The notes beneath the pieces are model-generated. The model was not told where the DNA came from. It did not search any database and saw nothing but the letters and a program-made list of their open reading frames with translations. A stretch of 64,000 nt of DNA from Alphaproteobacteria bacterium (GTDB lineage Bacteria > Pseudomonadota > Alphaproteobacteria > JAQWUY01). Positions 1-64,000 of this stretch are shown here, one piece after another. Position 1 is the first letter of the stretch, and each line of letters begins with the position of its first letter. Location of the stretch: NCBI GenBank assembly GCA_965232465.1, contig OZ246977.1, positions 2,502,135 to 2,566,134 of the forward strand. Reading direction: 5' to 3'. The translations under genes and the position numbers were made by a program.

Positions 1-1023
1 AACAGCCATAAAAAATATATCGCCAAAACCTGTGTGATGGAAGGTTTAATTGCAATACATACACATTTTTCTGATGTACATGGGCAAAACATGCATAATT
101 TTCATAGGCACAAAATGTCCCGAGAACACCAAAGAAACAAGGTGGGACAGTCTAAGCATCAAAATGACCGCAACCGCAAAGCCCGTAACCAGACCAAATA
201 TTTTCACAACCAAAAACAGCACCTACAACAAAAATATCGGTGTTATGTACACGAAGGGACGGGTTTACGATTATGGAAATTTGTTAAATATTATAATTTT
301 ATCGGTAAAAAGAATCTCGATCGTATATTGCAAAAAATGGGCTTTGAAAATGGTACCCGCCATATTGAAAACGCATCATATAACAGTAAAAACCCTTCAT
401 TTACTTTTGATATTATGGGGGCATATGTGCTAAATATACATATAGGATTTGTGTTATATGGTGTGTATATGGATATATATAATCATGTTTTATCCCATAT
501 GCCCCTTGATAAAAAAGGCAAACCCATATTTGAAAAAAAAGCCAATGGTCAAAATAAAGATTTATTACAAGATATATTAAAAAATTCTTCGGTTAAACAA
601 CAGGTCGGTACTATTTTTGATAAAAATACCATAAAAATATTAAATGTACCAAGAAATAATGTACAACACAACCGCTTGTTTGACAGTGAATTAAAAGATA
701 TGGCAATTTTTGATATATTTAATGTATACATTCGGGTTTGTACACATTTAAACTTGCACACCGCCCGGGAAAAAATTATCCACCAGATATATACCATATG
801 TAAAAAACAAGATTATGCTATACACAAAGAAACTGGTAAAAAAGTCAAACAAGATGGCACAGGATATTATTATTACGAAATAAAAGAATGTGGACAAAAA
901 ACCCGTTGCTCTGTATGTAAAGATATAGTATATACCCGACCATATATAAGAAAATATGCCCGTTTATATAATAAAAACCTTATTAAAGCTATTAAAAAAA
1001 ATGGATACAAAATATCCCATTAA
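1..1023 (+). CDS. 5'-truncated ORF (reading frame open from window position 1); very basic, Asn/Lys/His-rich protein. Contains RNNVQHN (R207-H212 of the listed ORF) and REKIIH (R245-H250) RxxxxH motifs. Candidate C-terminal part (HEPN2 region) of a Cas13b-like type VI-B effector; otherwise a hypothetical CRISPR-adjacent protein.
   Basis: The ORF track lists 34..1023, but frame 1 has no stop between positions 1 and 33, so the gene probably continues upstream of the window. RN-x3-H-N is the canonical HEPN RNase motif of Cas13 proteins. It lies about 110 bp upstream of the CRISPR array on the same strand. There was no homology search; assignment rests on motifs and context. Confidence 0.4.
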   Translation, partial: NSHKKYIAKTCVMEGLIAIHTHFSDVHGQNMHNFHRHKMSREHQRNKVGQSKHQNDRNRKARNQTKYFHNQKQHLQQKYRCYVHEGTGLRLWKFVKYYNFIGKKNLDRILQKMGFENGTRHIENASYNSKNPSFTFDIMGAYVLNIHIGFVLYGVYMDIYNHVLSHMPLDKKGKPIFEKKANGQNKDLLQDILKNSSVKQQVGTIFDKNTIKILNVPRNNVQHNRLFDSELKDMAIFDIFNVYIRVCTHLNLHTAREKIIHQIYTICKKQDYAIHKETGKKVKQDGTGYYYYEIKECGQKTRCSVCKDIVYTRPYIRKYARLYNKNLIKAIKKNGYKISH

Positions 1024-1136
1024 TATTTACTTGCATTTTTTCAATTTTAAGATATAATGGACTTAGGTGTTATATGTGTTTTACATATATGTAATTCGCC
1101 GATTGTGCAACGCTTTCAAGTAAATGAGTTCGGATC

Positions 1137-1436
1137 GTTGTAAGATCCGCTCTTTTGAGGGCGGACTTGCACAATTTATTATAAATCTCAACTCTCTGTA
1201 TAGTTGTAAGATCCGCTCTTTTGAGGGCGGACTTGCACTCCTTTATATCTTCATACATCTGAGGATTAGTTGTAAGATCCGCTCTTTTGAGGGCGGACTT
1301 GCACCATATGATAGAATCGCAATGCCTTTTTTCTGTTGTAAGATCCGCTCTTTTGAGGGCGGACTTGCACAAATCGTTTTTGTTTTCTTTTAGATTTTTA
1401 GTTGTAAGATCCGCTCTTTTGAGGGCGGACTTGCAC
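1137..1436 (+). CRISPR. CRISPR array of 5 identical 36-bp repeats (GTTGTAAGATCCGCTCTTTTGAGGGCGGACTTGCAC) and 4 unique 30-bp spacers.
   Basis: Repeats at 1137-1172, 1203-1238, 1269-1304, 1335-1370 and 1401-1436. Spacers lie at 1173-1202, 1239-1268, 1305-1334 and 1371-1400, all exactly 30 bp and mutually unrelated. The repeat contains an internal CCGC-TCTTTTGAG-GGCGG stem-loop. AT-rich flanks on both sides. Confidence 0.93.
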
Positions 1437-1548
1437 TCGCTTGATTGTGCATTTGTTAATACATGGGGTGACCTAACTAAAAATAGGTTATTTTATTGCA
1501 GGTCATTTTTTTATAGACAACAGATACTATTTTGCATATAGTCATTTT

Positions 1549-2034
1549 ATGTTAAAAAAGATACTTTTCGGTGTTGGATTATGGACTGTAACGACCCCTG
1601 TGTTTTTCCCTGCTATTGGGGGGGGGGTTGGGGGGGTAACAGGGTATGCTATTCCCCGATTTGTGTCGACTAAGGGTAAAAGTAATGTTCGCACAGGTCC
1701 GGGGACAAAATATCCTATACAGTTTACTTTACAAGTCCCTGTGCCCTTACAAATCATTGAGGAATATGAGAATTGGCGGAAAATTACTGATTGGCAAGGG
1801 GAACAAGGCTGGATACACGGGGCATTATTAACGGGGGAAAAACAAGGTATTGTTACCACGCCCAAAACCCCCATATACAAAAAGCAAACCCCCCATAGCC
1901 CAATTATCGCCACCGCAGAAAAAAATTATGTTTTTGCAATCAGCGAATGCACCGCTAAGTGGTGTAAAATACACATACAATCCCCCATTATAAAAGGATA
2001 TGTACGCACACAAGATATATGGGGCAATCCATGA
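1549..2034 (+). CDS. Exported bacterial SH3-domain protein with two SH3b-like domains. Contains a G10-TT-G7 homopolymer tract encoding GGGVGG.
   Basis: N-terminal hydrophobic signal-like segment. SNVRTGPGTKYP...GWIHGALL matches the bacterial SH3 (SH3_3/4) pattern NVRxGPGTxYP...GWxHxxLL. A second similar domain is near the C-terminus. Confidence 0.6.
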   Translation: MLKKILFGVGLWTVTTPVFFPAIGGGVGGVTGYAIPRFVSTKGKSNVRTGPGTKYPIQFTLQVPVPLQIIEEYENWRKITDWQGEQGWIHGALLTGEKQGIVTTPKTPIYKKQTPHSPIIATAEKNYVFAISECTAKWCKIHIQSPIIKGYVRTQDIWGNP

Positions 2035-2107
2035 TGCGTAAGAATAAAATGGCAAGAATACACAATCATGTTGTTATATCTATATATGTAAACAGGCAAT
2101 ATATATA

Positions 2108-2722
2108 ATGATTATTTTATCACATCGGGGATATTGGCACCACCCCCACGAAAAAAACACTGCGGCGGCTTTCCATCGGTCGTTTTCCATGGGATTTGGC
2201 ACTGAAATGGATGTGCGGGATGGCAATAACACATTGGTTATAGCACACGACATACCCACAGGCAATGAAATATCACTTGCCCAAATGTTGGATATATATT
2301 GTCAATACGATATGTCTCTGCCGCTTGCCATTAACATTAAAGCGGACGGATTGCAACCGATGCTGTGCGATCTGTTACACCGATACAAAATCCGCAATTA
2401 TTTTTTATTCGACATGTCGGTGCCCGATCATATTGTGTCATTAAAGCACAAACTCACCTGTTTTACCCGTCACAGCGAATATGAAAACTGCCCTTTATAT
2501 GACCCATCACACGGTGTGTGGATGGATACTTTCACAGACGATTGGATCCATGTGCACAGCGTGAAAAAACACTTGCAAAACAATAAAAAAGTTTGTATTG
2601 TATCCCCAGAACTGCACAGACGCAAGCACCTTGACACATGGCATACATATGCCGATTTACCCCGTCAGGTGATGCTGTGTACAGATTACCCCGAACGGGC
2701 AAAGGACTTTTTTAATGGTTGA
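2108..2722 (+). CDS. Glycerophosphodiester phosphodiesterase (GDPD) family protein.
   Basis: N-terminal ILSHRGY...EKNTAAAF...G...EMDVRDGNNTLVIAHD resembles the GDPD signature (HRG...ENTLxAF...ExDV...DG...V.HD). Confidence 0.55.
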   Translation: MIILSHRGYWHHPHEKNTAAAFHRSFSMGFGTEMDVRDGNNTLVIAHDIPTGNEISLAQMLDIYCQYDMSLPLAINIKADGLQPMLCDLLHRYKIRNYFLFDMSVPDHIVSLKHKLTCFTRHSEYENCPLYDPSHGVWMDTFTDDWIHVHSVKKHLQNNKKVCIVSPELHRRKHLDTWHTYADLPRQVMLCTDYPERAKDFFNG

Positions 2723-3341
2723 TATTAAGGCTATTATTTTTGATATGGATGGGGTATTGGTGGATGCCCGGGATTGGCATTATGAAGCCCTGAACAAAGC
2801 CCTGATGTTATTTGGGGCGGAAATATCCCGTCAAGACCACTTGACGACCTATGATGGATTGCCCACCAAAGATAAATTAAAAATGCTTAGCAAAGCCACC
2901 GGATTTCCAACCGGATTACACGATTTTATCAACGAAATGAAACAAAAATATACCCTGCAAGTTATCAACGAAAAAGCCAACCCTACTTTTGAACACGAAT
3001 ATGCCCTGTCCCGATTGTATGCACAGGGGTATAAATTAGCGGTTGCTAGCAACTCAATTTATAATACTATTGATATTTTAATGGAAAAATGTGCCCTGCA
3101 ACCATACTTAGAATTTTTCTTGTCCAACGAAGATGTAAAAATGGGCAAACCCAACCCAGAAATTTATACCAAAGCCATACATAAACTGGGTTTAAGCCCA
3201 CAACAATGTGTTATCATAGAAGACAATGTCAACGGTATCAAAGCCGCCACCGCCGCCGGGGGACATGTGATGCAGGTTGCCAATCCGTCACAAGTTACAT
3301 ACGATGCCATTATGGCTTTTATCAAAGGCATAAAGGGGTAA
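2715..3341 (+). CDS. HAD-superfamily hydrolase (subfamily IA, beta-phosphoglucomutase/phosphatase-like).
   Basis: Motif I IIFDMDGVLVD at the N-terminus. A C-terminal motif IV-like segment IIEDNVNGIKAATAAG. Overlaps the upstream gene by 8 bp, suggesting an operon. Confidence 0.7.
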   Translation: MVDIKAIIFDMDGVLVDARDWHYEALNKALMLFGAEISRQDHLTTYDGLPTKDKLKMLSKATGFPTGLHDFINEMKQKYTLQVINEKANPTFEHEYALSRLYAQGYKLAVASNSIYNTIDILMEKCALQPYLEFFLSNEDVKMGKPNPEIYTKAIHKLGLSPQQCVIIEDNVNGIKAATAAGGHVMQVANPSQVTYDAIMAFIKGIKG

Positions 3342-3345
3342 TACT

Positions 3346-4419
3346 GTGTTAAATATCTTATTACCGCTCAGCAAAATAAACACCGTGCATAATGGGCATC
3401 AAGACATACCGATTATATCCTTACGCATCAAGGGAAAAACTTTACTCGAATGGGCATTAGAACCCTTTTTAAAACTGCCTAATACGCATATTTGTGCCAT
3501 ACTTGGCAACGATATGCACACCCCATCGATTGCCCAAAACTTGCCGGACACCGTATCGATTTTACACACCCAAGGGGATACACGGGGTGCCACCTGTACC
3601 TGTTTATATGCCCACGATATATTAAATGCAGGATTGCCATTATTGGTGTCGTCTCTTGACCATTTTATATCCTTAGATGTACATGCCATGACAACACATT
3701 TACAGGCACAACAGGTCGATGCAAGCAGTGTCATTTTCCCCTCAGATGGCAACCCCATATATTCATATGCGGAAATCCGCAATGGCAAAATTACCCGTGC
3801 CTTAGAAAAACAAAGTATCACCAATACCGCCATGGCGGGTGTATATTATTTTAGCACCACAAACACATTTTTTGACCACGCAAAAAACCTTATTCGCAAA
3901 CAAACCACCCAATATCAGGACGGATATTTTATATCCGGCGTTTTAAACGAAATGGTATTGTCCGGATTGGATGTGGTGCCATATGAACAGCCCGATTTAT
4001 CATATTTTAAGGTATATGACATACCCAGCTACAACACATTATGTGATTTTATGCAGTCGGATGGGCATATGGAAAATACTATGGATACTGTCCATATACA
4101 TAAATTACGGGACTTTGTCAGGGGTTGGATAGTGGGGGACTTCAGCCCATCGTTGTATAAAACCCAAGATTTTGAATGTGCCATACAACGGTTTACCAAA
4201 GGACAAAAAGAAGCTGTACATACCCATAAAATTGCCACAGAAATCACTGTCATAATCTCAGGACGGGCGGAGATGTGCGGTAAACAGGTGGTCGCAGGCG
4301 ATATAATTGTTGTCAAACCCTATGAATACACGGGTTTTGAGGCACTGGAGGACACTGTAACAGCCGTTGTCAAAATCCCCGGGGCAAAAAACGACAAATA
4401 TAGTAAAGACACCTTATGA
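3346..4419 (+). CDS. Two-domain protein: a degenerate nucleotidyltransferase-like N-domain (G-rich loop lost) fused to a C-terminal cupin resembling FdtA/WxcM-type sugar 3,4-ketoisomerases.
   Basis: The N-terminal ILLPLSK...IPIISLRIKGKTLLEWALEP parallels the adjacent paralog IVIPMAGLGSRF...PKPLIPIHKKPMI but lacks GxGxR. The C-terminal AVHTHKIATEITVIISGRAEM...GDIIVVKP is cupin-like with a His-x-His pair. GTG start assumed. Confidence 0.4.
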   Translation: MLNILLPLSKINTVHNGHQDIPIISLRIKGKTLLEWALEPFLKLPNTHICAILGNDMHTPSIAQNLPDTVSILHTQGDTRGATCTCLYAHDILNAGLPLLVSSLDHFISLDVHAMTTHLQAQQVDASSVIFPSDGNPIYSYAEIRNGKITRALEKQSITNTAMAGVYYFSTTNTFFDHAKNLIRKQTTQYQDGYFISGVLNEMVLSGLDVVPYEQPDLSYFKVYDIPSYNTLCDFMQSDGHMENTMDTVHIHKLRDFVRGWIVGDFSPSLYKTQDFECAIQRFTKGQKEAVHTHKIATEITVIISGRAEMCGKQVVAGDIIVVKPYEYTGFEALEDTVTAVVKIPGAKNDKYSKDTL

Positions 4420-5165
4420 TACACATTGTTATTCCCATGGCTGGCTTAGGGTCACGGTTTGCCCAAGCCGGATACATAGACCCCAAGCCCTTAATTCCCA
4501 TACACAAAAAGCCCATGATACAGGTAGTGATTGACAATTTAACCCCCGATTGTGCGCATCATTTTATCTTTATTGTCCAAAAAACCCATATGGAATGGTA
4601 TAATTTGGATACCTGTTTACAACAATATGCACCCGATTGTACCATTATACCCATAGATTACACCACCGAAGGGGCGGCATGTAGCGTATTATTGGCACAG
4701 CATATTATCAACACCGACACCCCGTTAATGATTGCCAACTGTGACCAGTTCGTCGATGTAAATATTACCCAATACCTAGAGTCTATGGGCGATTTTGATG
4801 GGTATATTATGACATTCAAAGACAATGCGGATAAATGGTCTTATATTCAATACGATGACGAGGGCAATATTATCGGTGTGGTTGAAAAACAAGTGGTGTC
4901 CCATGACGCCACCGTGGGCATATATAATTTTGCCAAAGGGGCGGATTTTGTTACATACGCCCATACCATGATACAACAAAACTTACGGGTTAAGGGGGAA
5001 TTTTATGTGGCACCTGTGTATACCATGATGGTTGCCGATGGCAAAAAACTGGGCATATATGACATGAGCCAACACAACCAACACATGTACGGATTGGGCG
5101 TTCCCGAAGATGTACAATATTTTTTAAAACATCCCATATCCGATTTTTTAAAACGGGATATATAA
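4416..5165 (+). CDS. Sugar-phosphate/phosphocholine nucleotidyltransferase (LicC/MobA-like NTP-transferase fold).
   Basis: IVIPMAGLGSRF...PKPLIPIHKKPMIQ matches the N-terminal NTP-transferase signature. ATGA overlap with the upstream gene suggests translational coupling. Confidence 0.6.
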   Translation: MIHIVIPMAGLGSRFAQAGYIDPKPLIPIHKKPMIQVVIDNLTPDCAHHFIFIVQKTHMEWYNLDTCLQQYAPDCTIIPIDYTTEGAACSVLLAQHIINTDTPLMIANCDQFVDVNITQYLESMGDFDGYIMTFKDNADKWSYIQYDDEGNIIGVVEKQVVSHDATVGIYNFAKGADFVTYAHTMIQQNLRVKGEFYVAPVYTMMVADGKKLGIYDMSQHNQHMYGLGVPEDVQYFLKHPISDFLKRDI

Positions 5166-5417
5166 TACAAAATTGTATATTGATAAACGGGGTGTCAATG
5201 ACTTGATACAGGTTACATAAATGACACTTTACTTTTTTAATGAACGATGTATAATGGAATATATGAGGACAATGTGATATGAATAAAAAAGAAATTTTAA
5301 TTTGGATAGTATTAGAGTAATCGGTAGCGGTTTAGGTGCGGTTGTCGTTACTGTAACAAGTAAACATAGCGACTGCTTATACCATGCAGTACTTAGGATT
5401 GGATAAGGATTAAAACT

Positions 5418-5513
5418 ATGGGAACAATAAGCGTATTTTTATTATTAGGGGCAGGCTGGATTATCGGTGCAGTTAGTTTTGCCATGTTACTTTATAAAAT
5501 TAAAAACGATTAA
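5418..5513 (+). CDS. Possible 31-aa hydrophobic single-pass membrane peptide (MGTISVFLLLGAGWIIGAVSFAMLLYKIKND).
   Basis: ATG preceded by AAGGA 8 nt upstream. Uninterrupted hydrophobic core. Not in the ORF track because it is shorter than 60 aa. No homology evidence. Confidence 0.3.
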   Translation: MGTISVFLLLGAGWIIGAVSFAMLLYKIKND

Positions 5514-5524
5514 ACTCTTATCCA

Positions 5525-6529
5525 TTGAAAAAGTTAAATAAGCAAGTGATACACCACAGCGACATTACTTTTGTTATGCAGGGACCTGTTGTTCCTGAAA
5601 CCAGCAAGGCTATGCAACAGATACAACAGATTATGCCCGAATCAAAAATCATTTTATCCACATGGCACAATCAAGATGTATCAGACATTGCGTGTGATGG
5701 TATCATTGAAAATGATGACCCCGGGACACTCGATGGCGGACCAGAGCCATATTTTAATAATGTCAATCGGATGATTGTTTCCACCCGTAATGGATTGCAA
5801 CGGGTAACAACAAAATACGCTGTTCGCATCCGTACCGACAGCACCATTAAAAACGATACTTTTATACCATTGTATGAAAAAATGATGGCATCAGGACATG
5901 CACAACCCAGTTGGTTTAAACACCCTATTATGGTAATTTGTTATAGGGAATTTTTGGTAACCCCTTATCTTGTTGGCGACCCGTTTCATTTTGGCTTAAC
6001 ATCCGATGTATTAAACTTGTGGGACATTCCATTGGCAACGCAACAACAGGCAGAATATTTTAAAAATAAAAAATGTAAAAACAGTTTGTTAAGACCATGG
6101 TATTTATCCAGTAAAAGATTTTATCCACAATATTTTGGACCCGAACAATATTTAATGTGTATGTTTTTACAAAAATGTCACATTGACATAGATTATACAC
6201 ATCATCAAGATAATATTACAATTTATAAAACCATACGCAGTATAAAGGGTATCATACATAATTTTTTTCTTGTGGCACAAGATGATATTCCACTGCATTG
6301 TTATAAATACCCTGAAACAGACCCAGAACCTATGGTGCAATTTTGGTACAAAATGCACACACTGCCCCCCCCCCAATGGATATTTTTTGTATATAGCCTA
6401 AGACGCAAAAAACGCAGAACTTATGTAAGACGCACATATGGCGAAACAGCATATAAAATATACAAAAATACAGGGAAAATAATATTCATTCTGCTGTTAT
6501 TATCTGTTGTATTTTTTTATATCATTTGA
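5525..6529 (+). CDS. WavE-like LPS-biosynthesis family protein (tentative). Contains a C10 tract near the 3' end.
   Basis: N-terminal ITFVMQGP...ILSTW resembles my recollection of the WavE family (Pfam PF07507). TTG start per the ORF track. Sits in the glycan locus. Sequence after the poly-C is low-complexity (RRKKRRTYVRRTY...), compatible with an alternative frame after slippage. Confidence 0.35.
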   Translation: MKKLNKQVIHHSDITFVMQGPVVPETSKAMQQIQQIMPESKIILSTWHNQDVSDIACDGIIENDDPGTLDGGPEPYFNNVNRMIVSTRNGLQRVTTKYAVRIRTDSTIKNDTFIPLYEKMMASGHAQPSWFKHPIMVICYREFLVTPYLVGDPFHFGLTSDVLNLWDIPLATQQQAEYFKNKKCKNSLLRPWYLSSKRFYPQYFGPEQYLMCMFLQKCHIDIDYTHHQDNITIYKTIRSIKGIIHNFFLVAQDDIPLHCYKYPETDPEPMVQFWYKMHTLPPPQWIFFVYSLRRKKRRTYVRRTYGETAYKIYKNTGKIIFILLLLSVVFFYII

Positions 6530-6540
6530 AACATTTTCCC

Positions 6541-6562
6541 CCCATGTCCAAATGGGGGGTGT
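6541..6562. terminator. Perfect hairpin CCCCCCAT-GTCCAA-ATGGGGGG between convergent genes. Probable bidirectional terminator.
   Basis: 8-bp GC-rich stem with 6-nt loop, 12 bp after the WavE-like stop and upstream (in DNA) of the convergent GT gene stop at 6698. Confidence 0.5.
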
Positions 6563-6697
6563 CATGTGCCAAACATATTATAGAAATTAATTGACCATCA
6601 GATAATTATAATCTTATCAAAATCGATGTATACACTCAGTATAACACCCTAAAAAATACAGTGCCTGTATTGGTGGGGGGTGTTGCTGATATCCCGT

Positions 6698-8662
6698 TTA
6701 ATAAAATTGTAAAAAACGGCGTTTTAACGATTTTAAATTCCAATATTTTTTATACAACCGTAAGCATATATACAACACAATTTTTCCCATAATACCTTTA
6801 ACCCAAAACGGTTTTTTAAAATCCTGTGTTTCCATAAGATTGCGTAGTTGCACCCCGATGTTTTCCATACTTTGCCGGCGGATATATGGGCTGTCGACAA
6901 AGGGATTGTCCAATATATACGATTGGTATAATTCTGGATCCTTATCCACTTGTGCAATATATGCCATAGCCTGTTCAAAACTATCAAAATCTTTTACATT
7001 AATAAACGCCTCAGCCTTGATATAATTATAAATGTTATCGCCCCCCCAATATATGGGAATTGCCCCCGCCCGCAACGCCATAAATGCTTTTTCAGAAAAA
7101 CTGTAATAGTCCTTATTATTTTCAATACACAAAGAAAACCGATACTGTTCAATGATATGATGCATGTCCATATCAGCAGTAATAGTCCCTTTTTCGGTTT
7201 TTAAGGTGCTGATATTACGGTACTGTCGCCCCCATGAATGCACTGTATTATAAAATTGTTTTTGCATTTTTTTATACAATCGGTTGCGCACGCCCGCATA
7301 TTTATTGCCATACATAAATATGCAAAAATGGCGTTTTTGGTGCGGGTATCGGGACACAAAATCAGGATTTTTTCCATCGAGAAAATTAAATAAGTCATCG
7401 CCCACAAATAACAAATGCCATAATATATCATGGTGATCGAAATTGCTTATCATAATATCGGTAAAGGGCAAACGGGGGATAAAATGCTCGCCCCCCACCA
7501 ATACCCTAATACAATCATATTTGTACATATCATTGCTTGTAATATCATAAAACGCAATATCAGGATTGTCATTTACCCACTGTATAGTATACAATTTTCC
7601 CAACATCAACAGGGCAACATCTGTATGGCCATGATGACTTAACACCCGCAATGTCTTACGCTTGCAAGCCATTGGGCAAGCCATTGGGATAGCATACTGT
7701 GTAAAAATATGGTGTAATATACTATCTTGATAACAGTTGGGATAATATGTCAATTTATGTATATTATTTTTATGGGTGATTTTATGCCACAAATCGTCTG
7801 AGTATGGGGTGTGTATATGTGCGGACAATAAAGTGGGGTAAATATCGTCCATAATTTCACAATTATCATACCCATCAATAATCTCATGAAATAAAATTTG
7901 AAATAAAAAATAGTGCTTAAAATTTTTCTCATTTTTCCAATAATTACACAGGATTTGTACCAATTTTTCCATAACCTCATTATGCGGTTTGGCAACAATA
8001 AAACTGTTTAGCAATCGTACTTTAAAATCCTTATCCCATGAAAAATACTCTGGATTAAACTTGTGCCAATATTTATAATCCGCAGGCTTTTCCCCCCGTT
8101 GAAACATAAAAAAATCTTTGTCAAGCAACGTATTTGGAATTTTATCCGATAAATAAAGGGTCGCATCACACCATACCCCCCCATATGCGGACAACAAACA
8201 CACCCGCAATATATCAGAAAAAAAAGTATAGGTAAAATGACGATTATTATACAGTTTATCATATATAAAATCCGGCAGGTCAATATAATCGGCGATGGTA
8301 TCGTTGGTTAAAACGATGACTTCGTACTCCCCCCTGTGTTGGTGTACACTTGCCATACATGCCCGTACAATATGAGGGGTGTTTTTATCAATCCCCTGCC
8401 CCCAATATTGCCAAATGATTTTTTTGTGTTGTAAATCTTGTTGCACAGGTATATCAAAGTGTTGTATATCCTTTTGAATATATTTTCGCTGTAAATATCG
8501 TGCCACCTTTTGCTGATCGGGTATAATTTTTGCCCACCGATATTTTTGTTTTATCTTTTTGCGTACACGCTTAATGGGCATCATTTTATACAGTATAAAC
8601 AACAGGTATATATACATTACCAGCCCCCAAATCTTTTGCGTTTTGACATGACTGTTTTCCAA
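6698..8662 (-). CDS. Bifunctional glycosyltransferase: N-terminal GT32-like (Gly_transf_sug, DXD) domain plus C-terminal GT10 alpha-1,3/4-fucosyltransferase-like domain.
   Basis: The N-half FSDILRVCLLSAYGGVWCDATLYL matches the GT32/OCH1-like motif (sDllRyxxLyxyGGiYxDxD). The C-half CIENNKDYYSFSEKAFMALRAGAIPIYWG matches the GT10 motif (FENS...YVTEK...A...PIYWG). The true start may be Met16 at 8617, which would remove the 46-bp overlap with the upstream gene. Confidence 0.65.
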   Translation of the reverse strand: MENSHVKTQKIWGLVMYIYLLFILYKMMPIKRVRKKIKQKYRWAKIIPDQQKVARYLQRKYIQKDIQHFDIPVQQDLQHKKIIWQYWGQGIDKNTPHIVRACMASVHQHRGEYEVIVLTNDTIADYIDLPDFIYDKLYNNRHFTYTFFSDILRVCLLSAYGGVWCDATLYLSDKIPNTLLDKDFFMFQRGEKPADYKYWHKFNPEYFSWDKDFKVRLLNSFIVAKPHNEVMEKLVQILCNYWKNEKNFKHYFLFQILFHEIIDGYDNCEIMDDIYPTLLSAHIHTPYSDDLWHKITHKNNIHKLTYYPNCYQDSILHHIFTQYAIPMACPMACKRKTLRVLSHHGHTDVALLMLGKLYTIQWVNDNPDIAFYDITSNDMYKYDCIRVLVGGEHFIPRLPFTDIMISNFDHHDILWHLLFVGDDLFNFLDGKNPDFVSRYPHQKRHFCIFMYGNKYAGVRNRLYKKMQKQFYNTVHSWGRQYRNISTLKTEKGTITADMDMHHIIEQYRFSLCIENNKDYYSFSEKAFMALRAGAIPIYWGGDNIYNYIKAEAFINVKDFDSFEQAMAYIAQVDKDPELYQSYILDNPFVDSPYIRRQSMENIGVQLRNLMETQDFKKPFWVKGIMGKIVLYICLRLYKKYWNLKSLKRRFLQFY

Positions 8663-9636
8663 AATTTATGATACCCAAATCGTAATATTTTATGAACAAC
8701 AGGCGTACGGCACAAAGTCCTTACAAGCGGACGCTGTTTTGGAGTATAAGGGGCAATATCATTTTCTATGAACTGTTGCAGTCGCATTCTATTGCGTGCA
8801 ACTTTATCCGATACATCGGATACATATGGGTTGGCATTTCTGTATTTTTGATATAAATGCACATCCGTATCGACTTGTAACACATACGCCACTAAGTCAG
8901 CGATAGTATCAAAATCACGGGCGTCAATATACGCATCTTTATTGACAAAAGTATCAATATCTGACGGTCCCCAATAAATCGGCACACTGCCCACCTCCAA
9001 TGCTTGAATAACTTTTTCTGAAAAACTGTAGGGGCGTAGTCCATTTTCCATGGCAATGGTAAACTTATAATGCCGTAGAGTATACAATTTCTCCATTGCC
9101 CTTAAATCCAAACCCTGATCTTGGTATTTGTGTAAATCCTTTGGCATGTCCGGTATGTCATACATATCCATATTTTTCATAACCGAACCCAAGCTGTCCA
9201 CTTTTTTACGCTGATTTAAAGCCAGAAAAAAGGCATTTCTAAATTTTGTATATTGATTTCCATACATAAAATTACAAAATCTTGTCTTCGGGTATTGTAT
9301 AAAATGTTGCTTATCCAAACCCACCTTAGACAATTTATTGTGCACATCGATAAATAAAAATCCTGCCATCATTTCCAAACTATGAAAAATATTTTTTTGG
9401 GATTTTTTACCATATATAATGGCAAAATCTGCTTGCCACACATTAGGATAAAAATGTTCTGAGGCTATGAAAATATAAATTTTATCTCGGTAAAAAAAGG
9501 GTATATTGTCAAAAGGTCCAAAAAAAACAATATGTGCATCTTGATATGTGTCTGCTAATACAAAGTGTTTTTGTAACACATTGTTTAAGAAAAAATATTG
9601 TCCCTTGCGATAGTTGTATAAAAAATACCTTTTCAT
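8617..9636 (-). CDS. GT10 family alpha-1,3/4-fucosyltransferase-like glycosyltransferase.
   Basis: C-terminal FTIAMENGLRPYSFSEKVIQALEVGSVPIYWG matches the GT10 catalytic/donor-binding motif. Confidence 0.65.
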   Translation of the reverse strand: MKRYFLYNYRKGQYFFLNNVLQKHFVLADTYQDAHIVFFGPFDNIPFFYRDKIYIFIASEHFYPNVWQADFAIIYGKKSQKNIFHSLEMMAGFLFIDVHNKLSKVGLDKQHFIQYPKTRFCNFMYGNQYTKFRNAFFLALNQRKKVDSLGSVMKNMDMYDIPDMPKDLHKYQDQGLDLRAMEKLYTLRHYKFTIAMENGLRPYSFSEKVIQALEVGSVPIYWGPSDIDTFVNKDAYIDARDFDTIADLVAYVLQVDTDVHLYQKYRNANPYVSDVSDKVARNRMRLQQFIENDIAPYTPKQRPLVRTLCRTPVVHKILRFGYHKFWKTVMSKRKRFGGW

Positions 9637-9732
9637 ATGTATAATAATCCTTTATGTGCATTGACACTTGTACAATAAAACAATATACTGAATGGCACTA
9701 TAACACAGTACAAGGTAAAAAGGATATTTTTT

Positions 9733-10491
9733 ATGAAAGTGGCGGTTTGTTTATTTGGACATTTGCGAACATACAAAAAATGTTATAAGTCGATTATAAA
9801 AAATATTATTCACCCGAATAATGCCGATGTGTTTATGCATACTTGGGATACACTGGAATCAGAAACCGCCACATGGCATAATAAAAAAACCAAAAACCGC
9901 CCCATTAGCCCACAAGAACAACATACCATTCAACGCATATACACCACTCAGGGGTTCGTCTGTGAAAAACAAATACAGCCAAAAACCACACCTGTACCGG
10001 ATGATTGTCCGAACCTTAACGCAGGGGGATTTATCGCAGGTAAAAATATTTGTAAATCCATGCGTACCAGTGTGCAACTGGCCCAAGCACACAATACATA
10101 CGACATCATTATTTTGGTTCGCAATGATTTATACATTAAAAATAAACTTATTGTCGACATTACAAAAAAACATCTATTGATGTTTTGTGGCCGTCATGAA
10201 ACCGGGGATAAAAACCATTACTTAGGATACCATTGTATTGACTTATTGTTGTATACGAGCCCCGCCATGTTAAACAAATTTCTGTCTTATTTCCCAGAAG
10301 ATAAAAATGACATACAGCACTTAACAAACGGTCCCAGTTCATGGTATATATACATGGATAAGGTTATAAATAGTGTACCCGTACCAAATACGGATTTTAA
10401 TTACATACACGATTACTATATCAAGCGAAAACCCATCGGATTATACCAACAAATACGCCAAAAATACCGTGAACTTAAAGGGCGAGTATAA
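9733..10491 (+). CDS. Hypothetical protein within the glycan locus (possible uncharacterised glycosyltransferase).
   Basis: 252-aa ORF with good coding appearance, on the opposite strand to flanking GT genes. No recognisable motif. Confidence 0.35.
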   Translation: MKVAVCLFGHLRTYKKCYKSIIKNIIHPNNADVFMHTWDTLESETATWHNKKTKNRPISPQEQHTIQRIYTTQGFVCEKQIQPKTTPVPDDCPNLNAGGFIAGKNICKSMRTSVQLAQAHNTYDIIILVRNDLYIKNKLIVDITKKHLLMFCGRHETGDKNHYLGYHCIDLLLYTSPAMLNKFLSYFPEDKNDIQHLTNGPSSWYIYMDKVINSVPVPNTDFNYIHDYYIKRKPIGLYQQIRQKYRELKGRV

Positions 10492-10513
10492 ATGTAATAC
10501 CATATGGCACAAT

Positions 10514-11344
10514 TTAATGCCCATGAAAATTTTTGCTGATGTATACTGTATAAAAGTATTTTAAGGATTGTTCTGTATTTTTCCCCATAGTTTTTATATG
10601 AAATACCTTGTACATAATCCAGCCAAATATATAATATGGTGTTAAGATAATTTTTCCTACCGCCCGTAAAGTTTGTCGATACTGTTTTTTGTTGTTATTG
10701 CTAATGGTATTTTTACGCATGCTTTCTATTGCAGAATCATGCATAGTCAAAGGCGGTTGCTGAATAAGCTTTGGGGATGTAAAAACCGCATATGTATTGA
10801 CATCCAAGGGCCAATCCGCCATATGCACAATGGGGGTGTTTTGTATTCTTAACATATTTGCCATATGGATATTGATATAATATCCCCCTGTACAATACGC
10901 TTCGCCAACGGACGTATACAGACGGTACTTTTTATATAATTTTTCACCTGTATCAAAGATACTCTTTCGTACCCGAAAGTGATTAAAGATTATAAAACTG
11001 TGGGGGCTTTTTTGTAGTATTTTTCGTCGGATAATAGGGTCAAACGCATCGTCTATGATGGCATCATCTTCCAGTATGACACAATCTGTGATATTTTCAT
11101 CGACAATTTTTTGATATACCAATACATGTGACAACGCACAGCATATTTCCACATCGTGCATATCCCGTCCCACATTTTTACGGGCGGTTTTTGTGTCCAC
11201 CATATGGGTATAACATTCGGGAATACCCTGTCGTCCATCCACTGCGTCAAAAAATTCAAAATCCAACCCCAAGGCACTGAGCCTGTTACGAATAGAGTTA
11301 CGCCTGTTATGTGCATCAGACAGGCTAATGACAAAAATTTTCAC
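10514..11344 (-). CDS. GT25 family LPS/LOS glycosyltransferase (LgtB/Lic2A-like beta-1,4-galactosyltransferase family).
   Basis: The N-terminus KIFVISLSDAHNRRNSIRNRLSALGLDFEFFDAVDG is the typical GT25 start (IxVINLxxSxxRR...L...Gi.fEfFdAVdG). Confidence 0.75.
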   Translation of the reverse strand: MKIFVISLSDAHNRRNSIRNRLSALGLDFEFFDAVDGRQGIPECYTHMVDTKTARKNVGRDMHDVEICCALSHVLVYQKIVDENITDCVILEDDAIIDDAFDPIIRRKILQKSPHSFIIFNHFRVRKSIFDTGEKLYKKYRLYTSVGEAYCTGGYYINIHMANMLRIQNTPIVHMADWPLDVNTYAVFTSPKLIQQPPLTMHDSAIESMRKNTISNNNKKQYRQTLRAVGKIILTPYYIFGWIMYKVFHIKTMGKNTEQSLKYFYTVYISKNFHGH

Positions 11345-12130
11345 CTATTCGCCCTCGACTGTGGGCGACACAACCACAGAAAACGGTTTTTTCAATTTAT
11401 AACGCAGTGTATAAGACACACCGAGTCTGCCAAAAAATGATCCCGCAAAGCGTTTACGAATATGGTGTTTTCGCATGTTTTCTATTTGTGATTGGCTCAG
11501 GCTGGGGTGGGTGATAAGCCGGGGCGTAACCACTTGGGCGGGTATGGCGGTAATATCCGTAAACCAATCGGACACATAGGATATGGGGAATACTGTATGG
11601 GCAAATTGCGTAGCGGTGGGCAAATCCACATAATACCCTACCGCCCCAGCACAGTTGTTTATAACAGGGGCAATACTATACCCCCCCCATAAGGGATGTT
11701 GTTGTGATGGGATAATGCGGGCATACAGGTGGTATAACAACACAAACCCTGCCGTATGGTTTGGCAAAATATCCTGCTTAATGATGTGGACAAAATCCAT
11801 ATCACACAAAAAATCATCTTCCAAAATAATGCTGTGGGCGATATTTTCTGTTACAATCTTTTCGTATAACAACGCATGGCTTAACGCACAACACATTTCC
11901 ACATCTGATACCATGCGCCGTAAGTTCTTGTCCATAGCCGGGCGATCAATCCGCTGTATATACGCATCGGGCACCCCCTGTGTACCATCCACCGCATCAA
12001 AAAATTCAAATTCCAGCCCCAACTTTTGCATCTTTTCAAGTACCACCCGACGGCGTTTAGTGGCATCACGCAAAGATATGATATATATTTTTATATCAGG
12101 CATGGTCATATCATTTCTTGTCATCGTCAT
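11345..12130 (-). CDS. GT25 family LPS/LOS glycosyltransferase, tandem paralog. Contains a G8/C8 tract at 11691-11698.
   Basis: KIYIISLRDATKRRRVVLEKMQKLGLEFEFFDAVDG is the same GT25 N-terminal signature. Confidence 0.75.
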   Translation of the reverse strand: MTMTRNDMTMPDIKIYIISLRDATKRRRVVLEKMQKLGLEFEFFDAVDGTQGVPDAYIQRIDRPAMDKNLRRMVSDVEMCCALSHALLYEKIVTENIAHSIILEDDFLCDMDFVHIIKQDILPNHTAGFVLLYHLYARIIPSQQHPLWGGYSIAPVINNCAGAVGYYVDLPTATQFAHTVFPISYVSDWFTDITAIPAQVVTPRLITHPSLSQSQIENMRKHHIRKRFAGSFFGRLGVSYTLRYKLKKPFSVVVSPTVEGE

Positions 12131-12351
12131 ATGTACTCTGTTACTTTACATATAGGCTGTAGAGTATTTTGATTTATGTATTTTTCCATACATTATATGG
12201 TACCACATATAAATCGTTTTGTCTATTATTAAACCGTGACCAAGCCATCAAAATAGACCCTAATCACGCCGACACCTATTGACCTGCCCCCTATAAATAG
12301 GTCCAAAATTAAGTTAGTATTGATTTATCTAAATTATGAAAGGATTTTAAG

Positions 12352-12636
12352 ATGTCAAAGAATAGGAAAGCCCGCAGTATAGAACAAATTATCCATATAT
12401 TACGGGATGCAGAGATTAAGTTATCGTCAGGTATGACAGTCAGTGTTATGTGCCGTGATTTAGGTATATCGGATGCGACTTATTACAAGTGGCGCAAACA
12501 ATATGGTGGTATGGATGTTAATCATGCCAAAGATTTAAAAGCATTATTGGATGAGAATACCCGTTTAAAGAAGCTTGTTGCTGATTTGAGTTTAGACAAT
12601 CAAATCTTAAAGGAATTTAACTCGGGAAAGTGGTAG
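12352..12636 (+). CDS. IS3-family transposase OrfA (HTH and leucine-zipper).
   Basis: 94-aa product with ...[14 protein letters not shown]...[17 protein letters not shown], typical of IS3 OrfA. A GGGAAAG slippery heptamer at 12624-12630 precedes the stop. Confidence 0.8.
12624..12630 (+). promoter_or_regulatory. Putative -1 programmed ribosomal frameshift heptamer G_GGA_AAG joining IS3 orfA to orfB.
   Basis: X_XXY_YYZ pattern in the orfA frame, 4 nt before the orfA stop. orfB frame open from 12621. A G7 run follows at 12643-12649. Confidence 0.45.
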
Positions 12637-13505
12637 GTGATGGGGGGGTAAAAAGCTTTATTGGCAAAGCCAAGTCTTTTTACAATGTATCAGAACGGCG
12701 ATTATGTAGTTTATTCAGGACACATCGCTCTACGGTTCGTTATGTGAAACGAGATGTTGATGAGGAAAGCCGTTTAATATCAGATATGCACCGTCTAGCA
12801 CAAAAATACCCTAGATATGGTTATCGGCGGATATGTGCCTTATTAAAAGGTTATGGTTGGTGTGTAAACCATAAGCGGATTGAACGGCTTTGGAAACAGG
12901 AGGGATTACAAGTGCCACAGAAAATACCCAAACCCCGTAGTTCAAATGCTGGTGATGGGAGCTGTATTAAACTTCGTCCTGAGTATCAAAATCATGTATG
13001 GAGTTATGACTTTGTGCATGACAAGCTGAGAAATGGTAAAGGCATTAAAATATTAACGGTTATAGATGAACATAGCCGAGAATGCTTAACCATTGATGTG
13101 CGGCATAAACTGAACAGTACGGATGTATTGGATATTATGGGCAGGTTGTTTATCACAAAAGGTATGCCTAAGCATATCCGTTCTGACAATGGATCTGAAT
13201 TTATAGCCCATAGGCTACAAGGTTGGTTGAAGCGTATGCAGGTGGGTACAGCATACATTGATAAGGGCAGTCCATGGCAGAACGGTTATAATGAAAGTTT
13301 TAATGGTAAACTTCGGGACGAGTGCTTGAACAGGGAGATATTTGATACTTTAACTGAGGCACAAGCCATTATAGAAAACTGGCGGTATGAATACAATCAT
13401 ATCCGTCCACATAGTGCGTTAGGGTACAATCCACCAGTGCCAAAAATGCAACCCATTGTCAATGATATCCGTCATTCCGCTACGCTACATGACAAATATC
13501 ATTGA
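12630..13505 (+). CDS. IS3-family transposase OrfB (DDE integrase core), expressed by a -1 frameshift fusion with OrfA.
   Basis: [12 protein letters not shown]...[13 protein letters not shown]...[13 protein letters not shown]...[22 protein letters not shown] is a classic rve/DDE integrase signature. It is in the -1 frame relative to orfA and is open from 12621. Confidence 0.85.
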
Positions 13506-13547
13506 CAATAGAGAAAAAAAGTACTAACCTAAAAATGGACCAAATCA

Positions 13548-14173
13548 GTGGGGCTGGTCACCCCTTGGCGTGACTTACCGCCTGATTTAGGGGATTGGAG
13601 TAACACGCACCGTCGTTTTATCCGCTGGCGTGATAAGGGGATATGGGAAAAGTTGTTGGAAATTTTAGTTACAGATCCGGATTATGAATGGTTAATAATA
13701 GACGCTAGTCATTGTAAGGTGCATCCTCATGCATCTGGTGCACTAGGCGGTAATCAAGATATGAGCCGCACAAAAGGGGGCTCAACACGAAGATACATTT
13801 GGCCGTGGATGCGCATGGTATGCCGGTCAGAATACTTATTACGAACGGTACCACAGCTGATTGCACACAAGCAGGCAGATTGATTGAAGGCATCAGTGCA
13901 GAGTATTTGTTGGCAGATAAGGGATATGATAGTGAGCATATCATACACCTAGCAAAACAACAAGGTATAGAGCCTGTTATTCCCCCAAGAAAGAATCGCA
14001 AAGAACAAAGGGAGTATGATGAACACCTGTATCATTGGCGGTGCTTAGTGGAAAATGCGTTTCTACACCTAAAACGATGGCGTGGTATTGCAACAAGATA
14101 CGCTAAAAACACCACTTCATTTCTCGCCGCTGTACAAATCAGATGCATCGCATTATGGACAAAAATCTCGTGA
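13548..14173 (+). pseudogene. IS5-family (IS427-group-like) transposase remnant. It is N-terminally truncated by the IS3 insertion and split across two frames (13548-13883 and 13799-14173).
   Basis: WRDLPPDLGDWSNTHRRFIRWRDKGIWEKLLEIL and LADKGYDSE...IPPRKNRK...VENAFLHLKRWRGIATRYAK match IS5/DDE_Tnp_1 family segments. The start abuts the IS3 IRR. The first ~60 aa of a full-length protein are missing. Confidence 0.65.
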
Positions 14174-14180
14174 CTACACT

Positions 14181-14256
14181 ATCTAGCTGCCCCCTATAAA
14201 TTGATCCAAAATTAAGTTAGTATAATTTATATGTAAATTAAGAAAGGATTATAAGA
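14181..14256 (+). repeat. Degenerate second copy of the IS3 left end (IRL plus orfA ribosome-binding region).
   Basis: CTGCCCCCTATAAATTGATCCAAAATTAAGTTAGTAT...GAAAGGATTATAAGATTTG is a direct repeat of 12283-12355 (about 85% identity by eye). Confidence 0.6.
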
Positions 14257-14293
14257 TTTGGCTATTGTGGCAAAACCCCATTGCCTGCCCATG

Positions 14294-15052
14294 TTACAGC
14301 TGTTTACAATCCAAATACTGCTGCATTGTATGACATTCAAAGGTGCCATTAGCTGTTTTTAGCATAGCACCTTTAAGCGGTGGAAAGTACATGGCACGAA
14401 TAAAGCGGGCAACTGTACCATCGTCCCAATGCGGGTTAATGATACCCTCATATGGCAATTTATTCATATAGTATGTGCCTTTTGTAACCCTATTATCAAA
14501 TCGGGTATTATTTTCACAAGCCTGTATCACCTGTCCAATTTTTGCCAACCCTTGTGAAAAAATTTCATAGTACAATTGCTGGGCGTTTTTATCGGCAATC
14601 TCAATATCGCCTCGTAATAAAATATCCCCTGCATCAATCTTTTTATCCATGATATGCCAAGTGTATCCCACATATTTTTCTTGATGTATAATCGACCAAC
14701 ATGTGGAAAAACATCCTTGATAATAAGGCAACCGCCCAGGATGAAAATTGATATTTTCCTTGTGGGCATATTGCAATGCTTGTGGTGATAATATGCGATG
14801 CCACGACACACTTAAAATGTAATCGTACGAAGTCTGTGCCAAAATATCTTCGTATGCCCCTTGTTTTGGGCGTAAAACATACCCAACACCAATATATTTT
14901 AAAAATTCTACATAAGGACGGTTGGTGGGCTGATCGCTGAATGATATGCACAAAATATCTTGTAACGACACGCCATTTGCCAACAGCTGCCACAAACTGA
15001 ATATAGCCTGCGACCCTTGTGACAACAAAACAAATTTATAGTGTGTATTCAT
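14294..15052 (-). CDS. Formyltransferase-domain protein (sugar N-formyltransferase / Fmt-like).
   Basis: NFHPGRLPYYQG corresponds to the formyl_trans_N active-site region (N.HxSLLPxxRG). Located within the glycan locus. Confidence 0.6.
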   Translation of the reverse strand: MNTHYKFVLLSQGSQAIFSLWQLLANGVSLQDILCISFSDQPTNRPYVEFLKYIGVGYVLRPKQGAYEDILAQTSYDYILSVSWHRILSPQALQYAHKENINFHPGRLPYYQGCFSTCWSIIHQEKYVGYTWHIMDKKIDAGDILLRGDIEIADKNAQQLYYEIFSQGLAKIGQVIQACENNTRFDNRVTKGTYYMNKLPYEGIINPHWDDGTVARFIRAMYFPPLKGAMLKTANGTFECHTMQQYLDCKQL

Positions 15053-15339
15053 GTGGTAAAAACGATGTCGGTGATTATATAGTCAATTAAATTTAATTTG
15101 ATTGACAAAATGCGGTTGCAACCGCTTGCCACGCAGTGGCATTGTGGTGCAGAGCGGGGTGAGTGCGTGTGGTATTTTGTCATGCGAAGCATGGGTAAAT
15201 CCACATTAAACGCACGAGGGGCGTTAGCCCCTTGGACTCACGATATAACCAACGAAATAAAATGTGCAGTATAATCATGGTGAATCATTTTATACCGAAT
15301 TGACTATATCCGAATGTTGTATATGAAAATCAAATGCCA

Positions 15340-16395
15340 TTATGTCCATCTGTGAATTAAAAATTTACCAAAATGTATGCCTTTTTTCTCAATATAGGTA
15401 TATGTCCCCCAACATACTAAGGTGGTGGGTATTAAGGTTAACACCATTCCCACCAACCCATACGCCAAACCGCCATATACTTTTAATGCACTGGCAAGGG
15501 CGGCAACAAATGTCGGATGAATTAAATATATACTAAAACTTAATATGCCCATTAAACGCATAAACTTATTATCAAACAAAGGGGTTTTTGTATAGGCAAC
15601 AGACATCATAAAAATCCCATATAACACCGCCATAATGGCAAAATGAAATACACCTAGTCCCGCCTGGTCATCGACCCATAGGGTCAAGATAAATATCAGG
15701 GGCATTGCCCAATAATTATGCAATAGCTGTATACCCCGTTGTTGCATTATCAAATGATGTACATATCCCCCCACAACAAACATGACCGCTTGCCCAAAAA
15801 TAAAATATATGTGAAACGGATAGCGCAATACAGACACCATCTGATCCCACAATATGCCCACACCTGCACACACCACAACCAACCACCACTTGTGCATATA
15901 GGGTACCAACAACGGGAACAGCAAATAAAAAGTAAATTCTAAGTCAATGGTTGTGCCGGCGGGGGCGTAACTGCCCATACTATATGGGGCAAAATCGGTT
16001 AAAAATAACAATGATAATATGAACCGTACCATATCAAACGGATCATTTCCCGATACCACAGCCACCAATATAGCAACATACATCATGGGTGCCAAACGGA
16101 AAAATCGGCGGATAAGAAAATCCCGAATTTTATGGGGGGATCGCTTATAATAATGCCACATATAACACATGGTAAAGCCACTTATCACATAAAATAACTG
16201 CACCCCCCATGTACCATTGCCAAAAATCAATCCCATATGGTGCTCAGATACCAACGATATGCCTTGTTGGTTACCCAAATGCACCTTTACCCACACATGA
16301 ATCCCCACAACCAGCAAAATCGCCCATCCCCGCAAGCCATCAAGCCACCCTAAGCGTACAGCCGGGGATTGCAAAGATGTCGTGTTATGGGGCAT
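15340..16395 (-). CDS. Acyltransferase family 3 (OafA/NolL-like O-acetyltransferase) integral membrane protein.
   Basis: N-terminus RLGWLDGLRGWAILLVVGIHV is a typical acyltransferase-3 start. The rest is multi-pass hydrophobic. Confidence 0.7.
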   Translation of the reverse strand: MPHNTTSLQSPAVRLGWLDGLRGWAILLVVGIHVWVKVHLGNQQGISLVSEHHMGLIFGNGTWGVQLFYVISGFTMCYMWHYYKRSPHKIRDFLIRRFFRLAPMMYVAILVAVVSGNDPFDMVRFILSLLFLTDFAPYSMGSYAPAGTTIDLEFTFYLLFPLLVPYMHKWWLVVVCAGVGILWDQMVSVLRYPFHIYFIFGQAVMFVVGGYVHHLIMQQRGIQLLHNYWAMPLIFILTLWVDDQAGLGVFHFAIMAVLYGIFMMSVAYTKTPLFDNKFMRLMGILSFSIYLIHPTFVAALASALKVYGGLAYGLVGMVLTLIPTTLVCWGTYTYIEKKGIHFGKFLIHRWT

Positions 16396-16756
16396 CCTTC
16401 AACGCCCCCATAATCTGTGTTGTTTCCGATTGTGGTTCTGTGCCGGGAATACCGCCAAATGTGATCCATCTTGGCTGCTCACATCGGTGATAAATGCTGT
16501 TTTTGTCATTATAGTGATATATCCTTAAAAATTCATGGCATAAAAAAACCCCTGTGAATATAACAAAACCGCATCATATTTACAACAACAAAAAACTAAC
16601 GAAGCAATGGGGGATTTTTGGGTATTTCATCGCCATTATATAAACACAAACTGCCCAGTATCCAATACATGTAAAGAAAATATACCGCTGTTTTGTCGTT
16701 CCATACAGGGTTTTAAAACGGGGGGTATAGCTCATATATGTCGTTTTCACATCCCC

Positions 16757-17677
16757 CTAAAATGGCACTGGTATTGTGTGCCAATCAGGGGGTAACAATT
16801 CGTCTTCGGGGGTGCCGTTTTTTAACCATGGGGTTGGGGATATGACCCTTTTATTGGGGTGTTGGTTGATATACGCCCCCCACCACGAATAGGTGCTGTT
16901 GGTAATAATATTATGCGTACATTTGCCCATCAGGATTATATCTTCAAAATCAGGTGCTTTGCCTTTGCTGTCCACATAAACAGGATTGGGCAGAAAATCC
17001 AAGTTATTACGACACCAATCTTGATCCATAGAAAACACAAACGGGCGGGCATTGGGGTATTTTTCGCTTACCTGTTGCCATGCCTGTTGAAAATATTGTG
17101 CCGATGGGATGTTATAAAAGGTATCCTCAAAATCATCCCGCCGTACATGTAAAGACACGGCATTTTTTTCAGATTCAATACAGCGGAGTATACCTTTGCT
17201 AAATGGACTGAGCGGGTGTTTAGGGGTCACAGTTTCCAACAAGATAGGTCTTACCGCATCCGCATACACATGATTTTGAAAAAAACCACAGGCAATCCGT
17301 CCTAAGAAGACCTCTGTATCCGATGTGTGGTAAAACAATTCATAATACTTTTTTCTTTTAAATTTGGTTAACATATACAGCAATTTACCCCACCTGCCCT
17401 GTAAGTAATTATCGGAAAATAGGGTTTCTGTATCAATGTTAAAGGCTTTTTCTAATTCTTGGTGTATGCAGAATGCTTTTTCACCTATGAGAATACGATC
17501 GTGATAGGTATGCACCACTTTTACCCCATGTTTTTGTGCCAAATACACCCCAAATGCATAAGCAAACAACTGATTCCCCCACCCCCCAGCAATGCGAATA
17601 ATCACAGTATCCTTGCCAGTGCATAGTATCTTAAAAAAATCCCGTACTGTACGGTTTGCCACCATATGGTTTGCCAT
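16757..17677 (-). CDS. GT11 family alpha-1,2-fucosyltransferase.
   Basis: IIRIAGGWGNQLFAYAFG matches GT11 motif I (GGLGNQMFQYA). SLHVRRDDFE matches the HVRRGDY motif. Confidence 0.75.
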   Translation of the reverse strand: MANHMVANRTVRDFFKILCTGKDTVIIRIAGGWGNQLFAYAFGVYLAQKHGVKVVHTYHDRILIGEKAFCIHQELEKAFNIDTETLFSDNYLQGRWGKLLYMLTKFKRKKYYELFYHTSDTEVFLGRIACGFFQNHVYADAVRPILLETVTPKHPLSPFSKGILRCIESEKNAVSLHVRRDDFEDTFYNIPSAQYFQQAWQQVSEKYPNARPFVFSMDQDWCRNNLDFLPNPVYVDSKGKAPDFEDIILMGKCTHNIITNSTYSWWGAYINQHPNKRVISPTPWLKNGTPEDELLPPDWHTIPVPF

Positions 17678-17683
17678 AGCGTA

Positions 17684-18514
17684 TCACTTTTGCAACTTAT
17701 TAGATGTAAATTGACGGGTAAAATATCCCCAAATGCCCCCATGTCGCCATATTTTTTCGGGTATCATTGCCAATTTATAGCGCAATCTACGCCATTTATT
17801 ACGATTGGCAACACGCGCAGATTTTAAAAATGTATCTGGGGGTACACCCTGTTGTTCATACCCATACATTATATCAGATTTGACCAAAGGCACCCCTTCC
17901 ATCAATGCCACCAAGCCAAACACCGGCTGATCATGGCGGTGCATTTCAAAGTTAGGCAGTTCTTCGCCTAATTTTGAACGGCTATCGCTGATAATATCAT
18001 ACTGTGTTGCATAGTACAGACATTTTTCAATAAATTGTATACTGTAATCAGATTTACGCCAAATATTAAAATTTCCTGCAATCATCGGGGCATTATGGGC
18101 TTCGGGGGTATCACAGCCCATTAAAATAAAAGTATCCCGTTTACAACGGGTATTACAATTTTCCCCCATATCAAACATCACCACATCCTGATTATAGTGT
18201 TCAGGCATACGAAAAACAGGGGTTAAGTCTTTGAGTACCATAGTACCACTATCCGCATAAAAAATAACATCGCCATTTTGTATATCATCCCGCAATAAAG
18301 TTTTGCGGATAATATATGGTTTCCACAGCCAATACCCCGCCCCACGGGTTTTATTTAATATTTTTTTATGTTTGCGATAAAAATCTATATCAATATCATC
18401 GGGGGTGTACGATATAACCCGGTCTACTTTCCCTATATTCAGGGCGGATTCTGTATTGCGGACTTGTTGTACCGTAAAATCTTGATTGGCATAATTTATA
18501 AATATTTTCTGCAC
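17684..18514 (-). CDS. Hypothetical protein, putative glycosyltransferase of the glycan locus.
   Basis: 276 aa. Segments GAGYWLWKPYII and DVIFYADSGT look nucleotide-sugar transferase-like. No confident family assignment. Confidence 0.35.
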   Translation of the reverse strand: MQKIFINYANQDFTVQQVRNTESALNIGKVDRVISYTPDDIDIDFYRKHKKILNKTRGAGYWLWKPYIIRKTLLRDDIQNGDVIFYADSGTMVLKDLTPVFRMPEHYNQDVVMFDMGENCNTRCKRDTFILMGCDTPEAHNAPMIAGNFNIWRKSDYSIQFIEKCLYYATQYDIISDSRSKLGEELPNFEMHRHDQPVFGLVALMEGVPLVKSDIMYGYEQQGVPPDTFLKSARVANRNKWRRLRYKLAMIPEKIWRHGGIWGYFTRQFTSNKLQK

Positions 18515-18517
18515 GCC

Positions 18518-19933
18518 CTATTCCCGTCCATATATATCTTCGTACCGTACAATATCTTCTTCGCCCAAATACTCGCCCGTTTGCACTTCGATAAGGACTA
18601 TGGGGGTTTTGGTGGTGTTGCGTAATCTGTGCTTGTTGCCCTGTGGAATGTATATGGATTCGTTGGCGTTTAATGTCATGGTGGTGTCGCCATTGGTAAC
18701 AGTTGCCACCCCCATAACCACCACCCAATGTTCAGAACGATGCCGATGTGATTGCAAAGATAGCTGTTGATTCGGGTATACAAGTATCTGTTTTACCTTG
18801 TATGTATCGCCTTCATCAAGAATCGTAAAAGTCCCCCACGGACGGTATTCTGTGTGATGGATTTCCACTGTGGGGTGTTTTTGTTGTGTCAAAGTATTGA
18901 CAATATGTTTTATCCCCTGTAATTTGTTATTATCCGCCACCAACATAGCATCACGGGTTTCCACAATGGTTACATTATCCAGCCCCACAGTGGCAATTAA
19001 CTTATCATGGGAAGTGGAAAAAATATTGGTATTTTGTGTATCGTGCATGACCACATCGGATACATCCCGTACACGGTTATTGTGTTTATCAATGGGCAAG
19101 GTTTCGGCAACGCTGTCCCATGCCCCCAAATCGTTCCAATCAAAATCAGCGGGGACAACCGCCACTTTGTGCGATTTTTCCATCACCGCATAATCCACGG
19201 ATATATCAGGCATATGGGCAAATACATCCGCATCAATAACAACATCTTTATCGTTCACACTGACCTTATGGACAACGGACGCTACATCGGGGGCGTGTTC
19301 ACTTAGCTGTTGCAGATATGTATCCGTGGCAAACACAAACATACCCGCATTCCAAAAATAATCCCCCCTATCCATATACAGTTTTGCCCTGTTCACATCA
19401 GGTTTTTCCACAAACTGTGCCACCGCATACCCCCCCGGCACCCCATCGCCTCGCTTGATATAGCCATATCCTGTATGCGGTTGGGTCGGCACTATCCCTA
19501 ATGTTACCAAATATCCATTATGGGCAATTTTTACAGCAGATTCAATGCACTTATGGAACCGGGGTATATCGTGAATAATATGGTCACTGGGCAACACCAC
19601 CACAATAACATTGTCGCCAAAGTGATGCTTGGCATAGGCACAGGCAATCCCGACCGCCCCCGCCGTGTTTTTGCCAAAGGGTTCAAAAATATTATGGCAT
19701 ATAAACCCCATATCACATACCACATTATGCACAGCAAAACGGTATTTTTTGTTGCTTACCGATATAATATCAGTTATAGAATCGTTAAAATTATGAATAC
19801 GGCGAAAAGTATTGGCAAGCAAAGATCCCGAATTTTCCGCCCACATAAACGGTTTTGGGCGTGCCGAACGGGACACAGGCCACAACCGTGACCCCACCCC
19901 CCCAGACAGTATAACAGGTACTATTTTTTGCAT
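18518..19933 (-). CDS. manC: Mannose-1-phosphate guanylyltransferase / mannose-6-phosphate isomerase (bifunctional ManC/XanB type).
   Basis: N-terminal VPVILSGGVGSRLWPVSR NTP-transferase motif. C-terminal cupin ESIYIPQGNKHRLRNTTKTPIVLIEVQTGEYLGEEDIVRYEDIYGR. ATG at 19933 preferred over the upstream TTG at 19969. Confidence 0.85.
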   Translation of the reverse strand: MQKIVPVILSGGVGSRLWPVSRSARPKPFMWAENSGSLLANTFRRIHNFNDSITDIISVSNKKYRFAVHNVVCDMGFICHNIFEPFGKNTAGAVGIACAYAKHHFGDNVIVVVLPSDHIIHDIPRFHKCIESAVKIAHNGYLVTLGIVPTQPHTGYGYIKRGDGVPGGYAVAQFVEKPDVNRAKLYMDRGDYFWNAGMFVFATDTYLQQLSEHAPDVASVVHKVSVNDKDVVIDADVFAHMPDISVDYAVMEKSHKVAVVPADFDWNDLGAWDSVAETLPIDKHNNRVRDVSDVVMHDTQNTNIFSTSHDKLIATVGLDNVTIVETRDAMLVADNNKLQGIKHIVNTLTQQKHPTVEIHHTEYRPWGTFTILDEGDTYKVKQILVYPNQQLSLQSHRHRSEHWVVVMGVATVTNGDTTMTLNANESIYIPQGNKHRLRNTTKTPIVLIEVQTGEYLGEEDIVRYEDIYGRE

Positions 19934-20113
19934 AAAAGTACATATATCATATTCATATATGATAAACAACTTAAATATTTATCATAAAAACTATGTTGCT
20001 CAAAAGGGAATATGGTGGGTACAGAAAATGTGCACCCTGCCTGTATAAGGTGGGAAGTGTTGTTTTATATGCTTTTCTGGTTATAAAACCATGGTTATAA
20101 AACTACTTGGCGT

Positions 20114-20575
20114 TTATGCCACATCAGATTCTAAGTTTATGGAATCTGTGGTATTTTCCAGTGATACTGTTTTATCTGGTTCCGCATCCAATGGGGTACT
20201 TTCCTCAGATATATCAGATTCCATATCATTTGATATATTATCATCTATGTTGGCAATCGCTTTGGCTTCTGGGTATTTTTCACGGTAATCACACAATAAC
20301 ACCATATAGTGTTCTGCATACTGAAATAATAGCTCAGCCTTGTGTTCGTCGCCTGCGGACAAGGCTTCATATCCTGCATTTTTATATTTATCATAAATCT
20401 GTTGTGCATTTCCACGCACTTTACCCAAGGGACCATTTGATTCGAATTGTTGGCGATTAGGATTCACCTCCTTGGTCTTTTTATAATAACTCTTACCATT
20501 TTTTTGTTTATTGGTGGTTTTATTCCGTCCATTCTTCCCATTGCCATAACGGGAGCGTCTTAAATTGTTACGCAT
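20114..20575 (-). CDS. DUF4167 domain protein (alphaproteobacterial-type, basic N-terminus, acidic tail).
   Basis: GNAQQIYDKYKNAGYEALSAGDEHKAELLFQYAEHY resembles the DUF4167 core. Confidence 0.5.
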   Translation of the reverse strand: MRNNLRRSRYGNGKNGRNKTTNKQKNGKSYYKKTKEVNPNRQQFESNGPLGKVRGNAQQIYDKYKNAGYEALSAGDEHKAELLFQYAEHYMVLLCDYREKYPEAKAIANIDDNISNDMESDISEESTPLDAEPDKTVSLENTTDSINLESDVA

Positions 20576-20854
20576 TTTTAATCCTTAATAATGTTAATTT
20601 GTTCTTGCCTTAATATTATATTAATACCTATTTTGTGTACACATATAGCAAGCAAACAGGAATCGTTATTATATTATTATTTCCCAAAATATCTGTGTAG
20701 TGCAGTCACTATACCATAAAAATGTGCATATGACAAGTACCTTATAACAATTTTATTATTTTTCATATCATTTTTTTCACATATATCCCCTTGTCAACAA
20801 GGGGGGATATAGTATAATACCCCATAAACACATAAATATATATAAGGACAAAAC

Positions 20855-21937
20855 ATGGATTTTAACAGCCTGCTTATGGATATAACCCACATATTACGAT
20901 TGGAAAATACCGAAAAAACGCTAAGCATTCTGGGTATCTTGGGCGTATCCATACTGTCCCGTTCGATGGTGTCCCGATTGGTACTGCGATGGATTACAAA
21001 ACTTGTCAAAAATACCAAGACCTCATTGGATGATGCGATTTTGGATGCCTTACAAGGACCTATGCGGTTTTTATCAATCATTATCGGATTGTATTTGGTT
21101 GCGGATTTATATTTATCCATAGAGGCAATTGTACGAACCATCACCGCCGGTATCGTATTTTGGGCATTATATAACACCACTATACCGCTAGGGACATATT
21201 TGGAAAGCACAGAACTTCATCTACATGTATCCTTAATCAAATGGGTACTGCGGGTGTCCCGGGTGTTAATTGTAATTATTGGCATTGCCGCCATTATGGA
21301 AATATGGGGCATTAAAGTGGGACCCATTTTAGCAGGCTTGGGTATATTAGGGGCGGCGGTTGCCCTCGCCACCCAAGATTTATTTAAAAACCTTATTGGC
21401 GGTTTTTTAATCCTTAGCGAAAATAGGTTTTCCGAAGGCGAATGGATAAAAATCGACGGCATCTGCGAAGGTACAGTGGAAAAAATCGGCTTGCGATCCA
21501 CTTGTATCCGTCGGTTTGACCAAGCCCCATCATATATCCCCAATGCCCAATTAGCGGATTCGCCATTAACCAATTTTAACCGTATGACATACCGCCGTAT
21601 TTATTGGACGATTGGGCTGGAATATGGCACCACCCACGCACAATTGCAACACATTGTATCAGGTATGGAAAAATTGGTACAGGGCAAAAATTTTGTCCCC
21701 AAAAGCCAAGTGTCCACCTTTGTAGTTATCGATAAATTTAACGACAGCTCGATTGACATTATGATTTATGCCTTCACAAAAACCACAAATTGGGGCGAAT
21801 GGTTGGATATAAAACAACAGCTAGCACTGGACATCAAAAACTTGGTCGAATCACAAAATGCCAATTTTGCCTTCCCCAGCCAATCCATATATGTGGAAAA
21901 AGTCGACGGCTGGTTGCCCCCAAATGTAACCACATAA
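20855..21937 (+). CDS. Small-conductance mechanosensitive channel (MscS family).
   Basis: ILAGLGILGAAVALATQDLFKNLIGGFLILSENRFSEGEWIKIDG...GTVEKIGLRSTCIRRFD is the MscS pore-helix and beta-domain signature. Confidence 0.85.
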   Translation: MDFNSLLMDITHILRLENTEKTLSILGILGVSILSRSMVSRLVLRWITKLVKNTKTSLDDAILDALQGPMRFLSIIIGLYLVADLYLSIEAIVRTITAGIVFWALYNTTIPLGTYLESTELHLHVSLIKWVLRVSRVLIVIIGIAAIMEIWGIKVGPILAGLGILGAAVALATQDLFKNLIGGFLILSENRFSEGEWIKIDGICEGTVEKIGLRSTCIRRFDQAPSYIPNAQLADSPLTNFNRMTYRRIYWTIGLEYGTTHAQLQHIVSGMEKLVQGKNFVPKSQVSTFVVIDKFNDSSIDIMIYAFTKTTNWGEWLDIKQQLALDIKNLVESQNANFAFPSQSIYVEKVDGWLPPNVTT

Positions 21938-21955
21938 ATATTTTTTATAAACCAT

Positions 21956-22567
21956 TCAAAATTGTTTGTCTTGCAACATATGGGAGATACCGCCACGGAT
22001 ATATGTATATCCAGTAATAGCGGTTAATACCGCCGATACCATCAAAATACCATATCCGCCCCACATAATGCCTTGGTCGCCCAATATCAGTACACCCAGC
22101 GCCACCATTTGTGTAGCGGTTTTCCATTTTGCCAGGGGGGTTACGGGCACAACAATATTTTTTTCCGCCAAATATTCACGTAACGCAGACACAGTAATTT
22201 CCCGAAACAGTATACCCATTGCCATCACCCCACCAATGGCACCAAATACAGTCCCAAAATTCGGGCTGTTAAATGTTAAAGTCCCATTTATCATTAAAGA
22301 AACAAGCACCGCCGCAACCAATAATTTATCAGCAACAGGATCCAAAAATCGTCCCAAATCGGACACAGTCCCCCATTTTCGTGATAAATACCCATCCAGA
22401 AAATCCGTAACAGACACCATAACATATAGCCAAAATGCCATCCAATCTGTTGTTGTTTTTTGAATAAACATCAAAATGATAATAAAAGGGATACCCATTA
22501 TTCTGGCACTGGTTAAGATATTGGGAATATATTGTTTCATATGTGGTGTTTTAATATATATTGTCAT
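21956..22567 (-). CDS. pgsA: CDP-diacylglycerol--glycerol-3-phosphate 3-phosphatidyltransferase.
   Basis: CDP-alcohol phosphatidyltransferase motif DFLDGYLSRKWGTVSDLGRFLDPVADK. Conserved uvrC-pgsA adjacency. Confidence 0.85.
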   Translation of the reverse strand: MTIYIKTPHMKQYIPNILTSARIMGIPFIIILMFIQKTTTDWMAFWLYVMVSVTDFLDGYLSRKWGTVSDLGRFLDPVADKLLVAAVLVSLMINGTLTFNSPNFGTVFGAIGGVMAMGILFREITVSALREYLAEKNIVVPVTPLAKWKTATQMVALGVLILGDQGIMWGGYGILMVSAVLTAITGYTYIRGGISHMLQDKQF

Positions 22568-22580
22568 AAGGCTCAGTATA

Positions 22581-24452
22581 TCATGATTTATGAAAATAGT
22601 TATATATATTTTCGGCTAATCGTCGACTAATGCCCTGCAGACGCATTAAATCGTGAATACCTGCCCCGGCAATCGCTGTGCTCGATCCAAAATATTGCAA
22701 TAACTTGGTGCGTTTCACTTTACCAATGCCCTCGATATTGTCCAAGGGGCTGGTCAGCATCTTTTTACGGCGTTTTTTACGATGGGTACCAATGGCAAAG
22801 CGATGTGATTCGTCCCGAATCCGTTGCATAAAAAAATGTAAATCCGATCCCACTGTAATGGGAATTTGGGCGTCTGTCGTATAAAATGTTTCTGTACCAT
22901 CATTCCGCTTTTCCCCTTTGGCAACACAGACTAAGGGAATATGGGACACACCGACCGCATCCATGGCTTGTTTTGCCTTTGACAATTGTCCCCGCCCCCC
23001 ATCGACCACCACCAAGTCAGGCAAAATAGTTTTTTCCTTAGTCGCACGGGTAAAACGACGGGTTAAGACTTCATACATCATGGCATAATCATCCCCCGCC
23101 CGTCCCCTTCCATCCCGTCGATACATATGGGCTTTAATATTCCAAGTGCGATACGATTTTTTATCAAAGCCTTCTGAATTAACAACAATCATTGCCCCCA
23201 CGGGCATATCCCCTTGGTGATGGGAATTGTCATATACTTCAATCCGTTGGGGAATATCCGCCAATTGTAATACATCACGCAACGCCCGCAAGGCGGCGTT
23301 GTGGGTGGTAATATGCGATTTATGCCTGTCGAGGGCGGACTTAGCATTATCCACCGCCATTTGTACCACCTTTTTACCTATTCCCCCCTTAGGACAGTGA
23401 ATTTTTGCCCCATATGCCATATAAAATGCCTGTGTCTGCACATGGTCAATCGTATGCGATACCCAAATTTTTTTGGCGGGGGACATATCCCCATAATACT
23501 GATTGATAAAATCCATTAAAATATCGCCATTATCCATTTCCCAATCGACCCGTGGAAAAAATACCGCAGACCCCGCAGTGGTGGCACTGCGATAAAACAA
23601 AATTTGCACACAAACAATTGCTTTTATTGTGTCATTGCCCCATCGATATAAAGCAAACACATCCACATCACCCACCCCTTGGATGCGGTTACCTTGCGAT
23701 ATACGCAGATCTTGTAATGCCCGCAATCTGTCCCGATATACCATTGCCATTTCAAAATCATTTGTATTCGATGCCTGCTGCATACTATGTTGTAAACGGT
23801 GCAACAATCCCGTATTTTTGCCTGATAAAAACTGTATCACCTGATGAACATAATCCTCAAAATCTTCCCCGTCTACTTTACCATCTGGGACAAAAGACCG
23901 CATAAATTGATGGCGATACACAGCGTGATATCGGGTACGATGCTTTTGCATATGGGCGGATATGGAATCCCCGTCGGGTATCGGTGCCAAATAAAACACA
24001 TTGCGTAACACATCAATAGTTTTATTTACCGCCGAAGCATTGGAAAAGGGTCCAAAATATTGACAATCCGCACGATGTAATCCCCGATGCTTTTTAATTT
24101 GTGCCATGCCATTATCAAAGGACAATTCAATTTCCGGATATGATTTATCATCCCGTAATAAAATATTATAATAGGGCTTTAACGATTTAATTAAATCCGC
24201 TTCCAATAATAAGGCTTCGGCCTCAGATGTGGTTTCCACAAACTCCATATGGCGGGTGCGAAAAATCATCCGCTGAATGCGGATCGATTGCATATCCGTA
24301 CGGGTATAAGATAACACCCTAGCCCGTAAATTTTTCGCCTTGCCCACATATAACACTTGGTTGTGGGCATCCAGCATACGATACACTCCAGCCTTCGACG
24401 ACAAAGTCTGGGCGAAATCTTTAATAATTTGTATTCCTGTTTGATACGACAT
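22581..24452 (-). CDS. uvrC: Excinuclease ABC subunit C.
   Basis: GIY-YIG motif GVYRMLDAHNQVLYVGKAKNLRARVLSY. Length 623 aa. C-terminal HhH region. Confidence 0.9.
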   Translation of the reverse strand: MSYQTGIQIIKDFAQTLSSKAGVYRMLDAHNQVLYVGKAKNLRARVLSYTRTDMQSIRIQRMIFRTRHMEFVETTSEAEALLLEADLIKSLKPYYNILLRDDKSYPEIELSFDNGMAQIKKHRGLHRADCQYFGPFSNASAVNKTIDVLRNVFYLAPIPDGDSISAHMQKHRTRYHAVYRHQFMRSFVPDGKVDGEDFEDYVHQVIQFLSGKNTGLLHRLQHSMQQASNTNDFEMAMVYRDRLRALQDLRISQGNRIQGVGDVDVFALYRWGNDTIKAIVCVQILFYRSATTAGSAVFFPRVDWEMDNGDILMDFINQYYGDMSPAKKIWVSHTIDHVQTQAFYMAYGAKIHCPKGGIGKKVVQMAVDNAKSALDRHKSHITTHNAALRALRDVLQLADIPQRIEVYDNSHHQGDMPVGAMIVVNSEGFDKKSYRTWNIKAHMYRRDGRGRAGDDYAMMYEVLTRRFTRATKEKTILPDLVVVDGGRGQLSKAKQAMDAVGVSHIPLVCVAKGEKRNDGTETFYTTDAQIPITVGSDLHFFMQRIRDESHRFAIGTHRKKRRKKMLTSPLDNIEGIGKVKRTKLLQYFGSSTAIAGAGIHDLMRLQGISRRLAENIYNYFHKS

Positions 24453-24492
24453 ATGTCCACTATATCAAAAAGACAAAAGCGTATCCATAATT

Positions 24493-25278
24493 TTATGGTT
24501 TTAAACGCCACCCAGATTTTAAGATGTAATAGGTGATACCACATAATACCATCATACATATAAATAGTATTTGAATGTTTAAAACAGGGGATACATCGTT
24601 GTATCCCGTAACCGCATACCGTATTCCGTCGATCATATAGAAAAATGGATTAAATAATACAAATTTTTGGATAACTGCGGGCAGGCGGTCAATGGTGTAA
24701 AAAGTCCCCGATAAAAACGACATAGGTACAATAAAATATGTGGATATGGACGAGGCTTCGTCCCATTTATTTGCCCAAATACCGGTTATTAAACCCATAA
24801 TCCCCAACACTGCACTGGATAATATTAAGACGGTTATAAAATATAGGGGATGGGCAATGGAATAGGGGTGAAAAATATACATGGCAAGCCCAGATGCACC
24901 GCCGACTAATACTCCACGGCTAATACAGGCACCGGTCATGGCGATAATAATTTCCCACTCTTTTAATGGGGGCATCAGAAAATCGACGATTGCCCCATTC
25001 ATTTTGGCGGCAACCAACGATGTTAGACTGGACGACACGGTGTTTTGAATGACTTTCATCATAATAAAACCAGGAATTAAAAAATCAATCAAGCTGACCG
25101 CCCCATCATATTGGGTGCGATCCCGAAAAGAAACCACAAAAATTGATAAAAACAAAATACTGGTGACCATCGGTCCCAATATAGTTTGGGTGGGAATAAC
25201 CAAGAATCTTTTGACTTCCCGTTTATATAAAATCCAAGTCCCATAGGCATTAAATGCCCCATATGTGCGTATATCCAT
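24493..25278 (-). CDS. ABC-2 type transporter permease.
   Basis: Six-TM hydrophobic profile with an ABC-2 style N-terminus. No ATPase partner adjacent. Confidence 0.5.
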   Translation of the reverse strand: MDIRTYGAFNAYGTWILYKREVKRFLVIPTQTILGPMVTSILFLSIFVVSFRDRTQYDGAVSLIDFLIPGFIMMKVIQNTVSSSLTSLVAAKMNGAIVDFLMPPLKEWEIIIAMTGACISRGVLVGGASGLAMYIFHPYSIAHPLYFITVLILSSAVLGIMGLITGIWANKWDEASSISTYFIVPMSFLSGTFYTIDRLPAVIQKFVLFNPFFYMIDGIRYAVTGYNDVSPVLNIQILFICMMVLCGITYYILKSGWRLKP

Positions 25279-25341
25279 TTGTATTTTTTTGTTCCATTGT
25301 TATATTATAAGTAGGGGACATTATACGCTGTTTATTTTTAT

Positions 25342-25962
25342 ATGGCAATATGTAATAAAAATGTGTACCATATAAACATGCAAAAGACACCAGATACCCA
25401 AAAATTTGTTAAAAAAATAACCCAATCACGGTTACAAAATGTGGCGTTGTATTATTTGGATCGTTTTGGCGGCACAGAAAAATCTGTGCGTAATATGTTA
25501 CATCGCCGTATCCAAAAATCTTTGCAGGTTCATCCAGATCAAGATATAAATACCATTCGAAATTGGGTGGATATGGTTATCGCAAAGTGTATCGATTATG
25601 GATATATAAATGATTCTGTTTATACAAAAACCCGTATTCAGAAATTATTGGACAAGGGAAAAAGCCTTACATTTATTACCCATGATTTATACGCTAAGGG
25701 TGTAAAATCCGAAATCATAGACCACCACATATCCACATATGATATGGTAAAAATCAATGCTAAATCTGTTTACATATATGTACAAAAGTACCGATTAGGG
25801 GTGCATAGATATGATAACCAACGGGACATAGACACTTATATGGAAAAGTATCAAGATTACACCAGCGATCATTATAAACAACATCAAAAGGACCTATTAA
25901 AATGTGCCAAACAAGGATTTTCATACACAGACTCACAAAACGCCTTGTTGGACATGTTGTAA
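25342..25962 (+). CDS. recX: RecX-like regulatory protein.
   Basis: Repeated RecX-type motifs: LQNVALYYLDRFGGTEKSVRNMLHRR and YINDSVYTKTRIQKLLDKGKS...LYAKGVKSEII. Confidence 0.45.
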   Translation: MAICNKNVYHINMQKTPDTQKFVKKITQSRLQNVALYYLDRFGGTEKSVRNMLHRRIQKSLQVHPDQDINTIRNWVDMVIAKCIDYGYINDSVYTKTRIQKLLDKGKSLTFITHDLYAKGVKSEIIDHHISTYDMVKINAKSVYIYVQKYRLGVHRYDNQRDIDTYMEKYQDYTSDHYKQHQKDLLKCAKQGFSYTDSQNALLDML

Positions 25963-26050
25963 AAAACCCAAGACATTACAAATAATAAAGGAAAAAATAC
26001 ACCGCCTTGCTTAAAAAAAGCAGAGCGGTGCACTATTATGTTGCGGGAAA

Positions 26051-46454: not shown

Positions 46455-47528
46455 ATGAGTGTCTTGACTTTCGATAATGTATGCAAAATCTATGATGGGG
46501 ATGTAGTTGCTGTTCACAATGCCAGCTTTACCAGTGAGCAAGGGGAATTTCTTGCCTTGCTTGGACCCTCTGGCTGTGGCAAAAGTACCACCATGCGGAT
46601 GATTGCTGGCTTGGAAGAAGTGACCCAAGGTATCATCCAGTTCGACGGTAAAACCGTAAATACATGGAAACCCGCCGATCGCAATGTGGCATTATCCTTT
46701 GAATCGTATGCGTTATATTCCACTTTAACTGTACGGGGTAATATTGAATTTCCGCTTAAAGCAAGGGGCATTTCCGCTAGAGAGTGCGAACAACGGCTAC
46801 AACATATCATCAAAGTGTTTGAAATAGAAGATTTATTAGACCGAAAACCCTCCGAAATCTCGGGCGGACAAGCCCAACGGGTATCCTTAGCACGGGCATT
46901 GGTACGCAATCCTGATGTACTATTATTGGACGAACCTTTATCACACCTTGATTACCAACTTCGCACCACCATGCGCATGCGGATTCGTCATATTCATGAT
47001 ACTTTGGGGGCTACCACCATCTATGTGACCCACGACCAAGAAGAGGCGGTGGCTCTGGCGGACAGAATTATTGTCATGAATCATGCGGAAATTCAACAAA
47101 TTGGCGATGTGGATGCCCTGTGGCATAATCCGGTAAATACTTTTGTGGCGGGCTTTTTGGGCGATCCTGCCATGAATTTTATCACCGCCCACATACAACA
47201 GGGTAAACTACACACAGATGCAGGCACCATACCCATACCCAAATCCGCACAAGGAAAAATAAATGGCATGCTTACCGTTGGTTTTCGCCCCGAATATGCA
47301 TCGTTATCGCCCGCACAAGGTAAAGGTTTATCGGGGGAAGTATTACTGAATGAATTTCAAGGGGAACGGTGCGTTATTACCATCACCACCAACTCTGGTA
47401 TGTTAAAAATTATCGAATCGCATAATAGTATATGGCAAGCGGGCGATAAAGTGTGTATAATGCCTGATAAAGAAAAGATGCATTTCTTTGATATGGACAC
47501 AGGCTATGCAATAAAATGGAAGGTTTAA
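46455..47528 (+). CDS. ABC transporter ATP-binding protein (MalK-like), second of two.
   Basis: Walker A GPSGCGKST. LSGGQAQRVSLARAL. Walker B LLLDEP. Confidence 0.85.
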   Translation: MSVLTFDNVCKIYDGDVVAVHNASFTSEQGEFLALLGPSGCGKSTTMRMIAGLEEVTQGIIQFDGKTVNTWKPADRNVALSFESYALYSTLTVRGNIEFPLKARGISARECEQRLQHIIKVFEIEDLLDRKPSEISGGQAQRVSLARALVRNPDVLLLDEPLSHLDYQLRTTMRMRIRHIHDTLGATTIYVTHDQEEAVALADRIIVMNHAEIQQIGDVDALWHNPVNTFVAGFLGDPAMNFITAHIQQGKLHTDAGTIPIPKSAQGKINGMLTVGFRPEYASLSPAQGKGLSGEVLLNEFQGERCVITITTNSGMLKIIESHNSIWQAGDKVCIMPDKEKMHFFDMDTGYAIKWKV

Positions 47529-47532
47529 CATT

Positions 47533-48981
47533 ATGGACATGCCCATAAAAGGACATATGTATATTAACGGTGCATGGGTCAGCGGTAACAACAGGGACAT
47601 AACTCCTGTAACTAACCCCGCCACTGGCACCATATGTGGTACCGTCCCCACCGCCACCATCGCCGATGTGGACATGGCGTTACACTCCGCACATAAGGCA
47701 TTTAAAGACTATGCCATGTGGTCACCGCATGCACGGGCAAAATTATTACATAAAATCGCCCATACTATTCGCAGTCGTGCCAACGACATCGGTACAGTTA
47801 TGACTATGGAACAGGGAAAGCCCATAAACGAAGCCACAGGGGAAATCCAAAAACTGGCGGACGCATTTGATTTTTATGCAGAAGAATCCACCCGTATACA
47901 TGGACACATTATCGCCAACTCAGATACCAGTATTCACAGCTTTGTCGACCGTGAACCCATTGGCGTAGTGGGGGCGATTACCCCATGGAATTACCCGGCT
48001 GAACTGATTGGATGGAAACTGGCGGCCACCCTTGCGGCAGGGTGTGCCATTGTTATAAAGCCCCCCGAATTAACACCACTCAGTCCATTTAAGATTATGC
48101 AATGCATCGACGATGCAGATACTCCCGCAGGCTTAGTAAATATGGTGATGGGCAAAGGATCGGTCATTGGACAACACTTGGTGGAAAGCCCACTTGTGGA
48201 TAAAATTGCCTTTACCGGATCCAGTGAAACGGGGCTTCGCATTCAACAATCGTTACAACAAGTCAAGCCCATCTCATTGGAATTGGGTGGAAACTGCCCA
48301 ATGGTGGTAACAGTAACCGCCAACCTTACAGATGCGGTCACAGGGGCGGTACGGCGGGCGTTCAGGAACTGTGGACAAATTTGTATTGCCATCAACCGTA
48401 TATATGTACACCGTTGTGTATATGATGATTTTATCCATCGGCTGGCAACCGCCACCGATATATTGGTTGTCGATAATGGCATTGACAACCCCAATGCGGA
48501 TATGGGGGCAATTTGTTCCCCCGAAGTACTGACCAAAACCCAAATCCATCTGCAAGATGCCCTCAAAAAAGGGGCAAAACTGGTTGCAGGCGGACACCCC
48601 CCACAAGGTGAAAAATTTAAACAAGGCATGTTTTTCTGTCCCACTGTTATCAAGGATTGCGACCATAGTATGTTGGTAATGACCACAGAAACCTTTGGAC
48701 CTTTGGTGGGGGTGATGCCCTATGATGATATACACGGATGTATTGAGCTTATGAACGACACCCCTTATGGCTTGGCAAGTTATGTGTACAGCACCGATAT
48801 GGGCGAAATTAAATCGTTCAGCCGTGGGTTACAATATGGCAATGTTGCCATAAACAATGTAGATGCGGGCATTATGAACGCTCCTTATGGCGGATGGAAA
48901 CAAAGTGGTATTGGCGTCGAACACGCCCGTGAAGGGATGTTGGAATACCTAAAATACAAACACATTCGGTTAAAAATATAA
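47533..48981 (+). CDS. NAD(P)-dependent aldehyde dehydrogenase family protein.
   Basis: ELGGN (Glu active-site region) and FRNCGQICIA (catalytic Cys region). 482 aa. Confidence 0.8.
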   Translation: MDMPIKGHMYINGAWVSGNNRDITPVTNPATGTICGTVPTATIADVDMALHSAHKAFKDYAMWSPHARAKLLHKIAHTIRSRANDIGTVMTMEQGKPINEATGEIQKLADAFDFYAEESTRIHGHIIANSDTSIHSFVDREPIGVVGAITPWNYPAELIGWKLAATLAAGCAIVIKPPELTPLSPFKIMQCIDDADTPAGLVNMVMGKGSVIGQHLVESPLVDKIAFTGSSETGLRIQQSLQQVKPISLELGGNCPMVVTVTANLTDAVTGAVRRAFRNCGQICIAINRIYVHRCVYDDFIHRLATATDILVVDNGIDNPNADMGAICSPEVLTKTQIHLQDALKKGAKLVAGGHPPQGEKFKQGMFFCPTVIKDCDHSMLVMTTETFGPLVGVMPYDDIHGCIELMNDTPYGLASYVYSTDMGEIKSFSRGLQYGNVAINNVDAGIMNAPYGGWKQSGIGVEHAREGMLEYLKYKHIRLKI

Positions 48982-48986
48982 ATAAC

Positions 48987-50516
48987 ATGAAACACTTTTT
49001 AGGCATAGACATAGGGACTTCTAGTTGTAAGGTATTATTGATGCATATCAATGGCGGTGTTACCGATGCAGAAAGCCTTGCCTATACCTATGACCAACCA
49101 AAGACTGGGTGGGCGGAACAAGACCCTGCCATTTGGGTTCGTGCCGTGGCACAATGTACAAAATCATTATTGTCCCGCCAAGTGGACGATATGCATATTG
49201 CATGTGTGGGTTTATCGGGACAAATGCATGGTATGACCGCCGTTGATGGCGATGGGCAGGTGTTACGGTCTTGTATTTTGTGGAATGACCAACGCAATGG
49301 GGCAGAATGCGATGAACTTATCGCCCTTGCGGGGGGCGATACGGCCTTACGCTCCATGACCAACAACCCCATGCTTGTGGGCTTTACCGCCGGTAAAATC
49401 CGTTGGTTTCAAAAAAATGAACCAGAATTATTTGCAAAAACGGCTTGTATTCTCAACCCCAAAGACTACATTCGTTATTGCCTAACAGGGGTGATGACAA
49501 CGGAGGTCAGTGATGCCTCTGGCACAGGGGTGTTTGATGTAAAAAATCGCCGTTGGTCAACGGAATTATTGCAAAAAGTGGGTATAAATCCATCACTTCT
49601 GCCCCCCTGTACAGAATCCACACACATTTCCGCCCATGTAAACCACCAAGGGTCAAGCGTATTTGGGATACCAGAATTCACACCTGTTGTCGGGGGCGGG
49701 GGCGATGCGGTCATCCAAACACTGGGCAGTGGTATTTACCAAGCCGGCACTCTGCAAACCACTATTGGTACAGCGGGGATTATGACAACAATCGGTAATA
49801 CGGCACTTGCCAATACAGAAGGGCGGATACAGGTATCCTGTAATGTGTTACCAAATTCTTGGCATTATATGGGGGTGTCATTAAATGCAGGTGGGGCGTT
49901 GGCGTGGTGGCGGAATATTTTACAGACACAAGAAAATGTGTCACTTGATTACCCTACGCTTACTAAATGGGCGGAAGCGGTGCCGATTGGCAGTGATGGG
50001 TTGGTATTTTTATCATACTTAATGGGCGAACGTTGTCCCCATCCCGATCCACATGCACGGGGGGCATTTGTGGGTTTACGGTCTAATCACACCACCGCCC
50101 ACATGTGCCGTGCGGTGTTTGAGGGCATAACCTATTCCATCCGTAATATACTTAGCCTTATGATGGATAATATAGGGGTAGACCATATGCGGATTATCAC
50201 TTCTGGTGGGGGGGCTAAATCAGCGTTTTGGAACCAAATGCAGGCAAATGTATGCGGTATCAAAGTGGCAGTAGTACAAAATTCTGAGCATGGTGGGGCA
50301 TTGGGGGCATCCATTCTTGGGGCTTTGGCAACAAATGATTGGACAATTGATAAAATCCCATCTTTGTTCAAGGAACAACAAACATGGCATCCCACACATT
50401 CAGCATTTACAGAATACACCCCTTATTTTAGCGTATATCAAGATTTATACACCACATTAAGTGCCGCAAACAATACCTTAACCCATATACAAGCACAGAA
50501 AGAAGATACAATATGA
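48987..50516 (+). CDS. FGGY-family carbohydrate kinase (xylulokinase-like).
   Basis: N-terminal FLGIDIGTSSCKVLL and C-terminal GGGAKSAFWNQMQANVCG FGGY motifs. 509 aa. Confidence 0.8.
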   Translation: MKHFLGIDIGTSSCKVLLMHINGGVTDAESLAYTYDQPKTGWAEQDPAIWVRAVAQCTKSLLSRQVDDMHIACVGLSGQMHGMTAVDGDGQVLRSCILWNDQRNGAECDELIALAGGDTALRSMTNNPMLVGFTAGKIRWFQKNEPELFAKTACILNPKDYIRYCLTGVMTTEVSDASGTGVFDVKNRRWSTELLQKVGINPSLLPPCTESTHISAHVNHQGSSVFGIPEFTPVVGGGGDAVIQTLGSGIYQAGTLQTTIGTAGIMTTIGNTALANTEGRIQVSCNVLPNSWHYMGVSLNAGGALAWWRNILQTQENVSLDYPTLTKWAEAVPIGSDGLVFLSYLMGERCPHPDPHARGAFVGLRSNHTTAHMCRAVFEGITYSIRNILSLMMDNIGVDHMRIITSGGGAKSAFWNQMQANVCGIKVAVVQNSEHGGALGASILGALATNDWTIDKIPSLFKEQQTWHPTHSAFTEYTPYFSVYQDLYTTLSAANNTLTHIQAQKEDTI

Positions 50517-51175
50517 AAAAATCTGTATCGCCTCATGCTATGATTTTTGACTTAGATGGTACCTTAATCAATTCCGCCCCTGATATTGCTGGGGCATTAA
50601 ACATGACCTTAAATGACATGGGGCACGCATCGTTGGATGTGGCATTTATCGAACAATTTATCGGCAATGGTCCACAGGCGTTGGTACAGGGTATATTTGA
50701 CTCTGTCAATATACCTTATGATGACGATGTTGTTGATACGACTGTATCAGGGTACCTGAGACATTATCATCACACTCCTGTCAAGGATACGCACTTTTTT
50801 CCACATGTGTTTGAGGACTTACACACCTTAAAACAACATGGATATGACTTGGGAATTTGCACCAATAAGCCCCATGACTTAACCGCTGTGGTACTAGAAA
50901 AATTGCAAATTCAGGATATTTTTACCGCTTTTTGTGGGGCAGATACAGTTTCTTATTGTAAACCACATGCAAATCATTTACAACAGGTGATGTACCATAT
51001 GGGAACAGATAATCACAATACTTTTTATGTGGGGGACACAGAAGTCGACCGCACATGTGCCCATTCCGCAAAAACCCCATTTTTTATCGTCCCTTGGGGG
51101 GGCGGTCTGCATATGCAACAACACAATGACACAAAAATCAATCGCTTGTCCGATTTATTACAATATTGCCAGTAA
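50513..51175 (+). CDS. HAD-superfamily hydrolase (phosphoglycolate phosphatase-like).
   Basis: Motif I MIFDLDGTLINS. Motif IV-like YVGDTEVD. Overlaps the kinase gene by 4 bp. Confidence 0.7.
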   Translation: MKKSVSPHAMIFDLDGTLINSAPDIAGALNMTLNDMGHASLDVAFIEQFIGNGPQALVQGIFDSVNIPYDDDVVDTTVSGYLRHYHHTPVKDTHFFPHVFEDLHTLKQHGYDLGICTNKPHDLTAVVLEKLQIQDIFTAFCGADTVSYCKPHANHLQQVMYHMGTDNHNTFYVGDTEVDRTCAHSAKTPFFIVPWGGGLHMQQHNDTKINRLSDLLQYCQ

Positions 51176-51190
51176 ACGAAGATACATAAT

Positions 51191-52045
51191 ATGAAACAAG
51201 ATAATTTTTTATACACAATCAACGCCAAAATGGCAACCATGAGCAAATCGGAAAAAGCCGTTGTCTCAATTATTCTAAAAGCCCCCAACGAAGTCATCAA
51301 CATGAATATGGCAAAACTAGCGGAAATCAGTAATGTATCAGAACCCACAGTGGTACGGGTGTTTAATATCTTGAATTTTAAAAAATTTCACGATTTTAAA
51401 ATCCGTTTAGCACAGGCAATTGTACCGATGGCACCATTTGTCTATGACCAAGTGTCAAAAAACGATACGGTCAACGATGTTATCAAAAAAACCTGTAACA
51501 ATTCGATTAATGCCATTCAGATGGCGGAACATGAATTTAACAGCACAGACATTGAACAAGTGGTTACCGCCATTGCCAAAGCAAAATTTATCAGCATTTT
51601 ATCGTCTGGTTTAACTGAAATTGTTGCCTTGGATGCGGAACATAAGTTTAGCCGATTGGGGATTCGCTGTGCAACGGTATTTCGTGCCACCCAACAATTG
51701 ATTCTCAGCAAAAATGTAACCCCAAATGATGCATTGGTGATTATATCACAATCGGGTACCACCAAACGCTTAATCGAAGTGGCGGAAATTGCCAAAAAAC
51801 GCCAATGCACCATCATTTGTATCACGGCCCCCGACAGCCCTTTGGCGACATTATGTGATTATTTAATTAAGGTCACCCCATACGAACGCATTGAAACCAT
51901 GACTCCGTTAAGCTCACGGTTTATTCATCATATTTTGGTTAATATTTTGGTGGCATCTCTTGCCATCAGTAATGGATCAGACAGCCCCGACCAATTGCCC
52001 GCCTTGGATTCATGGATTGACAACAAAGTCCCTATCGGGATATGA
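51191..52045 (+). CDS. RpiR/MurR-family transcriptional regulator (HTH_6 plus SIS domain).
   Basis: N-terminal HTH (LAEISNVSEPTVVRVFNIL) followed by a SIS sugar-phosphate-binding domain. Confidence 0.7.
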   Translation: MKQDNFLYTINAKMATMSKSEKAVVSIILKAPNEVINMNMAKLAEISNVSEPTVVRVFNILNFKKFHDFKIRLAQAIVPMAPFVYDQVSKNDTVNDVIKKTCNNSINAIQMAEHEFNSTDIEQVVTAIAKAKFISILSSGLTEIVALDAEHKFSRLGIRCATVFRATQQLILSKNVTPNDALVIISQSGTTKRLIEVAEIAKKRQCTIICITAPDSPLATLCDYLIKVTPYERIETMTPLSSRFIHHILVNILVASLAISNGSDSPDQLPALDSWIDNKVPIGI

Positions 52046-52065
52046 AAACATAAGGAACACACACC

Positions 52066-52797
52066 ATGACAACAAACATCCCCCAATTGACCCAACAAGA
52101 TTTGGCAAAAATAGAAGCCGGCAAAGCAGTTATTGACAGATTCATTAAGGACGGTATGAAATTGGGGCTTGGATCGGGTACCACTTCACACTTTTTTGTG
52201 CGTACACTGGGGCAAATGATACGGGATGGAAAATTCACAGACCTGACCTGTACCGCCACATCCAACAGCACAATTGCCGTTGCCAACGCAGTGGGTATAC
52301 CCATTACAGATATCAATGATATGGGACAGATTGATGTAACCATTGATGGACCAGACGAAATTGACAAAAACCTGCACATGATTAAGGGCGGAGGGGCGTG
52401 TTTGTTATGGGAAAAAATTGTTGCCCATGCATCAGATACCATGATAACCATCTGTGACGAAAGCAAATGGGTCGACACTTTGGGGGCGTTCCCCCTGCCT
52501 GTGGAGGTGGTACAATTCGGGTGGATGCAAACGCAACAGCGGATTACAGAAATCTTGGATAAACACAGTATAAACCCCACAAAAATCGTTCGCAGGGGTG
52601 GGGATAATCCCATCATAACCGACAGTGGTAATTATATATTAGACTGTCATTTTGGTGCCATTATTTCGGACACTATCGCCTTAGAACAAGCCTTAAACAA
52701 CATTGTGGGGGTGGTGGAAAACGGTCTGTTCACCCGTGAAGCAAATGGCGTAGTCACCGCACATTTCGATGGCAGTATAGATGTGGTTATGAGATAA
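52066..52797 (+). CDS. rpiA: Ribose-5-phosphate isomerase A.
   Basis: KLGLGSGTT near the N-terminus and DGPDEIDKNLHMIKGGGACLLWEK match RpiA active-site regions. 243 aa. Confidence 0.8.
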   Translation: MTTNIPQLTQQDLAKIEAGKAVIDRFIKDGMKLGLGSGTTSHFFVRTLGQMIRDGKFTDLTCTATSNSTIAVANAVGIPITDINDMGQIDVTIDGPDEIDKNLHMIKGGGACLLWEKIVAHASDTMITICDESKWVDTLGAFPLPVEVVQFGWMQTQQRITEILDKHSINPTKIVRRGGDNPIITDSGNYILDCHFGAIISDTIALEQALNNIVGVVENGLFTREANGVVTAHFDGSIDVVMR

Positions 52798-52976
52798 AAT
52801 CACCCCCTTGTTAAAATTTTGTGACCTTCCCCCTTTAAATAGGTTCACTTTTAAATTATAGAAAACAATATATAAATTAGTTGTATTATTTTGTAATTTG
52901 TGTTAATTTGATAATTATGACTTATGATGAGATCTTTGCATAAGTAAGGTAATATGTATTAAAACATAAAAGAGGG

Positions 52977-53783
52977 TTACCCCCTTAGGGTATCCCCTGT
53001 AATAATGCGTTTGATTTGGGTTGCTAAGCCTGTGGTGGTATCCGTTTGTATCCATACACCGCTTATGGTCATACCGGATTCCGCAGGTTTAAATCGTTCA
53101 TTTGGATATTGTCCCTGTATTTTGTGTAGGGCGGTTTGTATGTGCATGCCGATGATGCTGTTGTATGAACCGCACATGCCCGCATCGGTTTGGTATGCGG
53201 TGCCGTGGGGTAAAATGCGTGTGTCGGCGGTGGGGATATGGGTGTGGGTGCCAATGACTAAGCTTGCCCGTCCATCAAGGTACCAGCCCATACCCATTTT
53301 TTCTGATGTGGCTTCCGCATGAAAATCCACAATTACCGCATCAAATCCTGCATCCATGGGGGAGCTGTGTGGGACAATGTTGTCGATGCTGTTCCATGGG
53401 TTATTATATCGGGGATCCATGCACACCCGCCCTAATATATTTGCCACCAAAACCCGATGTCCCTGATGGGATTCCAATACGGTTACCCCTTGTCCAGGGG
53501 CGTGCGATGATATATTATCGGGGCGGATTATACGGGGGTCTTGGTCGATAATTTTGTAAATATCTGCATTGTCAAACGCATGATTACCAAGGGTGATACA
53601 ATCGATCCCCATATCAAATAAGCGTTGCGTAATTTTTTGGTTAATACCAAACCCATGGGCAGAATTTTCCCCATTGACAACGGTAAAATCGGGCTTATAT
53701 GTGGCAATCACATCCGGCAAATACCGCTCCAACGCCCGCCGCCCGGCTTTACCAACAATATCCCCAAGAAATAAAATGTGCAC
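52977..53783 (-). CDS. YmdB-like (TIGR00282) metallophosphoesterase.
   Basis: MHILFLGDIVGKAGRRALERYLPDVIATYKPDFTVVNGENSAHGFGI is the diagnostic N-terminus of this calcineurin-like family. Confidence 0.8.
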   Translation of the reverse strand: MHILFLGDIVGKAGRRALERYLPDVIATYKPDFTVVNGENSAHGFGINQKITQRLFDMGIDCITLGNHAFDNADIYKIIDQDPRIIRPDNISSHAPGQGVTVLESHQGHRVLVANILGRVCMDPRYNNPWNSIDNIVPHSSPMDAGFDAVIVDFHAEATSEKMGMGWYLDGRASLVIGTHTHIPTADTRILPHGTAYQTDAGMCGSYNSIIGMHIQTALHKIQGQYPNERFKPAESGMTISGVWIQTDTTTGLATQIKRIITGDTLRG

Positions 53784-53805
53784 TGTATATTTTCCTAATT
53801 ATTTT

Positions 53806-54351
53806 TTAAACTTTAAAAATCTGGGTTTCCGTTATGATATGGGTTAGGCGTTGGTCGGTGGGCTGGGTGGGGACAGCTGCAATTTGTAAGGCGTTAATGC
53901 TTATGCCTATGGTGATCGGGGGGGTATATTTTTCCAGGGTGCGGTCATAAAATCCGCCCCCATATCCCAATCGATATCCCCGTATGTCAAACGCCAATAA
54001 TGGGACCAATATAATATCAGGTGTAACGATCGGGGCGTTTGCGGTGGGACAAGGAATATTATATATATCCGTATCCATGGGGTCGCCTTGTTGCCATAAT
54101 TTAAATATCAGGGGGCTGTTTTGTTGCACCGTACAGGGCAGGGCGGTGGGGTTTTGAATATCTTGTAACACGGGTAAAATATCAATTTCATTGTCGATGG
54201 GATAATACCCCGCCACTGTGTAGGTGTTGGGAAAGTCCATCAATACAGATTTTATATTGTTATATAACTGCGTATAAAAAACCGTATCAGCGGAGGCTAA
54301 TGCGGTTTTTCTTATCTGTTTTTGCCGTTTGCGAACGGTGGCTTTATCCAT
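53806..54351 (-). CDS. 5-formyltetrahydrofolate cyclo-ligase.
   Basis: GYYPIDNEIDILPVL and LGYGGGFYDRTL motifs. 181 aa. Confidence 0.8.
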   Translation of the reverse strand: MDKATVRKRQKQIRKTALASADTVFYTQLYNNIKSVLMDFPNTYTVAGYYPIDNEIDILPVLQDIQNPTALPCTVQQNSPLIFKLWQQGDPMDTDIYNIPCPTANAPIVTPDIILVPLLAFDIRGYRLGYGGGFYDRTLEKYTPPITIGISINALQIAAVPTQPTDQRLTHIITETQIFKV

Positions 54352-54354
54352 ATG

Positions 54355-57018
54355 TTATGCGGATAGCATCCCCCGTAATACATAATGCAATATCCCCCCA
54401 TGGCGATAATAATCCACTTCGTCCAAGGTGTCGATACGGCACAGTGCATTAAATGCAAATTTTTCCCCACTGTTATAGGTAATGGTAACGGTTACATCTT
54501 GTCTTGGTGTGATACCACCGGCAATACCCGTTACATCCACCAAATCAATGTTTGCCACATCCACATCGTGACGGGTCATACCATTTTTAAACATTAATGG
54601 AAGTACCCCCATGCCCACTAAGTTCGACCGGTGAATCCGTTCAAAACTTTCGGTAATAACGCATTTAATACCCAATAAATTGGTGCCTTTTGCCGCCCAA
54701 TCACGGGACGACCCGGTGCCATATTCTTTTCCGCCGAATATACACAGTCCAATGCCATCTTGTTTATATTGCATCGCCGCATCATACATGGTGGTGATTT
54801 TCCCATCATAGGTGGTAAACCCGCCTTCTGTTCCGGGGGCAAGTTCGTTACGAATACGAATATTGGCAAAAGTCCCCCGCATCATCACTTCGTGGTTCCC
54901 ACGACGGGCCCCATAGGAGTTAAAGTCCTTTACAGCAACTTGGCTGCTCACCAAAAATTTCCCGGCGGGGGTATCCGGTTTAAATCCACCGGCGGGTGAA
55001 ATGTGGTCGGTGGTGATGCTGTCGCCCAAGGACATTAAGGGTTTTACCCCTAATATATCTTGGATTTCATCAATTTCCATAGACATATTTTCAAAATAAG
55101 GGGGGTTTTGAATATAGGTCGAAGTCGACGGCCAATCATAAATTTCCCCGCCTGTAACTTCGATGTTTTGCCATTGTTGTGGACCCAAGAATACATTGCT
55201 GTAACGGGCTTTGTACATGTCAGAATTTAGGCACCCTGCAACCGCATCATTGACTTCTTGTGTCGATGGCCAAATATCTTTTAGGTATACGGGATTGCCC
55301 TCTTTATCGGTGCCAAGGGAGTCTTTGGTAATATCAATTTTTATATTTCCTACCAACGCATACGCCACCACCAATGGGGGGGATGCCAGCCAATTTCCAC
55401 GGGTTTGTGGGTTTACCCGCCCTTCAAAGTTACGGTTTCCAGAAAGTACCGCATTTACCAATAATGCCCCATCGTCAATGGCTCGGGTAATGTCGTCTGG
55501 TAAGGGTCCCGAATTACCAATACAGGTGGTACACCCATATCCCACAGTATTAAAACCCAGTTTATTTAAGTATTCTTGTAATCCCGATTTATTCAGGTAA
55601 TCGGTTACAACCTGTGATCCCGGTGCCAGCGAAGTTTTTACCCATGGTTTGGTCCTCAATCCCCGTTCATAGGCTTTTTTGGCAACCAAACCCGCCGCCA
55701 CCAATACATTGGGATTCGAAGTGTTGGTGCACGATGTTATTGCCGTCAGTACCACCGCCCCATCTTTTAAAGTAAAATCCCGTACAGGTTGGGGGGTGCC
55801 CGCCCCAAATTCTTGTTCGACTTTGGCAAAGGCTTGGGGGATATCGCTTAATACCACCCGGTCTTGCGGGCGTTTGGGCCCCGCCAAGGAAGGTTTTACT
55901 TCGCTTAAATCCAGGGTTAATATGTCTGTGTATTCGGCCTCGACATTGCTGTTGCGCCACATGCCTTGGGCTTTGGCGTATGCTTCGACCAAGGCAATGG
56001 TATCGTCTTCACGCCCCGTAAAACGCAAATAGTTAATGGTTTCTTGGTCAACCGGGAATATACCACATGTTGCCCCATATTCTGGTGCCATGTTGGCAAT
56101 GGTGGAACGATCCGCCAACCCCAAATAATCCAATCCTTCGCCGAAAAATTCCACGAATTTGCCGACCACCCCTTTTGCCCGTAACATTTGGGTTATGGTT
56201 AATACCAAATCAGTGGCGGTGATGCCGTCTTGTAATGCACCGGTCAATTTAAAGCCGATAACTTCGGGAATCAACATCGATACAGGTTGTCCCAGCATTG
56301 CCGCTTCGGCTTCGATACCGCCCACACCCCACCCCAACACACCCATGCCATTTACCATGGTTGTATGGGAATCTGTGCCCACACAAGTATCAGGATATGC
56401 AACCATACGGCCATTTTGGTCCGTATCCGACCATACGGTTTTTGCCAAATATTCCACATTTACCTGGTGACAAATCCCCGTGCCGGGGGGCACCACCCGG
56501 AAATTGTTAAATGCCGATTGTCCCCAGCGTAAAAATTCATATCGTTCTTGGTTACGTTCAAATTCAATGTCTACATTTTGTTGCAAGGCGTTTTCTGTAC
56601 CAAAGAAATCGACCATTACAGAATGATCAATAACCAAATCCACGGGACATAAAGGATTAATTTTTTGGGCATCACCTTTTAAGGCAATGGTGGCATCGCG
56701 CATGGCCGCCAAGTCTACAACCGCCGGTACGCCGGTAAAGTCCTGCATTAATACACGGGCAGGGCGATAGGCAATTTCATGAGTCGAAGACTTTTGTTGT
56801 AACCAATTTACTACCGCTTGTACATCGTCAACGGTAACGCTACGATTGTCTTCGAATCGCAATAAATTTTCCAATAAAATTTTCAAACTGTATGGTAATT
56901 TTGTTATATCACCAATGTGTGCAGACGCTTCTGGCAATGAAAAGTAATCGTATTGTTTGTCATTTACTTCCAATGTGCGTCTGACGCCTAGTGTATCGAT
57001 ACCAGTCAATGTAGACAT
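54355..57018 (-). CDS. acnA: Aconitate hydratase A.
   Basis: 887 aa. Fe-S cluster ligand regions ([16 protein letters not shown]), swivel-domain SRxxxxxG region. Confidence 0.92.
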
Positions 57019-57210
57019 GCTGAACCCCTTTTGTTTGGTCGTTAATAATACGATGTTTTAAATGCGTATCGGTAAGCAAAAAACATAGTATTATGTCCAA
57101 GTATTATATTTAAAATTATTATGCTTAAAATTTTATTGTGTGTTTTATAACACATTTTTGGTATTATGTAAACTGTAATATAAGTATGTATTGGGGTAAA
57201 AAGCTTTAAT

Positions 57211-64000: not shown

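What the first reader, a model, noticed from the sequence alone, without database searches (positions are those of the whole stretch)
1..1436. Compact cas1/cas2-less CRISPR locus with Cas13b-like (type VI-B) repeat architecture and a HEPN-motif protein fragment
Seen in sequence: five identical 36-bp repeats with four 30-bp spacers. The repeat GTTGTAAGATCCGCTCTTTTGAGGGCGGACTTGCAC begins GTTG, has an internal TTTTGAGGG block, and its ends can pair (GTTGTAAG with CTTGCAC).

From memory, published Cas13b repeats have the same 36/30 geometry and the same GTTG...TTTTGAGGG... skeleton; the Prevotella buccae repeat I recall is GTTGTGGAAGGTCCAGTTTTGAGGGGCTATTACAAC. The ORF ending 110 bp upstream on the same strand runs off the window start. 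It contains RNNVQHN, which matches the Cas13 HEPN RNxxxHN signature, plus a second REKIIH 38 aa later. It has a highly basic, low-complexity N-terminal part.

No cas1, cas2, cas9 or cas12 is present in the 62 kb downstream. This fits VI-B loci, which characteristically lack adaptation genes. The genomic background looks alphaproteobacterial, whereas Cas13b is known mainly from Bacteroidetes. An RNA-targeting system here would therefore be unusual and possibly horizontally acquired or novel.
Basis: partly seen in the sequence, partly recalled or inferred. Interest (0 to 1): 0.9.

Follow-up and report, generated by a model that had tools for sequence, protein, structure and literature searches.

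The report
Divergent miniature Cas13an CRISPR locus
This is a real CRISPR array sitting next to a very small (549 amino acid) two-HEPN RNA-cutting effector of the Cas13an family described in 2024, not a full-size Cas13b, so it adds a divergent member to a rare but already known family.

Summary
Five identical 36-nt repeats and four unique 30-nt spacers lie at 1137-1436, 113 nt downstream of an ORF that runs off the window start.

The ORF is the C-terminal 340 aa of a 549-aa protein, not a 1100-1200-aa Cas13b. It has two conserved Rx4H motifs: RNYIIH at 163-168 and RNNVQH at 427-432.

It matches no Pfam, NCBIfam, PADLOC or PDB sequence. A profile built from the 13 published Cas13an proteins (Yoon et al., Science 2024) scores it at 64 bits, against a best shuffle of 10. 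Profile-profile comparison gives 99.5% probability (E 2.5e-23), and both catalytic motifs line up.

Only about six relatives exist among 1.84 billion representative proteins. Every relative whose contig extends past the gene carries a same-strand array with a co-varying repeat hairpin.

No other cas gene is in the window. The host is an uncultured alphaproteobacterium.

Verdict: a divergent (14-18% identity) new member of the Cas13an type VI family. It is presumably an RNA-guided RNase whose single HEPN site also processes its crRNA.

The parts
1..1023 (+). 3' part of the cas13an-like gene: codons for residues 210-549 of the 549-aa protein P0001, plus the stop codon. The first 209 residues, including the HEPN1 motif RNYIIH at 163-168, lie upstream of the window (L001 747-1373).
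   Evidence: 100% identity to P0001, and the full gene is on ENA contig L001 at 747-2396. The Cas13an profile aligns to residues 31-458; hhalign gives 99.5%.
652..672 (+). HEPN2 catalytic motif RNNVQHN (R427...H432).
   Evidence: It aligns with the 'lRNsiaHn' HEPN2 motif of the published Cas13an proteins. The His is kept in 6 of 6 relatives that cover this region and the Arg in 5 of 6.
766..783 (+). It is probably not catalytic.
   Evidence: It is conserved only between P0001 and P0002. P0003 and P0004 have RAKFVQ and RAKFIQ, with no His.
1024..1136 (+). Leader between the gene and the array. It holds a -10-like TATAAT at 1053-1058, preceded by TTGCAT at 1031-1036 with 16-nt spacing. It also holds a conserved block GTAATTCGCCGATTGTGCA at 1091-1109.
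   Evidence: Alignment of the leaders of the window, L002 and L003 shows the TATAAT conserved in position in L002 and the GTAATTCG...TGCA block conserved in L002 and L003. The consensus scan did not list this site as a promoter because the -35 hexamer matches only 3 of 6 positions. Promoter function is inferred only.
1137..1436 (+). CRISPR array. Five identical 36-nt repeats lie at 1137-1172, 1203-1238, 1269-1304, 1335-1370 and 1401-1436. Four 30-nt spacers lie at 1173-1202, 1239-1268, 1305-1334 and 1371-1400.
   Evidence: The repeat forms a hairpin on the + strand. It shares 28 of 36 bases with the published Cas13an6 repeat and 27 of 36 with the Cas13an2 repeat.
1437..1548 (+). Trailer after the last repeat. 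It holds a weak terminator-like hairpin (GACCU...AGGUC followed by AUUUUUUU, about 1469-1513). No degenerate terminal repeat is present.
   Evidence: The fold is not significant (z = -1.5), so the terminator is only suggested. The next gene, an SH3-domain protein, starts at 1549.

Best explanation
The locus is a minimal type VI CRISPR-Cas system of the Cas13an ('ancestral Cas13') family. It consists of one 549-aa effector gene followed on the same strand by its own array of five repeats and four spacers. The window contains no adaptation genes and no accessory genes.

Proposed mechanism, step by step:
1. The array is transcribed on the + strand from the leader. This is inferred from the sense of the repeat, a conserved -10 box, and the arrangement in the homolog loci, where the degenerate end repeats of L003 and L005 (and a terminator in L005) lie at the far end.
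2. Each crRNA is a 5' spacer followed by the downstream 36-nt repeat, whose two-stem hairpin serves as a 3' handle bound by the protein. This is inferred from experiments on Cas13an and from the shared repeat family.
3. The two HEPN domains (R163/H168 and R427/H432) form one intramolecular, Mg2+-dependent RNase site. That site first trims the pre-crRNA inside the spacer, about 23-24 nt upstream of the repeat. After the spacer pairs with a complementary RNA, the same site cuts the target in cis and bystander RNA in trans, which blocks phage replication. This is inferred by homology to Cas13an2 and Cas13an8 in PMC12165695 and was not shown here.
4. New spacers, if they are still acquired, must come from a Cas1-Cas2 module elsewhere in the genome.

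The gene's low G+C content (32.7% against 41.9% for its neighbours) suggests horizontal acquisition.
For: **Protein homology**
- The full-length protein is 549 aa and has two conserved Rx4H motifs.
- hhalign of the 7-sequence subclade against 11 published Cas13an gives 99.5% probability, E 2.5e-23, over 391 columns.

**Structure**
- The AlphaFold2 model has pLDDT 82.5 and pTM 0.85.

**Gene-array linkage**
- All four relatives with recoverable loci have a same-strand array beginning 85-105 nt after the stop codon. L002 shows the first repeat cut by the contig end, L003 has at least 7 repeats, L004 has 13 and L005 has 3.
- Their repeats differ in sequence but keep the same fold: an outer stem, a 1-nt bulge, an inner stem and a loop.

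**Repeat family and neighbourhood**
- The window repeat matches the published Cas13an6 repeat at 28 of 36 positions and the Cas13an2 repeat at 27 of 36. It has the same sense (GTTG...AC) as the crRNA-sense oligos of the paper.
- No other cas gene is in the window. The published loci are described in the same way.
- Gene G+C and GC3 lie about 2.5 SD below the other ORFs.
Against: - No experiment was done here. Activity, crRNA boundaries and processing are all inferred by homology at only 14-18% identity.
- The four spacers have no detectable target in 50,697 phage genomes (best E about 1). Exact 22-26-nt cores of three of the four spacers are absent from IMG/VR, and no spacer has a target elsewhere in the window. 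Current defensive use is therefore unproven.
- The array is short and has no adaptation genes nearby, so it could be a static relic.
- Only the first ~400 residues of each published Cas13an were available, so the C-terminal 90 residues could not be compared across most of the family.
Confidence: 0.85

Rival explanations
1. This is the first reader's reading: a type VI-B system whose effector is a Cas13b of about 1100-1200 aa with terminal HEPN domains, possibly with csx27 or csx28 upstream.
For: The 36-nt repeat with 30-nt spacers begins with GTTG and has a TTTTGAGGG loop. It matches 26 of 36 positions of a Cas13b direct repeat quoted from memory. The relatives' repeats end in GCAAC, as Cas13b repeats do. 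The locus lacks cas1 and cas2.
Against: - The protein is 549 aa, with a start codon, an upstream terminator and an unrelated Bax1-I gene before it.
- It gives no hit to Pfam, NCBIfam or PADLOC Cas13b models.
- The subclade profile finds none of the Cas13b or Cas13bt3 sequences in the PDB at E <= 10.
- Homology to Cas13an is strong.
- There is no csx27 or csx28.
Confidence: 0.02
2. The protein is a stand-alone two-HEPN toxin or abortive-infection RNase, related to AbiD/F or to other intramolecular HEPN dimers. It merely sits beside an orphan CRISPR array and does not use the array as a guide source.
For: - Yoon et al. found ten other clusters of intramolecular HEPN dimers that are not next to arrays.
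- An Abi_2 gene lies about 5 kb from the homolog in L004.
Against: - Gene-array adjacency on the same strand, at nearly the same distance, holds in 5 of 5 loci from different organisms. Repeats co-diverge with the protein.
- The protein matches the array-associated Cas13an clade specifically.
- There is no Abi_2 Pfam hit.
- Members of the matched clade were shown experimentally to be crRNA-guided (PMC12165695).
Confidence: 0.03
3. The locus is a genuine Cas13an-type locus but is evolutionarily stranded. It was acquired horizontally, has no adaptation machinery, carries four old spacers with no current targets, and is silent or used for something other than phage defence (for example regulation).
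For: - There are only four spacers, and no target was found.
- No cas1 or cas2 lies within 62 kb.
- The gene has low G+C.
- The host genome is rich in ankyrin-repeat proteins, which fits a host-associated lifestyle with few phages.
Against: - All five repeats are identical.
- Both catalytic motifs are intact and the ORF is uninterrupted.
- The -10 box and leader block are conserved with the 53%-identical homolog.
- Relatives carry arrays of up to 13 repeats with diverse spacers.
- Absence of database targets is usual for spacers from uncultured lineages.
Confidence: 0.1

Closest known systems
Cas13an ('ancestral' type VI effectors; Yoon, ..., Doudna, Science 2024, PMC12165695; 13 sequences of 429-577 aa; two more reported in bioRxiv 10.1101/2025.09.30.679098)
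   Same: - The size (549 aa) falls within the family range.
- There are two HEPN Rx4H motifs in the same order, and the sequences align end to end (HMM 64 bits; hhalign 99.5%).
- The family-typical FIGxxN block and the basic linker between the HEPN domains are present.
- The gene sits next to a cas1/cas2-less array of 36-nt hairpin repeats and 30-nt spacers.
- The repeat has the same sense, GTTG...AC.
   Different: - Identity to the published members is only 14-18%, whereas they share about 18-42% among themselves.
- The protein is not one of the 13 listed sequences.
- A word-seeded search and a two-sequence profile did not reach any published member.
- It belongs to a small separate subclade: P0001-P0005 plus two fragments.
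- Three of the five subclade repeats end in GCAAC (window and L004: GCAC; L002 is cut), closer to Cas13b repeats than the GTGAC ending of most published Cas13an repeats.
Cas13b, and Cas13bt / Cas13X (type VI-B)
   Different: This protein is half the size or less. It has no detectable sequence similarity to Cas13b. Nothing corresponds to the Lid and Helical domains or to a separate crRNA-processing site. There is no csx27 or csx28.
AbiD/F (Abi_2) HEPN abortive-infection RNases with an associated ncRNA
   Different: AbiF proteins are single-HEPN proteins of about 300 aa that homodimerise and use a fixed ncRNA. Here two HEPN domains are fused in one chain next to a spacer-bearing array, and there is no Abi_2 Pfam match.

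Membership tests
Cas13an (type VI, ancestral clade) | Sequence homology to the published Cas13an proteins. | tested here: met
Cas13an (type VI, ancestral clade) | A compact protein of 429-577 aa with no large REC lobe. | tested here: met
   The protein is 549 aa. The model is a single, mostly helical body with a small C-terminal beta unit. Absence of a REC lobe is judged only from size and from the end-to-end alignment with Cas13an.
Cas13an (type VI, ancestral clade) | Two HEPN domains in one chain, each with a catalytic Rx4H motif. | tested here: met
   RNYIIH (163-168) and RNNVQH (427-432) align with the HEPN1 and HEPN2 motifs of the family. Both are conserved across the subclade, except for one Arg-to-Ile change in P0004, which comes from a contig with 1.1x coverage.
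Cas13an (type VI, ancestral clade) | An intramolecular HEPN-dimer fold related to Cas13 and AbiD/F. | tested here: met
Cas13an (type VI, ancestral clade) | An adjacent CRISPR array with a conserved ~36-nt hairpin repeat and ~30-nt spacers, and no other cas genes in the locus. | tested here: met
   The array lies at 1137-1436. The same arrangement is seen in all four homolog loci. No cas family was found among 56 ORFs.
Cas13an (type VI, ancestral clade) | A crRNA with the spacer 5' of the repeat, and pre-crRNA trimming by the HEPN site 23-24 nt upstream of the repeat. | not testable with these tools
   Support is indirect only. The + strand repeat has the sense of the published crRNA-sense repeats and folds far better than the - strand.
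Cas13an (type VI, ancestral clade) | crRNA-guided cis and trans RNA cleavage, and phage defence. | not testable with these tools
   This needs biochemistry or a heterologous assay. No protospacer was found.
Cas13b (type VI-B) | An effector of about 1100-1200 aa (Cas13bt about 775-800 aa) with HEPN motifs at the extreme N and C termini. | tested here: not met
   The protein is 549 aa. The motifs lie at residues 163 and 427, that is, 122 residues from the C terminus.
Cas13b (type VI-B) | Sequence match to Cas13b family models or to Cas13b structures. | tested here: not met
   There is no hit in Pfam, NCBIfam or PADLOC. The subclade profile finds no Cas13b or Cas13bt3 chain in the PDB at E <= 10.
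Cas13b (type VI-B) | A 36-nt repeat with GTTG...CAAC ends and 30-nt spacers. | tested here: met
   However, the published Cas13an repeats share this feature, so it does not discriminate between the two families.
Cas13b (type VI-B) | A csx27 or csx28 accessory gene next to the effector (frequent, not universal). | tested here: not met
   The upstream gene is Bax1-I (PF01027, E 8e-45). The downstream gene has a bacterial SH3 domain.
AbiD/F (Abi_2) | A match to Pfam Abi_2 and a single-HEPN protein of about 300 aa. | tested here: not met
   There is no Pfam hit. The protein has two HEPN motifs in a single 549-aa chain.

The most novel reading that the evidence does not exclude
P0001 and its few relatives (517-664 aa) form a previously undescribed lineage of miniature type VI effectors. 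This lineage would branch between the published Cas13an proteins and the Cas13b/bt group. Its repeats look the most Cas13b-like, and it has a conserved C-terminal beta-hairpin-plus-helix extension. It occurs in small-genome or ankyrin-rich, possibly host-associated, bacteria. If so, it would give an intermediate for reconstructing how Cas13b grew from a two-HEPN core, and a new set of sub-600-aa RNA-targeting tools whose properties may differ (processing site, collateral activity).
Probability: 0.3. Interest if true: 0.6.

Novelty: new member of a known kind. Interest (0 to 1): 0.45.

Why it matters
Cas13an proteins are the smallest known RNA-guided RNases, and only about 15 sequences have been reported. 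A subclade at 14-18% identity, with intact catalytic motifs and its own arrays, widens the family. It shows which residues are truly invariant: the HEPN1 Arg is the only internal residue invariant across the 16 aligned sequences.

The subclade also supplies repeats that link the Cas13an and Cas13b repeat families. It offers additional compact candidates for RNA knock-down and editing tools.

The case also shows that a Cas13b-like repeat does not imply a Cas13b effector.

Tried and rejected
**Database searches with no result**
- Pfam, NCBIfam and PADLOC scans of the fragment and of the full protein gave no meaningful hit.
- phmmer and profile searches against PDB sequences gave only chance hits.
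- Rfam at gathering thresholds found nothing in the whole window.
- Foldseek against the PDB gave no hit with E < 0.1.
- The afdb50 fold library was unavailable.

**Searches for more relatives**
- The word-seeded homolog search with a 16-sequence alignment returned only the same two proteins.
- GTDB representative genomes and JGI metagenomes contain no close relative of P0001.
- The degenerate repeat pattern is absent from JGI metagenomes.
- The 7-sequence alignment was too divergent for pattern-based locus search.

**Spacer targets**
- blastn of the array against 50,697 phages gave only E >= 1 matches.
- Exact cores of spacers 1-3 are absent from IMG/VR.
- No spacer matches elsewhere in the window; every candidate has at least 8 mismatches.

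**Readings rejected**
- A Zn-ribbon reading of the C-terminal CxxxxxCxxC was rejected because the cysteines are not conserved in P0002.
- REKIIH as a third catalytic motif was rejected.
- A degenerate sixth repeat after 1436 was not found.
- Other defence systems suggested by PADLOC hits (mad3, mad8, AriA, RT-protease) turned out to be ABC-transporter ATPases and a protease-like ORF.

**Not attempted**
- A column-wise covariation count on the MAFFT repeat alignment was abandoned, because 1-nt register differences between repeats make a single column structure invalid. Individual folds were used instead.
Full report
**1. Observation**

The + strand of the window carries five exact copies of GTTGTAAGATCCGCTCTTTTGAGGGCGGACTTGCAC at 1137, 1203, 1269, 1335 and 1401. 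No copy, even with three mismatches, occurs elsewhere in the window or in 100 shuffles.

The four intervening 30-nt spacers are unrelated to each other. They are A+T-rich (17-33% G+C against 41% for the window) and have no second copy in the window.

The repeat RNA folds into an outer 6-bp stem, one unpaired base, an inner 8-bp stem and a UUUU loop. The energy is -19.0 kcal/mol (z -5.3) on the + strand and -10.5 on the - strand.

Frame 1 is open from base 1 to the stop codon at 1021-1023, and it contains RNNVQHN and REKIIH as described.

**2. The protein is small**

The 340-residue fragment is 100% identical to the C-terminal part of a 549-aa protein, P0001. This protein is present in an NCBI genome (contig of 2.63 Mb) and on an ENA metagenome contig.

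On the ENA contig (L001) the gene starts 68 nt after an unrelated Bax1-I membrane-protein gene and its hairpin/T-run terminator. No long upstream continuation exists.

The N-terminal half carries a second Rx4H motif, RNYIIH, at 163-168. The closest homolog, P0002 (568 aa, 53% identity), keeps both motifs.

Neither the fragment nor the full protein matches any Pfam, NCBIfam or PADLOC model, or any PDB sequence.

**3. What it is**

A literature search led to Cas13an (PMC12165695). These are 13 proteins of 429-577 aa with two HEPN domains. They sit next to arrays with conserved repeats, have no other cas genes nearby, and produce crRNAs with the spacer 5' of the repeat, as in Cas13b. The paper shows experimentally that Cas13an is a crRNA-guided RNase, and that its single HEPN site also trims the pre-crRNA 23-24 nt upstream of the repeat.

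P0001 is not among the 13 sequences in the paper's Table S3. I tested homology in two ways:
- An HMM built from the available first ~400 residues of the 13 proteins scores P0001 at 64 bits and P0002 at 57 bits. The best of 2000 shuffles scores 10 bits. The alignment covers residues 31-458 and puts RNYIIH on the HEPN1 motif and RNNVQH on the HEPN2 motif.
- A profile-profile comparison of the P0001 subclade with 11 published members gives 99.5% probability, E 2.5e-23, over 391 columns.

Identity to the published members is only 14-18%. In that 16-sequence alignment the HEPN1 arginine (R163) is invariant.

REKIIH is not conserved beyond P0002. The C-terminal cysteines are not conserved either.

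**4. Structure**

AlphaFold2 with a 7-sequence alignment gave a confident model (pLDDT 82.5, pTM 0.85). It is almost all helical, with a small beta unit at 482-514 and a final helix.

Foldseek against the PDB found nothing. This agrees with the paper's remark that Foldseek does not link Cas13an to other Cas13s.

**5. Gene-array linkage**

An exhaustive profile search of 1.84 billion representative proteins found only six proteins:
- P0001
- P0003 (531 aa)
- P0004 (517 aa)
- P0005 (664 aa)
- two fragments

Every locus that could be recovered has an array on the same strand, beginning 85-105 nt after the stop codon:

| Locus | Repeats seen | Repeat sequence |
|---|---|---|
| L002 | first repeat, cut by the contig end | GTTGTAAGATCCCCCCAATTGAGGGGGGA... 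|
| L003 | at least 7 | GTTGTGGTATAGCCCCATTTAGAGGGCTAGCTGCAAC |
| L004 | 13 | GTTGCGGTATAGTCCATTATGAGGGCTAACCGCAC |
| L005 | 3 | GTTGTGGAAGTTCCTGTTTTGATGGAACTCCGCAAC |

All fold into the same architecture of outer stem, 1-nt bulge, inner stem and loop, with different base pairs. One example is A6-U/A7-U/G8-C in the window against G-C/G-C/U-A in L004. Another is the inner stem CCGCUC/GAGGGCGG against CCCCCC/GGGGGG in L002.

The published Cas13an repeats were recovered from the paper's oligo table. They have the same length, the same GTTG start and the same fold. The window repeat shares 28 of 36 bases with the Cas13an6 repeat and 27 of 36 with the Cas13an2 repeat. It shares 26 of 36 with a Cas13b repeat quoted from memory. 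The repeat alone therefore cannot separate the two families.

In L003 and L005 the degenerate end repeats lie at the gene-distal end of the array, and in L005 a terminator as well. The leaders share a GTAATTCG...TGCA block (window, L002, L003), and window and L002 share a TATAAT at the same position. These features support transcription from the gene-proximal leader on the + strand.

**6. Surroundings and host**

None of 56 gene-like ORFs in the window matches a Cas family in PADLOC. The PADLOC hits that did appear are ABC-transporter ATPases and a protease-like ORF.

The neighbourhood encodes polysaccharide and LPS glycosyltransferases, housekeeping enzymes (AcnA, GlnD, UvrC, Dxs), an IS256 transposase and two ankyrin-repeat proteins.

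The Dxs protein is 82% identical to that of an 'Alphaproteobacteria bacterium' MAG and 55-59% identical to Rickettsiales and Azospirillaceae MAGs.

The cas13an-like gene has 32.7% G+C (GC3 27.8%), against 41.9 +/- 3.8% (GC3 41.5 +/- 5.2%) for 50 other ORFs. This fits horizontal acquisition. Close relatives are absent from 185,579 species-representative genomes and from JGI metagenomes.

**7. Targets**

No spacer has a credible match in INPHARED phages. Exact cores of spacers 1-3 have no match in IMG/VR. This neither supports nor refutes activity.

**8. Mechanism**

Shown here:
- two aligned catalytic HEPN motifs in a 549-aa Cas13an homolog
- a same-strand array with a conserved hairpin repeat
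- recurrent gene-array linkage across relatives
- no accessory or adaptation genes nearby

Inferred from the experimentally studied family members (PMC12165695):
- + strand pre-crRNA
- crRNA made of a 5' spacer and a 3' repeat handle
- Mg2+-dependent trimming inside the spacer by the HEPN site
- target-activated cis and trans RNA cleavage that gives phage defence
- adaptation, if any, supplied in trans

**9. Comparison and novelty**

The locus meets every testable defining feature of Cas13an. It fails the size and sequence criteria of Cas13b.

It is not one of the 13 published proteins, nor, judging by their reported identity to Cas13an2 (32-50%), one of the two added in 2025. It is a new, divergent member of a known kind, belonging to a small subclade that appears unreported in the searchable literature.

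Interest is moderate. It is valuable for defining the family's conserved core and as a source of compact RNA-targeting enzymes, but the principle is already established.

Noticed in passing
window 31725-35675 (-), 37724-38389 (-), 36359-37600 (+): A 1316-aa ORF consists of about 37 tandem 102-nt (34-aa) ankyrin repeats that are 91% alike. A second, shorter ankyrin-repeat ORF lies nearby, and an IS256-family transposase gene sits between the two. Such near-identical repeat arrays suggest recent expansion and a host-associated lifestyle.
   Followed up: partly
window 1097-1109 and 1437-1451: The sequence TCGC(C/T)(G/T)GATTGTGCA occurs both in the leader and immediately after the last repeat, so the array is flanked by a short direct repeat. 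The leader copy is conserved in L002 and L003. No downstream copy was seen in L003-L005. Its meaning is unknown.
   Followed up: partly
L002 34-69: Upstream of the P0002 gene lies an isolated repeat-like hairpin, ...CTACCCCCTGTTTTAGGGGCAAAGTGTGAC. It ends in GTGAC, like the published Cas13an repeats, and differs from the repeat downstream of the same gene. It may be a remnant of another array; the contig ends here.
   Followed up: no
L004 6001-7554, 1-944, 1096-1566, 5426-5871: The homolog P0004 has Ile in place of the HEPN2 arginine (INNISH), on a contig with only 1.1x coverage, so this may be a sequencing error or a real inactivation. An Abi_2 (AbiD/F-family) gene and a Fic gene lie about 5 kb upstream. 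Four copies of a 48-nt direct repeat sit just before the gene.
   Followed up: no
L003 7883-8016 and about 8151-8188: The array next to P0003 carries the same spacer twice in succession. It ends in a degenerate repeat at the end far from the gene. It lies on a 1.5-Mb contig whose assembler name carries a '_c' suffix, which I read as circular.
   Followed up: no
window 45317-47525 (+) and 26051-27394 (-): The PADLOC hits to mad3, mad8, AriA and RT-protease/LmuA fall on two ABC-transporter ATPase ORFs and a protease-like ORF. They are generic domain matches rather than defence systems.
   Followed up: yes
window 59891-61880 (-): Two adjacent ORFs have G+C of 32-33%, as low as the cas13an-like gene and well below the window mean of 42%. 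This may be another horizontally acquired segment.
   Followed up: no

Follow-up and report, generated by a model that had tools for sequence, protein, structure and literature searches.

The region is an ordinary, partly eroded glycan island of the LOS/LPS type. We put at about 55% the probability of one combined reading, in which the island makes a surface glycan of the LOS/LPS outer-core or short O-chain kind and is a mosaic where maintained glycosyltransferase genes stand beside dead sugar-nucleotide genes. At least seven glycosyltransferase modules are intact ORFs (two GT25, two GT10, one GT32-like, one GT11 and one WavE). ManC and the O-acyltransferase are intact too, and so is a conserved cassette made up of HAD, two nucleotidyltransferases and WavE. 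Pfam and NCBIfam profiles recovered the core families (Table 1) with E-values far beyond chance, bearing out the gene list of a preliminary description of this DNA (two GT10, one GT11, two GT25 and manC) and its formyltransferase, Acyl_transf_3, HAD, nucleotidyltransferases, IS3 and IS5, the last as a fragment. Wzx, Wzy and Wzm/Wzt are all missing from the locus, and it is from the gene families and this absence of export genes that the probable glycan type (LOS, O-antigen or capsule) is read. The bacterium is an uncultured, IS-rich and probably eukaryote-associated alphaproteobacterium; host association is plausible because two ankyrin-repeat proteins are encoded nearby. The island is homologous to GT10-rich islands of related genomes, compared here in three lineages (L002, L082/83 and L084-86).

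Table 1. Features of the island. Positions refer to the window, the whole stretch of DNA analysed (64,000 nucleotides).
Coordinates	Strand	Feature	Support
2108..2722	+	204-aa protein, possibly GDPD-like phosphodiesterase, weak support	HRG..ENT..E.DV..HD motif; 58% identity to 250-aa protein of L082
2715..3341	+	HAD-IA hydrolase, beta-phosphoglucomutase-like	PF13419 117.9 bits; TIGR02009 126 bits, under that profile's cut-off; 71% identity to L082 homologue
3346..4419	+	357-aa protein, nucleotidyltransferase-like N-half, cupin-like C-half	weak PF00483, 17.3 bits; 49% identity to L082 358-aa protein
4416..5165	+	Sugar-1-phosphate nucleotidyltransferase	PF00483 39.6 bits
5525..6529	+	WavE-family LPS-core type protein	PF07507 132.7 bits
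6698..8662	-	Caps_synth+GT10 two-module glycosyltransferase	Pfam: PF00852 64.3 bits, FucT_N 36.6 bits, N-terminal Caps_synth 232.7 bits; 2NZW E 1e-12
8617..9636	-	GT10-family glycosyltransferase, 339 aa	PF00852 62.9 bits; catalytic residues kept; PDB 7YRO, 2NZW at E 1e-8
9733..10491	+	252-aa protein of uncharacterised function, conserved in L082	weak DUF7796 match only; 28% identity to L082 177-aa protein
10514..11344	-	GT25 glycosyltransferase	PF01755 115.4 bits
11345..12130	-	GT25 glycosyltransferase with in-frame G8 tract	PF01755 99.7 bits; 76% full-length identity to L002 homologue
12279..13560	+	Intact IS3-family element	HTH_Tnp_1, rve, rve_3 (Pfam)
13561..14178	+	5'-truncated IS5-family fragment: DUF4096 C-terminal part and DDE domain	PF13340, PF01609
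14179..14257	+	Solo left end of second IS3 copy	89% identity to 12276-12353
14294..15052	-	WbkC-like sugar N-formyltransferase (GDP-perosamine type), intact, without pathway partners	PF00551
15053..15340	-	Degraded RmlC-like (dTDP_sugar_isom family) epimerase relic	alignment to L002, synteny
15340..16395	-	Acyl_transf_3 membrane O-acyltransferase	PF01757 85.7 bits; 77% identity to L002
16396..16509	-	gmd (GDP-mannose 4,6-dehydratase) relic, 114 nt	tblastn/blastn against L002, L082, L084 gmd
16602..16670	-	C-terminal relic of sulfatase-domain gene	against L082 9288-9941 protein
16757..17677	-	GT11 fucosyltransferase-family glycosyltransferase	PF01531 79.9 bits
17684..18514	-	276-aa conserved protein of uncharacterised function, adjoins manC	74% identity to L002 288-aa protein
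18518..19969	-	ManC, bifunctional mannose-1-phosphate guanylyltransferase / mannose-6-phosphate isomerase	TIGR01479 541 bits (cut-off 373); 80% identity to L002

In each of the three related lineages the syntenic island has manC, gmd and, downstream, amino-sugar genes; all three keep intact gmd, acylT3, RmlC-like, LbH and DegT genes together with the same HAD/NTP/WavE cassette. The ancestral 6-deoxyhexose branch, which led from gmd by way of an RmlC-like epimerase and a DegT aminotransferase to an N-acyltransferase, has here been reduced to relics or is missing; two of the three lineages also have fcl beside it. What is left of gmd is three collinear pieces (codons 1 to ~19, ~130-143 and the last 9) separated by two internal deletions joined at microhomologies, and its Rossmann glycines are mutated (ITGVSGQDGSY to ITDVSSQDGSH). 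The RmlC-like relic lies, as its L002 counterpart does, immediately after the acyltransferase; its first 16 codons (MAFDFHIQHSDIVNSV*) align to L002 MAIDFDIQQSDKIAGV with ~75% nucleotide identity over 60 nt, and stop codons follow. The sulfatase relic retains 65% identity to the C-terminal 23 residues of its L082 counterpart, stop position included. A compound IS3/IS5 scar occupies the place where fcl and the DegT aminotransferase would be. Its IS3 element (orfA 12352-12636, orfB 12630-13505) has imperfect terminal inverted repeats, read from the sequence as TGACCTGCCCCC... and ...GGGGCTGGTCA; the IS5 fragment (ORF region 13548-14173, PF13340 match starting at profile position 45 of 76) directly adjoins its right end, and the IS3 left-end sequence occurs just twice in the window, with 0 occurrences expected by chance. 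Tblastn, together with Pfam searches of the remaining ORFs, found no further gmd and no fcl, DegT or LbH gene elsewhere in the 64 kb. ManC had been taken to feed GDP-mannose toward GDP-fucose; with only 114 nt of gmd left and no fcl in the window, the island is unable to make GDP-fucose.

Could the decay extend to the whole genome? On this view, which we regard as unlikely, the fucose/6-deoxyhexose branch is gone genome-wide, and its loss has left the genes for GT10, GT11 and the formyltransferase behind as stranded remnants without function; these would simply have no disabling mutations yet, and the organism's glycan would be truncated and non-fucosylated. Three relics and the IS scar crowd into one 5 kb, and the source contig (2,630,883 bp) appears with neither Gmd nor Fcl among the 120 best database matches of each search, which mildly favours true loss. 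Furthermore, fcl, found only in L082/83 and L084/85 among the related lineages, is frameshifted in both and deleted in L086, indicating recurrent loss of fucose synthesis in the clade, and an IS-rich genome with ankyrin proteins is typical of decaying host-associated genomes. Against this stand the three fucosyltransferase-family ORFs and the formyltransferase, all intact and with every catalytic residue present. Of the ~58 codons that the relics retain, ~8 carry a replacement where the position is otherwise conserved. In a neutral-drift simulation of substitutions only, with divergence taken from the few substitutions in short relics, the probability of all three ORFs (3.9 kb) escaping interruption was 0.04 for d=0.015 and 0.003 for d=0.031, so that their survival is unlikely at relic-level drift. 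Values of dN/dS against L002 homologues were 0.12-0.19, with dS against the nearest genome saturated. The intact glycosyltransferase genes thus seem to be maintained by selection; if this holds for GT10 and GT11, both enzymes would have to draw a GDP-sugar from outside the island.

Aligned to H. pylori FucT (2NZW), both GT10 domains retain its catalytic and GDP-binding residues: equivalents of R195, N240, E249 and K250 are conserved (R, N and E-K in the fusion protein), and E95 is matched by an invariant N-domain Glu. Across nine aligned clade GT10 sequences E60, R133, E197-N198, E207-K208 and P219/Y221/G223 are invariant. The fusion protein, which begins at 8617 in the public gene call, places a GT32-like Caps_synth domain (residues 49-318) before a complete GT10 module (residues 346-582). 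Other fusions likewise have an N-terminal Caps_synth/Gly_transf_sug followed by a second glycosyltransferase module, but theirs is GT2, GT6, GT8, GT25 or HtrL/YibB. No other Caps_synth+GT10 protein occurred among 37 word-index matches, nor was the pairing present in the best 150 matches in 1.84 billion representatives.

That the clade's GT10 enzymes, and perhaps GT11, use a GDP-sugar other than GDP-L-fucose strikes us as improbable. In the source genome the candidate would be GDP-mannose; in the relatives it would be a GDP-4-acylamido-4,6-dideoxyhexose, made by Gmd and the RmlC-like epimerase together with DegT and either LbH or formyltransferase. Each of the four related loci has its fcl frameshifted, deleted or not seen, yet still contains between one and four GT10 genes with intact catalytic residues. 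ManC is retained in the window under purifying selection. However, the GDP-binding residues are uninformative on the sugar, the dead gmd makes an amino-sugar donor unavailable here too, and the fcl of L002 could sit elsewhere in its genome. To our knowledge, moreover, characterised GT10 enzymes are all GDP-fucose-dependent alpha1,3/4-fucosyltransferases (review PMC4202792).

The preliminary description held the gene set sufficient in principle for Lewis x/y host mimicry, with GT25 building LacNAc and GT10 and GT11 fucosylating it as in H. pylori. We consider this very improbable. H. pylori Lewis antigens are indeed made with GT10, GT11 and GT25 enzymes (table in PMC6892558). The island shares these families with the O-chain machinery of that species (FutA/FutB in GT10, FutC in GT11, HP0826 and HP0619 in GT25, besides HP1105 and gmd/fcl), its GT10 catalytic residues are conserved, and the nearby ankyrin-repeat genes hint at life with a eukaryotic host. 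H. pylori Lewis genes are scattered, whereas those of the island are clustered. Sufficiency is not supported in view of the donor genes missing from the window, of the LacNAc step, for which profile searches found no GlcNAc-transferase homologue (GT8, GT2, GT31; HP1105-like or LgtA-like) in the locus, and of the fut-like genes, which contain no poly-C/G tract of at least 8, unlike their H. pylori counterparts. The preliminary description named the lack of a GDP-fucose pathway in the genome as a refutation, and within the window that pathway is indeed lacking. The island GT10s show low identity to H. pylori FucT (E 1e-8 to 1e-12), and one of them forms a fusion with a GT32-like module. Family membership gives no acceptor specificity. 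GT25 also includes glucosyltransferases. The GT11 protein (GGWGNQLFAYA, HVRRDDF, STYSWWGAYI) keeps the family motif HxRRxD as HVRRDD, and one alpha1,3 enzyme is a GT11 member (PMC4202792). The relatives, moreover, come from several environmental metagenome assemblies. Homopolymer tracts, described as a mark of a variable surface antigen, are present (C10 at 6365-6374 close to the 3' end of the WavE gene, C8 at 11681 and several 7-mers), but G/C runs of at least 7 are no denser in the locus (0.39 per kb) than outside (0.37). Lewis-antigen mimicry is thus not supported by the sequence, because the island's activated-fucose genes have decayed to relics.

Further decorations had been proposed. The formyltransferase matches WbkC structures by far best (PDB 5VYS/5VYR/5VYT, E 7e-30 over residues 9-236), with ArnA at 4e-13 and the next solved sugar N-formyltransferases at just 1e-7 to 1e-10; an Fdt-like assignment was rejected. 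Brucella wbk (manC, gmd, per, wbkC, leading to GDP-N-formylperosamine) shares manC and this nearly full-length WbkC match with the island, and the related islands also have gmd and a DegT aminotransferase. In contrast to wbk, the island has only a gmd relic, no aminotransferase left, no perosaminyltransferases and no Wzm/Wzt exporter, and its relatives use LbH acetyltransferases instead of a formyltransferase. An N-formylated amino sugar from the locus is impossible because the partners of a WbkC-type enzyme, Gmd and aminotransferase, are dead or missing. The supposed GDPD gene carries the expected motif without a Pfam match; its PDB matches are GDPD chains only (E 0.05-1), and its AF2 single-sequence model (pLDDT 40) is unusable. 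Of the LicC-like nucleotidyltransferases, one is clear and the second weak, but the best solved relative of the former is the NDP-sugar pyrophosphorylase 4EVW (E 6e-19) and LicC is absent from its PDB matches; phosphocholine or glycerophosphate decoration finds no support past the weak GDPD-like motif. An FdtA-like cupin does not exist as an intact gene, though the 357-aa protein (PDB matches 4EVW at E 0.045 and 2Q30 at E 0.35) has a cupin-like C-terminal stretch (...AVHTHKIATEITVIISG...) and the island also holds the degraded RmlC-like relic. The 276-aa protein gave no match in Pfam, NCBIfam, PDB or PADLOC (AF2 pLDDT 32, unusable), nor the 252-aa protein in PDB or PADLOC.

E. coli O86/O127/O128-type clusters (manC-manB-gmd-fcl with GT11 WbwK/WbiQ/WbsJ; blood-group mimicry) likewise set an HxRRxD GT11 near GDP-mannose genes, but the island is without functional gmd or fcl and without wzx or wzy, and its extra GT10, GT25 and WavE genes resemble an LOS core locus. 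Neisseria/Haemophilus LOS loci (lgtB/lgtE, lic2A of GT25, phase-variable homopolymers) share tandem GT25 genes and the lack of polymerase and flippase; one island GT25 likewise has a G8 tract (11681-11688), which is not conserved in L002 (GGGGGCG). Unlike those loci, the island is not enriched in homopolymers and is dominated by fucosyltransferase-family genes. A WavE-family gene is common to the island and the Vibrio cholerae wav core cluster.

Together the data favour an eroded LOS/LPS-type island that by itself would be unable to fucosylate and in which no gene would dictate a Lewis-type product. Its transferases may build the glycan stepwise at the cytoplasmic face, with ManC supplying GDP-mannose, which the GT32-like module could plausibly use as its donor. 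GDP-fucose or another GDP-sugar for the GT10 and GT11 enzymes would be drawn from genes outside the island, and donor supply probably comes from genes unlinked to it.

Open reading frame listing and profile searches bore out the gene calls made in the preliminary description for two GT10 modules, one GT11, two GT25 genes and manC, and likewise those for the formyltransferase, Acyl_transf_3, HAD, IS3 and truncated IS5. The island is flanked by housekeeping genes, with an SH3 protein on the left and DUF4167, MscS, PgsA and UvrC on the right. Within the species collection, OZ254962.1 is the nearest genome; its ManC is 80% identical. Nothing informative came from PADLOC (six unassigned ORFs), from Rfam (whole window) or from a promoter/terminator scan, and single-sequence AF2 modelling of two proteins, of 204 and 276 aa, yielded unusable models (pLDDT 40 and 32, respectively).

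Genes and insertion elements of the glycan island, read downward from manC (window coordinates)
Feature	Position	Strand	Remark
ManC	18518-19969	-	TIGR01479, 541 bits vs cut-off 373
Conserved 276-aa protein	after ManC, reading downward	-	no family match
GT11	16757-17677	-	PF01531 (Glyco_transf_11), 79.9 bits vs cut-off 23.9
Acyl_transf_3	15340-16395	-	profile search
Formyltransferase	14294-15052	-	profile search
IS cluster	between formyltransferase and GT25 genes		order given for - strand
Solo left end of second IS3 copy	14179-14257
IS5 fragment	13561-14178		5'-truncated
Intact IS3 element	12279-13560		orfA (HTH_Tnp_1), orfB (rve), TG...CA terminal inverted repeats
GT25 (two genes)	11345-12130 and 10514-11344	-	profile search
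GT10, 339 aa	8617-9636	-	PF00852
Fusion, 654 aa	6698-8662	-	complete Caps_synth (GT32-like), residues 49-318, then FucT_N + Glyco_transf_10
WavE-family protein	ends 6529	+
Nucleotidyltransferase	4416-5165	+
357-aa protein		+	nucleotidyltransferase-like half and cupin-like half
HAD hydrolase	downstream of 204-aa gene	+	profile search
204-aa protein	2108-2722	+	GDPD-like motif

In H. pylori FucT the catalytic Glu is E95, and the donor-binding residues are R195, N240, E249 and K250. Sequence searches match both GT10 modules to this enzyme (2NZW), to human FUT9 and to plant FucTs, and the Glyco_transf_10 C-terminal domain scores 64.3 bits in the fusion and 62.9 bits in the 339-aa protein, against a Pfam gathering cut-off of 23.9. 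Alignment to 2NZW shows that the Arg, Asn and Glu-Lys binding GDP-fucose are all kept. Across nine GT10-family proteins from the island and its relatives, E60 in the N-domain, R133, E197-N198 (in 'FEN') and E207-K208 (in 'SEK') are invariant, as is the P-Y-G of 'PIYWG'. The GT11 protein carries GGWGNQLFAYA, HVRRDDF and STYSWWGAYI, the second of which presents, as HVRRDD, the HxRRxD motif that is critical in alpha1,2- and alpha1,6-fucosyltransferases (PMC4202792). Together the sequence matches, the kept donor-binding residues, the invariant columns and the HxRRxD motif confirm the fucosyltransferase-family genes. The GT10 modules are thus credible members of the alpha1,3/4-fucosyltransferase family, with fucose transfer itself predicted.

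The fusion joins its GT10 module to a GT32-like one. Relatives of its N-terminal module are often joined to a second GT module, of GT2, GT6, GT8, GT25 or HtrL/YibB type. No other protein combining Caps_synth with GT10 appeared among those homologues or among the 150 best matches from 1.84 billion representatives, and the sole two-stretch GT10 match in that search was a GT10-GT10 tandem. The two-module enzyme is a detail of possible interest to glycoenzymologists.

The proposal that manC feeds GDP-fucose stands as far as ManC, an intact equivalog, but gmd is a relic and fcl is absent from the window. A search of the 64 kb for intact gmd gave no match besides a relic of 114 nt at 16396-16509, made up of codons 1 to ~19, ~130-143 and the last nine codons. 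Two deletions at short repeats bring these pieces together, the gene has lost its original stop codon, and the NAD(P)-binding motif, which is ITGVSGQDGSY in all three relatives, reads ITDVSSQDGSH. Fcl homologues from two related lineages (L082 and L084) gave no tblastn match in the window. For the whole genome, no protein of the source contig was among the 120 best of thousands of matches in either the Gmd or the Fcl search. Checking the window for a GDP-fucose pathway returned no intact gmd and no fcl, and as encoded the island is predicted to make GDP-mannose, not GDP-fucose.

Two further relics lie nearby. The final 23 codons of a sulfatase-domain gene lie upstream of the gmd relic, at 16602-16670. 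An RmlC-like relic (15053-15340) follows the acyltransferase directly, in the position of the epimerase gene in relatives; 16 of its codons can still be recognised, and beyond them come stops and degraded sequence. DegT and LbH homologues were found nowhere in the 64-kb window. We also considered an IS5 carrying an internal IS3; the 80 nt that occur twice, as a direct repeat, are the left end of IS3, and the IS5 was truncated by IS3.

Comparison with related islands was the decisive step for interpretation, and for this purpose loci around manC and gmd were taken from three related lineages. The island on OZ254962.1 (L002:1-21410) has four GT10-family genes, one GT11, a carbamoyltransferase and two tandem acyltransferase-3 genes around manC/gmd. 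Its gene order is GT25, GT10, GT2, GT10, GT10, FkbM, GT11, GT10-like, carbamoyltransferase, manC, methyltransferase, GINT1_N-like, 288-aa protein, gmd, acylT3, acylT3, RmlC-like, 138-aa protein, LbH, LbH and DegT. No fcl was seen within the 21 kb of this island that were fetched. The islands of the two other lineages, L082/L083 and L084-L086, follow the same theme, and an fcl homologue occurs in L082/83 and L084/85 (E. coli GFS 1E6U, E 2e-61). L082/83 also carry a cassette of WavE, HAD, a 358-aa protein, NTP_transferase, WavE and Wzx. Cassettes common to the window and the related islands are 42-80% identical, and the window is without the 6-deoxyhexose genes.

The fcl gene is broken repeatedly in this clade. 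In L082 (4131-5049), and identically in L083, it has a 1-nt insertion, CAAA[T]AAGG, relative to P0160, a 95%-identical homologue, and in L084/L085 (L084:4589-5489) a separate short frameshifting deletion lies at almost the same codon. L086 is without the fcl segment, although its Gmd protein is identical to that of L084. Programmed +1 frameshifting was rejected because P0160 reads straight through, indicating that L082 carries a plain insertion and L084 a separate deletion, and hence that inactivation is recurrent. Multiple GT10 genes beside a defective fcl in several lineages are the one pattern here that could hide something new, and the repeated loss of fcl next to retained GT10 genes may interest glycoenzymologists.

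We asked what the relics and the intact transferases say about selection. The relics show ~8 replacements at positions conserved in functional homologues over ~58 retained codons, or ~0.03-0.1 per non-synonymous site. When random substitutions at relic-like rates were simulated on three fucosyltransferase-family ORFs (3.9 kb), the share of trials leaving all three uninterrupted fell from 30% at d=0.006 to 4% at d=0.015 and 0.3% at d=0.031. In the island the three are intact with every catalytic residue, which suggests that they are under continued selection. Pure decay of the island, for which the relics speak and against which these ORFs stand, is a less likely account. dN/dS against the L002 homologues is 0.12-0.19; as a test of relaxed selection it was set aside, since dS is saturated (1.15 or more) and the ratio shows only long-term purifying selection.

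On the reading that we prefer, the transferases still work, and their donor would be supplied by genes beyond the island. If these include a second gmd/fcl pair, that would also account for the decay of the local gmd having been tolerated. It is also conceivable, at rather long odds, that the GT10-family enzymes of this clade use a GDP-sugar other than GDP-fucose. Between one and four GT10 genes persist with their catalytic residues intact, apparently under selection, while fcl is frameshifted in L082/83 and L084/85, deleted in L086, unseen in L002 and absent together with gmd from the window. The donor might then be mannose, or a fucose-resembling 4-acylamido-4,6-dideoxy-L-hexose, the route to which would comprise Gmd, an RmlC-like epimerase, DegT and an N-acyltransferase. 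Alternatively, and with similarly little probability, it may be adaptive in itself that fucose synthesis was lost recurrently and independently, as a way of turning off a surface epitope. On the preferred reading, with an outside donor, the transferases would remain active.

The same results bear on the proposal that this gene set is sufficient in principle for Lewis x/y-type host mimicry. In H. pylori, Lewis synthesis requires GDP-fucose in addition to the transferases. The latter are GT25 galactosyltransferases, the GlcNAc-transferase HP1105, FutA/FutB (GT10) and FutC (GT11) (PMC6892558). Like this machinery, the window has families GT25, GT10 and GT11; unlike H. pylori, it is without a GlcNAc-transferase homologue, a functional gmd, fcl and long tracts in fut-like genes. 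Searching for an HP1105-like beta1,3-GlcNAc-transferase, we found no GT8, GT2 or GT31 Pfam match in the locus ORFs, two of which are family-less. The GT25 domains score 115.4 and 99.7 bits (cut-off 24), and their galactose specificity is putative. Family GT25 also contains glucosyltransferases. Since, in addition, family GT11 includes an alpha1,3 enzyme (PMC4202792), family does not fix acceptor or linkage. The family-level reasoning behind the Lewis proposal thus holds, but with the donor pathway a relic and an essential transferase type missing, sufficiency for Lewis-type mimicry is unsupported. The locus belongs to a well-known kind, the LOS/LPS-type glycan islands, and is partly eroded.

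The genes for further decoration point in other directions than first described. The best solved relative of the formyltransferase is Brucella WbkC, a GDP-perosamine N-formyltransferase (5VYS, E 6.6e-30, residues 9-236), compared with 4e-13 for ArnA and 1e-7 to 1e-10 for other solved sugar N-formyltransferases. Judged by homology, the likeness to WbkC fits a Gmd-dependent GDP-amino-sugar branch and not the Fdt pathway suggested earlier. A partner perosamine synthase (DegT family) has no homologue in the window; with gmd dead and the aminotransferase missing, this branch cannot run from the locus. The reported FdtA-like cupin was not recovered, as no locus ORF of at least 80 aa has an FdtA Pfam match; the start of the 15053-15340 relic resembles an RmlC-like gene. 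Likewise, the LicC-like label did not hold for the gene at 4416-5165, whose best matches are 4EVW (6e-19), GlmU, GalU and RmlA-type enzymes, and which is best described as a predicted generic sugar-1-phosphate nucleotidyltransferase. The 204-aa protein has the motif HRG..ENT..E.DV..HD, no Pfam match up to E 1, and only GDPD structures as matches, at marginal E of 0.05-1.

Homopolymer tracts had been named as a mark of a variable-antigen island. Tracts are present, among them a C10 within the WavE gene (at 6365) and a G8 lying in frame in one of the GT25 genes, but there is no enrichment: their density is equal inside and outside the island, and enrichment, considered as a sign of phase variation, was rejected as a property of the locus. 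The window has 24 G/C runs of 7 or more, compared with ~13 expected from a first-order Markov model (maximum 24 in 200 simulations). This ~1.8-fold excess over the dinucleotide-aware expectation is spread window-wide and not concentrated in the glycan locus. Looking for long tracts in the fut-like genes, we found two C7 as the longest G/C runs in GT10 and a 6-mer in GT11. We considered whether a matching metagenome contig (L001) could serve as an independent assembly against which to compare tract lengths; across 20,921 bases it matches the window at 100% identity and is hence uninformative. Near the 5' end of the SH3-domain gene (1549-2034), a G10 followed two bases on by a G7 (1618-1636, +) lies in coding sequence and is a possible slippage-prone site. 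A C13 tract (35916-35928) with neighbouring G7 runs is intergenic, just upstream of an IS256-family gene.

Elsewhere in the window lie that IS256-family (Mutator-type) transposase gene (36359-37600, +) and two ankyrin-repeat proteins, one of 1316 aa consisting almost entirely of repeats (31725-35675, -) and one of 221 aa (37724-38389, -). Together the element and the two proteins fit an IS-rich, eukaryote-associated bacterium, a lifestyle that the ankyrin repeats suggest. A lysine-/asparagine-rich protein of 329 aa (34-1023, +) has a weak NCBIfam Cas13e match (46.8 bits vs cut-off 175), one RNxxxH (HEPN-like) motif, RNNVQH, and no Pfam or PADLOC match. Two ORFs of 374 and 276 aa at 59891-61880 (-), where the GC content of the window is lowest (~33%), likewise have no Pfam/PADLOC match.

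Had the Lewis idea held, an uncultured, probably eukaryote-associated alphaproteobacterium would have provided an example of Lewis-antigen mimicry beyond Helicobacter. The actual picture is more ordinary: transferases have outlived the island's own sugar-nucleotide genes. It cautions against predicting a glycan from glycosyltransferase families alone, and offers a small, concrete example in which to study the erosion of surface-glycan loci in IS-rich genomes.

What the first reader, a model, noticed from the sequence alone, without database searches (positions are those of the whole stretch)
6365..6374. C10 tract near the 3' end of the WavE-like LPS gene
Poly-C and poly-G tracts in LPS/LOS biosynthesis genes are the established mechanism of phase variation in Helicobacter fut genes, Neisseria lgt genes and Haemophilus. 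Here the C10 tract (encoding PPP) is followed by a low-complexity basic tail that looks like out-of-frame translation. This suggests the annotated frame may be the OFF or alternative state.
Basis: partly seen in the sequence, partly recalled or inferred. Interest (0 to 1): 0.5.

Follow-up and report, generated by a model that had tools for sequence, protein, structure and literature searches.

The report
In-frame poly-C run in glycosyltransferase gene
A run of ten C's sits in frame near the end of a sugar-adding enzyme gene of an uncultured alphaproteobacterium; the gene is currently intact, and the run is a plausible but unproven slippage switch that would cut off the enzyme's membrane-binding tail.

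Summary
The C10 run is real and lies exactly at 6365-6374. It encodes Pro281-283 of a 334-aa WavE-family protein (Pfam E=2e-38).

The basic tail after the run is not out-of-frame translation.
- It aligns with the tail of the closest homologue (z=8 against shuffles). The other two frames show no similarity and stop after 6-8 codons.
- Basic, acid-poor tails occur across the family (79% of 109 members).
- An AlphaFold model (pLDDT 92) has a GT-A-like fold. The PPP is the linker before two C-terminal helices, one basic and one strongly hydrophobic.

So C10 is the ON frame. A change of one C would give an enzyme of about 290 aa without its anchor.

Phase variation is plausible but unshown.
- Both available assemblies carry C10.
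- No length-variant protein exists in a 15-billion-protein collection.
- The genome prefers CCC and GGG codons and is generally rich in G/C runs. Given the protein sequences, runs of 10 or more are only marginally enriched (P≈0.1).

In favour, the same organism has a G10 in a signal-peptide region, a C13, and a G14 in a promoter-like spacer. The gene lies in a fucosyltransferase-rich glycan cluster.

It is a new candidate of a known kind, of modest interest.

The parts
6365..6374 (+). C10 homopolymer. It reads CCC CCC CCC plus the first base of CAA, giving Pro281-283 (numbering from the TTG start at 5525).
   Evidence: The run is identical in the second assembly, L001.
5525..6529 (+). WavE-family gene, probably a GT-A-fold glycosyltransferase. 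The ORF starts at TTG 5525. Alternative starts are GTG 5546 and the ATG 5576 that gene callers used (317 aa, P0001). The conserved DITFV motif lies upstream of 5576, so the true start is probably 5525 or 5546.
5564..6298 (+). Catalytic WavE domain, residues 14-258. It matches Pfam profile positions 1-252 of 305.
   Evidence: Conserved motifs QG, STW, DPG, NxNR, RxD and D..FG.
6368..6439 (+). First tail helix, basic and amphipathic (PPQWIFFVYSLRRKKRRTYVRRTY). It covers model residues 265-288 in 317-aa numbering.
   Evidence: DSSP on the model. Homology to the P0002 tail.
6443..6523 (+). Second tail helix. It ends in the strongly hydrophobic segment IIFILLLLSVVFFYII, the predicted membrane anchor.
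   Evidence: Model helix 290-316. Mean Kyte-Doolittle hydropathy over 15 residues is 3.19, against 3.10 in P0002.
6394..6396 (+). TAG stop reached with C8, C11 or C14. The product ends ...PPP(P)MDIFCI and is 289-291 aa.
6399..6401 (+). TAA stop reached with C9 or C12. The product ends ...PPP(P)NGYFLYIA and is 291-292 aa.
2715..5165 (+). Upstream genes of a four-gene module that ends in the WavE gene: a HAD hydrolase (2715-3341), a 357-aa nucleotidyltransferase-like protein (3346-4419) and a nucleotidyltransferase (4416-5165). They presumably make the activated sugar donor.
   Evidence: Pfam. The same four-gene order occurs in relative L045. The 249-aa protein matches PDB 4evw, an NDP-sugar pyrophosphorylase, at E=6e-19.
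6698..19969 (-). Rest of the glycan cluster: a Caps_synth+GT10 fusion, a GT10 gene, two GT25 genes, an IS3-type integrase (on the + strand), a formyltransferase, an acyltransferase-3, a GT11 gene and ManC.

Best explanation
**What it is.** The C10 run is a genuine in-frame homopolymer. It encodes a Pro-Pro-Pro linker between two parts of a WavE-family glycosyltransferase. The first part is a GT-A-like catalytic domain. The second is a two-helix C-terminal tail (a basic amphipathic helix followed by a hydrophobic helix), which I infer holds the enzyme at the inner membrane where its lipid-linked acceptor sits.

**Current state.** The sequenced state, C10, is the intact ON frame.

**Proposed mechanism.** A G/C run of 10 is prone to slipped-strand mispairing during replication. 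Gain or loss of one C would bring a stop 6-8 codons later and produce an enzyme of about 290 aa without its tail. The likely result is loss or weakening of one sugar addition to a fucosylated LPS/LOS-type surface glycan. A second slip would restore the frame.

**Shown here.**
- The run and its frame.
- The consequences of each run length.
- The authenticity of the tail.
- The fold.
- The gene context.
- Other long runs in the same organism.

**Inferred, not shown.**
- That slippage actually occurs at a useful rate.
- That the tail-less enzyme is inactive in vivo.
- That the run is maintained by selection.
For: - **Frame consequences.** C7, C10 and C13 give the full 333-335 aa protein. All other lengths stop within 6-8 codons.
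- **The tail is authentic.** It aligns with P0002 at z=8.1; the other frames do not. In the family, K+R is 20% in tails against 12% in the body, and D+E is 6% against 12%. 79% of 109 members have a net basic tail.
- **Context.** The gene lies in a cluster with GT10, GT11 and GT25 genes and ManC.
- **Other long runs in this organism.**
  - A G10 lies in the signal-peptide region of an SH3 protein. It reads G11 in the other assembly, giving 161-aa and 139-aa products.
  - A G14 lies between perfect TTGACA and TATATT hexamers, upstream of a small ORF with a signal-peptide-like N-terminus.
  - A C13 is also present.
- **Lineage specificity.** Homologues have NKI, NKM or KTK where this protein has PPP. 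Relatives and 41 other species lack such runs.
Against: - **No length variation observed.** Both assemblies have C10. No C7-C9 or C11-C13 product exists in the 15-billion-protein collection. No other strain was found in JGI metagenomes.
- **Weak enrichment.** Given the PPP and the genome's codon bias, runs of 10 or more are not significantly enriched (P=0.10).
- **Runs are tolerated generally.** Runs of 8 occur in housekeeping genes, with two in pyrF.
- **The only observed length difference is unreliable.** The G10/G11 difference comes from a roughly 4x-coverage assembly. That assembly also has three indels in short A/T runs within 6 kb, so it may be an error.
- **The OFF state may not be null.** The run lies 84% of the way through the gene, so the OFF product keeps the whole catalytic domain and may stay active.
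Confidence: 0.5

Rival explanations
1. The run is a neutral by-product of composition. This lineage prefers CCC and GGG codons and accumulates G/C runs everywhere. A PPP linker simply happens to be written with three CCC codons before a C-initial Gln codon. The run is tolerated and is not a selected switch. Occasional frameshift mutants are just deleterious or neutral variants.
For: - CCC is 37% of Pro codons and GGG is 38.5% of Gly codons.
- Runs of 6 or more and 7 or more occur at twice the level expected from synonymous shuffles, throughout the window.
- Runs of 10 or more: 2 observed against 0.54 expected, P=0.10.
- 8-nt runs occur in pyrF and other housekeeping genes.
- The sister genome also has G9 and C8 runs in 22 kb.
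- C10 is identical in the two assemblies.
Against: - In the 74 kb seen, all four runs of 10 or more lie outside housekeeping genes. Three of them sit in a surface-glycan gene, a signal-peptide region and a promoter-like spacer.
- PPP replaces non-proline residues of the homologues at a linker, so the run is derived.
- Extrapolating the fall in run counts from lengths 6-8 (52, 16 and 5) gives about 0.7 runs of 10 or more by my estimate. Three are observed.
Confidence: 0.38
2. The sequenced frame is the OFF or alternative state, the basic tail is out-of-frame junk, and the true C-terminus lies in another frame.
For: Only the look of the tail supports this: it is of low complexity and rich in K and R.
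Against: - The in-frame tail is homologous to the P0002 tail (score 77, z=8.1).
- The other frames have z of 0.9 or less and stop after 6-8 codons.
- Basic tails are a family trait.
- The tail is modelled as two confident helices with pLDDT 80-89.
Confidence: 0.02
3. The run length is a sequencing or assembly artefact. Long-read consensus sequences often miscount homopolymers, so the real length is not 10.
For: - The contig names suggest long-read metagenome assemblies.
- The second assembly has only about 4x coverage and shows indel noise.
Against: - Two assemblies agree on C10.
- Only lengths of 7, 10 or 13 give the intact protein with its homologous tail.
Confidence: 0.05
4. The gene is recoded rather than switched by mutation. 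Transcriptional slippage on the run would yield a mixture of long and short proteins from one allele. Alternatively, a -1 ribosomal frameshift at the T_TTT_TTG heptamer, which becomes in-frame in a C9 allele, would do so, as proposed for H. pylori futC (from my own knowledge).
For: In the C9 frame, the heptamer T TTT TTG (6383-6389) lies 9 nt after the run. A -1 shift there would restore the native tail (sequence, frames).
Against: - There is no stimulatory structure downstream (fold z=-1.5; the best fold pairs the slippery site itself).
- T6 runs are common here, with 67 in the window.
Confidence: 0.03

Closest known systems
Neisseria lgtA/lgtC/lgtD/lgtG poly-G phase-variable LOS glycosyltransferase genes
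   Same: - An in-frame G/C homopolymer lies in a gene for a glycosyltransferase that builds a surface glycolipid step by step.
- A change of one base shifts the frame. In strain MC58, lgtA has 14 G, and an engineered 7 G allele is frameshifted with no LgtA activity (PMC3765393).
- From my own knowledge, LgtC has a basic/aromatic C-terminal segment that binds the membrane.
   Different: - From my own knowledge, the Neisseria runs lie early in the genes and give null alleles. Here the run is at 84% of the ORF and removes only the tail.
- The enzyme family differs (WavE/PF07507).
- The host is an uncultured alphaproteobacterium.
- No length variation has been observed.
Helicobacter pylori futA/futB/futC poly-C tracts (Lewis-antigen fucosyltransferases)
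   Same: - A poly-C run lies in a gene of an LPS glycan cluster. The cluster here includes GT10 (two genes), GT11 and GT25 genes, which is the Lewis-antigen enzyme set.
- From my own knowledge, the H. pylori enzymes also carry a basic/hydrophobic C-terminal membrane tail.
   Different: - The run here is not in the GT10 or GT11 genes. Their longest G/C runs are 7 nt.
- The run-bearing protein has a GT-A-like fold, not the fold of GT10 or GT11 enzymes.
- No supported translational frameshift cassette is present.
Campylobacter jejuni poly-G contingency genes in LOS, capsule and flagellar-glycosylation loci
   Same: Several G/C homopolymers of about 8-13 nt are scattered through one small genome, and they are concentrated in surface-glycan genes (the C. 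jejuni side is from my own knowledge).
   Different: - Here G/C runs are also frequent in housekeeping genes.
- The mismatch-repair status of this organism is unknown.
- No population data exist.
WavE proteins of Vibrio wav (LPS core) gene clusters, Pfam PF07507
   Same: The family membership is clear. As in Vibrio, a nucleotidyltransferase gene lies next to it; the 249-aa neighbour matches PDB 4evw.
   Different: - Identity to named members is only about 30%.
- Neither the 41 genome loci nor the three metagenome relatives that encode homologues have a G/C run of 9 or more.
- I found no biochemical characterisation of the family.

Membership tests
WavE family (Pfam PF07507) | Match to the family HMM above the gathering score. 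| tested here: met
   132.7 bits against a cut-off of 27, E=2.1e-38, residues 14-258. There are 1618 relatives at E of 1e-3 or better.
WavE family (Pfam PF07507) | Family-conserved motifs are present: QG, STW, DPG, NxNR, RxD and D..FG. | tested here: met
   The invariant and near-invariant columns of alignments A1 and A3 are all present in the window protein.
WavE family (Pfam PF07507) | A role in LPS core or surface-glycan synthesis. | tested here: inconclusive
   Only gene context was available: the glycan cluster with GT10, GT11 and GT25 genes and ManC, and the conserved NDP-sugar module. There is no biochemistry.
GT-A fold glycosyltransferases | A single Rossmann-like nucleotide-sugar-binding domain of the GT-A type. 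| tested here: met
GT-A fold glycosyltransferases | A DxD-type metal- and nucleotide-binding motif. | tested here: inconclusive
   RxD (R103/D105) and D152 are invariant. Their equivalence to a DxD motif was not checked on the structure.
Contingency locus (phase variation by a simple sequence repeat) | A hypermutable repeat lies inside the ORF or its promoter. | tested here: met
   The C10 is in frame at codons 281-283.
Contingency locus (phase variation by a simple sequence repeat) | A change in repeat number changes the product. | tested here: met
   In silico, a change of one or two C's gives products of 289-292 aa that lack the tail.
Contingency locus (phase variation by a simple sequence repeat) | Repeat length varies within or between populations. 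| tested here: not met
   Both assemblies have C10. No variant product is on record. No further strains were found. Power is very low, with only two assemblies.
Contingency locus (phase variation by a simple sequence repeat) | The phenotype switches reversibly at high frequency. | not testable with these tools
   This needs cultures or read-level data.
Contingency locus (phase variation by a simple sequence repeat) | The repeat is over-represented relative to the genome background. | tested here: inconclusive
   P=0.10 under synonymous-codon shuffling. It is strongly over-represented against base composition and against other species.
H. pylori-type phase-variable fucosyltransferase (GT10/GT11) | The run-bearing gene is a GT10 or GT11 fucosyltransferase. 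| tested here: not met
   The gene is WavE/PF07507. The GT10 and GT11 genes are its neighbours and carry no run of 8 or more.

The most novel reading that the evidence does not exclude
An uncultured alphaproteobacterium, perhaps host-associated given its ankyrin-repeat proteins and its Lewis-antigen-type glycosyltransferase set, has independently evolved a dense set of poly-G/C contingency loci like those of Helicobacter and Campylobacter. In about 74 kb there are four runs of 10 or more: one in a promoter-like spacer, one in a signal-peptide region, one intergenic, and this one. The WavE run would then act as a localisation switch rather than a null switch. It would toggle the membrane anchor of an otherwise intact glycosyltransferase.
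Probability: 0.2. Interest if true: 0.55.

Novelty: new member of a known kind. Interest (0 to 1): 0.3.

Why it matters
If real, this would extend homopolymer-driven phase variation of surface glycans to a deep, uncultured alphaproteobacterial lineage. It would also give an example in which the switch removes a membrane-anchoring tail rather than the catalytic domain.

In practice it warns annotators of two things. This gene's odd basic tail is genuine. Gene calls in this genome are sensitive to homopolymer length.

As it stands, it is a candidate without any evidence of variation.

Tried and rejected
1. **Out-of-frame tail hypothesis.** I translated all three frames after the run and compared them with homologue C-termini. 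It is rejected.
2. **Other strains or alleles.**
   - The species is absent from the GTDB representative genomes.
   - There is no close relative in JGI metagenomes.
   - There are no C7-C13 variant products.
   - The cluster of the exact protein has a single member.
3. **G10/G11 difference as proof of slippage.** This is weakened. The second assembly also has indels in short A/T runs.
4. **Frameshift cassette.** The slippery T_TTT_TTG heptamer has no downstream structure.
5. **Promoter and terminator scan around the gene.** It found nothing beyond chance.
6. **Rfam and tRNA scans of the window.** Both were empty.
7. **Literature on WavE function.** The searches returned nothing useful, because the word 'wave' swamps them.
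8. **Look-up of the 161-aa SH3 product for flanking DNA.** It is not on record.
9. **PDB sequence search for the 357-aa neighbour.** There was no hit.

Full report
**1. Observation.** The sequence at 6365-6374 is ten C's, flanked by ...cacactg and aatgg.... It lies in the + strand ORF 5525-6529, which has 334 codons from a TTG start. Gene callers used the ATG at 5576, giving the 317-aa product P0001. The frame is CTG CCC CCC CCC CAA, so the run encodes Pro281-283 plus the first base of Gln284. The protein is a clear member of Pfam WavE (PF07507, 132.7 bits, residues 14-258).

**2. Frame logic.** I rebuilt the gene with 7 to 14 C's. C7, C10 and C13 give the full protein of 333-335 aa. C8, C11 and C14 end in ...PMDIFCI, with the stop at 6394-6396. 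C9 and C12 end in ...NGYFLYIA, with the stop at 6399-6401. A slip of one base therefore removes the last 51 residues and adds 6-8 new ones.

**3. The tail is authentic.** Three results show this.
- *Homology.* The closest homologue is P0002, at 48% identity, from a Tara metagenome contig. It aligns through the run position and along the tail: QWIFFVYSLRRKKRRTYVRRTYGETAYKIYK...LLLLSVVFFYII against QWQFFKFKLIRRGFVYCFREKYGEKAYKFFK...LFLLSILMIFVLLTLI. The tail-only local score is 77, z=8.1 against composition-preserving shuffles. The two other frames contain several stops and score at z of 0.9 or less against five homologue tails.
- *Family trait.* Across 109 single-domain family members, the last 55 residues have K+R of 20% against 12% in the body, and D+E of 6% against 12%. 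79% are net basic. The window protein has exactly the family mean for K+R.
- *Structure.* An AlphaFold2 model built on a 109-sequence alignment has mean pLDDT 92. It places the PPP between helix 253-261 and two long helices, 265-288 and 290-316 in 317-aa numbering, with pLDDT 80-89. The last 16 residues are strongly hydrophobic (Kyte-Doolittle 3.19, against 3.10 in P0002).

The sequenced frame is therefore the ON state.

The gene is the last of a four-gene module: a HAD hydrolase, a 357-aa nucleotidyltransferase-like protein, a nucleotidyltransferase, and WavE. The same order is kept in a relative with a 1.84-Mb genome (L045). The 249-aa member matches PDB 4evw, an NDP-sugar pyrophosphorylase.

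Downstream lie a Caps_synth+GT10 fusion, a GT10 gene, two GT25 genes, a GT11 gene, an acyltransferase, a formyltransferase and ManC. From established knowledge, GT10, GT11 and GT25 together make up the enzyme set for fucosylated, Lewis-antigen-like LPS or LOS.

My inference is that this is a peripheral or tail-anchored inner-membrane glycosyltransferase that adds one sugar to a surface glycolipid.

**5. Organism.**
- Dxs and GlnD place it in the Alphaproteobacteria. The best named Dxs hits are 'MAG: Alphaproteobacteria bacterium' at 64% identity, and GlnD best fits model NF003467.
- From the exact protein matches, I infer that the source is a 2.63-Mb contig held by NCBI and ENA.
- A sister genome of 2.97 Mb has Dxs at 82% identity.
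- The species was not found in the GTDB representative genomes.
- Ankyrin-repeat proteins and IS elements hint at a host-associated lifestyle. That is inference only.

**6. Is the run more than chance?**
- Against base composition, yes. I estimate about 0.02 G/C runs of 10 or more in 64 kb at 41% GC, and three are observed.
- This genome, however, prefers CCC (37% of Pro codons) and GGG (38.5% of Gly codons).
- It is also generally rich in G/C runs. Runs of 6 or more number 59 against 30.9 expected under synonymous-codon shuffling. Runs of 7 or more number 18 against 9.4.
- Under that null, runs of 10 or more are 2 against 0.54 expected, P=0.10.
- Runs of 8 occur in housekeeping genes, including two in pyrF.
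- Extrapolating the fall in run counts from lengths 6-8 (52, 16 and 5) gives about 0.7 runs of 10 or more by my estimate. Three are observed, with none of length 9.
- Other organisms lack such runs. The relatives that carry WavE homologues (GC 31-36%) have no run of 8 or more. All 676 kb of homologue loci hold one run of 8 and none longer.
- Homologues have NKI, NKM or KTK where this protein has PPP, with no length change. The run is therefore a derived feature of this lineage.

**7. Evidence for or against actual variation.** A second, independent assembly exists (ENA ERZ26168041, contigs at about 4x coverage). Over 12.5 kb it is identical to the window except that the G10 at 1618-1627 reads G11. 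The WavE run reads C10 in both.

The G10 lies in the signal-peptide region of an SH3-domain protein. G10 gives a 161-aa product. G11 leaves only a 139-aa product, from an internal TTG start, without the N-terminal hydrophobic segment. Both products are on record.

The same low-coverage assembly also differs from the window by three one-base indels in short A/T runs within 6 kb, and these break ORFs. The G10/G11 difference may therefore be assembly noise.

No C7-C9 or C11-C13 product of the WavE gene exists in the 15-billion-protein collection. No related strain was found in JGI metagenomes. Variation at this run is therefore unobserved, although the power to see it is very low.

**8. Supporting context.**
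- About 3 kb beyond the right end of the window, in the second assembly, a G14 lies between perfect TTGACA and TATATT hexamers, giving a 20-nt spacer. This is upstream of a small ORF with a signal-peptide-like N-terminus (L048 6992-7005). From established knowledge, this is the classical promoter-spacer arrangement of phase-variable genes.
- With the G10, the C10 and the C13 at 35916-35928, that makes four runs of 10 or more in about 74 kb. None is in a housekeeping gene.
- This raises the prior that the organism uses, or at least suffers, homopolymer switching.

**9. Mechanism and verdict.** Best explanation (confidence 0.5): this is a candidate slipped-strand switch, currently ON, whose OFF states delete the membrane-association tail of a GT-A-like glycosyltransferase.

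Main rival (0.38): the run is a neutral by-product of the lineage's codon and run bias.

Three other readings are unlikely.
- An assembly artefact, because two assemblies agree and only C10 yields the homologous tail.
- Recoding through a T_TTT_TTG heptamer in the C9 frame, because there is no stimulatory structure.

The finding is a new candidate member of a well-known kind, the homopolymer contingency loci in LPS/LOS genes. Two features are atypical. The run is near the 3' end, so it spares the catalytic domain. The host is an uncultured alphaproteobacterium. Interest is modest until read-level data exist.

Noticed in passing
window 1618-1627 (and 1630-1636): A G10 followed by TT and a G7 lies in the N-terminal hydrophobic, glycine-rich region of an SH3-domain protein (ORF 1549-2034). 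The second assembly (L001) has G11, which puts the ATG start out of frame and leaves a 139-aa form without the N-terminus. This is either real phase variation or a low-coverage assembly error.
   Followed up: partly
L048 6992-7005 (about 3 kb beyond the right end of the window): A G14 lies between perfect TTGACA and TATATT hexamers, giving a 20-nt spacer. It is upstream of a 96-aa ORF with a signal-peptide-like N-terminus and of a GmrSD_C fragment. This is the classical layout of a promoter-spacer switch.
   Followed up: partly
window 35904-35928: G7-aacca-C13 forms a hairpin. On the - strand it is followed by TTTTATTTT, which looks like a terminator. It lies upstream of a perfect sigma-70-type promoter (TTGACA at 35834-35829, a 17-nt spacer, TATATT at 35811-35806) for the ankyrin-repeat gene. 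This is the longest run in the window.
   Followed up: partly
window about 35615-35625 (- strand): The 1316-aa ankyrin-repeat ORF (31725-35675) is separated from a plausible start by a 2-nt (AT) frameshift inside the first repeat (...ANGAD | VNARNKDG...). That start has an RBS and an ATG at 35767 and is followed by a signal-peptide-like N-terminus. This is a pseudogene, an assembly error or recoding.
   Followed up: no
whole window: The codon preference is unusual for a 41% GC genome: GGG is 38.5% of Gly codons and CCC is 37% of Pro codons. G/C runs of 6 or more occur at twice the level expected from synonymous-codon shuffles. The sister genome (L047) shows the same tendency, but more distant relatives do not.
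   Followed up: partly
window 11681-11688: There is a G8 (on the - strand) at codon 148 of a GT25 glycosyltransferase gene (11345-12130). It is currently in frame. With 7 or 9 G's a stop follows within 2-7 codons. It is a second, shorter candidate switch in the same cluster.
   Followed up: partly
window 63563-63570 and 63636-63643: Two 8-nt G/C runs lie inside pyrF (OMP decarboxylase). This shows that 8-nt runs are tolerated in housekeeping genes of this organism.
   Followed up: partly
window 6698-19969: The cluster holds a glycosyltransferase set of the Lewis-antigen type: a Caps_synth+GT10 fusion of 654 aa, a GT10 gene, two GT25 genes, a GT11 gene and ManC. It is interrupted by an IS3-type integrase gene (12630-13505). 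This may indicate host glycan mimicry in an alphaproteobacterium.
   Followed up: no
window 2715-6529; L045 7556-10978: The four-gene module (HAD hydrolase, 357-aa nucleotidyltransferase-like protein, nucleotidyltransferase, WavE) is conserved between this organism and a distant relative. This suggests a dedicated NDP-sugar donor pathway for the WavE enzyme.
   Followed up: partly
one search hit list (P0154-P0162 and others): Many WavE-family proteins are 600-1300 aa long, with two or three matched stretches to the query, suggesting tandem WavE domains. This architecture looks like a multi-domain polysaccharide polymerase.
   Followed up: no
window 5525-5576: The public gene call starts at ATG 5576, but the family-conserved DITFV motif lies upstream of it. 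The true start is probably TTG 5525 or GTG 5546.
   Followed up: partly
window 5418-5513: A 31-aa, very hydrophobic small ORF (MGTISVFLLLGAGWIIGAVSFAMLLYKIKND) lies just upstream of the WavE gene. It is also called as a gene in the second assembly.
   Followed up: no
L048 versus window 57931-64000; L048 2263-3077: The roughly 4x ENA assembly carries one-base indels in short A/T runs that split ORFs, including two hypothetical genes. BacA is also split into 142-aa and 141-aa pieces. This is a caution for any comparison of run lengths that uses this assembly.
   Followed up: yes
window 6383-6389: The heptamer T_TTT_TTG would be in frame in a C9 allele, and a -1 ribosomal shift there would restore the native tail. 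No downstream stimulatory structure was found, so it is probably coincidental.
   Followed up: yes

Follow-up and report, generated by a model that had tools for sequence, protein, structure and literature searches.

The 64 kb window analysed here (the whole stretch of DNA, in whose coordinates all positions are given) carries on its reverse strand a coding sequence of 639 amino acids (6698..8617(-), stop codon at 6698-6700) in which Pfam finds two separate glycosyltransferase modules, each complete, within a single unbroken frame, as the first-pass annotation had proposed. The open reading frame originally listed (6698..8662(-), 654 aa) reaches a TTG at 8662. The real start had been placed at Met16 of this frame (8617), and this placement is upheld by the upstream TAA (8619-8617) and the ATG (8617-8615) sharing one base, and by the sole database copy, P0001, which is a 639-aa protein beginning at Met16. 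Residues are therefore numbered from this methionine unless the listed frame is named. Because the start is Met16, the overlap with the upstream gene falls from the 46 nt of the listed frame to 1 nt, forming a TAATG junction (8615..8619(-)), an arrangement typical of translational coupling. The upstream gene is a genuine stand-alone GT10 paralog, as had been noticed (8617..9636(-), 339 aa; PF00852 E=4e-17), and is 29% identical to the C-terminal module of the fused protein. The fused protein is known as one sequence from one assembly (P0001, a single-member cluster), and this single occurrence counts against a genuine fusion.

The N-terminal module (aa 34-303, 7709..8518(-)) is a GT-A module of the Caps_synth family (PF05704), matched at residues 49-318 of the listed frame with 232.7 bits against a Pfam cut-off of 24.5 (E=7e-69). 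The earlier description of this half as GT32-like stands, but the family named for it, Gly_transf_sug (PF04488), stays below threshold (21.1 bits against 23) and Caps_synth is the correct assignment. Similarly, the motif quoted for this half is present, as the predicted nucleotide-sugar-binding motif S-D-ILR-x-LLSAYGGVW-C-D-A-T (8159..8215(-), D135 to D151-A152-T153), but its reading as DXD fails, the canonical metal-binding motif being absent and replaced by D151-A152-T153. Seven residues of the motif (D135, R138, G146, G147, W149, D151 and A152) are invariant in 13 Caps_synth family members; since D-A is invariant and T at least 90% conserved at the DXD position across these proteins, D-A-T is the normal state of the family here rather than a defect. 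The module keeps all 37 invariant columns of alignment A3, which also include H235, Y236, H287 and K288. Its structure is modelled with pLDDT >90 for aa 30-290, and Foldseek matches the fold to Och1 (9n3s, E=9e-6) and also to SetA, YeGT, glycogenin and LgtC. The hydrophobic and basic helical segment at the N-terminus (aa 1-47, 8477..8617(-)) is common to other Caps_synth proteins and may have a role in membrane association.

The C-terminal module had been called a GT10 domain from its motif, which is present, and is a complete GT10 fucosyltransferase spanning residues 331-567. It consists of a FucT_N N-lobe (PF18025, aa 331-397, 7427..7627(-)), matched at residues 346-412 of the listed frame with 36.6 bits against 27.2, and a Glyco_transf_10 C-lobe (PF00852, aa 428-567, 6917..7336(-)), matched at residues 443-582 with 64.3 bits against 23.9 (E=1.4e-17). 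Caps_synth, FucT_N and Glyco_transf_10 all being above their Pfam cut-offs, the protein is not reduced to a single glycosyltransferase domain. Among the closest known systems is the GT10 alpha-1,3-fucosyltransferase FucT/FutA of H. pylori (HpFucT; PDB 2NZW, 2NZX, 2NZY), to which the C-module is alike by sequence (E=1e-12 with the protein alone; E=6e-44 with a profile over FucT residues 43-317) and, in its C-lobe, by fold (2nzx, E=8e-11). Residues E377 (7487-7489, in a lobe of low structural confidence), R444, N500, E509 and K510 (the last two at 7088-7093) align with Glu95, Arg195, Asn240, Glu249 and Lys250, the catalytic and donor-binding residues of HpFucT. The model is confident for the C-lobe and poor for the linker and FucT_N lobe (pLDDT <50 for aa 311-393). 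The roles of HpFucT Glu95 and Glu249 have been described (PMC4202792). As in HpFucT, the protein ends in a basic, amphipathic helical tail (aa 584-639, 6701..6868(-)), which is common to the stand-alone orthologs and, by analogy with HpFucT, may mediate membrane association (PMC4202792). Unlike HpFucT, to which identity is about 21-23%, the C-module is without DDLRINY heptad repeats and has a second glycosyltransferase fused at its N-terminus.

Both modules are full length, each keeping its family-invariant or catalytic residues, and they are joined end to start by a linker of about 10 residues. Stand-alone Caps_synth proteins end 6-15 residues past an S-[ILM]-L motif, at which point the fused protein runs into the linker, and the alignment of the GT10 module starts at the first residues of its orthologs P0039-41, which are stand-alone genes of 319-324 aa with 52-55% identity to the module. 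The domain junction is occupied by a perfect 12-nt tandem duplication (CCAATGGCTTGC twice on the coding strand, 7664..7687(-)), encoding P-M-A-C-P-M-A-C (aa 311-318); the window contains just one other perfect tandem duplication of at least 12 nt. A T5 homopolymer of the coding strand (7703..7707(-)) ends 16 nt upstream of this duplication.

The surrounding locus holds two GT25 genes, the GT10 paralog, a GT11-like gene, ManC, WavE and an acyltransferase. For GDP-fucose synthesis, ManC is present within the window and gmd and fcl were not found there, and the window shows no sign of wzm, wzt or wzy; this context resembles non-polymerising LOS outer-core assembly. Genes along the window are related to two sets known from other loci, one in L089 (HAD, two NTP-transferases, cupin, DUF7796-like, WavE and Caps_synth) and one in L001 and L002 (GT25a, GT10, GT11 and ManC). 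A chimeric assembly was considered and is unlikely, because the two sets are interleaved with no single breakpoint at which they meet and the two halves are similar in GC content (34.0% vs 36.3%). P0048 belongs to a close relative, with an AcnA that is 90% identical.

The pairing of Caps_synth with GT10 is rare. No second protein of this kind was found in a search of 5.8 billion proteins, in the top 150 of 1.84 billion representatives or at the 88 fetched loci, which include 34 genome loci and 52 metagenome loci, and the fusion is thus not conserved in the relatives covered by these searches. The sole long GT10-containing match, P0236, is a GT10-GT10 tandem. The GT10 half has its nearest relatives in related fucosylation loci, as genes standing alone, whereas the nearest relatives of the N-terminal half either stand alone or are fused to transferases of other kinds. 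The comparison of fused and split versions in relatives, suggested by the first-pass annotation, yielded neither arrangement in the 88 loci: GT10-like sequence is absent from all loci other than L001 and L002, hence none lies beside Caps_synth in the other 86, and in L001 and L002 it is a GT2 gene, not Caps_synth, that precedes the orthologous GT10. A split Caps_synth, GT10 ancestor was accordingly not recovered among the sampled sequences.

The module boundary used here is one at which partner domains have repeatedly been added to, and lost from, Caps_synth proteins. In many database proteins the family is joined to HtrL-like, GT6, GT8, GT2, GT25, GT14, methyltransferase or TPR partners. Uncharacterised fusions to HtrL-like (P0002-P0004), GT6 (P0005), GT8 (P0006), GT2 (P0009) and GT25 (P0019) partners share the same N-module (44-54% identity), the boundary after S-I-L-E-x-L and a length of about 570-680 aa, but none of them has a GT10 partner. 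The stand-alone protein P0167 shares 84% identity with the N-module of P0005, the Caps_synth-GT6 fusion, up to the same boundary, where the similarity stops.

We consider it probable that the gene is a genuine, lineage-specific fusion encoding a dual-module glycosyltransferase for an LOS or LPS-type surface glycan. By analogy with its family, the N-module would be a retaining alpha-hexosyltransferase using an NDP-hexose, and the C-module, as a complete GT10 enzyme of predicted GT-B fold, would be an inverting alpha-1,3/4-fucosyltransferase with GDP-fucose as donor. Working on the cytoplasmic side of the inner membrane, both modules may extend one and the same growing oligosaccharide by two residues, neighbouring or successive, putatively an alpha-hexose and an alpha-1,3/4-fucose; the transfer of two successive sugars suggested by the first-pass annotation is plausible. 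Such a protein would have originated when a member of the L089-type gene set was joined to a member of the L001/L002-type set, the join being placed at this recurrent partner boundary of Caps_synth proteins.

The main competing explanation is that overlapping Caps_synth (320-325 aa) and GT10 (324-328 aa, starting at Met312 or Met316) genes were merged by a 1-nt homopolymer error in sequencing or assembly, a frameshift that the first-pass annotation had named as a possible refutation. Addition of a T to the T5 run would end the first gene in ...LQA* and removal of one in ...HCGC*, giving a 320- or 325-aa Caps_synth gene and a GT10 open reading frame of about 324-328 aa, all of normal stand-alone length; ATGs lie in frame at the junction, the orthologous GT10 of L001 overlaps its upstream gene by 32 nt, and the protein searches and fetched loci hold no other fused copy. 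However, such an artefact is unlikely, given that T5 is a short homopolymer and that AcnA (with five G/C runs of at least 6 nt), GlnD, Dxs and UvrC are uninterrupted and of full length in a window containing 76 such runs. The internal ATGs are also without a purine-rich ribosome-binding context, and the fused frame after T5 (TQYAIP) is closer to the linker of P0002 (YNFAPQ) than are the shifted frames, although this last point is weak evidence. Somewhat less probable still is a real fusion in which only one module is catalytic and the other has a different task, such as anchoring to the membrane, scaffolding or binding the acceptor. Non-catalytic glycosyltransferase-like modules are known, the N-module has D-A-T in place of the canonical DXD, and the GDP-fucose pathway is not seen in the window; against this, every family-invariant residue is retained in both modules and ManC and the GT11-like gene share the locus. 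The D-A-T motif is shared across the family, including members taken to be active (PMC10462825).

It is very improbable that the fusion is accompanied by a separate GT10 product, made by internal initiation at Met312 or Met316, or that slippage switches the gene between a fused and a split form, as in phase variation. The position aligned with the start codon of the orthologs is preceded, at a distance of 4-8 codons, by the two in-frame ATGs, but no SD-like sequence precedes these ATGs, although this genome generally makes weak use of SD sequences and the missing internal ribosome-binding site is not decisive. An internal promoter or terminator was also considered and rejected, promoter-like matches being at chance level (22 found vs 20.2 expected) and the downstream hairpin weak (z-score -1.8). 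Homopolymers are abundant in the gene, which would favour slippage, but a T5 run is too short for slippage to be efficient, and G/C runs occur throughout the genome without enrichment in this gene. Phase variation at G runs was rejected as a gene-specific feature because the entire window, housekeeping genes included, has about 10-fold more G6-G7 runs than expected.

The proposed two-module fusion can be set beside several known systems. The pneumococcal protein WciE and the Acinetobacter baumannii proteins GtrOC27 and GtrOC33 are of the same Caps_synth, GT32-like type as the N-module, and the GtrOC proteins, like the gene described here, are found in variable LOS-type loci; unlike the fused protein, all three are single-module. 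WciE, a PF05704 member, is reported to be a retaining enzyme of GT32, with a branching alpha-Gal as the residue that it probably transfers (PMC10462825). Multi-module glycosyltransferases are established in LPS assembly, and WbdA, WbbM, WbbB and K. pneumoniae ORF6-O7 likewise combine two complete glycosyltransferase modules in one polypeptide encoded in an LPS-type locus (PMC11231755). WbbM (6u4b) is also among the fold matches of the fused protein. These enzymes are mostly polymerases of ABC-transporter-dependent O-antigen pathways, in contrast to the present window, which shows no sign of wzm, wzt or wzy. Our literature search found no described dual- or multi-module LPS or capsule glycosyltransferase with a GT10 module. 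A hexosyltransferase and a fucosyltransferase are also united in one polypeptide in PgtA of Dictyostelium, a bifunctional beta-3-galactosyltransferase / alpha-2-fucosyltransferase whose activities modify Skp1 consecutively, but PgtA is eukaryotic, cytoplasmic and protein-glycosylating, and belongs to other, non-homologous glycosyltransferase families.

The pairing is new, but it falls within a well-known general class of multi-module enzymes, and current understanding of glycosyltransferases is unchanged by a fusion of Caps_synth and GT10. Provided that the fusion is genuine and each module is active, the protein would be a natural one-polypeptide catalyst of two consecutive glycosylations, including an alpha-1,3/4-fucosylation, and so of practical interest for making fucosylated glycans chemo-enzymatically. 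The gene is also an example of how new enzymes are created in variable LOS/LPS loci by gain and loss of partners at one fixed boundary, a single Caps_synth scaffold being paired with GT6, GT8, GT2, GT25 or HtrL-like partners and, here, with GT10.

More tentatively, the gene may be a fusion caught soon after forming, in which members of two different glycan gene sets make up the only GT32-like::GT10 enzyme found. With this one polypeptide, an alphaproteobacterium that is uncultured, rich in ankyrins and possibly host-associated could produce a fucosylated epitope, possibly of Lewis-like type. A change of one nucleotide would return the gene to the split state, and the 12-nt duplication in its linker is still perfect.

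The gene at 6698..8662 on the minus strand encodes 654 aa counted from TTG and carries three Pfam matches above threshold: Caps_synth (PF05704, ORF aa 49-318, E=7e-69), FucT_N (PF18025, ORF aa 346-412) and Glyco_transf_10 (PF00852, ORF aa 443-582, E=1.4e-17). These matches bear out the first-pass annotation in placing two glycosyltransferase modules in one ORF and in assigning PF00852, but the family it proposed for the N-half, PF04488, fell below threshold (21.1 bits vs 23), that half belonging to PF05704. No NCBIfam model matched the fused protein. The proposed start at Met16 also holds, as its ATG (8617-8615) shares one base with the TAA stop of the upstream GT10 gene (8619-8617) in the overlap TAATG, and the sole database copy of the fused protein, P0001 (639 aa), begins there; residue numbers follow P0001 (ORF residue minus 15). 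The upstream gene (8617-9636, minus strand) is, as previously described, a stand-alone GT10 paralog by Pfam, 29% identical to the C-half of the fused protein.

The modular anatomy and the conserved residues were observed directly. Every one of the 37 columns that are invariant in an alignment of 13 Caps_synth members is kept in the N-module, including D135, R138, G146, G147, W149 and D151-A152, and the family has D-A-T at the position of the GT32 DXD. Foldseek matched this module to Och1 (GT32, E=9e-6), SetA, YeGT, glycogenin and LgtC, all of which are retaining GT-A enzymes, and the pneumococcal PF05704/GT32 enzyme WciE has been described as retaining, probably adding a branching alpha-Gal (PMC10462825). 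The stand-alone GT10 orthologs P0039-P0041 (52-55% identity, 319-324 aa) start with M-[QK]-x-L-R-[IV]-Y, aligned to K-R-K-T-L-R-V at aa 319-325 of the fused protein. The C-module thus spans a whole GT10 enzyme, with its own N-terminus at one end and a basic amphipathic tail at the other. The GT10-group profile aligned with the Helicobacter pylori fucosyltransferase HpFucT over residues 43-317 (E=6e-44), which Foldseek also matched to the C-module (E=8e-11). In the alignment, E377, R444, N500, E509 and K510 are the equivalents of HpFucT Glu95, Arg195, Asn240, Glu249 and Lys250, of which Glu95 is the proposed catalytic base and Glu249 could stabilise an oxonium intermediate, mutants at either residue being virtually inactive (PMC4202792). 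The AlphaFold2 model of the fused protein had a mean pLDDT of 77.8, with good confidence at aa 30-290 and about aa 400-580 and poor confidence at aa 311-393.

Stand-alone Caps_synth proteins terminate 6-15 residues past an S-[ILM]-L motif, and the fused protein runs on from that end as HHIFTQYAIP-MAC-PMAC-KRKTLRV. Together with the aligned GT10 start, this end point indicates that two complete modules are joined end-to-start, with about 10 residues between them. This linker includes a perfect 12-nt tandem duplication (7664-7687) encoding PMAC-PMAC, one of two perfect tandem duplications of at least 12 nt in the 64 kb window, where we estimate a chance expectation of about 0.004. The other, at 36036-36059 (ATTTTTGCAGAC, twice), lies between an ankyrin gene and an IS256 transposase.

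Glycosyltransferases with several modules are already familiar from LPS and capsule assembly, including WbdA, WbbM, WbbB and ORF6-O7 (PMC11231755). Sequence databases contain many fusions of Caps_synth to other domains. What is new here is the combination of a GT-A module of GT32-like type with a GT-B fucosyltransferase of family GT10, which neither sequence nor literature searches turned up elsewhere. In a search of 5.8 billion proteins P0001 alone had both domains, all other matches being to the N-half only, many of them proteins of about 570-920 aa with an HtrL-like, GT6, GT8, GT2, GT25 or GT14 second domain. The top match in an exhaustive phmmer search of 1.84 billion representatives was the stand-alone GT10 P0039, and no hit among the top 150 (about 110 bits or more) covered both halves. 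Among the long hits scanned, only P0236, a GT10-GT10 tandem, matched best in the GT10 half; the others had Caps_synth at either end with HtrL, GT25 plus methyltransferase, TPR, GT6 or GT2. Matches in 34 genome loci and 52 metagenome loci were to the N-half only, and GT10-like sequence among the fetched loci was confined to L001 and L002. P0236 (682 aa) has two FucT_N and two Glyco_transf_10 stretches, and P0243 (565 aa) is a Caps_synth-Caps_synth tandem; each family thus also makes homo-tandem fusions.

Neither of the arrangements envisaged for relatives by the first-pass annotation, fused or split, was found: both domains occurred together in P0001 only, and in L001 and L002, metagenomic loci from relatives of the window organism, the GT10 ortholog (53% and 55% identical to the window, respectively) is its own gene preceded by a GT2 gene, with a 32-nt overlap in L001, the other loci being without GT10. 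These two loci also share ManC (80% and 75%) and GT25a (73% and 69%) with the window. Both are rich in fucosylation genes, with GT10 paralogs in L001 (three clear, a fourth faint; 5319-13105) and in L002 (two; 3936-11770), alongside GT11, GT25, GT2 and ManC, a set resembling Lewis-type antigen genes. The closest N-half relative, P0002 (54%), is fused to an HtrL-like domain and lies on contig L089, which shares a different gene set with the window: o2108 (43%), HAD (60%), NTP-transferase (47%), cupin (56%), two DUF7796-like copies (28-33%), Caps_synth (54%) and WavE (28%). The fused gene therefore unites one member of each of two gene sets, which are interleaved along the window. The N-module of the Caps_synth-GT6 fusion P0005 has a stand-alone counterpart, P0167, at 84% identity, with similarity ending at the same boundary, indicating that Caps_synth modules gain and lose partners over short evolutionary distances. 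The fusion may have formed when a P0002-like two-domain gene exchanged its 3' module, or when a stop codon between adjacent genes was lost.

One nucleotide separates the fused from the split state, and it could be argued that a sequencing error merged two genes, since a T5 run (7703-7707) follows the final conserved residues of Caps_synth and precedes the junction. An added T would give a 320-aa product ending in LQA-stop and a deleted T a 325-aa product ending in HCGC-stop, after which Met312 or Met316 would be usable as starts of a 324-328-aa GT10. We consider such an artefact improbable, as no break or truncation relative to homologs is seen in AcnA (with five G/C runs of at least 6 nt), GlnD, Dxs or UvrC, in a window with 76 such runs. 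Purine-rich sequence is also lacking ahead of the internal ATGs, though SD signals are in general little used by this genome, and the fused-frame linker is similar, as weak evidence, to that of P0002. A chimeric mis-join of the two halves is unlikely because the gene sets are of interleaved ancestry and both halves have similar GC content.

The window is chromosomal, part of a 2.63-Mb contig, and encodes UvrC, DegP, Dxs, AcnA and GlnD, with AcnA 90% identical to that of a relative on a 2.58-Mb contig, 80% to 'MAG: Alphaproteobacteria bacterium' and about 68% to Rhodospirillales-like taxa. The low-GC block around the fused gene (34-36% vs 41% for the window) is a variable surface-glycan locus containing, besides this gene and its GT10 paralog, a beta-phosphoglucomutase-family HAD hydrolase, two sugar-1-phosphate nucleotidylyltransferase-like genes (one with a cupin-like C-terminal region), a WavE-like ORF (5525-6529, plus strand; Pfam match aa 14-258), a DUF7796-like gene (9733-10491, plus strand; 252 aa), two GT25 genes, an IS3 transposase (12630-13505, plus strand) between GT25a and a formyltransferase, an acyltransferase_3, a GT11-like gene and ManC. 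The window ORFs scanned included no wzx, wzy, wzm or wzt, and gmd and fcl are absent from the window; the locus content appears closer to LOS outer-core assembly than to O-antigen polymerisation.

The fused protein is quite probably a peripheral inner-membrane enzyme, both modules of which decorate the same LOS or LPS oligosaccharide. Its sugars, linkages and order of action are inferred: analogy with WciE and Och1 suggests that the N-module is a retaining alpha-hexosyltransferase, whose donor may come from the co-travelling HAD and NTP-transferase cassette, and the C-module is predicted to be an inverting alpha-1,3/4-fucosyltransferase. A single polypeptide would keep the two activities close together and expressed at a 1:1 ratio.

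A 357-aa ORF in the same locus (3346-4419, plus strand) would be a second apparent gene fusion: its N-part is NTP-transferase-like, and its C-terminal portion (aa 253-352) corresponds at 56% identity to an ORF of 111 aa that stands on its own in L089 (1516-3575 compared). The N-terminal domain of the three-domain protein P0011, which combines DUF7796-like, Caps_synth and HtrL-like domains, shares 28% identity (E=7e-17) with the DUF7796-like protein of the window, and two homologous DUF7796-like ORFs lie immediately upstream of P0002 (L089 6064-8008). These arrangements tie the uncharacterised DUF7796-like domain to Caps_synth as a Rosetta-stone link.

G/C runs of at least 6 nt are about 10 times commoner across the window than base composition predicts. 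A C10 at 6365-6374 in the WavE-like ORF, encoding PPP near aa 280, past the Pfam match, could be a tract for slippage or phase variation, or possibly an assembly error. Other long G/C homopolymers occur at 1618-1636, 11681-11688, 35916-35928, 29660, 62250, 63563 and 63636, and comprise G10 and G7 in an SH3 ORF, C8 in GT25a, C13 just upstream of the ankyrin gene and several G8. The ankyrin-repeat protein (1316 aa; 31725-35675, minus strand), whose matches to Legionella Ank effector models are repeat-driven, and the IS256-family transposase (36359-37600, plus strand) lie outside the glycan locus.

At the left edge of the window, a truncated ORF (1-1023, plus strand; visible part 329-341 aa) matches the NCBIfam model for Cas13e (NF049956) below threshold (E=2.3e-12, 46.8 bits vs 175) and has an R-N-N-V-Q-H motif fitting the HEPN-like Rx4H pattern. 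Directly downstream, a CRISPR-like array (1131-1436) has five copies of a 36-nt repeat (GTTGTAAGATCCGCTCTTTTGAGGGCGGACTTGCAC), which with a 66-nt period gives 30-nt spacers. Pfam, PADLOC and Rfam returned no match here; together, ORF and array resemble a CRISPR-Cas locus of type VI-like kind from an alphaproteobacterium that is uncultured.
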